Part shown: positions 1 to 64,000 of the stretch, piece after piece
How the letters are laid out: each line of letters opens with the position of its first letter
How positions within the stretch are numbered: the first letter of the stretch is position 1
Assembly: GCF_900634775.1 (NCBI RefSeq)
Contig: NC_041064.1
Span: 1,380,717-1,444,716 of the forward strand
Length of the DNA: 64,000 nucleotides
Source of the DNA: Gouania willdenowi
Taxonomy: Eukaryota
Direction: 5' to 3'
Program-made: the position numbers and the translations under genes
The notes under the pieces: model-generated
What the model was told of the DNA's origin: nothing
Database searches by the model: none
What the model saw: only the letters and a program-made list of their open reading frames with translations

Positions 1-12300: not shown

Positions 12301-14229
12301 GAGCAGTCAAATCCACAAGGATGTCGGTGTTTAAGAAGTGGACCTGTTTCCATTCTATTTTAAATGGAATAATTACCCCCTTCCGGCCCCTCGTCCTAGT
12401 GTTTGGGGCAAAGAGAGCGACCAGACTCTCCCTCCGAGAACCCCAAGGAGGAAATGGATGTACCATGTCCTGACCACGACTACTGCTCCTCTGCTGAGCC
12501 GGGTGCATTGGACTTAGCCCTCAGTGCTATAGATGAGGTCCGGGCATCAGCAACAAGTTTGGCAGGGGACTGGTTGGCTGCTTCAGATGAGGACATTAGG
12601 TTTTATACAAGGTAAGAAATGCTATCAAAACATAGCTGTAGTTATTAAAGTAGCAGGTATTAAAGTACGTTCAAAGCTTGTTATATATGAACAAACATAA
12701 AATTTGAAGCCTTTCTCCATTAAGCTCTGTGTAGTTGAGCTAGATGAGCGTACACAATTCCAGCAAAGAGGGCGTAAACTCAAGAGACTCGGTCATCGTT
12801 ATCTAACCACAGTGCTTGGCAATCGCCTCGTCGAACTAGAAGTTATTTTTCGATCTTCACTCAAACGCGGAAGTGAAGCATGCATGCAGCCCATAACATT
12901 AAAGATTTTTAATTGTGATTAACCGCATTATTTTTCTGAGTTGATCTCGAATAATCGCAATTAATCTGTGCGTTCGTGACTCTTTTTGGAACTGCTCTGG
13001 ACCACAACAGGTTGAGAAGTGGGCAAATTCAGCTCTTACCTTGCTTTGCTTGGTAGGTGCTGTTCTTCACTGCTGAAAGGCAGTGAACCTCCGGGCCTCA
13101 GTTTTGACTGACAGCTCCTTCCAACGCTGCTGCTTCTGCACACGATGGTTCGCAGCGGCTCTCTCTCTGGGTGTTAGCCCCACTGCACACTCCTTGCCGC
13201 AAGGCCACTGCGTTGATCTCAGCACACCTCAACGTCATCTCGGTCCCACTGCCCTCAGTGCCTACGGGCCCCTGCGCACATTGGTCCTTCCTCTGGGCTC
13301 TCACAAAAGTGTGTAGCCCGGTTCCAGCTCCAGATACTGCGGTATCTGAAACAAATCCTTCTCGTCTTTTCTGAGCTGCTCGTTGAGGTAGCGGGCCCCT
13401 GGAAGGGCCGTCCATTGGAGAGCCTGCTTTGTCTGCCGCTGGTATAACTCCTCATTGCGGCTCACCTGCTCCCTCGACAGCCTGCTGTGTCCGCTCGGAG
13501 GCCGTCCAGAGCAGACCGTCTTCAGTTGGACCCATCCGGTAGGACATATGCGGCCGCTGCTCTCTGTCAGGGCACTGAATGTCCTCTCTCTGCTCACTGC
13601 CCATCAGGCTTAACTCTGCGAAGATTTCGCTCTGTCTCAGGACCCTGCGATGATGGAGGAAATTTCCACGGTTGCCGACGTGTGTCTCCGCACCCATCGC
13701 TGCTCTGTGCAGGCTATGGGAAAGGTAATGAGCAACATGGTTGTCCGTGAGCGTCCTGGCTCGACCTTGCCAAACTGTCTGCAGAAAAAAGTGACATCCT
13801 GGATGCCCTCGTTGTTCCCCAAGGGATTTTCGGTTCTGTTTTATCTTCAATGCAGCGGCGTTGCGAGGAGAAAAAGAGAGACGATGAGGCTCTTCACCTC
13901 TGTCTCCCCAGGAAGCCCCCGCTCACGTCTCCACCAGCGCAACGGAGGGCTTTCCCTCAGACTGCTTCCCAAGGTCCGCAGTTTAAAGCAGCGAGACCTT
14001 CCGTTCCCCGGCCAGCTCCGCCACAGCCTCAACAAGGGCCGCCCACCTGGCCCGGAAACCCTGCAGCTCCGGCGGCTGCTGCTGTGCCGGCACAACCTGC
14101 TCAGTGCACACAGACGAGGAGGAAGAAAAAGACTGTCTGACCACTTTCTTCTCCTCTGATGACAAAACTGATGTTCCCTCGTTTCCCAGCTTCGTCTCCT
14201 TTGCTTTCACCCGTGCATTCTTGGGCTGT

Positions 14230-16420
14230 TCATGCTCCATCCTCCCCTCTACCAAGGTTCGGCCCTCTGCTGTTTGGGAGAGACAGACTGGTTCCGCAGG
14301 ACGTTTGGCTGTTGCCCCCCACCTGCATGTCCACAAGCACACACTCACACACATGTTCAAAACAGAGCGATGTCTGCATCGCTCACACCCCTAGGTCAAA
14401 GGCCAGGGGCACATCATGTGAAAGCAATGTCTACCACAATAAGCAGAGTGGTGAGGGGTCACATTATTCCCACTCGCAGTGAAGCTCCAACCCCCTCCTG
14501 GTTGGGAATGGCCCGTCGTCACCCTGTCCCCTGGAGTGAAAAATGTGTACTCGCCGCGGGGTGTGTTGCCCTGTTCCACCAACAGGGTGCTTCATCGCAC
14601 TGCAGACGGACCCCCTTTGTGACGTACAGTCTGCCTTGGGTATTACGGACGATATCAAAAAGTTACAGGCTGCAGTTTGCATATGTCCCTCCCATGATTC
14701 ACCAGCATAATTCATTCTCAGGCCCACTTAGAGTCGGCTCGTGTTACAGGAGGAGATCACCTTCCTGCTGTGCAGGGGAGCAATCTCAGTGGTCCCACCC
14801 GCTCGGGGTTCTATTCCAGGTACCTTCGAGTCCCCGAACAAGGAGGTTCTGGGATTCGTCCCCATTCTGGACCTACGGGCCCTGAACAGGTACCTCAGGA
14901 AATACACCTTCAGGATGCTCACGCATTCCTCCCTACAGTGTCTGGTGCGACAGGGCGATTGGTTCATGTCTATCAACCTCAAAGATGCGTATTTCTACGT
15001 TCCCATATATCCCCCTCACAAAAAGTACCAAAGGGTTTGCTTTCCGGGGGGTGTGTTACAAATACCGCCTTCTCCTGTTCAGCCTCTCTTTGAGCCTGAG
15101 GGTGTTTGTAATCGGAGGGTTGCCGGTTCAAGCCTCACCTGGGCCATCACTGTGGGATGTTGAGCAAGTCCCTTAACCCTAAACTGCTCCCCAGGCGCCG
15201 CAAAATGGCTGCCCACTGCTCCTCAGGGATGGGTTAAATGCAGAGGACAAATTCCATTAATGTAGTAACAATACATGGCCAATTAAAGGCGAAAGCCCAG
15301 ATTTAATCTTAATCTTAATTTTGTGCGCTGCACAAATGCTGCAATTGCCCTGCTGAGGAAGTGGGGCATTCACCTGGCTACTTACCTGGACGATTGGCTG
15401 CTTTTGGCACAATCAGAGACGGAGGACAGGGCGCACACACGTATTCTGCTGGATCACCTGTCAAATCTGGGATTTGTGGACAATTGTTGTCACTGGCACG
15501 CAAACTGATCCTGTGGAGTGTTTAAGGGGAATGGATGCTGCACCTGGGAGTGGTGTGGCAGCTATGGACCCGTTACGGTTGGGCCGAGGTGGACCTGTCT
15601 GCAGGGGAAGAAAACGCGTAATACGAAAGGTTCTTCTAACTGCACAGCAAGGAGGCTCCCTGCGGCGTAGCACGCGATTGACCGCACGTGCTTCTTTACG
15701 CGTCCCCCCCATTGGCTCTGATCTCCCCCACCCTGTCCATGGTGGGGAAATTAATGAATCCCGGTTTATGAATGGAGCACACAGGCTCCTCCCCGTGCCC
15801 AGACCACTGGTGCCACCGTGGGATCTGGCGGTGGTTCTGGAGGGACTTAAACGTCCTCCATTTGAACTACTGGAGGAGGTGGGCCTGAAGTTTGCCTCTC
15901 TTAAGGCTGTCTTGTTACTGGCTCTGGCTTCGGCCAAGAGGGTCAGTGACATCTATGCGCTCTCGGTTCACCCGTCGTGCGCTCAGCTTTTCTCTGGTGA
16001 TGCGAGGATCATTCTGGGACTCAATCCGGCCTTTGTGCCGGAGGTTGTGGGCTTGTGTTCTCCCATTGACCTTTTGGCCTTTTCTGCCTAACAGGGTGAG
16101 CAGTAGCCGAATGTGTTATGTTCAGTTCGTTCAATCCGCACACATATGGATATGACGAGGAGCCTCAGGAGGAGTGGTCAACTGTTCATCTCCTGGGCCA
16201 ATCCCCGCAAGGGGAAGCCTGTTACTAAGCCACGCCTGTCACACTGGGTGATGGACGCTATTGTTTTGGCTTACTCGTGTCAGGGTTTGCGTACACACTC
16301 GACTCTGGGTCTTGCCACATCCTGGGCTTTGTTCAGGGGAGTGTCTGTTCAGGACATCTGTACAGCGGTGAGTTGGACCTCGCTCCTCACGTGCGTGGCA
16401 CGGGCTGTTTAACTGCTTTG
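14230..16420 (+). mobile_element. Degenerate DIRS-like tyrosine-recombinase retrotransposon: RT with YLDD motif, then a YR N-terminal domain and the YR catalytic C-terminus. Frameshifted and interrupted by a SINE. It may extend upstream to ~13000 (gag-like region).
   Basis: RT is shown by GFYSRYLRVP...ILDLRALNRYLRKYTFRMLT...WFMSINLKDAYFYVPIYPPHKKYQRVCFPGG, then after the SINE ...GIHLATYLDDWLLLAQSE. The YR N-terminal domain is shown by VPRPLVPPWDLAVVLEGLKRPPFELLEEVGLKFASLKAVLLLALASAKRVSDIYALSV. The YR C-terminus is shown by ...LFISWANPRKGKPVTKPRLSHWV...HSTLGLATSWALFRGVSVQDICTAVSW. Confidence 0.65.
15040..15320 (+). mobile_element. tRNA-derived SINE inserted into the DIRS-like RT, splitting it before the YLDD region.
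   Basis: The sequence gggttgccggttcaagcctcacctgggcc is a tRNA-like B-box region. A conserved core ...gcaagtcccttaaccctaaactgctcc follows. The tail is (TTAATC)-like. The same core (aaccctaagttgctcc) is present in the SINE at 16990-17285. Confidence 0.5.
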
Positions 16421-16590
16421 ATGTGATCAGACTTCTGCCCTGGGGGCTGGTACTGCTCAATTGGCATGTCTGCACTACGGGAGTTTCCATATCTCACAAA
16501 CTATTATGAAATAGAACTTTAGGTTATGTATATTACCCCGGTTCTATGAGTAATATGAGTGAGATGTCTCACCAGACTACCCTTCTTGCT

Positions 16591-16656
<66 letters not shown>
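16591..16656. repeat. (CA)n microsatellite, ~32 units.
   Basis: Read directly in the sequence. Confidence 0.95.
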
Positions 16657-16659
<3 letters not shown>

Positions 16660-16989
16660 CTGGCCACCACTCCCCAAATGGAAAAAAATGGAAACTCATC
16701 AGTTAAAAATCAACAGAATACAAGTAAATACACAAAAATCTCTGTTAACCCGAACCAAAGTATAGCAGCCTGCACGATCTGAAACAAGCCACCATGCAGA
16801 GCACGCAGCACCCACCTGGGCAGCCAGCTGCACCCCCACTTGCCAGAGAAGCGAGCACCACCCCGAGCCACCCAGCCACACCCGAGGAGGGGAGGTACTG
16901 TCACACACCGTGAGACTGACAGATCATGGAGAGACACCGTGACACCACCACCCTGTGATGGTGGGGGGCTGTTTGTGTGTGTGTTGTGA

Positions 16990-17285
16990 GTGAATGTTTA
17001 AATGGTAAATGATAAATGGACTTGATTTATATAGCGCTTTATCCCCACACTGAAGTAGTCCCAAAGCGCTTTACATATCAGCTCATTGACCCAATCACTC
17101 TCACATTCACACACCAGTGGGACAGGACTGCCATGCAAGGCGCTAGTCGACCACTGGGAGCAACTTAGGGTTCAGTGTCTTGCCCAAGGACACTTTGACA
17201 CATAGTCAGGTACTGGGATCGAACCCCCCAACCTCTCGATCAGAAGACGACCCACTACCACCTGAGCCACGGTCAGTGATTGGCT
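16990..17285 (-). mobile_element. tRNA-derived SINE on the minus strand.
   Basis: The reverse complement begins gaccgtggctcaggtggtagtgggtcgtcttctgatcgagaggttggggggttcgatccc, which has tRNA-like A/B boxes. The core follows: gtgtccttgggcaagacactgaaccctaagttgctccc...gcgctttacatat. It ends in ataaagcgctatataaatcaagtccatttatcattt. Confidence 0.5.
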
Positions 17286-19639
17286 AGCCTCCTCGGCCAA
17301 CATAGCAGTGTAAACAAAACTAGTCATGTGACTCTAGCTCTTCTGACACACACTGGTCGCTGCACTTTTATAGCACGCACATTTGTATTGGTAGAGAGAG
17401 AACGCAAGGGAACAACTACACTTCCCAGACATGTTAGGCCTCAACTACCCATAATCCATCATCATTTAAGGCCCTGTGCCTGCAACGGTAGAAACAGACC
17501 TCCGACGAACCACGAATGCCTTAAAAAAAAGTACAATACTACAGGTTTAGTCTTGTAAGTTTTTTTTTAAATCGTGATATCAGAGCTCAAGGATTGTTCT
17601 CCGAAGTGTCTTCAATGTCATCCCTTCACAAGTACCAGGTACTGGTTCGATTGTGAAAGGTACCCATCCCCACCTAAGCATCATTGCAGACTATGTAAAG
17701 CCTTTGATGGAAACAGTGGGACATCTAAAAAAAAAAAAAAAACAAGCACCAGTTTGAGGGATTTATTTGGTATGAATGTAGGAAGAACTGTCTGTGATGA
17801 AAGTGATGATGTGATGATGGTATCTGATTAGAAAACAGGAGAAACCTCCAAAGATACATGTAATGTTTTTTTTTCTTACCAACTTTATCAGCTCTACACA
17901 ATGTCCACTGTAACTTTTCAGTATCAACACGACCTGACCTTTGATGATTGACTCACAGGGAGAGAGAGGCTTCATTACATCAGATCTAGAGACAGATGAC
18001 TACACAGTGTTTGTATCATTAGCTGTTGACTCAAAGCCTCAGTCCCACAGGGATTGGTCCAATCAAAGGTGTGAAGAGAAACAAGTAAACACATGAAGTG
18101 AATCCCAACACTCGATACAACCAACATGTTTCACTGAGCAACCAACTTCATCAGTGACGCAACCATGTTGCTCTCCTGATAATTAAGTCTTCTCAAGTTA
18201 TGATGCAAGAAGACAGTTTCATGTGTGAAATAGTAGGAATTTTCTTGAACACATTCGTTTCTTTCTGTCAGATACTGAAATCTGGCTCCATGGGGATAAT
18301 AGTGTAAATATGAGCTCTTGGAAAAGTCCTTAGACTACGGTTTGCATACTTTTTCCACGCTGCACTGTAAATGTTTTATATGTATTTGTCTATTGTTGTG
18401 ACTTAGATGAAGATCAGAAAACATTTTATGACCAATTTATGCAGAAATCCTACTAATTCCAAGGGTTCAAATACTTTCACAAGAGGCAAACATAAAATGA
18501 ACATTAAAAATAAAATAAATAATAAAAAGTAAAAATAGGGACTTCCTGGATCGAGTGGAATGGAGTAGTCGCGGTCTGGATCGCGCTCCCGTAACTTTTC
18601 TTATTTAACTTTCTAAACAACCCCTAACTTCGCTAAAAGTGTAATATAAGTGGACGCTATTGTTGCAACAGTGCTCAGCGCAAATATGGCATCAAAGACG
18701 AACAGACAGGGGAAGAAGGACACAATTAGTAAACCAGACCCCCCCGACACAGTAAGTGCCCAAATACAAAACCATCCCGATCTGCTAAAGTATTAATGAA
18801 TTACATGGATGATCATGGAATAGGAGACGTATGGAGACTGAACAATCCAACTAAAAAAGAATACACCTTCTTCTCCCCTGTGCATAAATCCTTCTCCCGA
18901 ATTGACTTTTTCTCTCAAATAATTCCATCGTACATAAGATTTCCTCTAAAATACATCCTATAATCATTAGCGATCATGCCCCGATATCCCTCACCCTGAA
19001 GTGTGACTCTAATCAGAAATTATCCTCTCTATGGCGCTTTAATACTTCATTACTTAATGACAGTGAATTTGGTAAAATGATAAGAAAAGAATGGGAGGAC
19101 TTTCTATTAACAAACGACTCTCTGGAAGTGTCACCGTCCTTACTCTGGGAAACTGGCAAGGCTGTCATCAGAGGGAAGATTATATCATACTCTTCTTATA
19201 AGAAAAAACAGGAACAGAGCAGAAAAAACGGAAGAATACGCAGCTAACCCGTCTGAACTTTTATGGAAAAAACTCCAAAATACAAAACTTAATCTGGACA
19301 TCATTTTATTTAAAAAAATTGATTTTATTTTGCAGCAATTACGGTACAAAAACTTTGACTACAACAATAAATCAGGCAAATATTTAGCAAATCAGCTTAA
19401 ACACAAGAAAGAAAACTATTTCATAGCGGCAATTTCTGATCCGCAGCAGAGATGGTGAGTGTGGAGCAGTCTGATGAAAAGTTGTCATTTTTAAGGTGAC
19501 GATACAAACACTACTTTAAATTAATTGTGGTCAAGGCAAGAACGTGTATGTGAAGTGAACATTATAACCAGGAGTGAAGACTTTGTCCACATCTGTTGTA
19601 AGCAACTGGAATTTAATGAAGCACCTCACGACACACGCA

Positions 19640-19860
19640 TCTAAAAAATCTGAATTCTTTGAGATATAGTAACTTTTTTTTTTTTTAACGGTAACGCAAA
19701 TAGTTACTTTCCTTGGTAATGAGTTACTTTTATTATAGAGTAATTCAGTTACTAATGCAGTTACTTTTTGGAACAAGTAGTGAGTAACTATAACTAATTA
19801 CTTTTTTAAAGTAACATTCCCAACACTGGGCCTCAGTAACCACAAACAAAATAACATCCC
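19640..19860. mobile_element. Possible hAT-like MITE nested in the L1-like element.
   Basis: Dense short repeats of agttact/gtaac (gtaacgcaaatagttactttccttggtaatgagttacttttattatagagtaattcagttactaatgcagttactttttgg...agtaactataactaattactttttt) resemble subterminal repeats of hAT elements. No TIRs or target-site duplications were verified. Confidence 0.2.
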
Positions 19861-21319
19861 AAAGCTTCACACTACAGAGGGGAACCAGACAAGGTTGACC
19901 ACTCTCACCTTTGCTTTTTGCAATATTTGTTGAACCTCTCGCAGAACAAAAAATTCATCGAACCCGGCAAGCCAAAACCCACAATACCCCTCCCCCACAA
20001 ATACAATTAAATATCTAGGCTTAAATATATCACCAAACCTAAATGAATTAATTAAACTGAACCTGGATCCGCTGTTGGATAAAGTCACAGAAGATCTGAG
20101 GAGATGGAACAATCTCCCCATCTCACTCCTTGGCAGAATAGCCTCAGTTAAAATGAAAATCTTGCCTAAAATAAATCTGTTCTCTATGATCCACTGAAAC
20201 CACCAACACAATCATTCAAAAGATTAGATTCTGCATTTACAAAATTCTATGCTAGGAATAAAAAAACCTAAAATAAGCCTTTCAACCCTTCAAAACAATA
20301 AAAGCGAGGGTGGGTTGGAAGCCCCTAATTTCATGCATTATTACCTAGCAAACCAAATTCTATATTTAACAGAATGGCTAAAACCAAAAGAATACCACAA
20401 CACCTGACTAGAAATAGAACAGTTAGACTGTAAACATATTAAACTCTCTGATCTCCCTTTTATCACTGCGACCCTCAAACATCATAACTGCTTTAAAAAC
20501 CCACTGATTGCCTCCACCCTGACTGCGTGGTGGAAAGCCCTGGACATTACAAATGTTCAGTTAAAAACTGGCATCCTGTCTCCAAACCGGCACATCCCCA
20601 ACTTTGGAAATAGAAAAACACTGCTCTATCTAAAAACATGGGAAGAGAGCGGAATTATTCATCTCCAAGACCTCTTCGAAAATGATAAGCTCAGGACATA
20701 TAACAATCTAACCCAAACATTTAATATAAATAAAAGTAATTTTCTTCAGTACTTACAAGTAACAGAGACAATTGAGAAAAATATTCCAGTAGATCTAATT
20801 ATTTTACAATCTCCAGAACTGGCCATATATATGAAAAAAATCTCAACAAAAACAAATAACTCTCAAAAATATACAGAGCACTCTTGAACACTAACTCTAA
20901 TCACTTACTAATCACTAAATGTGAAGCTGAACTCTCAATCACTACGAACACCGATTTATGGACAGAAATTTGTTGCAATACCTTTAAGATGACTAAAAAC
21001 ACAAATCTTCAGCTAATTCAATACAAGGTCCAACACAGATCCCACATTACCCAACAGAAAATGTATAAAATGGGCTTCTCCCCAACAGACATCTGCTCTC
21101 AGTGCACCCAGGGAACAGCTGATTCATATTTACATGCCGTATGGCTTTGTTCGCCAGTTCATCAGTTTTGGTCTCTAATCACTGAAAAACTGTCCTCCAT
21201 TTTGGACTGCAGGATTCCTCTATCTCCAAATCTATGTCTGTTAGGAGACCTGACTATGCTTGATATTCCAGCAAACCAATCGCAATCCATCCTTGCGGCA
21301 CTCCCCATAGCAAAAAAAA

Positions 21320-22700
21320 CGCTGGCGATGTCGGTGTGGGGTTGCGGTGCCTGGCTGGGGGGGCTTGCGTTCACCTGCCTATCGGTCCGTGGCTGGCGGG
21401 GTGGCCGCCTGCTTTGGTGGGGCGGGCCGCTCTTGACCGGCGGGGGTCGCCTCCTGGACTGCTGGGGGATGTGGCTGGTGCATGGCTCGGCCTGGGGGGG
21501 GGGCACTTCACGTCACTCACTCCCAGCTGGTCTGGCTCACCCACTTGTTGCACCACACTCACATACCCAACCCTTGGGGGGCTGGTTGGTGGGGCTGGGG
21601 GTGGGGGGGGCGCCGCCTGTGCTACTAAGTAGTGGCTCGGGGGCGGCACTCCCATCTCTGGCTGCCCTACTAATCCCTCCAATTTTAATTACACCTCAAC
21701 ACTCCACCCCCCGAGGGTGGGTCCACCACTTCCACCCTCCGGAGCTATTGCACCACATACACATATATACACATAGGTTGGATGGGGAGCACCGTTCCCT
21801 TTCAAATACCTTTTTTTAATAGCACTTCATACATTCACTAAACACACACATTCACTCAGGGGATAGGGAAGTGCCACTCCATTGGGGAATGGAGAGGCAC
21901 CATAACAGGGTGGTGGGTAGCCTCACAGATTTGGGCCTGTCGGGTGGGTGCCCGGCCCCTCTGTTGGTGGCTGGGCCGCCGTGAAGAGATTAGGAGGGTG
22001 CGGTCGGGCGTGGCAGTGGGTCTCTGGGGGGCGTGAGGGGTGTTGCTGGGGGCTCTCTTTGCTGGGTCTCTCCGGGCGGTGCCGGCCTGGTGGGGCGTGG
22101 GGGTGCCCCTTCCCTACGGGTGGGGCTTGGTGCTTGTCTCGTCTCCTGGTTGCCTTGGGGGTGCGCCTCGCGGCGTGTGGGTCCGGGGTGGCCTGCTGGG
22201 GGGTGCTGGCGTGTACGCCGGGGTTGGGGCGGGATTGCTTGGCGCTCCGGGGTAGTGCTCTTTGCTGGGGAACGGCTCTAGCTGTTCCGGTGGTTGAGGT
22301 CGGTATCGGCCGCTTGGTAGGTCTGTCCTGCTATCTGCGGGCTGGCGGGTGGGTGGATTCTGCGCTTTTGGCTGGGGGTTGCTGCTCCGCATTGATTGTG
22401 TGCGGTTGGGGTGCCTCTCTCCCGCGGTGGCGGCCGCCGGTCGCTCTTTTGCTGGGGGGGGGCATTGCCCCATGGCTTCTGCTGCCCGGTGGGAGGCGGG
22501 GCCTGGGCTGCTGTTCTTGCGTTATCTGGGGCTGTGCGGTCTTGCTGGGTTGTGGCCAGTTTGTGGGGTTGGGGTCGGTGGCGGGATGCGCTGTGTGCTC
22601 GGCTACTTGGGGCTTCCTCGGATGTGTGTGTGGGGGCGGTGGCTGCCTCTCGACCTGGGATCTTGGGGGCCCGGGTAGCGGTTTTTGCACATATACTGGT
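21320..22700. repeat. G-rich low-complexity tract (runs of GGGG/TGGGG/GGTGG, strong G/C strand asymmetry). It forms the 3'UTR of the L1-like element and has potential to form G-quadruplexes.
   Basis: Read directly in the sequence. ORF-track proteins here are Gly/Trp/Pro-rich artefacts on both strands. Confidence 0.8.
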
Positions 22701-23457
22701 ATACGATGCACTGGCACGCCTTGGGATGTGGGATAAAACTCATACTGAGCTTAACTGTAGACACGTTAATCCCAAATACCTGCTTTAGGTACTACCAGTC
22801 ACTCATTCCCCCTGTCCACAGCCACCACTATTATAGCTAAGCTTCACACTTCTCACTATACTGGCTTAATTACACAATATAATAAGCACAATATGTTCTA
22901 CAACTTCACATCTCACCCTCACTGTAAAATAATCTATTTTTCCCCACCCTTTCTATCTCCTACCTTGAGTCTCTCCTCCCTGCTCCCTGCCCACCCCCCC
23001 CTTAGGGAGGGCTGGTGATAGTCACAATTAAGCAATAAAATAAATCAATTTATATTATTGCAATAACAAAACATGCATTGCTGTCTCATAATGATTGCAC
23101 TTCTTGTAGTGTTGACCTTTGACAGCATGTGCAGACATGATAAAAAAAAAAAAAAAAAGATTATTTTCTGATTTGATCCAAACCACCACTATACCCAAAA
23201 GTAATAGAGTTTGAGGTTTCCAACTATGCAGAAAGTTTGGAAAAGGTGTTCCAACAATGAGCCTGTGCAAGTTAAAAAGAAAGTAATAATAATTCCTTTA
23301 TCATTACATAACTTGTAGAGCCATAGGTCTCTGAGGGAGGTTCCATCCTCAGGTCCAACCTCCACATCCCTGTGTTTGAGCAGGAATAATATATCAGTTG
23401 TACATCAGAGAGCCTGAGGCAGAACGCTGCAGAGCTCAGCAGGTTCTCCTCCTCACT

Positions 23458-23630
23458 ATGAGCACACCTGATGAAGCTGAGCTCTGCTATCCACACCTGG
23501 GAAACTCCTCGTGCAGGAGGATCATGCGCTCTCACTCAGTGTCTGTGCTCATTTCCATCATCCTGTCCTCCATCTCTGTGCTCACTGTGACCCTCAACCT
23601 GCTGGTCATCATCTCTATCTCACACTTCAA
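23458..23630 (+). CDS. TAAR-family GPCR, copy 1, exon 1 (N-terminus plus TM1).
   Basis: ATG at 23458-23460. Translation MSTPDEAELCYPHLGNSSCRRIMRSHSVSVLISIILSSISVLTVTLNLLVIISISHFK has an N-glycosylation site and the TM1 N1.50 motif. Donor is AA|GTATTG at 23631 (phase 2). Joined to exon 2 it reads ...SHFKKLHTPTNFLL, the typical TAAR TM1-ICL1 sequence. Confidence 0.8.
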
Positions 23631-23767
23631 GTATTGACATGTTCTGTTGTTTAATGAACTGTTGTTACATTGTTGAATGTTTCTGTGTTTGACTCCTGCT
23701 GTTATCTGCTTTGATCAGAACTGTCGTATAATATAATGATCAGTGTGTTGCTCTCTAACTCCTGCAG

Positions 23768-24578
23768 GAAGCTGCACACTCCCACCAACTTCCTCCTCCT
23801 CTCTCTCGCTCTGTCAGATTTCTCTGTGGGATTTGTTTGGATTTCACAGATCCTGCTCTTAGACGGCTGCTGGTATTTCAGTGATGGCTGGTGTGTCTTT
23901 AATGCATTCTTAACTGCTTTTGTCACCTGTGCTTCAGTAGGAACTGTTGTGCTGATATCAGTTGATCGTTATGTGGCTGTTTGTGATCCAATGCACTATT
24001 CTACCAAAGTTACTCCAAACACAGCAAAGATGAGTGTTGTCTTATGTTGGTTTTGTTTCTTTGTCTTTTACACTGCAATGCTCAAAGACAATATTGAACA
24101 TCCAGGTGGGTTTAATACCTGTGTAGGAGAGTGTGTAGTTTATTTACCTCCTGTTGCAGGAATCATTCATATCATTTTTACTTTTATCTTTCCAGTGAGT
24201 ATCATAGTGGTCTTGTATGTGAGAGTGTTTGCAGTGGCTGTGTCTCAGGCCCGGGCCATGCGCTCTCATGTTACAGTGGTGACACTTCATGGATCACTGA
24301 AGGTTAACAGATCAGAGCTGAAAGCAGCCAGAACTCTGGGTGTAGTGGTTGTTGTGTTCATAATGTGTTTATCTCCACTTTATATTGCTACACTTTCAGC
24401 AGGGTTTGCAGGGTTAAAGGCATCATCTTATGTTGCTTTTTCATGTGTACATTTAATCAACTCCTTACTAAACCCTGTGATCTATGCATTTCTGTATCCT
24501 TGGTTCAGGAAATGTGTGAAATGTATTTTTTCTCTTCAGATTCTGAAGTCTGGTTCCAGTGAGGCCAACATACTGTAA
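23768..24578 (+). CDS. TAAR-family GPCR, copy 1, exon 2 (TM2-TM7 plus C-terminus). Stop codon TAA at 24576-24578. Total ~327 aa.
   Basis: Acceptor is ctcctgcAG|G at 23765-23767. The translation contains DRY (ISVDRY), C3.25, P5.50, and the TAAR fingerprint NSLLNPVIYAFLYPWF (NSxxNPxxYxxxYxWF). Position 3.32 is Thr, not Asp. Confidence 0.85.
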
Positions 24579-24725
24579 AGAGAGAGAGAGAGAGACTGCT
24601 GATGTGTAATTGTATCACACTGTGCTGTTGATGTCTGAAAATCTTCTTCTCAAACTGTGATGATTGTAGAGAGCAGCTGCTCACATGCAAAGTTTGTGTT
24701 GATGATATTTGGGAGTTGCCCTTGA

Positions 24726-24731
24726 AATAAA
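24726..24731 (+). promoter_or_regulatory. Candidate polyadenylation signal AATAAA, ~150 bp downstream of the TAAR copy 1 stop. The same motif is conserved at the equivalent position in all four units.
   Basis: Motif read in the sequence. Assignment to the TAAR transcript is inference. Confidence 0.25.
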
Positions 24732-25865
24732 ATGTGGATGATCTGCACACTAATGATGATTTGATCCAATGATTGGGATAAGTGGTGAGAAATACTTTGA
24801 GGTGAGGAAACAAATGAATGTTATTATGTAGTGATGAAACCAAATCAGGGTCTTGACATGAACTCAGGCGTTTAACTTTAACTTTACAAGCAGGATAAAT
24901 TGATGATCTTTAAATGAAAAATCCTCAGACAAATGTGCACAAACACTTGAAGGCCTGAACCTCACTGCATTATTCCTTTCATTACAGTAAAAACAATCAG
25001 AATAGGAGAGTTACATGTAACACTGTCTCTGTGTGCAGCATCACTGCCTGAAATCTAATCTACAGATGTGCCAAATGTTATAAAACATGATGATGATATG
25101 ATTCAGTGCCAGTGAGAACGACTCAAAGAATCATTTGAAGACTTTTCTTCATTATTCTAAATAGAATTACAATATTAATGTGAACAATCCAAAAATGTCA
25201 GAATTTAAAGCAATTTAAACATAAATACATATTGTGTATTTTCTTGAAGCGTAAGTGTTAAAGGGATAAAGCTGTAAAAAGGGGTGTATATACTTGTGTA
25301 TGTGTGGACAGATGAATGTATAGTGATCACATGAATTGTCGACCTTTGTACCAGATCTTTTATTGAACAGCTCCGATGACAGATGACAAGAGTTGTACTA
25401 TTTAAGAGTCGTACTATTTAAGAGGAGTATTATTTAAGAGTAGTATTATTTCCCAGTGTAATTTAATCTAGTTCATCACAAGCAGAGTTTTAACAGACTA
25501 AGCACACATGCAGGTGGACGGAGGAAGAAGTCTGTCTCTCTTCATGTCTAAGTCTATCTTTCTATCTGCATCTGTTCAAGCACAGTTATCCTCCTTTGTA
25601 CCCAGCAGAGTCTGGTCCAAACGTGATTTATCCATATACACCAGGACAGTCTAGCTCTGCTCTCTGTGTCAAAACTCCACAATGTGTAAGTATTCAAACC
25701 AAAGCAACAGAGTGTCAGGGCCTACCAGGGACAGACATTGAAAAATACTGGTAGTGGGCCATCAAAATGGAACCTTTTATTCCTCAACCCCCATAAAATG
25801 TATTAATGACCAAATCAGTAAATGTAGTTCTCTTTCATAATCTTCGTTCGATGTCTAAGTAATGT

Positions 25866-28560
25866 AGAAGTAAGTAAGTATGTACATTTTTATTTATAAA
25901 GTGCTTTTTGCAGATAAAAATCACAAAGGGCTGTACAAAATAGAGGATAAGTTAAAACAACTGGAGCAACATCATAAAAGCATAATAAAATGTAAGTGAA
26001 TTTACAACAACAGGAGCATTTATTAAAGAATAATAAAAGTTGAAGAAAAAAATGTTTAACCAAAAGCTTTACTGAAAAGCGAAGTCTTCAGGTGATTCTT
26101 AAGAGTTCACACAGTCAAGCTTCCGGAGGGACTGGTGAAGGTCATTCCAGAGTCTGGGGGCCACAGCCTAGAACTCCAGGTCTCCCTGGGTTTTAAAATT
26201 AGCTTTTGGGATCTTTAGGAGACCCTGGCCTGAAGACCAAAGGCTGCGCCCTGAAGTGTAGGGGTACAACAAGTCTGCGATATACTGAGGGGCCTGACCA
26301 TGCAAAGCACTGAAAGTCAGGACTGCAATTTTAAACAATATGCAAAATTTGACCGGTAGCCAATGAAGACTTGTAAGAATCGGGGTAATTTGGGCTTGCA
26401 GCATCATTCTGTACGATCTGAAGTCTGTTCAGTCGACTTGTTAAAACAAGTAAAAACAAAATTACAATAATCAATGCAAGACAATATAAACGCGTGGATG
26501 ATCATTTCGAGATCTGATTATGACAAGAGATTTCTCACTTTAAAGATATTTCTCAGGGGGTAAAATCAGTTTTCGGTTAGTTGACAACAGTGCCCTTCCA
26601 AATACATTGACTGATCAAACACAACCACAAGGTTTCTGAGGTTGGTTTTCACAGATGAGTCCAGAGCACCAAGGGAGTTCTTAATCAGGGGGATCTTTTT
26701 ATCAGGAGCGATGATCAGAGTGTCGATTTGTTGGAGTTTATTTGAAGATAATTTGATGACAACCAGTTTTTGATTAAAGACACACAATCCAAGAACTCAG
26801 ATAAACAGTGAAACTCTTTGTCATAAAAGGAGCAATATAGCTGAATATCATCTGCATAGAAATAAGACACATTTTCAAAACCACAGATAAACCAACCAAG
26901 AGGCATCAGGTACAATAAAAACAGGCCCCAGAACAGAGCCCTGGGCTACTCCACATGACAGGTTGGACACATTGGACATTACATCGTTAATAGTAACAAA
27001 AGTTCTTCCATTTTTATAAGAAATAAACCACTGGAGAAAAGCTCCAGAAAACCTCATCTCAGATTTGAGTCGATCAACCAGTATACTGTGATCTACAGAG
27101 TCAAAGGCAGATGTTAAATGAAGTAAAACCAAAACTGTGTCGTGACCAGAGTCAGCAGCCGTCACCACGTCACTGGAAACTTTGACAAGAGCAGTTTCAG
27201 TGGAGTGGATTGACCTGAAGCCAGATATATATTTATCATGAAAATCATGCTGTTTCAAGAATGTGGTTAGCTGCTTATCCACAACTTTTTCCCTTATTTT
27301 TGACATGAGGAGAAGTTTAGATATGGGCCGGTAATTTATAGGCTCCCCGGGATCAATATGAGGCTTTTTAAGAATGGGATTCACAATAGCATGTTTAAAG
27401 AAGCTGGGGACTGAGCCAGATTGAAGTGAAAGGTTTATCAAATTTACCATCTAACACACAATGAGGGTTCATCTTTTCCACTAAAACCTGAACATCCAGT
27501 AGGCTGACAGGAGTGAAGGAGGACCTTGAGCACACAGGGGCAGATGCAGTGCACAAGCTAACCAAGGGAGGAGTGATACTGGCCCTAATGTCTTGCACTT
27601 TGTTCACAAATAAGTTCAGAAAATTATTGGAGTCATCCTTTGTGTGCACAGGCACATGGGGGATGGGGGCGCAACAAGATTTTCAATAGTGTCAAATAAG
27701 ACTTTTAGGGTTCTCTTGTTACGCAAAACAAGATTTGAGAAAGAAGCTGAGCAAGCAAGTTTTATTTCATTTAGCTCCATTATCATTTCTTTAAGAAGTG
27801 AATTCATCAAGAAATAATTGAGCACGACCAGGAGGTTGGTAGACTAAAACAAAGTTAAAAGGGTGTTCGTTTCCAACCTTACACGTCTGAAACTTGAAGG
27901 AGTTGTACGTGTTCGTGTCCATCAGTCTGCAGCCAAGAAAGTCACGGTATACTAGCCCCAAACTGCCTCCATGACGCGTGAGTTGAGGAGTCCCAACCAC
28001 GAAGCAGTCCGGAGGGCACAGTTCAATAAGATGAACAAACTCATTCTCCCGCTGCCAGGTCTCCATGAGGCACATAACATCCAGCTCGCGGGACATGAAA
28101 AAGTCCTTCAGGAGATGTGCCTTGTTGGCTAGTGATCTAGCATTCTACTGGCACCAGCGTAGACACTTCCTCGTAAGCCCATGAAGAGCTGTGGTACAGC
28201 GGCCGAAGGCATCCCTAATCCACACCACGGTGCCGGAGTCCACCGCGTCGACCCCATTTTTTGGCAGGCTTCCTCCGCAGGACAGGTGAGCGCAGCAGAT
28301 CAGCAGGTACGAAAGCCAAGTGTGGAAGAAGTCCAGATACTTGATCCTCAAAGTTGTAGTTTAGACACACCTCATAAGATTAGTTAAGATTAATAAGTGC
28401 CTGACGGTCATACACTATCAATGCAGTGATATTTTGGCACAAAATACTGAACAATGCAGCAACAAACAATAGTTTCAGCAGAGCAGACTCTATGGCCATC
28501 TTGTCAAGGCTATAGTGACCAGCTAACTGCCAGTGTTAGCGCTAGCTAACAACCTCAACT
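25866..28560 (-). mobile_element. L2-clade LINE, unit 1 copy, internally deleted. Contains a partial EN, the pre-RT region, RT, the ORF2 C-terminus, and a 3'UTR ending in a (GTAA)n-type tail at ~25866-25885.
   Basis: Minus-strand ORFs: EN MSRELDVMCLMETWQRENEFVHLIELCP...VLVYQPPGRAQLFLDEFTS (27791-28096). RT ...[53 protein letters not shown]...VLVLLHLTSAFDSVDHSILVDRLK (26875-27450). C-terminus ...LTSLHWLPVKFCILFKIAVLTFSALHGQAPQYIADLL (26168-26407). The 3' end aaagtgctttataaataaaaatgtacatacttacttac is typical of an L2 tail. The 5' boundary is approximate. Confidence 0.75.
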
Positions 28561-28829
28561 CCCTGCCTGTGCACCCACTCACAAGGGATAGAGGCCAAAG
28601 CCCCTCACACCAGAGGATTTGGAGACTCCAGAGCCTGACTCTTTTGATGCAAGAATAAAATATCGAGCCAAGACACACACCGGGTCTGCTCGAGCTGCTT
28701 GGGGCTGAAACATGCCTGGCTGGCGGTCGATGTTCCCGGCTTCTGTTGACACTGTGCGGTGTTCACAGTGAAGAGTCTCCACAGATGCCATGCTAGCTTG
28801 TCTGGGCTGGGGATCGGTGAAAGACATCC

Positions 28830-31800
28830 TTGAACTGGACTGTGGGGAGGATTAAGATGCCGCCTCTGAACCCCTCATATCAGAGAATGAAGAAGAAGAC
28901 ACTGTCTTCATCACTCCGGCCCTCCGTTGCCTCTCGGGATGGAGATGAGGGAAGCACACCAGCTCCAATTCTCAATGGCTCAAATATGCTCCATATGTGC
29001 AAACGCACTGCTGCCCGGCAAGCCATTCTCTGTCGGAAAAGATTTCCCACGGCCAATAGCAGCAGAAGCGCGCTGCCCGGTGCCTCATCCCTCAACTGTG
29101 AAGCAGACCCAGGCACCCCTGGAATGCCTGGGTCTGCTCCGCTTGCCTTCGGTGGAGCCACTTGTTCCGCAACTGTCAGCAGTGTCCTCCCGGAGGCTGA
29201 GCCTGCCATTCAAGTCTGACTGTCTCCAGTCAGCCCTGACTGAGAAGGCTTACAAGGCAGTGGCGCTTACTGCGAGAGCGCTCAACGTTCTCTCCTTGCA
29301 CACTGCCTATCAGGCTGAGCTGTGCAAGGTTTTTGGGCTTACTCAGGACCCGGCCAGGTGGGAGGAGTTGTCAGTTGTCACCGACCTGTGTCTTTGTGTT
29401 TACCGCTGAAGGAAACTGGTCGGACGGAGAAAAGGGCGATGTCCTGGACATGCCAGTAGTCCCAGAGGGGGTTTTTGGATCTGCATTGGCCTCGATGCAA
29501 TGGCGGTGGGAATCCAACAAGAAGGATGACGGGGCTCCCTGCCTCTGTTTCCCTTGTAAAACCCCAGCTCCATCTCAGGGCTTGCAGTTTAAAATGTCTA
29601 AACTGTCTGTGCCCTGGCCCATCCTGCCATTTCAAAACAGTCTTTCTGGCTGTTCCAATAAGCCTTCGGCCTCGGCGCAGCATGCCCAGGCCAGGAAGAA
29701 GAAGAGAGCAGCCTGACCGCCCCTCTCTCCTCCGGTGACACAGCTGGAAGTCCCTCGTTCTCCAGCTCCACCTATTTTGCTTTCGAGCTTGCACTCATGG
29801 GTCCCCCACGCCCCTGTCTCCCCGCTACCATGCCCCGTACCGGAGGTCGCCTTGAAAGACGGACATGTTTCGACAAAGGACTCAGCGGTTTCCCCTCTTT
29901 CATGTCCACAAGCATGCACACACACACACACAATTTATTTAAAATAATAACGTGTCTCGCTGTTGCACCCAGGCCACTGGCCAAGGGCGCAGGAAATGAA
30001 AGCATAATCTGTCACAATAAGCAGCGCAGTGACAGCTCCCACTGTTTCCCCTCGGATGTGCAAACGATGCTTGCCCTGCGGTATTTGATCTTGCATTTAT
30101 GTGCACTGAACAGATACAGGTTCAGGCTGCTTATGCATGCCTCCCTGCTGCGTCTTTTGTGACAGAACAATTGGTTCGTGTCTGTCTACCTGAAGGACGC
30201 GTATTTCCACATCTCAATATATCCTCCCCACAGAAAGTATCTGAAAAGCTTTCCGGGGGATAGGTTACATATACCGCTTGCTCACTCTCTTCTGCTTCTT
30301 GACAAAGGGACAAAGGCAGTCGCATTTTTCATCTCCTGCTCTCCTCCCTATCTACCCTTGCTGCTTGTTTTGTCTGCTGCTATTAGGAGACTCTCTTTGT
30401 ATTCATCCAAAACCGAAATTATGAAATTGGTCTGCTGGTCATTTAATGTTATTTATGAAGTTTTTCAATGAAAATACCAGGCCGAGGTGAGCCTGCATGC
30501 CCTGATGGCTCTTTTCGAGCTGGATACACAATGAATTCCTGGAAGGTAGTATGTCTGTCGCTATTCCCCATTGAGGACATCAAGGATATATACATGAATG
30601 GAATCATGTTAGCAGGGATGCTGCTAATTGGAGCTGGCGGCTATCTGATCTATCGCAAAGTCTGTATTACGTTTGCAGCCATTTTGGGAAGGCTGCCAGT
30701 CAACACTGAAGGTTTGGGCAGGGCGTTGAACTCTGACTATAAGGAATCGATCTTGGAAAGAATGGAGAGGATGTTTGATCCCACAATATTAGATTACTGT
30801 GACCAGAGACTTTCAAGGATCCTGGAAAGAATGCTAGCCTGTAACAAAAACAATTCACTATCAACGATTGGCCTCCCACAACATGCTTAAGGATGTGTCC
30901 AATTTCACTGGGATGTTTACAGATGTGACTCTCTGTCCTCATCCCAGCTGAACTCTTGGCTCTGAACCATAACATCCGACTGTATCAGAGGAGAGCAAAG
31001 TTTATTGAGTCTGTCTTCTCTGCTTTGGTTTGGTTTCCGGCCCTCTACCCCCCACCTTCCCCTCCAGCTCATGGAAGTGTGTGGAGAAGCGCCTACTACT
31101 GGCAGCACGCTGCAACCCCCCTCCCCCAGCGGCTGGATATCCCCTCCCCCTCTTTGCCCCCGACCCACATCCAACCCCCACCATCCCATGTGCTATACTG
31201 TGACTGTGTTATCTTATTTGTGTTTTTCTAGCTGAGAGGTTTTTCCTGGTTCTGTACTTTGTTCTCCTTTTGAGAATTCAGTTCATAATCAGTTTTTCCC
31301 CTAACCTCTCCTTCTGTTGTTTTCCCTTTTTTCATCTAAATATGGGGCGCCTCCAATGCCCTTGACCCACAATTCTGCCGTTTTTGTCTCTCATGTTATT
31401 TGTTACTGTTTTTCCATGTTTTTATCTGTGAAAAGCACTCTATAAATAAAGATTACTTTCTGACTTACTCCCTTTCTGTCTTTCTTTAAGCCCGAGGGTG
31501 TAAGTCTTGCTGAGACGGCAGGGCATCCGCTTGTCGGAGGTGGAAGCCAGAGCGCACACGCGTATGCTATTACCTGTCACCTGTTCTACCTGGGTTTTGT
31601 GATAAACTCGGAAAAGAGCATGTTGTCCCCAGCATAGGAAATGGCCTTCCTGGTACTATCCCTGCACTCAGCGTCTTTCACGACGCACCTCTCAGTGGAA
31701 CGAGTGAAAGCGTTCAGGGCATGCCTCACACTTTTCCAACTGTGCAAATCTGTTCAATTCAGATTATGTCTTCGGGAATTCGGGCTGATGGCATCTGTCA

Positions 31801-33490
31801 TCCTCCTACTCTGCCTCGGTCGCCTCCAGAATTCTAGCTGTGGGTGGACTCGTGCGGGCTGGACCACATACAGAATGGCACACGGAGGGTACTGGTCAAG
31901 CCGGAGTGTGCCGAGGCTTTATACAGAGTCCCGGTTTTCATGACGCACGGTGTGCCTACCGGGTGCTGTTATGTCCAGGAAGGTGGTCACCATGGACACC
32001 AGCCTGACAGGTTGGGGTGGGGTTCACGAGGGCCGGTCTCTGAGGGGCCACTGGAGTGTGGACCTCCAGCGCTCTCGCATAAATTATTTGGAGCTTTCAG
32101 CGGTTTTACTCACTGAAAATTATCCTCCCGTCTCTCATGGGACACCATATCCTGGTGAGGACGAACAATACAACGACGGTGGCGTATATCAACGCCAGGG
32201 TGGATTGCTCTGCTGTCGGTTTCATATGTTGGCACGCAAACTGATTCTGTGGAGTTGTGGTTGCTTCCTCTCTCTGAGGGCGACACACATCCAGAGAGTC
32301 CTGAACACGGACGCTGACCTGTTGTCCAAGGACGCGCTGTTGTCCAAGGACGCGCTGCTGTACAGGGTGTGGATGTTACACCCGTACATGGTGCAACAGT
32401 TACCGACCCGTTACGAGTTCTTTTCACCGAGGCAGGAGATGCACAGTGTACGCTGTTTAACTCCCTGCCCAGCACGGGCGCTCCCCTCGGCATACTATAC
32501 AGATTGCCTGAGCGTTGTTTGGGGATGGTGTCACCAGAAGTGACATACCCCGTTTCAGTGTCCGGTAGGAATGATTTTGTCATTTTTGCAGGATCTGATT
32601 GACGAACGGAAAGACTGTGACAGTGTGTTTGGCAGTGATTGCCGCCTGTCACGTGGGCTTTGGGAAGAAAACAGCAACACCTAACCCCTAACCCAACACC
32701 CAGTGATTTGCCGTTTTATGAAAGGAGCATGCAGGCTCCTCCCCGTGTCCAGACCGCTGGTGCCACCGTGGGATCTGGCAGTAGAGGGACAAAAATGTCT
32801 TTTTTTTGAACCGCTAAGGGAGACAGACTTTAAGTTTGTCTCTCTGAAAACAGTTTTGTTACTGGCTCTGGTGGGTCAGTGACATCCATGCGTTTTTGGT
32901 ACACCCGTCATTCGCTCAGCTCTTCCCGGGCAATGTAAGGCTGATTTTGAAGACGAACTTGGCCTTTGTACTGAAGGTGTTGGGCTCATGTTCTCCAATT
33001 GACCTCATGACCTTCTCTATCTCATAGGGTGAGCAGCGGCCTCATTTGTTGTATCCGGTCTTTGCAGTGCACGCTTACAGTGCATGGACATGACGGGGAG
33101 CTTCAACTGTTCGTCTCCTGGGCTAATCTTCATAAGGGAAAACCTGTCACAAAGCAGCGCCTGTCCCCCTTTGTGGTGGAGACTGGTGCCCTGCTGTGCC
33201 TGGGTGATAGAGGTTGCCACCGTGTTCTGTGGGGCCAGTATAGTTCTGGGGGTGCCGCGGAGTGAGTTTCCGGCTGTGCTGCTTGGCACGTCCCTGGGGC
33301 CTCGCTGTGCCGCTTGTGTTCCTCTCCAGTTGCTTGCTGTCTGGACAGGCCGTGCTCACAGCAGACAGGCCTCCTACACAGACACTACACTTAATTTCCA
33401 GCTGGTCTGGCTCTTTCACGTTGTGTATCACACCCCTATCCAACCCATGGGGGTCTGGATGATGGGGGCCCCGTGCCACTAATGCTTTTT
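28830..33490 (+). mobile_element. DIRS-like YR retroelement, unit 1 copy. Degenerate: gag-like region, RT, RNase H and a tyrosine recombinase, all frameshifted.
   Basis: RT is shown by ...LCALNRYRFRLLMHASLLRLL.QNNWFMSVYLKDAYFHISIYPPHRKYLKSFPGDRLHIP (30080-30300). RNase H is shown by MDTSLTGWGGVHEGRSLRGHWSVDLQRSRINYLELSAVLL...VYQRQGGLLCC...LRATHIQRVLNTDADLLSKD (31990-32350). YR is shown by PVSRPLVPPWDLAV... and ...LQLFVSWANLHKGKPVTKQRLSPFVVE (32740-33200). The 5' boundary is approximate. Confidence 0.7.
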
Positions 33491-34002
33491 ATGTTTTATT
33501 AAGCTTAACATGTAAACATTATCAGTGCGGGTGGAAAAAGTATGTGAGCAGGCCGTTTCTGAGAGAGATCTTAATTTTTTTTTTTTTTTTCTTTTAACCT
33601 TGTCTGCACATGAGGGAGATCTTAATAAATGTGAGTAAAGTACAATCATCATCTGAATCTGTTCTAGTGTCTAAAGGACCCTTAACTGAGCAAGTGATTT
33701 GTCACACAAGTATAAGAACACCTCAAACCTGGACAATTTGGTGTTATCAAATTAATAGAAATGGCATCTGGATGGTGTAAAGCAAACTGTATGATGTCAT
33801 CAAGAATAGACGCCCTCACAGGAGCAAGAATACATTCTGTTTTTATCATTACATAACTTGTAGAGCCATAGGTCTCTGAGGGAGGTTCCATCCTCAGGTC
33901 CAACCTCCACATCCCTGTGTTTGAGCAGGAATAATATATCAGTTGTACATCAGAGAGCCTGAGGCAGAACGCTGCAGAGCTCAGCAGGTTCTCCTCCTCA
34001 CT

Positions 34003-34175
34003 ATGAGCACACCTGATGAAGCTGAGCTCTGCTATCCACACCTGGGAAACTCCTCGTGCAGGAGGATCATGCGCTCTCACTCAGTGTCTGTGCTCATTTC
34101 CATCATCCTGTCCTCCATCTCTGTGCTCACTGTGACCCTCAACCTGCTGGTCATCATCTCTATCTCACACTTCAA
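34003..34175 (+). CDS. TAAR-family GPCR, copy 2, exon 1.
   Basis: Identical in protein to exon 1 of copy 1. Donor is AA|GTAATG at 34176. Confidence 0.8.
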
Positions 34176-34312
34176 GTAATGACATGTTCTGTTGTTTAAT
34201 GAACTGTTGTTACATTGTTGAATGTTTCTGTGTTTGACTCCTGCTGTTATCTGCTTTGATCAGAACTGTCGTATAATATAATGATCAGTGTGTTGCTCTC
34301 TAACTCCTGCAG

Positions 34313-35123
34313 GAAGCTGCACACTCCCACCAACTTCCTCCTCCTCTCTCTCGCTCTGTCAGATTTCTCTGTGGGATTTGTTTGGATTTCACAGATCCTG
34401 CTCTTAGACGGCTGCTGGTATTTCAGTGATGGCTGGTGTGTCTTTAATGCATTCTTAACTGCTTTTGTCACCTCTGCTTCAGTAGGAACTGTTGTGCTGA
34501 TATCAGTTGATCGTTATGTGGCTGTTTGTGATCCAATGCACTATTCTACCAAAGTTACTCCAAACACAACAAAGATGAGTGTTGTCTTATGTTGGTTTTG
34601 TTTCTTTGTCTTTTACACTACAATGCTCAAAGACAATATTGAACATCCAGGTGGGTTTAATACCTGTGTAGGAGAGTGTGTAATTTATTTACCTCCGGTT
34701 GCAGGAATTGTGAGTCTCCTTCTGAAATTCCTCATTCCAGTGAGTATCATAGTGGTCTTGTATGTGAGAGTGTTTGCAGTGGCTGTGTCTCAGGCCCGGG
34801 CCATGCGCTCTCATGTTACAGTGGTGACACTTCATGGATCACTGAAGGTTAACAGATCAGAGCTGAAAGCAGCCAGAGCTCTGGGTGTAGTGGTTGTTGT
34901 GTCTATAATGTGTTTATCTCCACTTTATATTGCTACACTTTCAGCAGGGTTTGCAGGGTTAAAGGCATCATCTTATGTTGCTTTTTCATGTGTACATTTA
35001 ATCAACTCCTTACTAAACCCTGTGATCTATGCATTTCTGTATCCTTGGTTCAGGAAATGTGTGAAATGTATTTTTTCTCTTCAGATTCTGAAGTCTGGTT
35101 CCAGTGAGGCCAACATACTGTAA
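34313..35123 (+). CDS. TAAR-family GPCR, copy 2, exon 2. Stop at 35121-35123.
   Basis: Same motifs as copy 1. The TM5 segment reads AGIVSLLLKFLIP where copy 1 reads AGIIHIIFTFIFP. TM3 reads VTSAS where copy 1 reads VTCAS. Confidence 0.85.
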
Positions 35124-36596
35124 AGAGAGAGAGAGAGAGACTGCTGATGTGTAATTGTATCACACTGTGCTGTTGATGTCTGAAAATCTTCTTCTCAAAC
35201 TGTGATGATTGTAGAGAGCAGCTGCTCACATGCAAAGTTTGTGTTGATGATATTTGGGAGTTGCCCTTGAAATAAAATGTGGATGATCTGCACACTGATG
35301 ATGATTTGATCCAATGATTGGGATAAGTGGTGAGAAATACTTTGAGGTGAGGAAACAAATGAATGTTATTATGTAGTGATGAAACCAAATCAGGGTCTTG
35401 ACATGAACTCAGGCGTTTAACTTTAACTTTAAAAGCAGGATAAATTGATGATCTTTAAATGAAAAATCCTCAGACAAATGTGCACAAACACTTGAAGGCC
35501 TGAACCTCACTGCATTATTCCTTTCATTACAGTAAAAACAATCAGAATAGGAGAGTTACATGTAACACTGTCTCTGTGTGCAGCATCACTGCCTGAAGTC
35601 TAATCTACAGATGTGCCAAATGTGATAAAACATGATGATGATATGATTCAGTGCCAGTGAGAACGACTCAAAGAATCATTTGAAGACTTTTCTTGATTAT
35701 TCTAAATAGAATTACAATATTAATGTGAACAATCCAAAAATGTCAGAATTTAAAGCAATTTAAACATAAATACATATTGTGTATTTTCTTGAAGCGTAAG
35801 TGTTAAAGGGATAAAGCTGTAAAAAGGGGTGTATATACTTGTGCATGTGTGGACAGATGAATGTATAGTGATCACATGAATTGTCGACCTTTGTACCAGA
35901 TCTTTTATTGAACAGCTCCGATGACAGATGACAAGAGTCGTACTATTTAAGAGTCGTACTATTTAAGAGTCGTATTATTTAAGAGTAGTATTATTTCCCA
36001 GTGTAATTTAATCTAGTTCGTCACAAGCAGAGTTTTAACAGACTAAGCACACATGCAGGTGGACGGAGGAAGAAGTCTGTCTCTCTTCATGTCTAAGTCT
36101 ATCTTTCTATCTGCATCTGTTCAAGCACAGTTATCCTCCTTTGTACCCAGCAGAGTCTGGTCCAAACGTGATTTATCCATATACACCAGGACAGTCTAGC
36201 TCTGCTCTCTGTGTCAAAACTCCACAATGTGTAAGTATTCAAACCAAAGCAACAGAGTGTCAGGGCCTACCAGGGACAGACATTGAAAAATACTGGTAGT
36301 GGGCCATCAAAATGGAACCTTTTATTCCTCAACCCCCATAAAATGTATTAATGACCAAATCAGTAAATGTAGTTCTCTTTCATAATCTTCGTTCGATGTC
36401 TAAGTAATGTAGAAGTAAGTAAGTATGTACATTTTTATTTATAAAGTGCTTTTTGCAGATAAAAATCACAAAGGGCTGTACAAAATAGAGGATAAGTTAA
36501 AACAACTGGAGCAACATCATAAAAGCATAATAAAATGTAAGTGAATTTAGAACAACAGGAGCATTTATTAAAGAATAATAAAAGTTGAAAAAAAAA

Positions 36597-38717
36597 ACCT
36601 AAACTGTTTCACACATACAGGACTTCAGGAACTTAACTCTATTATTTCATTCTCCAAACCATCGACCTGCCTTTCAGATCCGATCCCAACTAAGCTGTTT
36701 AAAGAAGTTGTTCCCCTGGTCTGCCCATCTTTGTTGGAGACAATAAATATATCCCTATCAATAGGCTACGTGCCACAGTCCTTTAAAGTAGCTGTAATCA
36801 AACCCCTTCTCAAAAAACCTACTCTTGATTCCAGCACTTTAGCAAACTACAGGCCTATATCTAATCTTCCTTTTATTTCAAAGATTCTTGAGAAAGTTGT
36901 GGCGGCTCAGCTCTGTGACTTCCTTCAAAACAACAGCCTGTTCGAGGACTTCCAGTCAGGTTTTAGAGCTCAACACAGCACAGAGACTGCTTTAGTTAAA
37001 GTAACTAATGATCTACTCTGGGCTTCAGATGAAGGACGACTCTCAGTGCTGGTTTTATTAGATCTTAGTGCAGCTTTTGACACTATAGATCACTATATTC
37101 TACTAGAGAGATTAGAGAAATTACTTAAAATCACAGGGACTGCCCTAAACTGGTTTAAGTCCTACCTATCTGATAGGTACCAGTTTGTACACGTGAATAA
37201 TAAGTCTTCTGTGTACACTAAAGTAAGCTACTGGGTTCCTCAGGGCTCTGTGCTAGGTCCAATCCTCTTCTGTATCTATATGATCCCCCTTGGTAATGTT
37301 ATGAGAAAATACTCTGTTAACTTTCACTGCTATGCTGATGATACCCAACTGTATGTATCAATGAAGCCAGGTGAGACAAATCAGCTATCTAAACTTGAGG
37401 TGTGTCTAAAGGACATTAGGGCCTGGATGCACCAAAATTTTCTTCTTCTTCACTCAGACAAGACTGAGGTCATTGTACTGGGCCCACGACACCTTAGAGA
37501 AACCTATGCTAGCCTAACTGCCCTAGATGGCATTACTCTGGCACAAAGCACAACTGTTAGAAACCTTGGGGTTTTATTTGATCAGGACTTATCCTTCAAC
37601 TCTCACATAAAACAAACTTCAAGAGCTGCCTTCTTTCATCTCCGTAACATTGCTAAAATCAGACCTATCCTGTCTCAGGGCAACACCGAAAAGCTAGTCC
37701 ATGGTTTTGTTACCTCTAGACTGGATTATTGTAATTCTCTTTTAGCAGGCTGCCCGAGCAAGTCGCTTAAGACACTTCAGCTGGTTAAAAATGCTGCAGC
37801 ACGTGTACTGACTAAAACTAGGAGAAGAGATCACATTACTCCTGTATTAGCCTCTCTGCATTGGCTTCCCATAAAATATAGAATAGAATTCAAGATTCTT
37901 CTTCTCACTTATAAAGCCCTAAATGGACAGGCACCAGCCTATCTCAAGGAGCTTGTAGTGCCATACAATCCCCCCAGAACACTACGCTCTCAAAATGCTG
38001 GACTACTCGTTGTTCCATTTGTCTCTAAAAGTAGTATAGGAAGAAGAGCTTTCAGTTATCAGGCCCCACTTCTCTGGAACCATCTACCAACCACGGTTCG
38101 GGGAGCAGACACCCTCTCTACCTTTAAGGTTAGGCTCAAAACATTCCTCTTTGATAAAGCTTTTAGTTAGGAACCAGCTCATAGCTCATAGTTAAGATGC
38201 AATAGGCATAGACTGCCGGGGGGGGGGGTCTGGCATGCTCGGTTGGAGAGAGGTTGGAGAGGGCGTTAAGAGAGAGGTCATTTAGGTTAGAGAGGGACCG
38301 GAGAGGGTCCCATTCCTCTCTCAAACACTCCCTCTATGTCTGCTTCTTCCCTTGTGTGTTTGCTCCTGTACTCCTTCTGGCTTTTGTCTTGCAGGTTCGT
38401 GGGATCCTTAGTGTGGAGTTACAGAGTCTCAACAACTCTGTCTCCACCCTTTCCTCTGCACACACCCAACACAGCATAACGTGGATGGCTGTTCATCATA
38501 GGAATGGGATCCACACAAGGTTCCTGCTGCTTAACAGAAGGTTTTCCTTGCCGCCATGATGAATTCATGTTGGGTGTGGGATACATATGTATGTGTATAT
38601 ACGTATATATGCATATGTGTGTATCCATAAAATGAAGAGTCCGTCCTTAAGACTGCTCTACTGTAAAGTGTCTTGAGATACCATTGGTTATGATTTGGCG
38701 CTATACAAATAAAAGAT
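36597..38717 (+). mobile_element. 5'-truncated L2-type LINE copy (a family different from the minus-strand L2). It has an intact 479-aa ORF covering RT plus the C-terminal domain, and a 3'UTR ending in (TGAT)n.
   Basis: ORF 36731-38170 shows ...[27 protein letters not shown]...[23 protein letters not shown]...[20 protein letters not shown]...[10 protein letters not shown]...[34 protein letters not shown]...[15 protein letters not shown]. The tail reads gcgctatacaaataaaagattgattgattga. The element is absent from the orthologous position in units 1, 3 and 4. Confidence 0.75.
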
Positions 38718-39834
38718 TGATTGATTGAGATCTGATTATGGCAAGAGATTTCTCACTTTAAAGATATTTCTCAGGGGGTAAAATCAGTTTTAGGTCAGTT
38801 GACAACAGTGCCCTTCCAAATACATTGACTGATCAAACACAACCACAAGGTTTCTGAGGTGGGTTTTCACAGATGAGTCCAGAGCACCAAGGGAGTTCTT
38901 AATCAGGGGGATCTTTTTATCAGGAGCGATGATCAGAGTGTCGCTTTGTTGGAGTTTATTTGAAGATAATTTGATGACAACCAGTTTTTGATTAAAGACA
39001 CACAATCCAAGAACTCAGATAAACAGTGAAACTCTTTGTCATAAAAGGAGCAATATAGCTGAATATCATCTGCATAGAAATAAGACACATTTTCAAAACC
39101 ACGGATAAACCAACCAAGAGGCATCAGGTACAATAAAAACAAAACAGGCCCCAGAACAGAGCCCTGGGCTACTCCACATGACAGGTTGGACACATTGGAC
39201 ATTACATCGTTAATAGTAACAAAAGTTCTTCCATTTTTATAAGAAGTAAACCACTGGAGAACAGCTCCAGAAAACCTCATCTCAGATTTGAGTCGATCAA
39301 CCAGTATACTGTGATCTACAGAGTCAAAGGCAGATGTTAAATGAAGTAAAACCAAAACTGTGTCGTGACCAGAGTCAGCAGCCGTCACCACGTCACTGGA
39401 AACTTTGACAAGAGCAGTTTCAGTGGAGTGGATTGACCTGAAGCCAGATATATATTTATCATGAAAATCATGCTGTTTCAAGAATGTGGTTAGCTGCTTA
39501 TCCACAACTTTTTCCCTTATTTTTGACATGAGGAGAAGTTTAGATATGGACCGGTAATTTATAGACTCCCCGGGATCAATATGAGGCTTTTTAAGAATGG
39601 GATTCACAATAGCATGTTTAAAGAAGCTGGGGACTGAGCCAGATTGAAGTGAAAGGTTTATCAAATTTACCATCTAACACGCAATGAGGGTTCATCTTTC
39701 CCACTAAAACCTGAACATCCAGTAGGCTGACAGGAGTGAAGGAGGACCTTGAGCACACAGGGGCAGATGCAGTGCACAAGCTAACCAAGGGAGGAGTGAT
39801 ACTGGCCCTAATGTCTTGCACTTTACTCCAGTTT

Positions 39835-40356
39835 TAAAGTCTTTACACTGGCTCCCAGTCAGCCTCAGAATAGACTTTAAAGTTCTGCTGCTGGTGTATA
39901 AATCTGTGAATGGGTTTGGTCCAGAATACATCAGTGACATGTTAGTCAGGTATGAACCCAGCAGGTCTCTCAGATCTATGGACACAGATCAGATAGTGGA
40001 GCCCAGAGTTCACAGTAAACATGGTGATGCTGCTTTTAGTTGTTATGCTGCAAAGAAGTGGAACAAACTGCCAGCGGAGCTGAAGTCAGCATCCAATGTG
40101 AACATTTTTAAATCAAAGTTAAAGGCACTTTTTTTCTCTACTGCATATGATTGAGAGAGAGACTTTGTCATGTTGTTGATGTAATGATGATTTTACTGAT
40201 GATTTTAATTGATTTTACTGATTTTACTGATGATTTTAAATGTTCTTATTGATTTTAAACAATTGAATGTTTTATCATGTAAAGCACATTGAGTTGCCTT
40301 GAGTATGAAATGCGCTATATAAATAAATTTGCCTTGCCTTGCCTTGCCTTGCCTTT
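39835..40356 (+). mobile_element. 5'-truncated LINE 3' fragment (ORF2 C-terminal domain) with a (GCCTT)n tail, nested in the unit 2 L2.
   Basis: ORF 39816-40154 shows ...LKSLHWLPVSLRIDFKVLLLVYKSVNGFGPEYISDMLVRYEPSRSLRS...AAFSCYAAKKWNKLPAELKSASNVNIFKSKLKALFF. The tail reads gcgctatataaataaatttgccttgccttgccttgccttgcctt. Present in unit 2 only. Confidence 0.6.
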
Positions 40357-41039
40357 GTTCACAAATAAGTTCAGAAAATTATTGGAGTCATCCTTTGTGT
40401 GCACAGGCAGGTGTGCCGGAGTCCACCGCCTCGACCCCATTTTTTGGCAGGCTTCCTCCGCGGGAAAGGTGAGCGCAGCAGATCAGCAGGTACTAAAGCC
40501 AAGTGTGGAAGAAGTCCAGATACTTGATCCTCAAAGTTGTAGTTTAGACACACCTCATAAGATTAGTTAAGATTAATAAGTGCCTGACGGTCATACACTA
40601 TCAATGCAGTGATATTTTGGCACAAAATACCGAACAATGCAGTAACAAACAATAGTTTCAGCAGAGCAGACGCTATCGCCATCTTGTCAAGGCTATAGTG
40701 ACCAGCTAGCTGCCAGTATTAGCGCTAGCTAACAACCTCAACTCCCTGCCTGTGCACCCACTCAAAAGGGACAGAGGCCAAAGTCCCTCACACCAGAGGA
40801 TTCGGAGACTCCAGAGCCTGACTCTTTTGATGCAAGAATAAAATATCGAGCCAAGACACACCAGGTCTGCTCGAGCTGCTTGGGGCTGGAACATGCCTGG
40901 CTGGCGGTCGATGTTCCCGGCTCCTGTTGACACTGTGCGGTGTTCACAGTGAAGAGTCTCCACAGATGCCATGCTAGCTTGTCTGGGCTTGACCCTCTTC
41001 TCCCTTCACACGGCGGGGATCGGTGGAAGACATCCTTGA

Positions 41040-44000
41040 ACTGGACTGTGGGGAGGATTAAGATGCCGCCTCTGAACCCCTCATATCAGAGAATGAAGAG
41101 GAAGACACTGTCTTCATCACTCCGGCCCTCCGTTGCCTCTCGGGATGGAGATGAGGGAAGCACACCAGCTGCAATTCTCAATGGCTCGAATATGCTCGAT
41201 GTGTGCAAACGCACTGCTGCCCGGCAAGCCATCCTCTGTCGGAAAAGATTTCCCATGGCCAATAGCAGCAGAAGCGCGCTGCCCGGTGCCTCATCCCTCA
41301 ACTGTGAAGCAGACCCAGGCACCCCTGGAATGCCTGGGTCTGCTCCGCTTGCCTTCGGTGGAGCCACTCGTTCCGCAACTGTCAGCAGTGTCCTCCCGGA
41401 GGCCGAGCCTGCCATTCAAGTCTGACTGTCTCCAGTCAGCCCTGACTGAGAAGGCTTACAAGGCAGTGGCGCTTACTGCGAGAGCGCTCAACGTTCTCTC
41501 CCTGCACACTGCCTATCAGGCTGAGCTGTGCAAGGTTTTTGGGCCAAATCAGGACCCGGCCAGGTGGGAGGAGTTGTCAGTTGTCACCGACCTGTGTCTT
41601 TGTGTTTACCGCTGAAGGAAACCGGTCGGACGGAGAAAAGGGCGATGTCCTGGACATGCCAGTAGTCCCAGAGAGGTTTTTTGGATCTGCATTGACCTCG
41701 ATGCAATGGCGGTGGGAAGCCAACAAGAAGGATGACGAGGCTCCCCGCCTCTGTTTCCCTTGTAAAACCCCAGCTCCATCTCAGGGCTTGCAGTTTAAAA
41801 TGTCTAAACTGTCTTTGCCCTGGCCCATCCTGCCATTTCAAAACAGTCTTTCTGGTTGTTCCAATAAGCCTTCGGCCTCGGCGCAGCATGCCCAGGCCAG
41901 GAAGAAGAAGAGAGCAGCCTGACCGCCCCTCTCTCCTCCGGTGACACAGCTGGAAGTCTTTCGTTCTCCTGCTCCACCAATTTTGCTTTCGAGCTTGCAC
42001 TCATGGGTCCCCCACGCCCCTGTCTCCCCGCTACCACGCCCCGTACCGGAGGTCGCCTTGAAAGACGGACATGTTTCGACAAAGGACTCAGCGGTTTCCT
42101 CTCTTTCATGTCCACAAGCATGCACACACACACACACGATTTATTTAAAATAATAACATGTGTCTCGCTGTTGCACCCATGCCACTGGCCAAGAGCGCAG
42201 GAAATGAATGCATAATCTGTCACAATAAGCAGCGCAGTGACAGCTCCCACTGTTTCCCCTCGGATGTGCAGACGATGCTTGCCCTGCGGTATTTGATCTT
42301 GCATTTATGTGCACTGAACAGATACAGGTTCAGGCTGCTTATGCACGCCTCCCTGCTGCGTCTTTTGCGACAGAACAATTGGTTCATGTCTGTCTACCTG
42401 AAGGACGCGTATTTCCACATCTCAATATATCCTCCCCACAGAAAGTATCTGAAAAGCTTTCCGGGGGATAGGTTACATATACCGCTTGCTCACTCTCTTC
42501 TGCTTCTTGACAAAGGGACAAAGGCAGTCGCATTTTTCTTCTCCCGCTCTCCTCCCTATCTACCCTTGCTGCTTGTTTTGTATGCTGCTATTAGAAGACT
42601 CTCTTTGTATTCATCCAAAACCGAAACCATGAAATTCTTCTGCTGGTCATTTAATGTTATTTATAAAGTTTTTCAATGAAAAGACCAGGCTGAGGTGAGC
42701 CTGCATGCCCTGATGGCTCTTTTCGAGCTGGATACACAATGAATTCCTGGAAGGTTGTATGTCTGTCGCTATTTTCCATTGAGGACGTCGAGGATATATA
42801 CATGAATGGAATCATGTTAGGCAGCCATTTTGGGAAGGCTGCCAGTCAACATTGAAGGTTTGGGCAGGGCGTTGAACTCTGACTATAAGGAATCGATCTT
42901 GGAAAGAATGGAGAGGATGTTTGATCCCACAATATTAGATTACTGTGACCAGAGACTTTCAAGGCTACTGGAAAGAATGCTAGCCTGTAACAAAAACAAT
43001 TCACTATCAACGATTGGCCTCCCCCAACATGCTTAAGGATGTGTTCAATTTCACTGGGATGTTTACAGATGTGACTCTCTGTCCTCATCCCAGCTGAACT
43101 CTTGGCTATGAACCATAACATCCGACTGTATCAGAGGAGAGCAAAGTTTATTGAGTCTGTCTTCTCTGCTTTGGTTTGGTTTCCGGCCCTCTACCCCCCA
43201 CCTTCCCCTCCAGCTCATGGAAGTGTGTGGAGAAGCGCCTACTACTGGCAGCACGCTGCAACCCCCCTCCCCCAGCGGCTGGATATCCCCTACCCCTCTT
43301 CGCCCCCGACCCACATCCAACCCCCACCATCCCATGTGCTATACTGTGACTGTGTTATCTTATTTGTGTTTTTCTAGCTGAGAGGTTTTTCCTGGTTCTG
43401 TACTTTGTTCTCCTTTTGAGAATTCAATTCATAATCTGTTTTTTCCCCTAACCTCTCCTTCTGTTGTTTTCCCTTTTTTCATCTAAATATGGGGCGCCTC
43501 CAATGCTCTTGACCCACAATTCGCCCGTTTTTGTCTCTCATGTTATTTGTTACTGTTTTTCCTTGTTTTTATCTGTGAAAAGCACTCTGTAAATAAAGAT
43601 TACTTTTTGACTTACTCCCTTTCTGTCTTTCTTTAAGCCCGAGGGTGTAAGTCTTGCTGAGACGGCAGGGCATCCGCTTGTTGGAGGTGGAAGCCAGAGC
43701 GCACACGCGTATGCTATTATGTCACCTGTTCTACCTGGGTTTTGTGATAAACTCGGAAAAGAGCATGTTGTCACCAGCATAGGAAATGGCCTTCCTGGTA
43801 CTATCCCTGCACTCAGCGTCTTTCACGACGCACCTCTCAGTGGAACGGGTGAAAGCGTTCAGGGCATGCCTCACACTTTTCCAACTGTGCAAATCTGTTC
43901 AATTCAGATTATGTCTTCGGGAATTCGGGCTGATGGCATCTGTCATCCTCGTACTCTGCCTCGGTCGCCTCCAGAATTCCAGCTGTGGGTGGACTCGTGC

Positions 44001-45600
44001 GGGCTGGACCACATACAGAATGGCACACGTAGGGTACTGGTCAAGCCGGAGTGTGCCGAGGCTTTATACAGAGTCCCGGTTTTCATGACGCACAGTGTGC
44101 TGTCGTGTCCAGGAAGGTGGTCACCATGGACACCAGCCTGACAGGCTGGGGTGGGGTTCACAAGGGCCGGTCTCTGAGGGGCCACTGGAGTGTGGACCTC
44201 CAGCGCTCTCGCATAAATTATTTGGAGCTTTCAGCGGTTTTACTCACTGAAAAGTATCCTCCCGTCTCTCATGGGACACCATATCCTGGTGAGGACGAAC
44301 AATACAACGACGGTGGCGTATATCAACGCCAGGGTGGATTACTCTGCTGTCGGTTGCATATGTTGGCACGCAAACTGATTCTGTGGAGTTGTGGTTGCTT
44401 CCTCTTTCTGAGGGCGACACACATCCAGAGAATCCTGAACACGGACGCTGACCTGTTGTCCAAGGACGCGCTGCTGTACAGGGTGTGGATGCTACACCCG
44501 TACATGGTGCAACAGTTACTGACCCGTTACGAGTTCTGTTCACCGAGGCAGGAGATGCACAGTGTACGCTGTTTAACTCCCTGCCCAGCACGGGCGCTCC
44601 CCTCGGCATACTATACAGATTGCCTGAGCGTTGTTTGGGGATGGTGTCACCAGAAGTGACATACCCCGTTTCAGTGTCCGGTAGGAATGATTTTGTCATC
44701 TGCAGGATCTGATTGACGAACAAAAAGACTGACAGTGTGTTTGGCAGTGATTGCCGCCTGTCACCTGGGCTTTGGGAAGAAAACAGCAACACCTAACCCC
44801 TAACCCAACACCCAGTGATTTGCCGTTTTATGAAATGAGCATGCAGGCTCCTCCCCGTGTCCAGACCGCTGGTGCCACCGTGGGATCTGGCAGTGGAGGG
44901 ACAAAAATGTCTTTCTTTTGAACCGCTAAGGGAGGCAGACTTTAAGTTTGTCTCTCTGAAAACAGTTTTGTTACTGGCTCTGGTGGGTCAGTGACATCCA
45001 TGCGTTTTTGGTACACCCGCCATCCGCTCAGCTCTTCCCGGGCAATGTAAGGCTGATTTTGAAGACGAACTTGGCCTTTGTACTGAAGGTGTTGGGCTCA
45101 TGTTCTCCTATTGACCTCATGACCTTCTCTATCTCATAGGGTGAGCAGCGGCCTCATATGTTGTATCCGGTCTTTGCAGTGCACGCTTACAGTGCATGGA
45201 CATGACGGGGAGCTTCAACTGTTCGTCTTCTGGGCTAATCTTCATAAGGGAAAACCTGTCACAAAGCAGCGCCTTTCCCCCTTTGTGGTGGAGACTGGTG
45301 CCCTGCTGTGCCTGGGTGATAGAGGTTGCCACAGTGCTCTGTGGGGCCAGTATAGTTCTGGGGGTTCCGCGGAGTGGGTTTCCGGCTGTGCTGTTCGGCA
45401 CGTCCCTGGGGCCTCGCGGTGCCGCTTGCGTTCCTCTCCAGTGTCTTACTGTCTGGACAGGCCGTGCTCACAGCAAATAGGCCTCCTACACAGACACTAC
45501 ACTTAATTTCCAGCTGGTCTGGCTCTTTCACGTTGTGTATCACACCCCTATCCAACCCATGGGGGTCTGGATGATGGGGGCCCCGTGCCACTAATGCTTT
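41040..45600 (+). mobile_element. DIRS-like YR retroelement, unit 2 copy, degenerate.
   Basis: Paralogous to 28830-33490. The RT motif WFMSVYLKDAYFHISIYPPHRKYLKSF lies at ~42370. RNase H INYLELSAVLL lies at ~44210. The YR region is 45141-45590. Confidence 0.7.
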
Positions 45601-46114
45601 TTATGTTTTATTAGGCTTAACATGTAAACATTATCAGTGCGGGTGGAAAAAGTATGTGAGCAGGCCGTTTCTGAGAGAGATCTTAATTTATTTCTTTTTT
45701 TTTCTTTTAACCTTGTCTGCACATGAGGGAGATCTTAATAAATGTGAGTAAAGTACAATCATCATCTGAATCTGTTCTAGTGTCTAAAGGACCCTTAACT
45801 GAGCAAGTGATTTGTCACACAAGTATAAGAACCTGAAAACCTGGACAATTTGGTGTTATCAAATTAATAGAAATGGCATCTGGATGGTATAAAGCAAACT
45901 GTATGATGTCATCAAGAATAGACGCCCTCACAGGAGCAAGAATACATTCTGTTTTTATCATTACATAACTTGTAGAGCCATAGGTCTCTGAGGGAGGTTC
46001 CATCCTCAGGTCCAACCTCCACATCCCTGTGTTTGAGCAGGAATAATATATCAGTTGTACATCAGAGAGCCTGAGGCAGAACGCTGCAGAGCTCAGCAGG
46101 TTCTCCTCCTCACT

Positions 46115-46287
46115 ATGAGCACACCTGATGAAGCTGAGCTCTGCTATCCACACCTGGGAAACTCCTCGTGCAGGAGGATCATGCGCTCTCACTCAGTGTC
46201 TGTGCTCATTTCCATCATCCTGTCCTCCATCTCTGTGCTCACTGTGACCCTCAACCTGCTGGTCATCATCTCTATCTCACACTTCAA
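46115..46287 (+). CDS. TAAR-family GPCR, copy 3, exon 1.
   Basis: Identical in protein to exon 1 of copy 1. Donor is AA|GTAATG. Confidence 0.8.
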
Positions 46288-46424
46288 GTAATGACATGTT
46301 CTGTTGTTTAATGAACTGTTGTTACATTGTTGAATGTTTCTGTGTTTGACTCCTGCTGTTATCTGCTTTGATCAGAACTGTCGTATAATATAATGATCAG
46401 TGTGTTGCTCTCTAACTCCTGCAG

Positions 46425-47235
46425 GAAGCTGCACACTCCCACCAACTTCCTCCTCCTCTCTCTCGCTCTGTCAGATTTCTCTGTGGGATTTGTTTGGATT
46501 TTTCAGATCCTGCTCTTAGACGGCTGCTGGTATTTCAGTGATGGCTGGTGTGTCTTTAATGCATTCTTAACTGCTTTTGTCACCTGTGCTTCAGTAGGAA
46601 CTGTTGTGCTGATATCAGTTGATCGTTATGTGGCTGTTTGTGATCCAATGCACTATTCTACCAAAGTTACTCCAAACACAGCAAAGATGAGTGTTGTCTT
46701 ATGTTGGTTTTGTTTCTTTGTCTTTTACACTGCAATGCTCAAAGACAATATTGAACATCCAGGTGGGTTTAATACCTGTGTAGGAGAGTGTGTAGTTTAT
46801 TTACCTCCTGTTGCAGGAATCATTCATATCATTTTTACTTTTATCTTTCCAGTGAGTATCATAGTGGTCTTGTATGTCAGAGTGTTTGCAGTGGCTGTGT
46901 CTCAGGCCCGGGCCATGCGCTCTCATGTTACAGTGGTGACACTTCATGGATCACTGAAGGTTAACAGATCAGAGCTGAAAGCAGCCAGAGCTCTGGGTGT
47001 AGTGGTTGTTGTGTCTATAATGTGTTTATCTCCACTTTATATTGCTATACTTTCAGCAGGGTTTGCAGGGTTAAAGGCATCATCTTATGTTGCTTTTTCA
47101 TGTGTACATTTAATCAACTCCTTACTAAACCCTGTGATCTATGCATTTCTGTATCCTTGGTTCAGGAAATGTGTGAAATGTATTTTTTCTCTTCAGATTC
47201 TGAAGTCTGGTTCCAGTGAGGCCAACATACTGTAA
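46425..47235 (+). CDS. TAAR-family GPCR, copy 3, exon 2. Stop at 47233-47235.
   Basis: Nearly identical to copy 1, including the TM5 version AGIIHIIFTFIFP. It differs from copy 1 at a few codons (for example WISQIL is WIFQIL, and ATLSAG is AILSAG). Confidence 0.85.
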
Positions 47236-48523
47236 AGAGAGAGAGAGAGAGACTGCTGATGTGTAATTGTATCACACTGTGCTGTTGATGTCTGAAAATC
47301 TTCTTCTCAAACTGTGATGATTGTAGAGAGCAGCTGCTCACATGCAAAGTTTGTGTTGATGATATTTGGGAGTTGCCCTTGAAATAAAATGTGGATGATC
47401 TGCACACTAATGATGATTTGATCCAATGATTGGGATAAGTGGTGAGAAATACTTTGAGGTGAGGAAACAAATGAATGTTATTATGTAGTGATGAAACCAA
47501 ATCAGGGTCTTGACATGAACTCAGGCGTTTAACTTTAACTTTACAAGCAGGATAAATTGATGATCTTTAAATGAAAAATCCTCAGACAAATGTGCACAAA
47601 CACTTGAAGGCCTGAACCTCACTGCATTATTCCTTTCATTACAGTAAAAACAATCAGAATAGGAGAGTTACATGTAACACTGTCTCTGTGTGCAGCATCA
47701 CTGCCTGAAATCTAATCTACAGATGTGCCAAATGTGATAAAACATGATGATGATATGATTCAGTGCCAGTGAGAACGACTCAAAGAATCATTTGAAGACT
47801 TTTCTTGATTATTCTAAATAGAATTACAATATTAATGTGAACAATCCAAAAATGTCAGAATTTAAAGCAATTTAAACATAAATACATATTGTGTATTTTC
47901 TTGAAGCGTAAGTGTTAAAGGGATAAAGCTGTAAAAAGGGGTGTATATACTTGTGTATGTGTGGACAGATGAATGTATAGTGATCACATGAATTGTCGAC
48001 CTTTGTACCAGATCTTTTATTGAACAGCTCCGATGACAGATGACAAGAGTCGTACTATTTAAGAGTAGTATTATTTAAGAGTAGTATTATTTAAGAGTAG
48101 TATTATTTCCCAGTGTAATTTAATCTAGTTCGTCACAAGCAGAGTTTTAACAGACTAAGCACACATGCAGGTGGACGGAGGAAGAAGTCTGTCTCTCTTC
48201 ATGTCTAAGTCTATCTTTCTATCTGCATCTGTTCAAGCACAGTTATCCTCCTTTGTACCCAGCAGAGTCTGGTCCAAACGTGATTTATCCATATACACCA
48301 GGACAGTCTAGCTCTGCTCTCTGTGTCAAAACTCCACAATGTGTAAGTATTCAAACCAAAGCAACAGAGTGTCAGGGCCTACCAGGGACAGACATTGAAA
48401 AATACTGGTAGTGGGCCATCAAAATGGAACCTTTTATTCCTCAACCCCCATAAAATGTATTAATGACCAAATCAGTAAATGTAGTTCTCTTTCATAATCT
48501 TCGTTCGATGTCTAAGTAATGTA

Positions 48524-51220
48524 GAAGTAAGTAAGTATGTACATTTTTATTTATAAAGTGCTTTTTGCAGATAAAAATCACAAAGGGCTGTACAAAAAGG
48601 AGGATAAGTTAAAACAACTGGAGCAACATCATAAAAGCATAATAAAATGTAGTGAATTTACAACAACAGGAGCATTTATTAAAGAATAATAAAAGTTGAA
48701 GAAAAAAATGTTCAACCAAAAGCTTTACTGAAAAGCGAAGTCTTCAGGTGATTCTTAAGAGTTCACACAGTCAAGCTTCCGGAGGGACTGGTGAAGGTCA
48801 TTCCAGAGTCTGGGGGCCACAGCCTAAAACTCCAGGTCTCCCCGGGTTTTAAAATTAGCTTTTGGGATCTTTAGGAGACCCTGGCCTGAAGACCAAAGGC
48901 TGCGCCCTGAAGTGTAGGGGTACAACAAGTCTGCGATATACTGAGGGGCCTGACCATGCAAAGCACTGAAAGTCAGGACTGCAATTTTAAACAATATGCA
49001 AAATTTGACCGGTAGCCAATGAAAACTTGTAAGAATCGGGGTAATTTGGGCTTGCAGCATCATTCTGTACGATCTGAAGTCTGTTCAGTCGACTTGTTAA
49101 AACAAGTAAAAACAAAATTACAATAATCAATGCAAGACAATATAAACGCGTGGATGATCATTTCGAGATCTGATTATGACAAGAGATTTCTCACTTTAAA
49201 GATATTTCTCAGGGGGTAAAATCAGTTTTCGGTTAGTTGACAACAGTGCCCTTCCAAATACATTGACTGATCAAACACAACCACAAGGTTTCTGAGGTTG
49301 GTTTTCACAGATGAGTCCAGAGCACCAAGGGAGTTCTTAATCAGGGGGATCTTTTTATCAGGAGCGATGATCAGAGTGTCGATTTGTTGGAGTTTATTTG
49401 AAGATAATTTGATGACAACCAGTTTTTGATTAAAGACACACAATCCAAGAACTCAGATAAACAGTGAAACTCTTTGTCATAAAAGGAGCAATACAGCTGA
49501 ATATCATCTGCATAGAAATAAGACACATTTTCAAAACCACGGGAAAACCAACCAAGAGGCATCAGGTACAATAAAAACAAAACAGGCCCCAGAACAGAGC
49601 CCTGGGCTACTCCACATGACAGGTTGGACACATTGGACATTACATCGTTAATAGTAACAAAAGTTCTTCCATTTTTATAAGAAGTAAACCACTGGAGAAC
49701 AGCTCCAGAAAACCTCATCTCAGATTTGAATCGATCAACCAGTATACTGTGATCTACAGAGTCAAAGGCAGATGTTAAATGAAGTAAAACCAAAACTGTG
49801 TCGTGACCAGAGTCAGCAGCCGTCACCACGTCACTGGAAACTTTGACAAGAGCAGTTTCAGTGGAGTGGATTGACCTGAAGCCAGATATATATTTATCAT
49901 GAAAATCATGCTGTTTCAAGAATGTGGTTAGCTGCTTATCCACAACTTTTTCCCTTATTTTTGACATGAGGAGAAGTTTAGATATGGGCCGGTAATTTAT
50001 AGGCTCCCCGGGATCAATATGAGGCTTTTTAAGAATGGGATTCACAATAGCATGTTTAAAGAAGCTGGGGACTGAGCCAGATTGAAGTGAAAGGTTTATC
50101 AAATTTACCATCTAACACGCAATGAGGGTTCATCTTTCCCACTAAAACCTGAACATCCAGTAGGCTGACAGGAGTGAAGGAGGACCTTGAGCACACAGGG
50201 GCAGATTCAGTGCACAAGCTAACCAAGGGAGGAGTGATACTGGCCCTAATGTCTTGCACTTTGTTCACAAATAAGTTCAGAAAATTATTGGAGTCATCCT
50301 TTGTGTGCACAGGCACATGGGGGATGGGGGCGCAACAAGATTTTCAATAGTGTCAAATAAGACTTTTAGGGTTCTCTTGTTACGCAAAACAAGATTTGAG
50401 AAAGAAGCTGAGCAAGCAAGTTTTATTTCATTTAGCTCCATTATCATTTCTTTAAGAAGTGAATTCATCAAGAAATAATTGAGCACGACCAGGAGGTTGG
50501 TAGACTAAAACAAAGTTAAAAGGGTGTTCGTTTCCAACCTTACACGTCTGAAACTTGAAGGAGTTGTACGTGTTCGTGTCCATCAGTCTGCAGCCAAGAA
50601 AGTCACGGTATACTAGCCCCAAACTGCCTCCATGACGCGTGAGTTGAGGAGTCCCAACCACGAAGCAGTCCGGAGGGCACAGTTCAATAAGATGAACAAA
50701 CTCATTCTCCCGCTACCAGGTCTCCATGAGGCACATAACATCCAGCTCGCGGGACATGAAAAAGTCCTTCAGGAGATGTGCTTTGTTGGCTAGTGATCTA
50801 GAATTCTACTGGCACCAGCGTAGACACTTCCTCGTAAGCCCATGGAGAGCTGTGGTGCAGCGGCCGAAGGGATCCCTAATCCACACCACGGTGCCGGAGT
50901 CCACCGCGTCGACCCCATTTTTTGGCAGGCTTCCTCCGCGGGACAGGTGAGCGCAGCAGATCAGCAGGTACTAAAGCCAAGTGTGGAAGAAGTCCAGAAG
51001 CTTGATCCTCAAAGTTGTAGTTTAGACACACCTCATAAGATCAGTTAAGATTAATAAGTGCCTGACGGTCATACACTATCAATGCAGTGATATTTTGGCA
51101 CAAAATACCGAACAATGCAGCAACAAACAATAGTTTCTGCAGAGCAGATGCTAGCGCTATCTTGTCAAGGCTATAGTTACCAGCTAGCTGTCAGTGTTAG
51201 CCTCTAGCTAACAACCTCAA
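48524..51220 (-). mobile_element. L2-clade LINE, unit 3 copy.
   Basis: Minus-strand ORFs 49371-50111 (RT), 50452-50661 (EN) and 48824-49063 (C-terminus) are paralogous to unit 1. Confidence 0.75.
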
Positions 51221-51489
51221 CTCCCTGCCTGTGCACCCACTCACAAGGGATAGAGGCCAAAGCCCCTCACACCAGAGGATTCGGAGACTCCAGAGCCCAA
51301 CTCTTTCGATGCAAGAATAAAATATCGAGCCAAGACACACACCAGGTCTGCTCGAGCTGCTTAGGGCTGGAACATGCCTGGGTGGCGGTCGATGTTCCCG
51401 GCTCCTGTTGACACTGTGCGGTGTTCACAGTGAAGAGTCTCCACAGACGCCATGCTAGCTTGTCTGGGCTGGGGATTGGTGAAAGACAT

Positions 51490-54400
51490 CCTTGAACTGG
51501 ACTGTGGGCAGGGTTAAGATGCCGCCTCTGAACCCCTCATATCAGAGAATGAAGAGGAAGACACTGTCTTCATCACTCCAGCCCTCCGTTGCCTCTCGGA
51601 ATGGAGATGAGGGAAGCACACCAGCTGCAATTCTCAATGGCTCGAATATGCTCGATGTGTGCAAACGCACTGCTGCCCGGCAAGCCATTCTCTGTCAGAA
51701 AAGAATTCCCACGGCCAAGGGTGCACCAAGGCATTTTTCCCCGTCTTCCGGAGCTGCTCAAAGTAGCGCATTCATGGAAGGACCGCCCCATTAGCACCAG
51801 AAGCGCGCTGCCCGGTGCCTCATCACCACAGCCAACACAGCATAACGTGGATGGCTGTTCATCATAGGAATGGGATCCACACAAGGTTCCTGCTGCTTAA
51901 CAGAAGGTTTTCCTTGCCGCCATGATGAATTCATGTTGGGTGTGGGATACATATGTATGTGTATATACGTATATATGCATATGTGTGAATCCATAAAATG
52001 AAGAGTCCGTCCTTAAGACTGCTCTACTGTAAAGTGTCTTGAGATACCATTGGTTTTGATTTGGCGCTATACAAATAAAAGATTGATTGATTGATTGATT
52101 GATCCCTCAACTGTGAAGCAGACCCAGGCACCCCTGGAATGCCTGGGTATTGCTCCACTTTCTTCCGGTGGAGCCACTCGTTAAGCAACTGTCAGCAGTG
52201 TCCTCCCGGAGGCCGAGCCTGCCATCCAAGTCTGACCGTCTCCAGTCAGCCCTGACTGAGAAGGCTTACAAGGCAGTGGCGCTTACTGTAAGAGCGCTCA
52301 ACGTCCTCTCCCTGCACACTGCCTATCAGGCTGAGCTCTGCAAGGTTTTTGGGCCAACTCAGGACCCGGCAGGTGGGAGGAGATGTCAGTTGTCACCGAC
52401 CTGTGTCTTTAACGCTAAGCAGTCCAGGCGACAGGGAGAGTGATGGAGCTATAGTGCTGCGAGAAACCTGTCGGACAGAGAAATGGGTGATGTCCTGGAC
52501 ATGCCAGTAGTCCCAGAGGGGGTTTTTGGATCCGCAATGGTGGTGTGAAGCAAACAATAAGGATGACGAGGCACCCCGCTTCTGTTTCTCTTGTAAAACC
52601 CCAGCTGCATCTCAGGGCTTGCAGTTTAAAATGTCTAAACTGTCTGTGCCCTGGCCCGTCCTGCCGTCTCAAAACAGTCTTTCTGGCTGGTCCAATAAGC
52701 CTTCGGCCTTGGCTACAGCTCCGCCGGCACAGCCTGCGCAGCATGCCCAGGCCAGGAAGAAGAAGAGAGCAGCCTGACAGTAACACAGCTGGAAGTCCCT
52801 CGTTTTCCAGCTCCACCTATTTTGCTTTCAAGCTTGCACTCGTGGGTCCCCCATGCCCCTGTCTCCCCGCTACCACACCTCGGACCGGAGGTCGCCTTGA
52901 AAGATGGACATGTTACGATGAAGGACTCAGCGGTTTCCCCTCTTTCATGTCCACAAGCATGCACACACACACACACACGATTTATTTAAAATAATATGTG
53001 TCTCGCTGTTGCACCCAGGCCAAGGGCCGAGGGCGCAGGAAATGAAAGCAAAATCTGTCACAATAAGCAGCACGGTGACTCCCTTTGTTCCCCTCGGGTG
53101 AGCAGACGATGCTCGCCCTGCGGTATTTGCTCTATCTTGGATCTATGTGCACTGAACAGATACAGGTTCAGGCTGCTTACGCACACCTCCCTGCTGCGTC
53201 TTGTGCGACAGAACAATTGGTTCACGTCTGTCGATCTGAAGGACGCGTATTTCCACATCTCAATATATCCTCCCAACAGAAAGTATCTGAAAAGCTTTCC
53301 AGGGGATAGGTTACATATACCGCGTGCTCACTCTCTTCTGCTTCTTGACAAAGGGACAAAGGCAGTCGCATTTTTCTTCTCCCGCTCTCCTCCCTATCTA
53401 CCCTTGCTGCTTGTTTTGTCTGCTGCTATTAGGAGACTCTCTTTGTATTCATCCAAAACCGAAACTATGAAATTGGTCTGCTGGTCATTTAATGTTATTT
53501 ATAAAGTTTTTTCAATGAAAAGACCAGGCCGAGGTGAGCCTGCATGCCCTGATGGCTCTTTTTGAGCTGGATACACAATAAATTCCTGGAAGGTTGTATG
53601 TCTGTCACTATTTTCCATTGCTTTGGTTTTCGCCGGCCCTCTACCCCCCACCTTCCCCTCCAGCTCATGGAAGTGTGTGGAGCAGCGCCTACTACTGGCT
53701 GCATGCTGCGCCCCCCTACCCCAGCGGCTGGATATCCCCTCCCCCTCTTCGCCCTGACCCACGTCCAACGCCCAACATCCCATGTGCTATACTGTGACTG
53801 TGTTATCTTATTTGTGTTTTTCTAGCTGAGAGGTTTTGTCTGGTATTCTATTACGTTACCTGTCCTACCTGGGTTTTGTGATAAACTCGGAAAAGAGCAT
53901 GTTGTCCCCAGCATAGGAAATGGCCTTCCTGGTACTATCCCTGCATTCAGTGTCTTTCACGAAGCACCTCTCAGTGGAACGGGTGAAAGCGTTCAGGGCA
54001 TGCCTCACACTTTTCCAACTGTGCAAATCTGTTCAATTCAGATTATGTCTTCGGGTATTCGGGCTGATGGCATCTGTCATCCTCGTACTCTGCCTCGGTC
54101 GCCTCCAGAATTCCAGCTGTGGGTGGACTCGTGCGGGCTGGACCACATACAGAATGGCACACGGAGGGTACTGGTCAAGCCGGAGTGTGCCGAGGCTTTA
54201 TGCAGTCCCTACCGGGGGCTGTCGTGTCCAGGAAGGTGGTCATCATGGACACTAGCCTGAAAGGCTGGGGTTCACGAGGGCCGGTCTCTGAGGGGCCACT
54301 GGAGTGTGGACCTCCAGCGCTCTCGCATATATTATTTGGAGCTTTCAGCGGTTTTACTCTCGCTGAAAAGTATCCTCCCGTCTCTCATGGGACACCATGT

Positions 54401-55975
54401 CCTGGTGAAGATGGACAATACAACGACGATTGCGTATATCAACGCCAGGGTGGATTGCTCTGCTGTTGGTTGCATATGTTGGCACGCAAACTGATTCTGT
54501 GGAGTTGTGGTTGCTTCCTCTCTCACACACATCCAGAGAATCCTGGACACGGACGCTAACCTGTTGTCCAAGGACGCGCTGCTGTACGGGGTGTGGATGT
54601 TACACCCGTATGTAGTGCAACAGTTCCTGACCCGTTCCGAGTTCTGTTCACCGAGGCAGGAGATACACAGTGTACGCTGTTTAACTCCCTGCACAGCACG
54701 GGCGCTCCCCTCGGCAATAGGCGCACTAGCGCACATTTGGCCGCGCTTGTTTCTTTATGTTATTCCCCCAGTTGGCTCTGTTGCCCCCTATTCTGACCAG
54801 GGTGAGGGAGCATGAAACCACTGATCCTGGTGGCTCCACATTGGCCTGCGATGCACTGGCTGGTAGAGATTTACCAGTTACTGCGCGCTCGCCCCTGGCA
54901 GCTCCCGCTGCGCAGGGACTTGCTGTCGCAGGGAAAGGGCACGGTTTTCCACCCAAATCCGGAGTGCTTGGTGCTGTGGGTTTCACCCCTGAGTGGTTCA
55001 ATCTTTCAGCTGTGGGATTCTCACAGTGTGATCTCTACTATACAGATTGCCCGAGCATTTGGGGATGGTGTCACCAGAAGGGACATACCCCTTTTTAGTG
55101 TCCGGCAAGAATGATTTTGTCATTTCTGCAGGATCTGATTAACGAACGGAAAGACTGTGACAGTGTGTTTGGCAGTGATTGCCACTTGTCATGTGGGCTT
55201 TGGGAAGAAAACAGCAAGCCAACACCCAGTGATTTGCCATTTTGTGAAAGGAGCATGCAGCCTCCTCCCCGTGTCCAGACCGCTGGTGCCACCGTGGGAT
55301 CTGGCAGTGGAGGGACAAAAATGTCTTTCTTTTGAACCGCTAAGGGAGACAGACTTCAAGTTTGTTTCTCTGAAAACAGTTTTGTCACTGGCTCTGGTGG
55401 GTCAGTGACATCCATGCGTTTTTGGTGCACCCGTCATCCGCTCAGCTCTTCCCGGGCAATGTAAGGCTGATTTTGAAGACGAACTTGGCCTTTGTACTGA
55501 AGGTGTTTGGCTCATGTTCTCCAATTGACCTCATGGCCTTCTCTATCTTATAGGGTGAGCAGCGGCCTCATATGTTGTATCCGGTCTTTGCAGTGCACGC
55601 TTACAGTGCATGGACATGACGGGGAGCTTCAACTGTTCGTCTTCTGGGCTAATCTTCATAAGGGAAAACCTGTCACAAAGCAGCGCCTGTCCCCCTTTGT
55701 GGTGGAGACTGGTACCCTGCTGTGCCTGGGGGGTAGAGGTTGCCGGCGTGCTCTGTGGGGCCTGTATGGTTCTGGGGGTGCCACGTGGTCCCTGGGGCCT
55801 CGCGGCGCCGCTTGCGTTCCTCTCCGGTTGCTTGCTGTCTGGACAGGCCGTGCTCACAGCAAACAGGCCTCCTACACAGACAATTCACTTAATTTCCAAC
55901 TGGTCTGGCTCTTTCACGTTGTGCATCACACCCCTATCCAACCCATGGGGGTCTGATTGATTGGGGTCCCGTGCC
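51490..55975 (+). mobile_element. DIRS-like YR retroelement, unit 3 copy, degenerate. It carries a short nested LINE tail insert and retains a ~370-bp internal segment (54700-55110) that is missing from units 1 and 2.
   Basis: Paralogous ORFs: RT ~53190-53300, RNase H 54119-54560, an additional domain MKPLILVAPHWPAMHWLVEIYQLLRARPWQLPL (54812-55114), and the YR region 55507-55960. Confidence 0.7.
51835..52102 (+). mobile_element. Very short 5'-truncated copy (3'UTR only, ~270 bp) of the (TGAT)n-tailed LINE family, inserted in the unit 3 DIRS gag-like region.
   Basis: Nearly identical to 38459-38717 (...cacagcataacgtggatggctgttcatcataggaatggg...gcgctatacaaataaaagattgattgattgattgattga). Absent at the orthologous site of unit 1 (29035-29095) and unit 2. 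Confidence 0.7.
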
Positions 55976-56445
55976 ACTAATGCTTTTTATGTTTTATTAA
56001 GCTTAACATGTAAACATCAGTCTTGTGGAAAAAGTGTGTGTGCAGGCCGTCTCTGAGGGAGATCTTAAAAAATGTGAGTAAAGTAGAATCATCATCTGAA
56101 TCTGTTCTAGTGTCTAAAGGACCCTTAACTGAGCAAATGATTTGTCACACAAGTATAAGAACACCTGAAACCTGGACAATTTGGTGTTATCAAATTAATA
56201 GAAACGACATCTGGATGGTGTAAAGCAACCTGTATGATGTCATCAAGAATAGACGCCCTCACAGGAGCAAGAATACTTTCTGTTTTTATCATTACGTAAC
56301 TTGTAGAACCATAGGTCTCTGAGGGAGGTTCCATCCTCAGGTCCAGCCTCCACATCCCTGTGTTTGAGCAGGAATAATATATCAGTTGTACATCAGAGAG
56401 CCTGAGGCAGAACGCTGCAGAGCTCAGCAGGTTCTCCTCCTCACT

Positions 56446-56618
56446 ATGAGCACACCTGATGAAGCTGAGCTCTGCTATCCACACCTGGGAAACTCCTCGT
56501 GCAGGAGGATCATGCGCTCTCACTCAGTGTCTGTGCTCATTTCCATCATCCTGTCCTCCATCTCTGTGCTCACTGTGACCCTCAACCTGCTGGTCATCAT
56601 CTCTATCTCACACTTCAA
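56446..56618 (+). CDS. TAAR-family GPCR, copy 4, exon 1.
   Basis: Identical in protein to exon 1 of copy 1. Confidence 0.8.
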
Positions 56619-56755
56619 GTAATGACATGTTCTGTTGTTTAATGAACTGTTGTTACATTGTTGAATGTTTCTGTGTTTGACTCCTGCTGTTATCTGCTTT
56701 GATCAGAACTGTCGTATAATATAATGATCAGTGTGTTGCTCTCTAACTCCTGCAG

Positions 56756-57566
56756 GAAGCTGCACACTCCCACCAACTTCCTCCTCCTCTCTCTCGCTCT
56801 GTCAGATTTCTCTGTGGGATTTGTTTGGATTTTTCAGATCCTGCTCTTAGACGGCTGCTGGTATTTCAGTGATGGCTGGTGTGTCTTTAATGCATTCTTA
56901 ACTTCTATTTCAACTGCTGCTTCAGTAGGAACTGTTGTGCTGATATCAGTTGATCGTTATGTGGCTGTTTGTGATCCAATTCACTATTCTACCAAAGTTA
57001 CTCCAAACACAGCAAAGATGAGTGTTGTCTTATGTTGGTTTTGTTCTGTGGTCTGTTACACTACAATGCTCAAAGACAATATAAAACATCCAGGTGGGTT
57101 TAATACCTGTGTAGGAGAGTGTGTAATTTATGTACCTCCGGTTGCAGGAATTGTGAGTCTCCTTCTGAAATTCCTCATTCCAGTGAGTATCATAGTGGTC
57201 TTGTATGTGAGAGTGTTTGCAGTGGCTGTGTCTCAGGCCCGGGCCATGCGCTCTCATGTTACAGTGGTGACACTTCATGGATCACTGAAGGTTAACAGAT
57301 CAGAGCTGAAAGCAGCCAGAGCTCTGGGTGTAGTGGTTGTTGTGTCTATAATGTGTTTATCTCCACTTTATATTGCTACACTTTCAGCAGGGTTTGCAGG
57401 GTTAAAGGCATCATCTTATGTTGCTTTTTTATGTGTGTTTTTAATCAACTCCTTACTAAACCCTGTGATCTATGCATTTCTGTATCCTTGGTTCAGGAAA
57501 TGTGTGAAATGTATTTTTTCTCTTCAGATTCTGAAGTCTGGTTCCAGTGAGGCCAACATACTGTAA
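56756..57566 (+). CDS. TAAR-family GPCR, copy 4, exon 2. Stop at 57564-57566. This is the most divergent copy.
   Basis: Same scaffold as the others. TM5 is the copy 2 type (AGIVSLLLKFLIP). Unique changes in TM3 (FLTSISTAASVGT), TM4 (CWFCSVVCYTTML), ECL2 (DNIKHPGG) and TM7 (AFLCVFLINS). Confidence 0.85.
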
Positions 57567-58861
57567 AGAGAGAGAGAGAGAGACTGCTGATGTGTAATTG
57601 TATCACACTGTGCTGTTGATGTCTGAAAATCTTCTTCTCAAACTGTGATGATTGTAGAGAGCAGCTGCTCACATGCAAAGTTTGTGTTGATGATATTTGG
57701 GAGTTGCCCTTGAAATAAAATGTGGATGATCTGCACACTAATGATGATTTGATCCAATGATTGGGATAAGTGGTGAGAAATACTTTGAGGTGAGGAAACA
57801 AATGAATGTTATTATGTAGTGATGAAACCAAATCAGGGTCTTGACATGAACTCAGGCGTTTAACTTTAACTTTACAAGCAGGATAAATTGATGATCTTTA
57901 AATGAAAAATCCTCAGACAAATGTGAACAAACACTTGAAGGCCTGAACCTCACTGCATTATTCCTTTCATAACAGTAAAAACAATCAGAATAGGAGAGTT
58001 ACATGTAACACTGTCTCTGTGTGCAGCATCACTGCCTGAAATCTAATCTACAGATGTGCCAAATGTTATAAAACATGATGATGATATGATTCAGTGCCAG
58101 TGAGAACGACTCAAAGAATCATTTGAAGACTTTTCTTGATTATTCTAAATAGAATTACAATATTAATGTGAATAATCAGAATTTAAAGCAATTTAAACAT
58201 AAATACATATTGTGTATTTTCTTGAAGCGTAAGTGTTAAAGGGATAAAGCTGTAAAAAGGGGTGTATATACTTGTGTATGTGTGGACAGATGAATGTATA
58301 GTGGATCACATGAATTGTCGACCTTTGTACCAGATCTTTTATTGAACAGCTCCGATGACAGATGACAAGAGTCATACTATTTAAGAGTCGTACTATTTAA
58401 GAGTAGTATTATTTAAGAGTAGTATTATTTAAGAGTAGTATTATTTCCCAGTGTAATTTAATCTAGTTCGTCACAAGCAGAGTTTTAACAGACTAAGCAC
58501 ACATGCAGGTGGACGGAGGAAGAAGTCTGTCTCTCTTCATGTCTAAGTCTATCTTTCTATCTGCATCTGTTCAAGCACAGTTATCCTCCTTTGTACCCAG
58601 CAGAGTCTGGTCCAAACGTGATTTATCCATATACACCAGGACAGTCTAGCTCTGCTCTCTGTGTCAAAACTGCACAATGTGTAAGTATTCAAACCAAAGC
58701 AACAGAGTGTCAGGGCCTACCAGGGACAGACATTGAAAAATACTGGTAGTGGGCCATCAAAATGGAACATTTTATTCCTCAACCCCCATAAAATGTATTA
58801 ATGACCAAATCAGTAAATGTAGTTCTCTTTCATAATCTGGTTCGATGTCTAAGTAATGTAG

Positions 58862-61560
58862 AAGTAAGTAAGTATGTACATTTTTATTTATAAAGTGCTT
58901 TTTGCAGATAAAAATCACAAAGGGCTGTACAAAATAGAGGATAAGTTAAAACAACTGGAGCAACATCATAAAAGCATAATAAAATGTAAGTGAATTTACA
59001 ACAACAGGAGCATTTATTAAAGAATAATAAAAGTTGAAAAAAAAAATGTTTAACCAAAAGCTTTACTGAAAAGTGAAGTCTTCAGGTGATTCTTAAGAGT
59101 TCACACAGTCAAGCTTCCGGAGGGACTGGTGAAGGTCATTCCAGAGTCTGGGGGCCACAGCCTAGAACTCCAGGTCTCCCTGGGTTTTAAAATTAGCTTT
59201 TGGGATCTTTAGGAGACCCTGGCCTGAAGACCAAAGGCTGCGCCCTGAAGTGGAGGGGTACAACAAGTCTGCGATATACTGAGGGGCCTGACCATGCAAA
59301 GCACTGAAAGTCAGGACTGCAATTTTAAACAATATGCAAAATTTGACCGGTAGCCAATGAAGACTTGTAAGAATCGGGGTAATTTGGGCTTGCAGCATCA
59401 TTCTGTACGATCTGAAGTCTGCTCAGTCGACTTGTTAAAACAAGTAAAAACAAAATTACAATAATCAATGCAAGACGATATAAACGCGTGGATGATCATT
59501 TCGAGATCTGATTATGACAAGAGATTTCTCACTTTAAAGATATTTCTCAGGGGGTAAAATCAGTTTTCGGTCAGTTGACAACAGTGCCCTTCCAAATACA
59601 TTGACTGATCAAACACAACCACAAGGTTTCTGAGGTTGGTTTTCACAGATGAGTCCAGAGCACCAAGGGAGTTCTTAATCAGGGGGATCTTTTTATCAGG
59701 AGCGATGATCAGAGTGTCGATTTGTTGGAGTTTATTTGAAGATAATTTGATGACAACCAGTTTTTGATTAAAGACACACAATCCAAGAACTCAGATAAAC
59801 AGTGAAACTCTTTGTCATAAAAGGAGCAATATAGCTGAATATCATCTGCATAGAAATAAGACACATTTTCAAAACCACGGATAAACCAACCAAGAGGCAT
59901 CAGGTACAATAAAAACAAAACAGGCCCCAGAACAGAGCCCTGGGCTACTCCACATGACAGGTTGGACACATTGGACATTACATCGTTAATAGTAACAAAA
60001 GTTCTTCCATTTTTATAAGAAATAAACCACTGGAGAAAAGCTCCAGAAAACCTCATCTCAGATTTGAGTCGATCAACCAGTATACTGTGATCTACAGAGT
60101 CAAAGGCAGATGTTAAATGAAGTAAAACCAAAACTGTGTCGTGACCAGAGTCAGCAGCCGTCACCACGTCACTGGAAACTTTGACAAGAGCAGTTTCAGT
60201 GGAGTGGATTGACCTGAAGCCAGATATATATTTATCATGAAAATCATGCTGTTTCAAGAATGTGGTTAGCTGCTTATCCACAACTTTTTCCCTTATTTTT
60301 GACATGAGGAGAAGTTTAGATATGGGCCGGTAATTTATAGGCTCCCCGGGATCAATATGAGGCTTTTTAAGAATGGGATTCACAATAGCATGTTTAAAGA
60401 AGCTGGGGACTGAGCCAGATTGAAGTGAAAGGTTTATCAAATTTACCATCTAACACGCAATGAGGGTTCATCTTTCCCACTAAAACCTGAACATCCAGTA
60501 GGCTGACAGGAGTGAAGGAGGACCTTGAGCACACAGGGGCTGATGCAGTGCACAAGCTAACCAAGGGAGGAGTGATACTGGCCCTAATGTCTTGCACTTT
60601 GTTCACAAATAAGTTTAGAAAATTATTGGAGTCATCCTTTGTGTGCACAGGCACATGGGGGGATGGGGGCGCAACAAGATTTTCAATAGTGTCAAATAAG
60701 ACTTTTGGGGTTCTCTTGTTACGCAAAACAAGATTTGAGAAAGAAGCTGAGCAAGCAACTTTTATTTCATTTAGCTCCATTATCATTTCTTTAAGAAGTG
60801 AATTCATCAAGAAATTATTGAGCACGACCAGGAGGTTGGTAGACTAAAACAAAGTTAAAAGGGTGTTCGTTTCCAACCTTACACGTCTGAAACTTGAAGG
60901 AGTTGTACGTGTTCGTGTCCATCAGTCTGCAGCCAAGAAAGTCACGGTATACTAGCCCCAAACTGCCTCCATGACGCGTGAGTTGAGGAGTCCCAACCAG
61001 GAAGCAGTCCGGAGGGCACAGTTCAATAAGATGAACAAACTCATTCTCCCGCTGCCAGGTCTCCATGAGGCACAAAACATCCAGCTCGCGGGACATGAAA
61101 AAGTCCTTCAGGAGATGTGCTTTGTTGGCTAGTGATCTAGCATTCTACTGGCACCAGCGTAGACACTTCCTCGTAAGCCCATGGAGAGCTGTGGTGCAGC
61201 GGCCGAAGGGATCCCTAATCCACACCACGGTGCCGGAGTCCACCGCGTCGACCCCATTTTTTGGCAGGCTTCCTCCGCGGGACAGGTGAGCGCAGCAGAT
61301 CAGCAGGTACTAAAGCCAAGTGTGGAAGAAGTCCAGATACTTGATCCTCAAAGTTGTAGTTTAGACACACCTCATAAGATTAGTTAAGATTAATAAGTGC
61401 CTGACGGTCATACACTATCAATGCAGTGATATTTTGGCACAAAATACCGAACAATGCAGCAACAAACAATAGTTTCAGCAGAGCAGACGCTAGCGTCATC
61501 TTGTCAAGGCTATAGTGACCAGCTAGCTGTCAGTGTTAGCCTCTAGCTAACAACCTCAAC
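58862..61560 (-). mobile_element. L2-clade LINE, unit 4 copy.
   Basis: Minus-strand ORFs 59709-60449 (RT), 60394-60825, 60815-61096 (EN) and 59162-59401 (C-terminus). Confidence 0.75.
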
Positions 61561-61829
61561 TCCCTGCCTGTGCACCCACTCACAAGGGATAGAGGCCAAA
61601 GCCCCTCACACCAGAGGATTCGGAGACTCCAGAGCCCAACTCTTTCGATGCAAGAATAAAATATCGAGCCAATACACACACCGGGTCTGCTCGAGCTGCT
61701 TGGGGCTGGAACATGCCTGGCTGGCGGTCAATGTTCCCGGCTCCTGTTGACACTGTGCGGTGTTCACAGTGAAGAGTCTCCACAGACGCCATGCTAGCTT
61801 GTCTGGGCTGGGGATCGGTGAAAGACATC

Positions 61830-64000
61830 CTTGAACTGGACTGTGGGCAGGATTAAGATGCCGCCTCTGAACCCCTCATATCAGAGAATGAAGAGGAAGA
61901 CACTGTCTTCATCACTCCAGCCCTCCGTTGCCTCTCGGAATGGAGATGAGGGAAGCACACCAGCTGCAATTCTCAATGGCACGAATATGCTCGATGTGTG
62001 CAAACGCACTCGATGTGTGCTGCCCGGCAAGCCATCCTCTGTCGGAAAAGAATTCCCACAGCCAAGGGTGCACCAAGGCATTTTTTCCCGTCTTCCGGAG
62101 CTGCTCGAAGTGGCGCATTCATGGAAGGACCGCCCCATTAGCAGCAGAAGCGCGCTGCCCGGTGCCTCATCCCCACACCCAACACAGCATAACGTGGATG
62201 GCTGTTCATCATAGGAATGGGATCCACACAAGGTTCCTGCTGCTTAACAGAAGGTTTTCCTTGCCGCCATGATGAATTCATGTTGGGTGTGGGATACATA
62301 TGTATGTGTATATACGTATATATGCATATGTGTGTATCCATAAAATGAAGAGTCCGTCCTTAAGACTGCTCTACTGTAAAGTGTCTTGAGATACCATTGG
62401 TTATGATTTGGCGCTATACAAATAAAAGATTGATTGATTGATTGATTGATTGATCCCTCAACTGTGAAGCAGACCCAGGCACCCCTGGAATGCCTGGGTA
62501 TTGCTCCACTTTCTTCCGGTAGAGCCACTCGTTAAGCAACTGTCAGCAGTGTCCTCCCGGATGCCGAGCCTGCCATCCAAGTCTGACCGTCTCCAGTCAG
62601 CCCTGACTGAGAAGGCTTACAAGGCAGTGGCGCTTACTGTAAGAGTGTTCAACGTCCTCTCCCTGCACACTGCCTATCAGGCTGAGCTCTGCAAGGTTTT
62701 TGGGCCAACTCAGGACCCGGCAGGTGGGAGGAGATGTCAGTTGTCACCGACCTGTGTCTTTAACGCTAAGCAGTCCAGGCGACAGGGAGAGTGATGGAGC
62801 TATGGTGCTGCGGGAAACCTGTCGGACAGAGAAATGGGTGATGTCCTGGACATGCCATTAGTCCCAGAGGGGGTTTTTGGATCCGCAATGGTGATGTGAA
62901 GCAAACAAGAAGGATGACGAGGCACCCCGCCTCTGTTTCTCTTGTAAAACCCCAGCTGCATCTCAGGGCTTGCAGTTTAAAATGTCTAAACTGTCTGTGC
63001 CCTGGCCCGTCCTGCCGTCTCAAAACAGTCTTTCTGGCTGGTCCAATAAGCCTTCGGCCTCGGCTACAGCTCCGCTGGCACAGCCTGCGCAGCATGCCCA
63101 GGCCAGGAAGAAGAAGAGAGCAGCCTGACAGTAACACAGCTGGAAGTCCCTCATTTTCCAGCTCCACCTATTTTGCTTTCAAGCTTGCACTCGTGGGTCC
63201 CCCATGCCCCTGTCTCCCTGCTACCACGCCTCAGACCGGAGGTCGCCTTGAAAGATGGACATGTTACGATGAAGGACTCAGCGGTTTCCCCTCTTTCATG
63301 TCCACAAGCATGCACACACACACACACACGATTTATTTAAAATAATAACATGTGTCTCGCTGTTGCACCCAAGCCAAGGGCCGAGGGCGCAGGAAATGAA
63401 AGCAAAATCTGTCACAATAAGCAGCACGGTGACAGCTCCCTTTGTTTCCCCTCGGGTGAGGAGACGATGCTCGCCCTGCGGTATTTGCTCTATCTTGGAT
63501 CTATGTGCACTGAACAGATACAGGTTCAGGCTGCTTACGCACACCTCCCTGCTGCGTCTTGTGCGACAGAACAATTGGTTCACGTCTGTCGATCTGAAGG
63601 ACGCGTATTTCCACATCTCAATATATCCTCCCCACAGAAAGTATCTGAAAAGCTTTCCGGGGGATAGGTTACATATACCGCGTGCTCACTCTCTTCTGCT
63701 TCTTGATAAAGGGACAAAGGCAGTCGCATTTTTCTTCTCCTGCTCTCCTCCCTATCTACCCTTGCTGCTTGTTTTGTCTGCTGCTATTAGGAGACTCTCT
63801 TTGTATTCATTCAAAACCGAAACTATGAAATTGGTCTGCTGGTCATTTAATGTTATTTATAAAGTTTTTTCAATGAAAAGACCAGGCCGAGGTGAGCCTG
63901 CATGCCCTGATGGCTCTTTTTGAGCTGGATACACAATGAATTCCTGGAAGGTCATCTGTCTGTCGCTATTTTCCATTGAGAACATCGAGGATATATACAT
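61830..64000 (+). mobile_element. DIRS-like YR retroelement, unit 4 copy. Cut off by the window end. It contains the same short LINE-tail insert as unit 3.
   Basis: Paralogous to 51490-53900. The RT motif WFTSVDLKDAYFHISIYPPHRKYLKSF lies at ~63580. Confidence 0.7.
62171..62453 (+). mobile_element. Short 5'-truncated copy of the (TGAT)n-tailed LINE, at the same position as in unit 3.
   Basis: Nearly identical to 51835-52102. Confidence 0.7.

Follow-up and report, generated by a model that had tools for sequence, protein, structure and literature searches.

The TAARs carry a fingerprint in TM7, NSxxNPxx[YH]xxx[YF]xWF. Zebrafish TAAR13c and TAAR13d are cadaverine/diamine receptors; TAAR13c uses Asp3.32 and Asp5.42 and is encoded by a mono-exonic gene. 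In chemoreceptor and immune clusters, such as the OR clusters and the MHC, concerted evolution gives rise to gene-conversion mosaics, in which near-identical flanks and framework enclose short diverged tracts at ligand-contacting positions, site partitions conflict with one another, and each copy has a distinct combination of tract alleles. Our literature search found no paper that reports such conversion mosaics for TAARs.

Two-exon class III or 'family A' TAAR genes of percomorphs were reportedly described by Hussain et al. 2009. Percomorph class III TAARs are teleost-specific receptors with the TM7 fingerprint and without Asp3.32, and their genes have one intron in ICL1, at codons ~55-58 and at a Phe-Lys or Phe-Arg junction; the ICL1 intron at the Phe-Lys junction is a hallmark of percomorph family A/class III TAARs (PMC4415300). 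The genes lie in tandem clusters with lineage-specific expansion, and most described class III TAARs retain Asp5.42 (PMC4695389). In the Gouania willdenowi assembly fGouWil2.1, 117 complete TAARs, 110 of which are class III, and 29 TAAR pseudogenes have been counted (PMC9438307 Suppl. Data 1).

Here we describe four intact TAAR genes that lie head-to-tail on the + strand of a 64-kb stretch of G. willdenowi DNA, the whole of which is referred to as the window. The array resembles percomorph class III TAARs in the receptor features, intron position, clustering and expansion given above, apart from the residue at 5.42, and it shares with the OR and MHC mosaics all of the properties listed for them. 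Because a count of 117 TAARs in this assembly has been published, the finding is ordinary in kind, and the array is part of an already catalogued species expansion (~110 class III TAARs). We put at about 75% the probability that the tandem array is genuine, that it contains no fewer than four and probably no fewer than five intact class III TAARs of a Gouania-specific radiation, and that it is homogenised with reassortment of pocket tracts.

Results

Organization of the array

The ATG-to-ATG spacing along the array was 10,545, 12,112 and 10,331 bp, in agreement with the four same-orientation copies and the ~10.3-12.1 kb period recognized in the initial annotation. Self-BLASTN detected long blocks of 94-99% identity with unit starts at 23297, 33842, 45954 and 56285. 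Together with a MAFFT alignment of the units, it delimited four repeat units on the + strand: unit 1 (23297-33841; 10,545 bp), unit 2 (33842-45953; 12,112 bp), lengthened by an insertion found in no other unit, unit 3 (45954-56284; 10,331 bp) and unit 4 (56285-64000). The window end cuts ~2.3-2.6 kb off the expected end of unit 4, which was alignable to unit 3 only as far as ~53620 (unit 3 position). Unit 1 is leftmost, and alignment of the upstream regions showed that homology begins abruptly at 23297, the left edge of the array; tblastn found no further gene copy in 1-23296. In each unit, a 161-bp flank is followed by a two-exon gene, then by a conserved 3′ flank of ~1.5 kb, an RT fragment in antisense orientation and a tail of degenerate retroelement sequence.

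The 161 bp of proximal 5′ flank (23297-23457 in unit 1; 33842-34002, 45954-46114 and 56285-56445 in units 2-4; + strand) are the sole upstream sequence common to all four genes. The ~400 bp of shared 5′ flank proposed earlier therefore does not extend to unit 1, although a longer flank is indeed shared among units 2-4, where it corresponds to the tail of the preceding unit. Only three sites vary in the 161-bp flank, every one of them in unit 4. The core promoter presumably lies in this flank, in which inspection by eye found no convincing O/E or homeodomain promoter motifs.

Unit 2 has a replaced segment at ~39.8-40.4 kb, an additional ~380 bp is present in units 3 and 4 (self-BLASTN and MAFFT), and tail deletions differ among the units, with tail divergence of up to 6-13% between unit pairs (MAFFT). 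The tails pair as units 1+2 and units 3+4. Duplication of a two-unit block, in which units 1-2 gave rise to units 3-4, fits the TM5 patch described below but conflicts with this tail pairing and with the structure confined to unit 2, and was rejected.

Because near-identical 10-kb tandem repeats are difficult to assemble and polish, and protein databases lack two of the four genes, both the copy number and the mosaic could be artefacts of false haplotype duplication or repeat expansion. However, the units are distinguished from each other by a 2.1-kb TE insertion and by the replaced segment, the 380-bp indel, the tail deletions and the tail divergence described above, and the four or five distinct copies exceed the two that a haplotype duplication predicts. 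In addition, the assembly is chromosome-level (chromosome sequence of 38.98 Mb), and the window contains no N, indicating that the array has no internal assembly gaps. An artefact of this kind is highly improbable. Polishing of near-identical repeats could have exaggerated the 100% flank identity and the patch combinations.

The products of units 1 and 4 exactly matched the RefSeq proteins XP_028292703.1 and XP_028291861.1, respectively. The exact products of units 2 and 3 were absent from the protein collection searched, and these intact, near-identical units appear to have been missed by annotation pipelines. A fifth copy, XP_028291864.1, is 93-98% identical and lies on the same 38.98-Mb chromosome, outside the window. 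It is consistent with the earlier suggestion that the array continues past the window, and a continuation is judged probable from this one protein.

Gene structure and family membership

Each gene consists of a 173-nt exon 1, a 137-nt intron and an 811-nt exon 2, with an uninterrupted ORF from an ATG start to a TAA stop that encodes 327 aa, as the exon pairs in the initial annotation implied. The genes lie on the + strand at 23458-24578 (gene 1; exons 23458-23630 and 23768-24578), 34003-35123 (gene 2; 34003-34175 and 34313-35123), 46115-47235 (gene 3; 46115-46287 and 46425-47235) and 56446-57566 (gene 4; 56446-56618 and 56756-57566). The GT..AG intron is located in ICL1, inside codon 58 (F57-K58-K59), and its phase 2 (173 = 57x3+2) was as annotated; the junction in unit 1 reads ttc aa|gtattg...ctgcag|g aag. 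Whereas Azzouzi et al. 2015 gave phase 0 for the percomorph intron (PMC4415300), phase 2 was unambiguous in the array (aa|gt...ag|g). The splice acceptor is CTGCAG in all four genes; units 2-4 share the donor GTAATG, and unit 1 has the weaker GTATTG.

Pfam 7tm_1 matched at E = 1.1e-42 over residues 47-297 (profile positions 2-260 of 260). DRY, C3.25 and P5.50 were all present in the array proteins, as had been recognized at the outset, and so was the TAAR fingerprint as defined in the literature (PMC8890504), which reads NSLLNPVIYAFLYPWF in each of the five known copies. The initial annotation had named the family of the best protein matches as the test of TAAR identity, and all best matches were TAARs. 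The 15 best distinct PDB sequences ranged from 3.8e-59 to 2.1e-34, with zebrafish TAAR13d/c/a/e (1e-59 to 1e-55) ranked ahead of mouse and human TAAR9/1/7f. The histamine H2 receptor, which was the highest-scoring PDB match outside the TAARs, reached only 1e-27. Among the 120 database matches listed, every one specifically named by a source was a TAAR; these best 120 matches, which constitute our homologue sample, are skewed to relatives of unit 1. The Gouania sequences were monophyletic in a midpoint-rooted NJ tree of TAAR homologues only.

Of the solved structures, zebrafish TAAR13c and TAAR13d (PDB 9m2s and 9m0x; 1e-58 and 1e-59) matched best, with full-length alignment, and share with the array proteins DRY, NPxxY, the TAAR fingerprint, C3.25 and the ECL2 cysteines. 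The array genes have two exons, unlike the mono-exonic TAAR13c gene. Since the overall similarity to TAAR13c/13d is moderate, the RefSeq names 'TAAR13c-like' and 'TAAR8a-like' are best-hit labels and do not denote orthology. Judged by their sequences, the array genes are class III (clade III) TAARs of the intron-bearing percomorph subgroup. By family membership, they would encode olfactory GPCRs that are expressed in olfactory sensory neurons.

Retroelements in the repeat units

Homology blocks showed that a reverse-transcriptase ORF fragment, antisense to the gene (26875-27450, − strand), is common to all units (38933-39673, 49371-50111 and 59709-60449 in units 2-4). The fragments matched Pfam RVT_1 at 5e-12 to 1.5e-22 and, by our own reading of their motifs, appear LINE-like. 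The 2.1-kb insertion specific to unit 2 (36598-38726, + strand) stands in place of 456 bp kept in units 1, 3 and 4, and is associated with a 532-codon stop-free RT segment at 36572-38167 (RVT_1, 4.7e-35).

The GC-rich tail of unit 1 contains a degenerate retroelement pol relic (RT/RNase H; 29266-33181, + strand), with approximate equivalents at 41470-45330, 52280-55706 and 62630-64000, the last of which is cut by the window end. Homologues of 31944-32540 matched PF17917 and PF00078 (E down to 1.6e-35), and a weak RVT_1 match was found in the unit 3 tail (52996-53565). A diverged copy of the tail retroelement family (13560-16256, + strand; ~70% nucleotide identity) lies 7 kb upstream of the array, outside the unit, and the unit tail was collinear with it in tblastx.

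The tail element had been called DIRS-like. An RT/RNase H relic was supported, and the homologue matches fit DIRS as well as other RT/RNase H elements. Pfam searches of 20 ORFs or stop-free segments from the tail and upstream sequence returned no match for the unit tail, including none to a tyrosine recombinase, a result that is not decisive because the element is degenerate, and no direct or inverted terminal repeats of at least 40 bp were found in 24579-34002. The unit tail is a retroelement RT/RNase H relic, for which the label 'DIRS-like' is unproven. Two ideas were rejected: residence of the gene within one intact mobile element, because no terminal repeats were found in the unit, and an origin of the array by crossing-over between the upstream element (13.5-16.3 kb) and the tail copies, because the boundary at 23297 is outside that element.

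Divergence among the copies

The flanks, exon 1 and the intron were 99-100% identical among units, and non-coding pairwise divergence was 0.6-1.0%. The near-identity of the units reported earlier is not even along their length. Exon 2 was the most divergent stretch of the gene-proximal 2.7 kb, with variable sites at 46 of 811 positions, whereas the 5′ flank, exon 1 and intron taken together varied at 4 of 471. The excess of differences in exon 2 was 3-7 fold in five of the six unit pairs (Fisher p down to 4e-11), and the differences were clustered along the sequence (permutation p < 5e-5). They were crowded at pocket and hypervariable sites, and none occurred in exon 1, ICL3, helix 8 or the C-terminus.

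Four patches were delimited on the + strand (unit 1 coordinates). The hypervariable ECL2/TM5 patch (24138-24189, within a wider tract of codons 182-199; equivalents at 34683-34734, 46795-46846 and 57126-57177) occurs as two alleles, which differ at 16 nucleotides in 26 bp (24164-24189): units 1 and 3 have IIHIIFTFIF, whereas IVSLLLKFLI is the allele of units 2 and 4. The others are the TM3 patch (23916-23929; codons 108-112, BW 3.33-3.37; alleles AFVTC, AFVTS and SISTA), the TM4 patch (24058-24075; codons 155-161, BW 4.53-4.59; alleles FFVFYTA, FFVFYTT and SVVCYTT) and the TM7 patch (24442-24451; codons 283-286, BW 7.39-7.42; alleles S..H and L..F). Patch alleles are common to array members, with units 1 and 3 in one group and units 2, 4 and the fifth copy in another, and the fifth copy carries another combination of the same alleles. 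The unusual feature of the array is that its copies differ almost only in short patches predicted to line the ligand pocket.

The partition 13|24 was supported by 24 sites, of which 18 were in 23929-24189 and the other six were isolated single sites. In contrast, the partition 12|34 was supported by 87 sites outside this tract. This conflict requires recombination or conversion under any reading. The variable codons comprised 27 non-synonymous and 7 synonymous ones, and many single codons had 2-3 nucleotide changes. The dN/dS ratio was 0.58-0.97 and never exceeded 1, so positive selection is unproven, and dS was 0.024-0.051 in five pairs, ~2.5-5 times the flank divergence (0.006-0.010).

If the copies were very young simple tandem duplicates that later acquired point mutations, with the pocket changed by positive selection, flanks of 99-100% identity and a predominance of non-synonymous codons enriched at the pocket would be expected, as observed. 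However, the dN/dS values, the raised synonymous divergence in five of the six pairs, the conflict between partitions, and the dense 2-3-nucleotide codon changes of the ECL2/TM5 patch beside flanks <1% different all argue against this explanation, which we regard as quite improbable. Rather, the dN/dS of ~0.6-1.0, the raised synonymous divergence and the conflicting partitions together indicate that the copies are mosaics. Of the recent duplication or ongoing homogenisation proposed initially, the sequence pattern favours homogenisation with mosaicism, i.e. concerted evolution with patch shuffling, over simple young duplicates.

Patches of this kind could also be brought in by ectopic micro-conversion of short tracts from diverged TAAR paralogues or pseudogenes into young duplicates. 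The very high patch divergence, the synonymous changes adjoining non-synonymous patches and the frequent multi-nucleotide codon changes are all compatible with this source, and the ~110 class III TAARs and 29 pseudogenes of Gouania are possible donors. Motifs similar to those of the ECL2/TM5 patch occur in paralogues (LLLKF in P0023 and LFLKF in P0062). On the other hand, no external patch donor was found among the 119 homologues, in which the best patch identity was 0.42-0.74 and no sequence fitted any patch better than the whole protein; as these are annotated paralogue proteins only, this is weak evidence against micro-conversion. We consider external donors unlikely and prefer reassortment of tracts within the array.

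Ligand pocket

Among the copies, 9 of 25 canonical pocket positions varied, compared to 20 of 302 elsewhere (p = 7.5e-5), and the variable sites of the array coincided with hypervariable sites of the paralogues (p = 8e-7). Gene 1 has T3.32, H5.42, T5.46, F6.44 and H7.42; gene 2 has S5.42, K5.46 and S6.44; gene 3 has H5.42, T5.46, S6.44 and I6.55. Gene 4 is the most divergent copy, with TM3 SISTA, TM4 SVVC, S5.42, K5.46, L7.39 and F7.42.

Thr107 of the array protein aligns with Asp112 (3.32) of TAAR13c, and all 43 Gouania sequences lack Asp at 3.32. At 5.42, where most class III TAARs have Asp (PMC4695389), units 1 and 3 carry His, whereas units 2 and 4, like the fifth copy, carry Ser. Of the 81 homologues that came from other species, 77 had Asp5.42, which was lost in over half of the 43 Gouania sequences. 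The array proteins also differ from TAAR13c in having Leu for Trp6.48 and Leu or Phe for Tyr7.43. With no acidic counter-ion at 3.32 or 5.42 and no Tyr7.43, they do not have the residues used in known amine sensing. Because both Asp3.32 and Asp5.42 are missing, amine binding by either known TAAR salt-bridge mode is improbable, and the array products probably bind no amines in these ways. The missing residues have no bearing on family membership; they lower confidence in amine detection in the known way.

Some or all copies, though intact, could be redundant duplicates decaying under relaxed constraint toward pseudogenes. Such decay would agree with dN/dS near 1, with the loss of both amine-binding Asp residues and Tyr7.43, and with the 29 TAAR pseudogenes in Gouania. 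It would also agree with the weaker donor of unit 1 and with the change at position 6.44 of the P-I-F core, where 118 of 119 homologues have Phe but units 2-4 and the fifth copy, four of the five copies known, have Ser. Both Ser6.44 and this donor might reflect impaired function in some copies. However, no stops, frameshifts or splice-site losses were found in any of the five copies, and the changes are crowded at pocket and hypervariable sites instead of being spread uniformly, as neutral decay would predict. Moreover, exon 2 divergence exceeds that of the neutral flanks, indicating that the differences are not merely accumulated neutral mutations. On balance, we think that decay is not a likely explanation and retain that of homogenised copies with reassorted pocket tracts.

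Discussion

A single duplication, with one breakpoint at 23297 and the other where the tail ends, would have founded the array, although this mechanism is inferred, and unequal crossing-over among units would then have amplified it. Ongoing crossing-over and gene conversion would preserve 99-100% identity in most of exon 2 as well as in exon 1, the intron and the flanks, while the diverged pocket tracts (TM3, TM4, ECL2/TM5, TM6 and TM7) may persist as alleles that reassort between units, giving each gene its own combination of tracts.

As a gene cluster, the array adds little to what is known, since tandem arrays of class III TAARs, two-exon genes in percomorphs and lineage expansions are all well known, the species count is published, and RefSeq includes two of the four genes. 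It may illustrate gaps in annotation through the intact, near-identical units 2 and 3. Beyond this, it is a possible compact example of pocket diversity being kept or reshuffled within an otherwise homogenised array.

A TAAR lineage without both amine-anchoring aspartates bears on what the clade III TAARs that lack Asp5.42 detect. A possible but doubtful extension is that germline cassette shuffling of a few old and strongly diverged pocket tracts (TM3, TM4, TM5 and TM7) among tandem copies with a homogenised framework generates new odorant specificities in a combinatorial way, and that the whole Gouania radiation has moved off amines. If so, the lost Asp3.32 and Asp5.42, together with the basic residues His5.42, Lys5.46 and His7.42 gained in this array, would suggest non-amine, possibly acidic, ligands.

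Results

Each of the four exon pairs reported in the initial annotation was translated into a 327-aa protein whose frame stays open between its ATG and its TAA. All four genes have the same dimensions, with a first exon of 173 nt and a second of 811 nt separated by an intron of 137 nt. Because 173 = 57 × 3 + 2, the intron lies in phase 2 inside codon 58, with the junction sequence ttc aa/gtattg...ctgcag/g aag (slashes mark exon ends). The sole intron difference among the four copies is in the splice donor, which is GTATTG (23631-23636) in unit 1 and GTAATG in units 2-4, a predicted weakening of a donor that is already non-consensus. When the unit-1 protein was used as a tblastn query, exactly the eight exons of these four genes were detected within the window, with no further TAAR copy in 1-23296. 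By self-BLASTN and MAFFT the units begin at 23297, 33842, 45954 and 56285, so that successive units are spaced by 10,545, 12,112 and 10,331 bp. These analyses together confirmed the tandem array of four intact two-exon genes. The proposed 5′ flank of ~400 bp common to all four genes did not hold. Unit 1 has only 161 bp in common with the others, its homology to them beginning abruptly at 23297, and the longer common upstream sequence is limited to units 2-4 and represents the tail of the unit before, a degenerate RT/RNase H retroelement relic.

The units are structurally non-uniform by self-BLASTN, MAFFT and Pfam. Unit 2 has a specific 2.1-kb insertion (36598-38726), in which a reverse-transcriptase segment of 532 codons lies (RVT_1, 4.7e-35), as well as a non-homologous stretch at ~39.8-40.4 kb, and units 3 and 4 have an extra ~380 bp in common and differ in their tail deletions. 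We considered false duplication during assembly to be very unlikely, since it is opposed by these unit-specific insertions and indels, by divergence between unit pairs that reaches 6-13% in the tails, by a window without gaps (zero N) and by the presence of at least five distinct coding sequences. In units 2-4 the genes have a 16-bp minisatellite, AAGAGTMGTAYTATTT, in their 3′ flank. It numbers 4 copies each in unit 2 (35933-35996) and unit 3 (48045-48108) and 5 in unit 4 (58367-58446), and lies near the point where unit 4 falls out of register (~25185 in unit-1 coordinates; 28-29 gap columns in the 3′ flank).

Elsewhere in the window, an apparent integrin beta 3′ end with a transmembrane and cytoplasmic exon was found at 1903-2322 on the plus strand (Pfam Integrin_b_cyt, 2e-10), which we take to resemble integrin beta-5. 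An ~800-bp GT-rich microsatellite/minisatellite at 388-1177, with a higher-order period of ~190 bp (4.2 copies, 85% matches), gives long spurious ORFs in every frame. Stop-free segments at 20408-21816 (+) and 6282-6962 (−) had no significant Pfam match; the former presumably resembles the C-terminal part of LINE ORF2, and the latter gave sub-threshold Pfam matches only (Baculo_FP_2nd, 1.4e-4).

The initial assignment to the TAAR family was borne out by database searches. Pfam identified 7tm_1 (1.1e-42), the TM7 fingerprint NSLLNPVIYAFLYPWF is exact, and when all PDB chains were searched, the 15 top-scoring distinct sequences were without exception TAARs, led by zebrafish TAAR13d/c/a/e (3.8e-59 to 6e-55) and followed by TAAR9, TAAR1 and TAAR7f; the best non-TAAR match was the histamine H2 receptor (1e-27). 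At 100% identity, the unit-1 product matches XP_028292703.1 (‘TAAR 13c-like’) of the blunt-snouted clingfish, Gouania willdenowi, encoded on a 38,978,045-bp sequence, and the unit-4 protein is XP_028291861.1 (‘TAAR 8a-like’). A fifth, distinct copy (XP_028291864.1), 93-98% identical, is encoded on the same chromosome outside the window, consistent with the array running on past 64000. RefSeq proteins exist only for units 1, 4 and this fifth copy, and the exact products of unit 2 (34003-35123) and unit 3 (46115-47235) were absent among 15 billion protein sequences. The intact genes of units 2 and 3 were probably missed by annotation pipelines or modelled differently.

Divergence between the copies is concentrated in exon 2. 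Among the four units, variable columns numbered 3/161 in the 5′ flank, 0/173 in exon 1, 1/137 in the intron and 46/811 in exon 2, and the 3′ flank (1.47 kb) showed 0.6-1.0% pairwise substitutions. In five of the six unit pairs, exon 2 divergence was 2.8-6.7 times that of the pooled adjacent non-coding sequence (Fisher p 9e-4 to 4e-11), the exception being units 1 and 3, with only 7 differing sites. Differences of unit 4 fell mostly in exon 2 (43/50 against unit 1, 40/46 against unit 3), and a 26-bp tract (24164-24189) holds 16 of the 27-29 differences of unit 2 from units 1 or 3 (permutation p < 5e-5). The variable codons comprised 27 non-synonymous and 7 synonymous, with a Nei-Gojobori dN/dS of only 0.58-0.97; in the five divergent pairs dS was 0.024-0.051, above the flank divergence of 0.006-0.010. 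Many codons were changed at two or three positions, e.g. GTC/TCA, CAT/AGT and TTT/CTG. Point mutation in young duplicates is ruled out by the raised dS and the patch divergence.

These divergent tracts form short patches in exon 2, and the five known proteins are differing combinations of a few patch alleles. In the TM3 patch, units 1 and 3 have AFVTC, unit 2 AFVTS, and unit 4 and the fifth copy SISTA; the TM4 patch is FFVFYTA, FFVFYTT and SVVCYTT in the same three groups. The TM5 patch is IHIIFTFIF in units 1 and 3 and VSLLLKFLI in units 2, 4 and the fifth copy, and the TM7 patch is S..HL in units 1-3, L..FL in unit 4 and S..FF in the fifth copy. A single duplication history fails to account for these combinations. 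The site partitions also conflict: 18 of the 24 sites supporting units 1+3 versus 2+4 lie in 23929-24189, and 87 sites elsewhere support 1+2 versus 3+4, including 23845-6 and 25410/25414, which flank that tract, and most of the tail. The apparent 100% flank identity or the patch phasing could have been distorted when such near-identical repeats were polished.

The best reading of the copies is concerted evolution, in which unequal crossing-over and conversion would homogenize the framework and flanks and old, diverged pocket tracts would be kept and reassorted among copies. Import of the patches from distant paralogues is conceivable, yet found no support, in that no sampled homologue's patch match (0.42-0.74) exceeded its whole-protein match in a donor test made on protein sequences only.

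To locate the variable residues, Ballesteros-Weinstein numbers were taken from the DRY, CWxP-equivalent, P5.50 and NPxxY anchors and checked on the TAAR13c alignment. Variable positions include 3.33, 3.37, 5.42, 5.43, 5.46, 6.55, 7.39, 7.42 and 7.43. Among the 25 orthosteric pocket positions generally recognized in class A receptors, 9 varied, against 20 of the 302 others (Fisher p = 7.5e-5). Exon 1, ICL3, helix 8 and the C-terminus were invariant among the array copies, and the sites variable in the array were twice as high in entropy as the remaining sites when 38 Gouania paralogues were compared (Mann-Whitney p = 8e-7). Such a distribution is expected of chemoreceptor diversification, not of neutral decay. 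In Gouania paralogues P0002-P0062, distributed across at least six chromosome-sized sequences, the N-terminus, TM1-2, ICL3 and C-terminus are nearly invariant despite 60-78% overall identity.

In the TAAR13c alignment, Thr107 falls opposite Asp3.32 and residue 192 (His or Ser) opposite Asp5.42; Lys5.46 occurs in units 2, 4 and the fifth copy and His7.42 in units 1-3. Residues were counted in the best 120 matches to unit 1, a sample biased towards relatives of unit 1. In a neighbor-joining tree, the 43 Gouania sequences formed one clade with no other species within it, and the array itself was monophyletic; its nearest paralogues among these matches (77-78% identity) lie on other chromosome-sized sequences. 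Asp3.32 was present in 0/43 Gouania sequences and 50/81 of the closest homologues in other fishes, and both aspartates in 0/43 and 47/81, respectively. Neither Asp3.32 nor an acidic 5.42 was found in 20/38 Gouania paralogues and all five array copies, versus 1/81 in other fishes, and Tyr7.43 was retained in 14/38 paralogues versus 74/81. Asp3.32 is missing from most clade III TAARs, which use Asp5.42 instead (Li et al. 2015, PMC4695389), and only ‘a few’ TAARs lack these sites (Guo et al. 2022, PMC8890504). With both aspartates missing, the array proteins probably lack amine recognition in either known TAAR mode.

Codon 255 encodes Phe6.44 of the P-I-F activation core, which is Phe in 118/119 homologues. 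Within the array it is retained only in unit 1; units 2-4 and copy 5 have Ser, the codon having changed at two nucleotides from TTC to TCT (24358-24359; equivalents 34903-4, 47015-6 and 57346-7). Unit 1 stands at the array edge with the original upstream sequence. Its retention of Phe6.44 and of the majority Thr6.36 suggests that unit 1 is the copy nearest the founder, with the S6.44 variant having spread during array growth. A minority view is that some copies are functionally impaired, as could follow from the Ser that replaces this near-universal Phe in four of the five copies and from the weaker donor GTATTG in unit 1.

All units carry, in antisense, an RT fragment (RVT_1; 26875-27450 and equivalents) and are closed by the GC-rich tail, the best-kept segment of which (31944-32540) has homologues with PF17917 and PF00078 (E down to 1.6e-35). 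The initial label of the tail as ‘DIRS-like’ is plausible but unproven. No tyrosine recombinase domain was found by Pfam in 20 tail and upstream ORFs or stop-free segments and no terminal repeats of at least 40 bp were found in 24579-34002, and we take the motifs DLKDAYFHI and PILDLRALNRYL as only suggestive of DIRS. A diverged copy of the tail element (13560-16256, +; ~70% nucleotide identity, collinear by tblastx) is located outside the unit, at a distance of 7 kb upstream from the array, and the founding duplication was therefore not mediated by it. No homology is evident at the breakpoints of that duplication, position 23297 and the end of the tail. Later growth would, by the standard inference, have proceeded via unequal crossing-over between units.

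Discussion

A single ICL1 intron near codon 55-57 with a Phe-Lys or Phe-Arg junction is a known hallmark of class III (‘family A’) TAARs in percomorphs and is carried by ~80% of cichlid TAARs and by 86, 74 and 61% of those of stickleback, medaka and fugu, respectively (PMC4415300). The authors of that study give its phase as 0, whereas the intron in the Gouania array is in phase 2. In fGouWil2.1, the assembly that contains this window, Policarpo et al. (2022) counted 117 complete TAARs for G. willdenowi, 110 of them class III, along with 29 pseudogenes, 5 truncated genes and 1 edge gene, compared with a ray-finned mean of ~51 TAARs (PMC9438307 and its Suppl. Data 1). The family, gene structure, tandem layout and species-level expansion are therefore all known already, and in kind the array is unexceptional, a teleost class III TAAR cluster that is already catalogued. 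Our literature search found no paper treating Gouania TAARs specifically. The interpretation in the initial annotation was supported apart from minor errors.

Four features deserve specialist attention. The divergence profile is inverted, with pocket-coding patches far above the flanks and reassorted as a mosaic. The F6.44S substitution has arisen in the array, and two of its intact genes are missing from protein databases. Finally, both amine-anchoring aspartates have been lost from the array proteins and from a large part of the Gouania radiation.

Follow-up and report, generated by a model that had tools for sequence, protein, structure and literature searches.

How can a block of some ten codons alternate between two very different versions along a tandem array of receptor genes when the DNA around it is nearly the same from copy to copy? 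This question is raised by a window of 64,000 nucleotides (the whole stretch of DNA analysed here) from the clingfish Gouania willdenowi, which holds four intact two-exon TAAR genes in tandem. An earlier note on this DNA had described two versions, A and B, of a patch in TM5, in the order A-B-A-B along the array, and had offered two origins for it: gene conversion or patch transfer between paralogs, or duplication of a two-gene block followed by homogenisation of the flanks. We have compared the four repeat units with each other, and the proteins they encode with other TAARs.

The array and its receptor family

Every copy has an intact exon 1, a GT..AG intron and a protein of 327 aa, and exon 2 lies in an ORF of 843 nt in each case (n=4: 23736-24578, 34281-35123, 46393-47235 and 56724-57566). 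The coordinates of the genes and of the other features discussed are collected in Table 1. The protein of copy 1 equals XP_028292703 (P0001) and that of copy 4 equals XP_028291861 (P0121); the 327-aa proteins of copies 2 and 3 were absent from the protein collection searched, and two of the four intact genes are apparently missing from public protein sets. A fifth copy (P0122; XP_028291864), with version B in its TM5, lies outside the window and would be placed after copy 4. Judged from their sequence, the genes of the window are best described as the first four of a tandem array of clade III-like TAAR olfactory receptors.

Membership in the TAAR family is given by the TM7 fingerprint NSxxNPxx[YH]xxx[YF]xWF, which reads NSLLNPVIYAFLYPWF in all four copies, together with the best database matches of the copies, which are annotated TAARs with PF00001. 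The closest solved relatives are zebrafish TAAR13d, a, c and e, TAAR13d being the best (E = 6e-48). Position 3.32, counted from R3.50 of DRY, is Thr in 4/4 copies, so that the loss of Asp3.32 typical of clade III is found here too; position 6.48 in the array genes is Leu, not Trp. Percomorph TAARs of family A have one intron in intracellular loop 1, with a Phe-Lys or Phe-Arg junction at codon ~55-58 (Azzouzi et al. 2015; PMC4415300). The array genes agree with these spliced TAARs in having a single intron in intracellular loop 1 (137 bp), between an exon 1 that ends ...HF(K) and an exon 2 that starts KLHTP; their intron is in phase 2, however, whereas phase 0 is given for family A in PMC4415300.

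Table 1. Coordinates of genes, repeat segments and cassettes in the window.
Feature	Position	Strand	Details
TAAR copy 1	23458..24578	+	exon 1 23458-23630, intron 23631-23767, exon 2 23768-24578
TAAR copy 2	34003..35123	+	exon 1 34003-34175, exon 2 34313-35123
TAAR copy 3	46115..47235	+	exon 1 46115-46287, exon 2 46425-47235
TAAR copy 4	56446..57566	+	exon 1 56446-56618, exon 2 56756-57566
Homogenised gene-bearing head, unit 1	23297..28100	+	other units start at 33842, 45954, 56285
Alpha spacer after copy 1 (decayed retroelement)	28121..33841	+	alpha partner ~40300-45953
Beta spacers	~50780-56284 and ~61120-64000	+	grouped by substitutions and indels
Insert common to units 3 and 4, 383 bp	51719..52101, also 62066-62452	+	from indel comparison
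LINE insertion private to unit 2	36598..38726	+	479-aa RT ORF at 36731-38170
TM5 cassette A	24162..24191	+	codons 190-199, IIHIIFTFIF, 5.40-5.49, His5.42, Thr5.46; identical at 46819-46848
TM5 cassette B	34707..34736	+	codons 190-199, IVSLLLKFLI, Ser5.42, Lys5.46; identical at 57150-57179
Minimal discordant type II-like tract, copy 2	34620..34734	+	17 sites common with copy 4
Type II TM3 cassette, copy 4	56904..56917	+	SISTA vs AFVTC, 3.33-3.37; common with copy 5 (P0122)
Type II TM4 cassette, copy 4	57046..57055	+	SVVC vs FFVF, 4.53-4.56; common with copy 5
TM7 cluster, copy 4	57430..57439	+	S7.39L, H7.42F; Phe7.42 common with copy 5

Two versions of the TM5 patch

The two versions are real, with A in copies 1 and 3 and B in copies 2 and 4. 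Patch A has exactly two exact occurrences, at 24163-24191 and 46820-46848, and patch B exactly two, at 34708-34736 and 57151-57179, where copies 2 and 4 share identical 29-mers; on both strands of the window, no further match to A or B was found with up to three mismatches. Between an identical GGA and an identical CCA, all ten consecutive codons differ at the nucleotide level, with 14 differences in 26 bp that change 8 residues and include 4 synonymous changes; the figure of 10 codons out of 12 put forward previously is thus correct when codons, and not residues, are counted. Within the cassette pS is 0.60 (4/6.7 sites) and pN is 0.43, compared with a pS of ~0.009 in the rest of the CDS. A compensated frameshift or a micro-inversion was rejected as the origin of the patch, as identity between A and B is 53% in register, at most 42% when shifted and at most 41% in reverse complement.

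The flanks had been described as nearly identical, which holds for copies 1 to 3 but not for copy 4, where private clusters occur in TM3, TM4 and TM7. Exon 2 differs at 7 sites between copies 1 and 3, and at 23 sites between copies 2 and 4, the same number as between copies 1 and 2. Copies 2 and 3 also differ at 23 nucleotides of exon 2, and 17 of these belong to the TM5 tract. The alternating order is by itself not significant, because it has a chance of 1/3 given two As and two Bs, and because the fifth copy is again B.

Variable sites are clustered in exon 2

The differences are clustered: in 3,837 collinear columns of the repeat-unit segment that bears the gene, 17 of the 20 sites that group (1,3)|(2,4) lie within 115 bp, which was reached in 0 of 200,000 permutations; the whole-unit alignment has 24 such sites. 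Variable sites in general have a density of 5.67 per 100 bp in exon 2, with 36 of 46 in clusters, against 1.5-1.9 per 100 bp, scattered, in the flanks, and exon 1 and the intron together have a single one in 310 bp. Both the permutation test and these densities bear out the claim that the divergence is too clustered for random drift.

Homogenised heads and older spacers

Each gene is contained in a segment of ~4.8 kb, here called the head, made up of 160 bp of 5' flank, both exons and ~3.5 kb of 3' flank. Non-coding divergence of the heads is 0.70-0.95% in all pairs, in a star-like manner, whereas the spacers between them diverge by 1.9-3.0% within and 5.5-7.4% between two classes. CpG hypermutability of the GC-richer spacers was considered as the cause of the younger-looking heads and rejected, since the contrast persists when CpG sites are left out (heads 0.5-0.7%; spacers 2.0% and 4.5%). 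The non-coding flanks of these genes are therefore more alike than the age of the duplications predicts, and the ~4.8 kb segment is under concerted evolution, by ongoing non-allelic gene conversion or unequal exchange.

An older history is preserved in the spacers, which derive from retroelements and fall into an alpha and a beta class; being less homogenised than any other part of the unit, they are the best record of how the array was duplicated. Sites grouping 12|34 fill them from 28121 onward; in the last 2.3 kb, where unit 4 lies beyond the end of the window, sites of the form (1,2)|3 extend up to 33834. The indels agree, and confirm the grouping of transposable-element indels, (1,2) against (3,4), that had been noted before: the 383-bp insert is found in units 3 and 4, and two segments common to units 1 and 2 are absent from unit 3. 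A 268-bp part of the insert matches the 3' tail of the unit 2 LINE at 98.9% identity. An element labelled 'gag-like DIRS' in the earlier note gave only a weak RVT_1 match in Pfam.

These spacers bear directly on duplication of a two-gene block, A-B to A-B-A-B, with later homogenisation of everything except TM5. Such an event would account for the alternating order and for the only 7 exon-2 sites that separate copies 1 and 3, but it predicts that spacers pair as 1~3 and 2~4, the opposite of the 1~2 and 3~4 seen in both substitutions and indels; furthermore, copies 2 and 4 should not differ as much as copies 1 and 2 do, and the fifth copy should be A. We regard this second origin offered in the earlier note as very unlikely and do not retain it. 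False duplication of haplotypes would likewise give spacers 1~3 and 2~4, and was rejected on the same grouping.

The same spacers weigh against positive selection acting in situ on ordinary point mutations after recent duplication, without any transfer of DNA. The changed positions contact ligand in other TAARs, and teleost TAARs have been reported to be under diversifying selection (PMC4415300). However, the cassette has differences at 4 of its 6.7 synonymous sites, compared with ~1% elsewhere, 5 of the 8 replacements are conservative hydrophobic swaps, and the 14-base haplotype is the same in two genes whose spacers do not make them sisters, a coincidence that convergence cannot produce, so that this explanation is extremely improbable.

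Four cassettes and two types of gene

Exon 2 holds four short cassettes, at TM3 (3.33-3.37), TM4 (4.53-4.56), TM5 (5.41-5.49) and TM7 (7.39/7.42). When they are pooled, pS between copies 3 and 4 is 0.52, against 0.013 in the rest (Fisher P = 7e-9), and it also exceeds the 7.4% divergence of the spacers (P = 7e-6). Each cassette thus has two deeply diverged versions, at synonymous and non-synonymous sites alike, and the cassettes consist of old or foreign DNA. Outside them pN is about equal to pS, which gives no sign of purifying selection on these genes.

By their TM3, TM4 and TM7 cassettes, copies 1 to 3 form a type I, and copies 4 and 5 would form a type II, copy 5 having in common with copy 4 the TM3, TM4 and TM5-B cassettes and Phe7.42. 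Copies 1 and 3 combine type I with TM5 cassette A, and copy 4 combines type II with cassette B; copy 2 is type I at TM3, TM4 and TM7 but has cassette B in TM5. When every spacer is counted with the gene that follows it, the spacers of copies 2 and 3 are alpha and those of copy 4 and presumably copy 5 are beta, and the spacer classes match the split between types. The conflict between the transposable-element flanks and TM5 to which the earlier note drew attention consequently comes for the most part from the phasing of the repeat units, with the TM5 tract of copy 2 left as the one discordant element.

Retention since the split of alpha and beta spacers cannot alone explain the cassettes, because their pS of ~0.5 is far above the 5.5-7.4% of the spacers. 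Either the spacers were themselves homogenised at an earlier time, or the cassettes came in from another source. No exact match to A or B was found among ~70-90 annotated Gouania TAAR proteins, where the best candidates for a donor agree at 7/10 residues for B and 6/10 for A, and a protein search with 42 aa around TM5 likewise gave no candidate. The type II cassettes are consistently nearer to other paralogs than the type I cassettes.

A discordant tract in copy 2

The A-B-A-B pattern does not end at the patch but reaches 89 bp upstream of it, where ORF offsets 339, 402 and 416 add three sites. All diagnostic sites of copy 2 up to offset 331, and again from offset 706, are type I, whereas at the three upstream offsets and at 428-453 this copy is identical to copy 4. 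The outer bounds of this tract are 34613-34986, with type I markers flanking it at 34612 and 34987, so that a conversion tract in copy 2 would measure 115-374 bp. A contiguous run of 17 sites in 115 bp therefore conflicts with the flanks on both sides and with spacers that read 12|34, although, counted as mutational events, it reduces to a pair of neighbouring type II markers, the TM5 cassette and offset 339, the sites at 402 and 416 being common to copies 2 and 4 only or unreadable in copy 5.

Gene conversion or patch transfer between paralogs, the first of the origins offered before, best explains a TM5 tract that is discordant with both its flanks and the spacers. We favour, at somewhat better than even confidence, a short-tract conversion that put the type II TM5 into copy 2, on a background of homogenised heads and diverged cassettes. 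TM5 version B would then be the type II cassette, and copy 2 a type I gene that received 115-374 bp of type II sequence over TM5, with the lineage of copies 4 and 5 as the donor within the array; one non-allelic gene conversion of this kind would be enough to yield the order A-B-A-B(-B). Selection for distinct odorant tuning probably resists homogenisation of the cassettes, which would persist as a 'peak of divergence', while occasional short conversions would create new combinations such as that of copy 2. The process, gene conversion, is a known one, and the array is a clean example of it rather than evidence of a new process.

The transfer may have gone in the reverse direction, B being the ancestral TM5 of both types, kept in copy 2, and A being a later cassette that originated in, or was imported into, one of copies 1 and 3 and reached the other by a short conversion skipping copy 2. 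The number of events is the same as in the model that we prefer, copies 1 and 3 are identical over offsets 339-453 and indeed over the whole of 111-484, as after a recent transfer, and the type I states look derived because the type II cassettes are those nearer to other paralogs. We nevertheless consider this direction unlikely, though far from negligible: the depth of the difference between A and B (pS 0.6) is like that of the other cassettes between types and fits the same old layer of type I and type II divergence, and a late A would need an external donor, of which there is none among the annotated Gouania TAAR proteins.

An external donor is also what a recent ectopic micro-conversion would need, in which a cassette of 26-30 bp came from a distant TAAR paralog or pseudogene, anchored by the conserved flanks of TM5, and then spread or was imported twice. 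The synonymous divergence of the cassettes, about ten-fold above the oldest spacer divergence, and the 53% in-register identity of A and B, as between distant homologues, are in keeping with such an import, as are the conservation of the TM5 flanks in all paralogs and the dozens of TAAR paralogs that the genome carries on several contigs. On the other side, the annotated Gouania TAAR proteins include none with A or B and match at best at 7/10 residues, and the 89 bp upstream, which differ at 3 sites only, are too similar to have come from a donor of just 73% identity. We think this origin quite unlikely.

Finally, repeats of 10-12 kb that are ~99% identical in the gene region are hard for long-read assembly with short-read polishing, and reads of one paralog might have corrected another, or haplotypes might have been placed in tandem. 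That the tract is an artefact of this sort is very improbable, since each unit has private indels and transposable-element insertions, copies 3 and 4 have private substitutions no more than 50 bp from the patch, at offsets 485 and 408 respectively, copy 2 has a private site at offset 288, and a clean swap of 14 of 26 bases is untypical of polishing error.

The favoured conversion into copy 2 might be one instance of something more general: a germline cassette system in which a few pre-formed and deeply diverged pocket modules of 10-30 bp in TM3, TM4, TM5 and TM7 are kept and are shuffled by templated micro-conversion among homogenised paralogs to give combinatorial receptors. We judge this wider reading rather unlikely. 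If true, it would parallel, in the germline, the conversion of immunoglobulin V genes, and its products would include pockets that have Lys at 5.46 and no acidic residue to contact an amine; the ligands of such pockets may be odorants other than amines (acidic ones).

The cassettes and the ligand pocket

The His or Ser of the TM5 cassettes, which precedes the TM5 proline by 8 residues, falls opposite an Asp of zebrafish TAAR13d in the alignment. This residue is called Asp5.42, and is the non-classical amine contact of clade III (Li et al. 2015; PMC4695389). With His (A) or Ser (B) in place of Asp at 5.42, both versions lack the amine-contact motif of clade III; at the homologous position of 47 Gouania paralogs the residue is Asp in 21, Asn in 18 and His in 4.

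In mTAAR7f the ligand contacts are 3.32, 3.36, 3.37, 5.42, 6.48, 6.51, 7.39 and 7.42, with 3.33, 6.52 and 7.43 as additional contacts in molecular dynamics (PMC11364543). The residues that vary in the array map to 3.33-3.37, 5.41-5.49, 7.39 and 7.42, and by alignment and numbering 3.33, 3.37, 5.42, 7.39 and 7.42 coincide with mTAAR7f contacts, TAAR numbering in TM5 holding to within one residue. The cassettes would accordingly sit on or beside ligand-contact residues of solved TAARs, and their versions may differ in function. Many of the array-variable residues also fall in the most variable columns of the 47 Gouania paralogs, and the differences between another 106 pairs of paralogs, each pair at least 90% identical, are ~2-fold enriched in the same segments. 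It had been claimed that the patch lies on the face of TM5 that contacts ligand. The homologue of Asp5.42 is indeed inside it, but of the 8 changed residues only about three (5.42, 5.43 and 5.46) should point into the pocket, and the other five are the conservative hydrophobic swaps.

Comparison with known systems

The literature that we searched for Gouania TAARs, for gene conversion among TAARs of teleosts and for zebrafish TAAR13 structures yielded nothing directly relevant, and no account of sequence exchange of this kind between TAAR genes. The array resembles clade III TAARs (PMC4695389) in the TM7 fingerprint, in the loss of Asp3.32 (here Thr), in a large lineage-specific tandem expansion and in variation at the homologue of 5.42. 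In clade III the contact of Asp5.42 with amine is supported experimentally, whereas the Gouania cassettes have His in A, and Ser with Lys5.46 in B.

The array would appear to be an unusually clean natural case of concerted evolution and functional diversification taking place together in chemoreceptor genes, with ~4.8 kb at ~99.2% identity set against four pocket cassettes of 10-30 bp in which about half of the sites differ. Copy 2 is a natural chimera in which a type II TM5 sits in a type I receptor, and expression of copies 1 to 4 could be used to map which helix decides the choice of ligand in TAARs of this clade III-like kind, from which both canonical aspartates are missing. Mosaics of this kind, if undetected, will mislead trees of teleost TAARs and estimates of dN/dS.

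The closest parallel is exon 5 of the human red and green opsins, where selected sites form a peak of divergence in spite of gene conversion (Innan 2003; Teshima & Innan 2008; reviewed in PMC3924837). In both cases tandem paralogs have homogenised introns and flanks and a short diverged coding stretch that holds the tuning residues, and coding divergence exceeds that of the flanking non-coding DNA. The opsins involve two genes and one exon, whereas the Gouania array has at least five genes and four cassettes; its peaks are narrower (10-30 bp) and deeper (~50% of sites, synonymous ones included), and one of its cassettes would have moved between gene types.

Short-tract gene conversion among paralogs is familiar from MHC class II genes, from the V pseudogenes of chicken Ig and from CYP21A2/CYP21A1P. 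There, as proposed here, tracts of tens to a few hundred bp with clustered substitutions produce mosaic genes. Neither a somatic process nor dedicated machinery is implied for the germline evolution of the TAAR array, and in Gouania a candidate donor is identifiable within the array only (lineage of copies 4 and 5 to copy 2), and for the origin of the cassettes there is none. Among chemoreceptors, Sharon et al. reportedly described gene conversion in a primate OR cluster on chromosome 17 in 1999. Tandem genes of OR and vomeronasal clusters exchange sequence as those of the present array do, and both homogenisation and the making of new combinations have been proposed for them; the sharp cassette structure at pocket positions in Gouania goes beyond what has usually been described.

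Two TM5 cassettes among four tandem receptor genes

The four tandem TAAR genes (copies 1-4) in this window from the clingfish Gouania willdenowi carry their TM5 patch in two versions, cassette A in copies 1 and 3 and cassette B in copies 2 and 4. The window holds exactly two copies of each cassette 29-mer, and no further A or B 29-mer was found in it with up to three mismatches. A and B differ at 14 positions in 26 bp, all ten codons being different in nucleotides and eight in residue. The (1,3)|(2,4) pattern extends to three more sites upstream of the cassette, at offsets 339, 402 and 416 of the exon-2 ORF. When whole repeat units were aligned four ways, giving 3,837 collinear columns in the gene-bearing segment or head, 20 sites showed this pattern. 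Of these, 17 fell within 115 bp, a number that 0 of 200,000 permutations reached. The TM5 observation of the earlier note is thus borne out, and it is real and highly non-random. The A-B-A-B order itself carries no information, because two As and two Bs alternate in one third of the arrangements and copy 5 (P0122, XP_028291864), outside the window, breaks the pattern. The His of A and the Ser of B lie eight residues N-terminal of the TM5 proline and align with the TAAR13d Asp, which is Asp5.42 in Li et al.

Variation in exon 2 amounts to 5.67 variable sites per 100 bp, and 36 of these 46 sites have a neighbour at 5 bp or less; sites in the flanks are scattered, at 1.5-1.9 per 100 bp, and exon 1 plus intron has a single one in 310 bp. 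The ligand contacts of mTAAR7f are 3.32, 3.36, 3.37, 5.42, 6.48, 6.51, 7.39 and 7.42, with 3.33, 6.52 and 7.43 added in simulations (PMC11364543), and therefore three of the four exon-2 clusters overlap positions where ligand contact is known. In an alignment of 47 Gouania paralogs, the most variable columns hold many of the residues that vary within the array. In 106 other paralog pairs of at least 90% identity, these segments show an approximately two-fold enrichment of differences, and none of the pairs shows an equally complete TM5 swap.

Table. Positions of the features described (nucleotides of the window unless given as residues)
Feature	Position	Strand	Remarks
Exon-2 ORFs, copies 1-4	23736-24578, 34281-35123, 46393-47235, 56724-57566	+	843 nt each
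Cassette A	24162-24191, 46819-46848		IIHIIFTFIF
Cassette B	34707-34736, 57150-57179		IVSLLLKFLI
TM3 cluster	residues 108-112		3.33-3.37
TM4 cluster	residues 155-158		4.53-4.56
TM5 cluster	residues 190-199		5.40-5.49
TM7 cluster	residues 283, 286		7.39, 7.42
Adjacent two-base changes	23845-23846, 57083-57084, 24358-24359		offsets 109-110, 359-360, 622-623
LINE private to unit 2	36598-38726		intact 479-aa RT ORF, RVT_1 E = 4e-35
5'-truncated copy of LINE 3' tail, spacers of units 3, 4	51827-52094, 62174-62445		ends (GATT)n; 98.9% identical
Second RT fragment, homogenised 3' flank	38933-39673, 49371-50111, 59709-60449	minus	246-aa ORFs, RVT_1 E = 1.5e-22
Long imperfect (TG/CA)n-type repeat	353-1367		spurious ORFs of 230-330 codons, several frames
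Coiled-coil-like 224-aa ORF	6279-6953	minus	weak sub-threshold Pfam Baculo_FP_2nd, E = 1.4e-4

Homogenised heads and diverged spacers

Self-comparison delimited repeat units of 10.3-12.1 kb, the first starting at 23297. The first ~4.8 kb of each unit form the head, which begins with 160 bp of 5' flank, takes in the two exons and continues for ~3.5 kb of 3' flank with a decayed RT fragment in it; the remaining tail, or spacer, is made up of decayed retroelement sequence. Non-coding head divergence is 0.70-0.95% in all six pairs; spacers diverge by 1.9-3.0% within a class (1 vs 2, 3 vs 4) and by 5.5-7.4% between the two classes, alpha and beta. CpG decay in the GC-richer spacers was rejected as the cause of this contrast, the corresponding values at non-CpG sites being 0.5-0.7%, 2.0% and 4.5%. 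Informative sites are almost lacking in heads, whose phylogeny is therefore star-like, and the between-class spacer comparison gives 87 sites of pattern 12|34. Heads are less diverged than spacers, non-CpG sites included, so the gene-bearing segment was homogenised later than the unit duplications, which is concerted evolution.

The grouping of units (1,2) against (3,4) by TE indels, also proposed earlier, holds. Units 3 and 4 have in common a 383-bp insert, in which 268 bp match the 3' tail of the unit-2 LINE at 98.9% identity, and two segments are present in both units 1 and 2 and missing from unit 3. The LINE sequences suggest that this family was recently active. The ORF of the second RT fragment is open in units 2-4 and closed in unit 1, where a degenerate equivalent lies at ~26700-27450. 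Upstream of the array, the coiled-coil-like ORF probably belongs to a transposable element.

Age and origin of the cassettes

The TM5 cassette has a pS of 0.60 (4 of 6.7 sites) and a pN of 0.43, against 0.009 and 0.008 in the remaining CDS of copies 1 and 2; between copies 3 and 4, all four cassettes give 0.52 and 0.43, and the remaining CDS 0.013 and 0.009. Fisher's test on the synonymous counts yields P = 7e-9, and P = 7e-6 against the oldest spacer divergence (7.4%). These counts mark the cassettes as DNA that is either old or of foreign origin, rather than as recent point mutations. Selection acting in situ on point mutations is ruled out by the synonymous excess and by the TM5 replacements themselves, five of eight being conservative hydrophobic swaps and only about three (5.42, 5.43, 5.46) predicted to point into the pocket. 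Origins by compensated frameshift or by inversion were ruled out as well. Recent ectopic import from a distant paralog is a less likely source of the cassettes; it would fit a cassette pS far above spacer divergence, but annotated Gouania TAARs lack either cassette (best match 7/10 residues for B, 6/10 for A), and a 73%-identical donor could not supply the 89 bp that precede the cassette and are almost unchanged.

A probable short conversion tract in copy 2

Copy 5 has in common with copy 4 TM3 SISTA, TM4 SVVC, TM5-B and Phe7.42, and the TM3, TM4 and TM7 cassettes thus define two gene types, I (copies 1-3) and II (copies 4 and 5). Much of the conflict between flanks and genes seen in the earlier note comes from repeat-unit phasing, the spacer grouping (1,2)|(3,4) arising only when spacers are counted with the upstream gene. 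If each spacer is instead assigned to the gene that follows it, copies 2 and 3 come with alpha spacers, and copy 4, presumably also copy 5, with a beta spacer; copy 1 lies at the edge of the array. The spacers then match the cassettes, type I forming a block on the left and type II one on the right, and the TM5 tract of copy 2 alone stays discordant.

Copy 2 is type I at all diagnostic sites through offset 331 and again from 706, and equals copy 4 at offsets 339, 402, 416 and 428-453. A single short-tract event of non-allelic gene conversion, spanning 115-374 bp (34620-34734; outer bounds 34613-34986), would account for the discordant piece. The earlier proposal of gene conversion was right in kind. 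A mirror model, in which type I originally carried B and A passed between copies 1 and 3, requires as many events as conversion of copy 2 by type II; we place it second, as A and B are as deeply diverged as the other type I/type II cassettes. The alternative proposal of a two-gene block duplication is not supported, as it predicts spacers 1~3 and 2~4, which are not seen; tandem haplotype mis-assembly makes the same prediction and was rejected. A polishing artefact is unlikely, since every copy has indels of its own and, no more than 50 bp from the patch, variants of its own.

Features of the receptor genes

All four genes encode intact receptors of 327 aa with the TAAR TM7 fingerprint NSLLNPVIYAFLYPWF, Thr at 3.32 and Leu at 6.48. 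Exon 1, upstream of each exon 2, encodes an identical 58-residue N-terminus, and a 137-bp GT..AG intron lies in intracellular loop 1, at the position known from spliced percomorph TAARs (PMC4415300). The splice junction giving the RefSeq protein (…HFK|KLH…; 23629-23770) makes exon 1 173 nt long and the intron phase 2, whereas homologous cichlid TAAR introns are phase 0 according to Azzouzi et al. The closest solved relatives are zebrafish TAAR13d/a/c/e, and the nearest other Gouania paralogs have only ~73% identity to the array genes. The protein of copy 1 matches XP_028292703 ('trace amine-associated receptor 13c-like') at 100% identity. A collection of 15 billion sequences (NCBI, UniProt, others) contains the proteins of copies 1, 4 and 5 and lacks the exact proteins of copy 2 (34003-35123) and copy 3 (46115-47235), two intact genes that seem to be unannotated in public gene sets.

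At residues 258-261 (MCLSP; e.g. 24367-24378) the Trp6.48 of the CWxP toggle switch is replaced by Leu in all copies; the Gouania paralogs seen have CLTP and zebrafish TAAR13 CWLP. Activation of the array receptors may differ, as mTAAR7f contacts its ligand through Trp6.48. Residue 255 (6.44; 24358-24360, 34903-34905, 47015-47017, 57346-57348) corresponds to the Phe in the P-I-F activation motif. Copy 1 has this Phe, as do 47 of 47 other Gouania paralogs, while copies 2-5 have Ser, a change of two bases (TTC vs TCT); the Ser is either derived and spread across the array, or conversion restored Phe to copy 1. Several isolated differences between copies are, like this one, two neighbouring substitutions within a codon (S84F, E168K, F255S). 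These exceed the expectation from single-base mutation, and further micro-conversions may be their cause.

Discussion

Cassette A combines His5.42 with Thr5.46 and cassette B Ser5.42 with Lys5.46, so that B would bring a positive charge onto the pocket face of TM5, and a shift in ligand selectivity between them is likely. Amine binding in zebrafish clade III TAARs is mediated by Asp5.42 (Li et al.); neither cassette has this residue, position 3.32 is occupied by Thr, and the two known amine anchors are therefore missing from both receptor types. Selection for different function would resist homogenising gene conversion and leave a 'peak of divergence', which the array pattern matches. We found no report of such a pattern in TAARs in the literature searched. 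The array offers a clean further example of processes already known, namely concerted evolution, with divergence peaks probably kept by selection, and a probable short conversion tract. Compared with the known divergence peak in red/green opsin exon 5 (PMC3924837), the clingfish array has four narrow cassettes, at least five genes, and one cassette that probably moved between types.

Follow-up and report, generated by a model that had tools for sequence, protein, structure and literature searches.

A tandem array of TAAR genes, at least five in number and each with two exons, lies partly in the window, a stretch of 64,000 nucleotides of the Gouania willdenowi contig NC_041064.1. Copies 1-4 lie in the window, all on the plus strand, and a fifth copy (XP_028291864.1) lies outside it. 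Copy 1 extends over 23458..24578 (exon 1 23458-23630, exon 2 23768-24578) and is identical to XP_028292703.1. Copy 2 is found at 34003..35123 (exon 1 34003-34175, exon 2 34313-35123) and copy 3 at 46115..47235 (exon 1 46115-46287, exon 2 46425-47235); the exact proteins of these two copies had no match when searched in the public protein collection. Exon 1 of copy 4 (56446..56618, +) begins with the ATG at 56446 and encodes the N-terminus and TM1, from Met1 as far as the second base of codon 58, with a GTAATG donor after 56618. The intron (56619..56755, +) is 137 bp long with GT..AG borders, and is the same in all four copies except for one base in copy 1. Exon 2 (56756..57566, +; Pfam 7tm_1, E=8.7e-39) encodes TM2-TM7 and the C-terminus, stop included. 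The spliced product of 327 amino acids is identical to RefSeq XP_028291861.1. The open reading frame at 56724-57566 that was taken up in the first-pass annotation consists of exon 2 and intron read-through; the true exon 1 lies upstream.

Copy 4 is a rhodopsin-family GPCR, with 134 bits against PF00001 (gathering cutoff 30.5). The class-A residues N47 (N1.50), D75 (D2.50), D124-R125-Y126, W152, P200, P261 and N293-P294..Y297 are present; the exception is position 6.48, which is Leu (CLSP) and not Trp. Residues 289-304 read NSLLNPVIYAFLYPWF and match NSxxNPxxYxxxYxWF, the TAAR TM7 motif reportedly described by Lindemann et al. in 2005. The best 120 database matches have TAAR-like names or no family name (generic GPCR profile-domain names or 'unnamed protein product'), and no other receptor family name is found among them. 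The best 15 PDB matches are all TAARs (E=5e-56 to 5e-30), with adrenergic and histamine receptors appearing from ~1e-27 upward. These matches place the gene among the TAARs and not among the odorant receptors of the OR family. The NCBI names of the clingfish genes, 'TAAR13c-like' or 'TAAR8a-like', are automated labels and do not denote orthology. A literature search found no paper pairing Gouania willdenowi with TAAR.

In all four in-window copies the 327-codon frame is unbroken, the splice sites are GT..AG and the class-A motifs are present. Copy 4 was considered as a pseudogene and this was rejected, as its frame is neither shifted nor cut short by a stop and its splice sites and essential motifs are kept. 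The first-pass annotation was right that the reading frame is intact and that the changes avoid structural motifs: DRY, NPxxY, W4.50, P5.50, P6.50 and the TAAR TM7 fingerprint are all unchanged. The copy 4 receptor is presumably expressed in the fish.

Copy 2 is the in-window copy nearest to copy 4, in agreement with the near-identity described earlier. Outside 20 nucleotides private to copy 4, the only differences between the two copies are in codon 84, codon 112 (second base) and codon 144. All changed nucleotides fall within 56890-57440, and the peptides quoted in the first-pass annotation are all in their places. Positions are given in Ballesteros-Weinstein numbering, anchored at R125=3.50, W152=4.50, P200=5.50 and P294=7.50. 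The TM3 patch (56904..56917, +) comprises seven private nucleotide changes and one in common with copy 2 within 14 bp, giving A108S (3.33), F109I (3.34), V110S (3.35), a synonymous change in T111 and C/S112A (3.37); copy 4 reads FLTSISTAASVGT where copies 1 and 3 read FLTAFVTCASVGT and copy 2 reads FLTAFVTSASVGT. The TM4 patch (57046..57055, +) has five nucleotide changes in 10 bp, causing F155S (4.53), F156V (4.54) and F158C (4.56). The other strings of copy 4 are CWFCSVVCYTTML, DNIKHPGG in ECL2 and AFLCVFLINS in TM7, the last of these being AFSCVHLINS in the other copies. In ECL2 a dinucleotide change (57083..57084, +) turns ATT GAA into ATA AAA, synonymous in I167 and causing E168K, and is found in copy 4 only. 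The TM7 changes (57430..57439, +) are S283L (7.39) at 57430 and a trinucleotide change at 57437-39 from GTA CAT to GTG TTT, synonymous in V285 and causing H286F (7.42). Two isolated point changes are restricted to copy 4, M133I in ICL2 (56981, +), with I133 in none of 38 clingfish paralogs, and L184V (5.34; 57132, +). The TM7 changes are at 7.39 and 7.42 as was first proposed; those in TM3 are at 3.33, 3.34, 3.35 and 3.37. The further statement that the changes fall at canonical ligand-contact positions holds for 3.33, 3.37, 7.39 and 7.42, that is 4 of the 12 changed residues, and not for 3.34, 3.35, 4.53 or 4.54.

The 20 private changes in the 811 bp of exon 2 compare with 4.2 expected (Poisson P=2e-8) from the flank rate, which is 0.53% over 4880 non-coding bp. 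They are strongly clustered: 12 of the gaps between changes are 3 nt or shorter against a null mean of 1.4, a number reached in 0 of 100,000 permutations (P<1e-5), and four codons are hit more than once where 0.46 are expected (P=4e-4). Seventeen of the 20 lie in codons with an altered amino acid. The three purely synonymous changes are all within patches, each at a distance of 1 nt from a non-synonymous change (P ~4e-5), which points to complex mutational events and not to independent point substitutions. The three isolated changes match the neutral flank rate: all 3 are non-synonymous, where about 3.1 non-synonymous and 1.1 synonymous changes would be expected.

The changes are enriched at the pocket, with 4 of the 12 changed residues at pocket positions compared to 8 of the other 315 (Fisher P=4.5e-4); the pocket list, drawn from PMC13382630 and PMC4695389, was assembled after the data were seen. 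The enrichment is also found when all array-variable sites are included (P=1.2e-5). The changed sites of copy 4 favour positions that are hypervariable across the 38 clingfish paralogs (Mann-Whitney P=3e-4). Since constraint is also lowest at the pocket, enrichment alone is no proof of positive selection.

The claim that the changes are specific to copy 4 does not agree with the fifth copy. The TM3 patch (at the protein level), the TM4 patch and F7.42 are also found in XP_028291864.1, and only M133I, E168K, L184V and L283 have no counterpart there. The polarity of change is not readable from the in-window copies alone. Among the 38 clingfish paralogs, the states of copies 1-3 at F109, F155, S283 and H286 are found in none and F156 in one, while the I109, S155, V156, L283 and F286 of copy 4 are family-typical: S155 is present in 36 of the 38 paralogs, the nearest outgroups have V156, and of 58 homologs in other species 52 have F7.42. 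The odd residues at 109, 155, 156, 283 and 286 are therefore those of copies 1-3, and part of the change has run the other way; the family-typical I3.34, S4.53, V4.54, L7.39 and F7.42 are probably ancestral and were lost in copies 1-3.

Over several kb the array units share 97.5-98.7% identity. The divergence between units is 0.2-1.4% in the gene-proximal ~6 kb and rises to 4-10% between distal spacers of different types. The distal spacer after copy 4 (62000..64000, without strand) is of type B, like the one that follows copy 3, to which it is 97.5-98% identical; its divergence from the type A spacers that follow copies 1 and 2 is about 5-10%. The segment 56347..56832 (+), comprising promoter-proximal DNA, exon 1, the intron and the start of exon 2, is nearly invariant, with one variable site in four copies where the private non-coding rates predict about 11.6. 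Part of the low gene-proximal divergence could be due to constraint or mutation-rate heterogeneity instead of homogenisation. The gene tree (NJ, clingfish sequences only) joins copies 1 and 3, whereas the spacer types split copies 1 and 2 from 3 and 4.

A further patch, in TM5 (57140..57177, +), covers 5.41-5.49 including 5.42 and 5.46, and 16 of its 38 nucleotides differ between two types, IVSLLLKFLI in copies 2, 4 and 5 and IIHIIFTFIF in copies 1 and 3. Codon 84 is TCA, TCA, TTT and TTT in copies 1-4 (2 nt), while the TM5 types alternate copy by copy (16 nt), and the two partitions violate the four-gamete test. The copy 2 gene is itself a mosaic, copy-1-like in its 5' part, copy-4-like in codons 161-199 and copy-1-like again in TM7. 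The four-gamete violation, together with the mixture of regions at 1.4% divergence or less and at 4-10%, indicates that the array is an older, recombining mosaic in which there is no single copy-4 branch. The description of copy 4 as newly duplicated is therefore too simple.

Pairwise NG86 dN/dS values among the copies are 0.58-0.97 and not above 1. Between copies 2 and 4, dS is 0.0244 and dN 0.0236, dS being inflated to about three times the flank divergence. Recombination and clustered multi-nucleotide changes make simple branch-site tests invalid and prone to false positives, and the branch-site dN/dS test proposed in the first-pass annotation would signal positive selection whether or not it had occurred. 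Diversifying selection on odorant specificity, as proposed there, is upheld in part: the gene is intact and the differences are non-random and pocket-enriched, but the sharing with copy 5, the polarity, the dN/dS below 1 and the mosaic structure speak against it. It is plausible that selection for pocket or ligand diversity maintains the patches.

Copy 4 is an intact member of a TAAR array that, on balance, rather probably evolves as a mosaic, with patchwise variation of the pocket. Patchwise, recombining evolution is an already known pattern in fish olfactory receptors, and the Gouania array is nothing unusual among teleost TAARs. Unequal crossing-over or gene conversion would keep the gene-proximal ~6 kb of the units near-identical, while the pocket segments of exon 2 (TM3 3.33-3.37, TM4 4.53-4.56, TM5 5.41-5.49 and TM7 7.39-7.43) would exist in sharply differing versions, and these versions of segments lining or abutting the pocket would be combined differently from copy to copy. 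The supposed extra substitutions of copy 4 would then consist of family-typical states, states in common with copy 5 and four private changes. The patches probably arose through complex events that changed several nucleotides at once and not through a series of point mutations; candidates include a compensated -1/+1 frameshift in TM3, the replacement of two or three nucleotides together and, around TM5, an exchange of at least ~115 bp between copies. Their retention would probably reflect differing pockets that give differing odour tuning in neurons each expressing one receptor.

If gaps are allowed, the TM3 patch can be read as three substitutions and a -1/+1 pair of indels separated by 7 nt, an alignment that gains 7 score units and is equalled by 1.3% of random substitution sets at the same positions, so that a compensated frameshift in TM3 is possible. 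The same realignment of TM4 and TM5 gave no signal (19% and 94% of random sets were as good). A search for a template of the copy 4 patches within the window (11-14 nt k-mers, both strands) found no convincing match; the only k-mer match of at least 12 nt was near 1491-1495, in DNA rich in T and G, and two matches of 11 nt, both isolated, were chance-like. Among 124 retrieved TAAR proteins, SISTA, CSVVC and FLCVF were found in copies 4 and 5 only. One retrieved TAAR protein was considered as the donor of a continuous tract and rejected, since it matches S155, V156, C158 and K168 but differs at 161-163. With a donor found neither in the window nor among the 124 proteins besides copy 5, an exchange from outside the array is unproven.

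A neutral history is unlikely, though it has to be weighed seriously. The copies would here be young, weakly constrained duplicates, the patches rare complex mutations that drifted to fixation, with no adaptive tuning and with copy 4 perhaps pseudogenising. Compensated frameshifts, multi-nucleotide mutations and micro-conversion from unannotated copies or pseudogenes could all supply such patches, and unannotated donors are plausible as copies 2 and 3 are themselves unannotated. The dN/dS of ~0.8-1.0, the flank rate of the isolated private changes and the fit of the TM3 patch to an indel pair are consistent with drift, and the hypervariable positions may be merely unconstrained. Less easily explained is that several independent complex events are all on or beside pocket helices, with none in exon 1, TM1-2, TM6 or the C-terminus, and that the pocket enrichment is as strong as found above. 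Frames, splice sites and class-A motifs are moreover intact in four copies, and in copies 1 and 3 the private rate in exon 2 (0.62% and 0.25%) does not exceed the non-coding rate (0.78% and 0.57%, respectively), suggesting some constraint.

Little probability is given to a recent copy-2-like duplicate in which diversifying selection on the copy 4 lineage fixed independent pocket substitutions. The excess of private changes (20 against 4.2 expected), the 17 of 20 in amino-acid-changing codons, the pocket enrichment and the intact frame and motifs would fit such a lineage, and positive selection is reported for teleost clade III TAARs (Hussain et al. 2009, in the form cited in PMC4695389). Against it, the TM3 and TM4 patches and F7.42 recur in copy 5, and at 5 of the 12 sites it is copies 1-3 that hold a state absent or nearly absent from the 38 paralogs. 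Nor do a dN/dS of 0.58-0.97 with dS ~3-fold over the flanks, synonymous changes confined to patches, or the excess of multi-hit codons agree with serial selected substitutions, and the four-gamete violation leaves no single copy-4 branch on which they could have accumulated. Mis-assembly or haplotype mixing is very improbable as the source of the patches: near-identical units of this kind are prone to collapse and chimeras, but the patches recur in the independent copy 5, the flanks of each copy have substitutions and indels of their own, the copy 2 unit bears a 2.1 kb retroelement insertion not shared with the others and the reading frame is nowhere broken.

Tandem multigene families offer other cases of concerted evolution interrupted by islands of diversity, in the peptide-binding residues of the MHC and in the accelerated change of exon segments in snake toxin genes. 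The mosaic array is similar in that flanks, introns and scaffold are near-identical while short binding-site segments are divergent and reshuffled; the protein families are different, and for the array both donors and selection are a proposal. Tandem chemoreceptor arrays are the birthplace of new smell specificities, and this locus shows a few pocket segments shuffled among near-identical units.

Zebrafish TAAR13a/c/d/e are receptors for the diamines cadaverine and putrescine. They are the best solved-structure matches of copy 4 (9m0x, 9m2s, 9m3s and 9m40; E=5e-56 to 6e-52, residues 5-326), at roughly 40% identity as judged by eye from the HMMER alignment. TAAR13 has Asp3.32, Asp5.42, W7.40 and Y7.43, whereas copy 4 has T3.32, S5.42, C7.40 and L7.43. 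Asp3.32 is absent from all 38 clingfish paralogs examined, and T107 occupies this position in all five copies. Asp5.42 is not present in the array either, being replaced by His in copies 1 and 3 and by Ser in copies 2, 4 and 5; an acidic 5.42 is missing from 20 of the 38 paralogs. With His or Ser at 5.42, amine detection cannot be assumed for the array copies. The pocket also has basic residues: copies 2, 4 and 5 carry K5.46, and copies 1 and 3 combine H5.42 with H7.42. It is conceivable, but doubtful, that the clingfish TAAR expansion gave up amine sensing and that pocket cassettes of TM3, TM4, TM5 and TM7 were recombined for non-amine, possibly anionic ligands. This would, if true, be a mechanism of combinatorial diversification within an olfactory receptor array, and an expansion without the canonical amine-anchoring aspartates might repay a ligand screen.

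The direct precedent for retuning is the mouse TAAR7e/TAAR7f pair, tandem duplicates with 93% identity in which TM3 positions 3.37 and 3.38 switch ligand preference (PMC13382630, citing Ferrero et al. 2012); by this precedent, C/S/A-type changes at 3.37 can retune a TAAR. The mouse receptors keep Asp3.32, detect amines and have a function shown by experiment, while the clingfish genes are known from sequence. The array resembles teleost clade III TAARs, as far as these are described in Hussain et al. 2009 and Li et al. 2015 (PMC4695389), in the TM7 fingerprint and the loss of Asp3.32, and also in forming large species-specific tandem arrays with variation concentrated in the pocket helices (PMC4695389). 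This likeness is one of motifs and layout, the tree being clingfish-internal. Most clade III TAARs retain the Asp5.42 amine anchor (PMC4695389), unlike the array copies with their His or Ser and basic pocket residues. The intron of the array genes corresponds to the 'late intron gains' of some teleost TAARs (PMC8032801).

The window contains four tandem copies of a two-exon gene, in units of 10.3-12.1 kb, each encoding a 327-aa seven-transmembrane receptor. The exons lie at 23458-23630 and 23768-24578 in copy 1, 34003-34175 and 34313-35123 in copy 2, 46115-46287 and 46425-47235 in copy 3, and 56446-56618 and 56756-57566 in copy 4. The 280-aa frame read by the first-pass annotation has an intronic start codon; the true exon 1, joined by GT..AG splicing, is found some 280 bp 5' of this ATG. 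Pfam 7tm_1 recognises the product, in which the TM7 fingerprint of TAARs is present as NSLLNPVIYAFLYPWF. Database comparison places it nearest to clingfish (Gouania willdenowi) proteins named 'trace amine-associated receptor 13c-like' and '8a-like' and, among solved structures, to zebrafish TAAR13a, c, d and e (E=5e-56). These matches identify the gene as an olfactory TAAR and not an odorant receptor of the OR family. The proteins of copies 1 and 4 are identical to XP_028292703.1 and XP_028291861.1, respectively. In copies 2 and 3 the 327-codon frames and the splice sites are intact (34003-35123; 46115-47235), and their exact proteins had no match in a public collection of 15 billion sequences; they appear to be unannotated or differently modelled in RefSeq and Ensembl. 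The sole intron difference among the copies is in the splice donor at 23633, GTATTG in copy 1 versus GTAATG in the other three.

All peptide strings quoted in the first-pass annotation were found in the sequence, and its Ballesteros-Weinstein positions are correct with R125, W152, P200 and P294 as 3.50, 4.50, 5.50 and 7.50. Compared with copies 1-3, copy 4 differs in TM3 (3.33 A to S, 3.34 F to I, 3.35 V to S, 3.37 C/S to A), ICL2 (M133I), TM4 (4.53 F to S, 4.54 F to V, 4.56 F to C), ECL2 (E168K), at 5.34 (L to V) and in TM7 (7.39 S to L, 7.42 H to F). Exon 2 of copy 4 (811 bp) has 20 private nucleotide changes where about 4.2 are expected (Poisson P=2e-8), the reference being 10 such changes over about 1950 bp made up of the two flanks, exon 1 and the intron; the private rate in gene-proximal non-coding DNA is 26 in 4880 bp (0.53%). 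The changes are gathered in patches: 14 bp of TM3 (56904-56917) with seven private changes and one common to copy 2, 10 bp of TM4 (57046-57055) with five changes, a dinucleotide change in ECL2 (57083-57084) and a trinucleotide change in TM7 (57437-57439). Gaps of at most 3 nt between changes number 12 against a null mean of 1.4, a value reached in 0 of 100,000 permutations, and there are four multi-hit codons against 0.46 expected (P=4e-4). By both excess and clustering, the extra substitutions reported for copy 4 are real and not due to chance.

The TAAR array continues past the window. A fifth copy (XP_028291864.1), found in a 90%-identity protein cluster, lies there on the same 38.98 Mb chromosome. 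It carries the TM3 patch (FLTSISTAAS), TM4 patch (CSVVCYTT), TM5 patch (57140-57177) and F7.42 of copy 4, and has M133, E168, V182, L184 and S7.39 as in copies 1-3; V281 and F287 (7.43) are private to it. Three of the four patches that were held to be specific to copy 4 are not private, since copy 5 has them.

Polarity was judged against 38 other clingfish paralogs, among which the clade (P0004,(P0003,(P0014,P0006))) is sister to the array. The residues F109, F155, S283 and H286 of copies 1-3 are found in none of the 38 and F156 in one, versus I109 in 9, S155 in 36, L283 in 9 and F286 in 18 for copy 4. V156 and L283 are each the state in three of the four nearest outgroups. The homologs of other species (n=58) have Phe at 7.42 in 52 cases and Ile, Met or Leu at 7.39 in 56. 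Judged by this comparison, I109, S155, V156, L283 and F286 of copy 4 are family-typical, and roughly one third to one half of the 'copy 4 substitutions' more probably arose on the copy 1-3 side. The difference described as 'H to F' at 7.42 exists, with a direction that is probably the opposite. The sites A108S, V110S, M133I, F158C, E168K and L184V do look derived in copy 4.

On the evidence of the following partitions, no single tree fits all copies. Codon 84 is TCA, TCA, TTT and TTT in copies 1-4 and the TM5 patch, with types that differ at 16 nt in 38 bp, is A, B, A and B, so that every one of the four combinations occurs; as each state involves several nucleotides, recurrent mutation is no explanation. 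Copy 2 is itself a mosaic, copy-1-like to codon 158, copy-4-like in codons 161-199 and once more copy-1-like in TM7. The substitutions in the flanks give a star phylogeny. The gene tree joins copies 1 and 3, in conflict with the collinear spacer types, A after copies 1 and 2 (29000-33600, 40400-45900) and B after copies 3 and 4 (52400-56070, 62800-64000). Outside mid-exon 2 the first ~6 kb of the unit diverge by 0.2-1.4% in all pairs, and the distal spacers by 1.4-3.8% within type (96-98% identical) and 4-10% between types (about 88-92% identical). Discordant partitions, divergence profile and spacer types together argue for an array that is older than its 98% gene-proximal identity implies and homogenised by recombination or conversion; the description of copy 4 as 'newly duplicated' is an oversimplification. 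The 486 bp at 56347-56832 (from promoter-proximal DNA through exon 1 and the intron into the first part of exon 2) have one variable site among the four copies versus about 11.6 expected by our own arithmetic from private rates, which reflects homogenisation in the very recent past or else strong constraint extending to the intron.

The copy 2 unit has a private insertion of ~2.1 kb (36598-38726) with a 479-aa ORF containing a reverse-transcriptase domain (RVT_1, E=4e-35), probably a LINE fragment. A minus-strand ORF of 246 aa, a reverse-transcriptase fragment (RVT_1, E=8e-24), is kept in the units of copies 2, 3 and 4 (38933-39673, 49371-50111, 59709-60449) and is therefore an old retroelement duplicated together with the gene. 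A long imperfect TG/CA-rich microsatellite at 353-1367 is the source of spurious ORFs, rich in Cys/Val or in Thr/His, in several frames.

Pairwise dN/dS (Nei-Gojobori) is 0.58-0.97 and thus does not exceed 1. Between copies 2 and 4 dS is 0.0244 and dN 0.0236, each inflated about three-fold over the flanks, which differ by about 0.9%. Of the private changes, three are purely synonymous (T111, I167 and V285), and every one of them has a non-synonymous private change 1 nt away (P about 4e-5); the TM5 patch includes three synonymous codon differences. Inflated dS and synonymous changes adjoining non-synonymous ones are what multi-nucleotide or templated events would leave behind, and not selected point mutations accumulating one by one. 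Gapped realignment of TM3 reduces 8 mismatches to 3 and a -1/+1 indel pair 7 nt apart, a score equalled by just 1.3% of the sets of substitutions drawn at random for these positions. The TM3 patch would be a compensated frameshift, also accounting for the 'synonymous' ACC to ACT change; the same procedure gave no such signal in the TM4 and TM5 patches. No template for the copy 4 patches was found within the window, and among the retrieved proteins only copy 5 has them. Donors among unannotated genes are conceivable, because copies 2 and 3 themselves lack a public protein entry.

The reading that we moderately favour is a recombining tandem array in which flanks and scaffold would be held alike and a handful of pocket-lining segments would exist in distinct versions, combined differently among the copies, copy 4 being one combination. 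Selection for distinct odour tuning is a plausible reason why these versions would be retained. Less probable is a neutral model that invokes complex mutations; the private changes of copy 4 beyond the patches, three non-synonymous and no synonymous, match the neutral expectation at the flank rate. Diversifying selection of point substitutions on the copy 4 lineage, as first proposed, keeps the non-chance, pocket-enriched differences in its favour and is unlikely given the TM3 and TM4 patches and F7.42 in copy 5, the partly reversed polarity, the mosaic history and the dN/dS values. The branch-site test suggested for it would be misleading without recombination-aware, multi-hit-aware models and outgroup DNA. 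That the pattern stems from an assembly error is very improbable.

The location of the differences favours an involvement of the ligand pocket. Twelve pocket positions (3.32, 3.33, 3.36, 3.37, 5.42, 5.43, 6.48, 6.51, 6.52, 7.39, 7.42 and 7.43) were taken from the orthosteric-site residues of mouse TAAR7e (PMC13382630) and Asp5.42 (PMC4695389). The TM7 numbers were moved by one to standard numbering because PMC13382630 puts the conserved Tyr at 7.42 and the TAAR13 alignment at 7.43. Copy 4 differs from copies 1-3 at 4/12 pocket positions vs 8/315 others (Fisher P=4.5e-4), and all array-variable sites fall at 7/12 vs 22/315 (P=1.2e-5), on a list assembled after the data were seen and of sites that are also the least constrained. 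Shannon entropy over the 38 paralogs averages 1.52 bits at changed sites vs 0.72 (Mann-Whitney P=3e-4). The claim that the changed sites are canonical ligand contacts holds for 3.33, 3.37, 7.39 and 7.42 and not for 3.34, 3.35, 4.53 and 4.54, which, from general class-A GPCR geometry, presumably lie at the TM3-TM4 interface. A Phe cluster unique to copies 1-3 (F3.34, F4.53, F4.54, F4.56) makes packing co-variation there a possible alternative to a pocket role. The pocket combination of copy 4 is T3.32, S3.33, A3.37, S5.42, K5.46, L7.39 and F7.42, with a TM7 more hydrophobic than in copies 1-3 (S7.39, H7.42). A precedent for function is the pair TAAR7e and TAAR7f of mouse (93% identical), where 3.37 and 3.38 alone switch ligand preference (PMC13382630).

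The locus belongs to a known kind, that of the teleost clade III TAARs, which are known to have expanded in tandem within individual lineages, to have lost Asp3.32 and to be hypervariable in the pocket (Hussain et al. 2009, as cited in PMC4695389); teleost TAARs are also known to have gained introns late on occasion (PMC8032801). The amine-anchoring aspartates are missing in all four copies, with T at residue 107 (3.32) and H or S at residue 192 (5.42), in copy 4 at 56901-56903 and 57156-57158. The 'non-classical amine recognition' group, in contrast, has Asp5.42 as one of its defining features. D3.32 is found in 0/38 clingfish paralogs and an acidic 5.42 in only 18/38; 41/58 of the closest homologs of other percomorphs have both. 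Amine sensing by the known modes may have been lost in the clingfish TAAR expansion. Basic residues in the pocket are Lys5.46 in copies 2, 4 and 5 (57168-57170 in copy 4, 34725-34727 in copy 2), His5.42 in copies 1 and 3 and His7.42 in copies 1-3. Unusual for receptors of cationic amines, they hint at a different ligand class, and together with the lost aspartates they are the most interesting by-product of the analysis. Position 6.48 (residue 259 of copy 4, 57357-57359) is Leu in all array copies, with CLSP instead of CWxP; nearly every homolog retrieved has Leu, Val or Ile there. The solved TAAR13 structures, in contrast, have Trp6.48, the toggle switch of class-A receptors.
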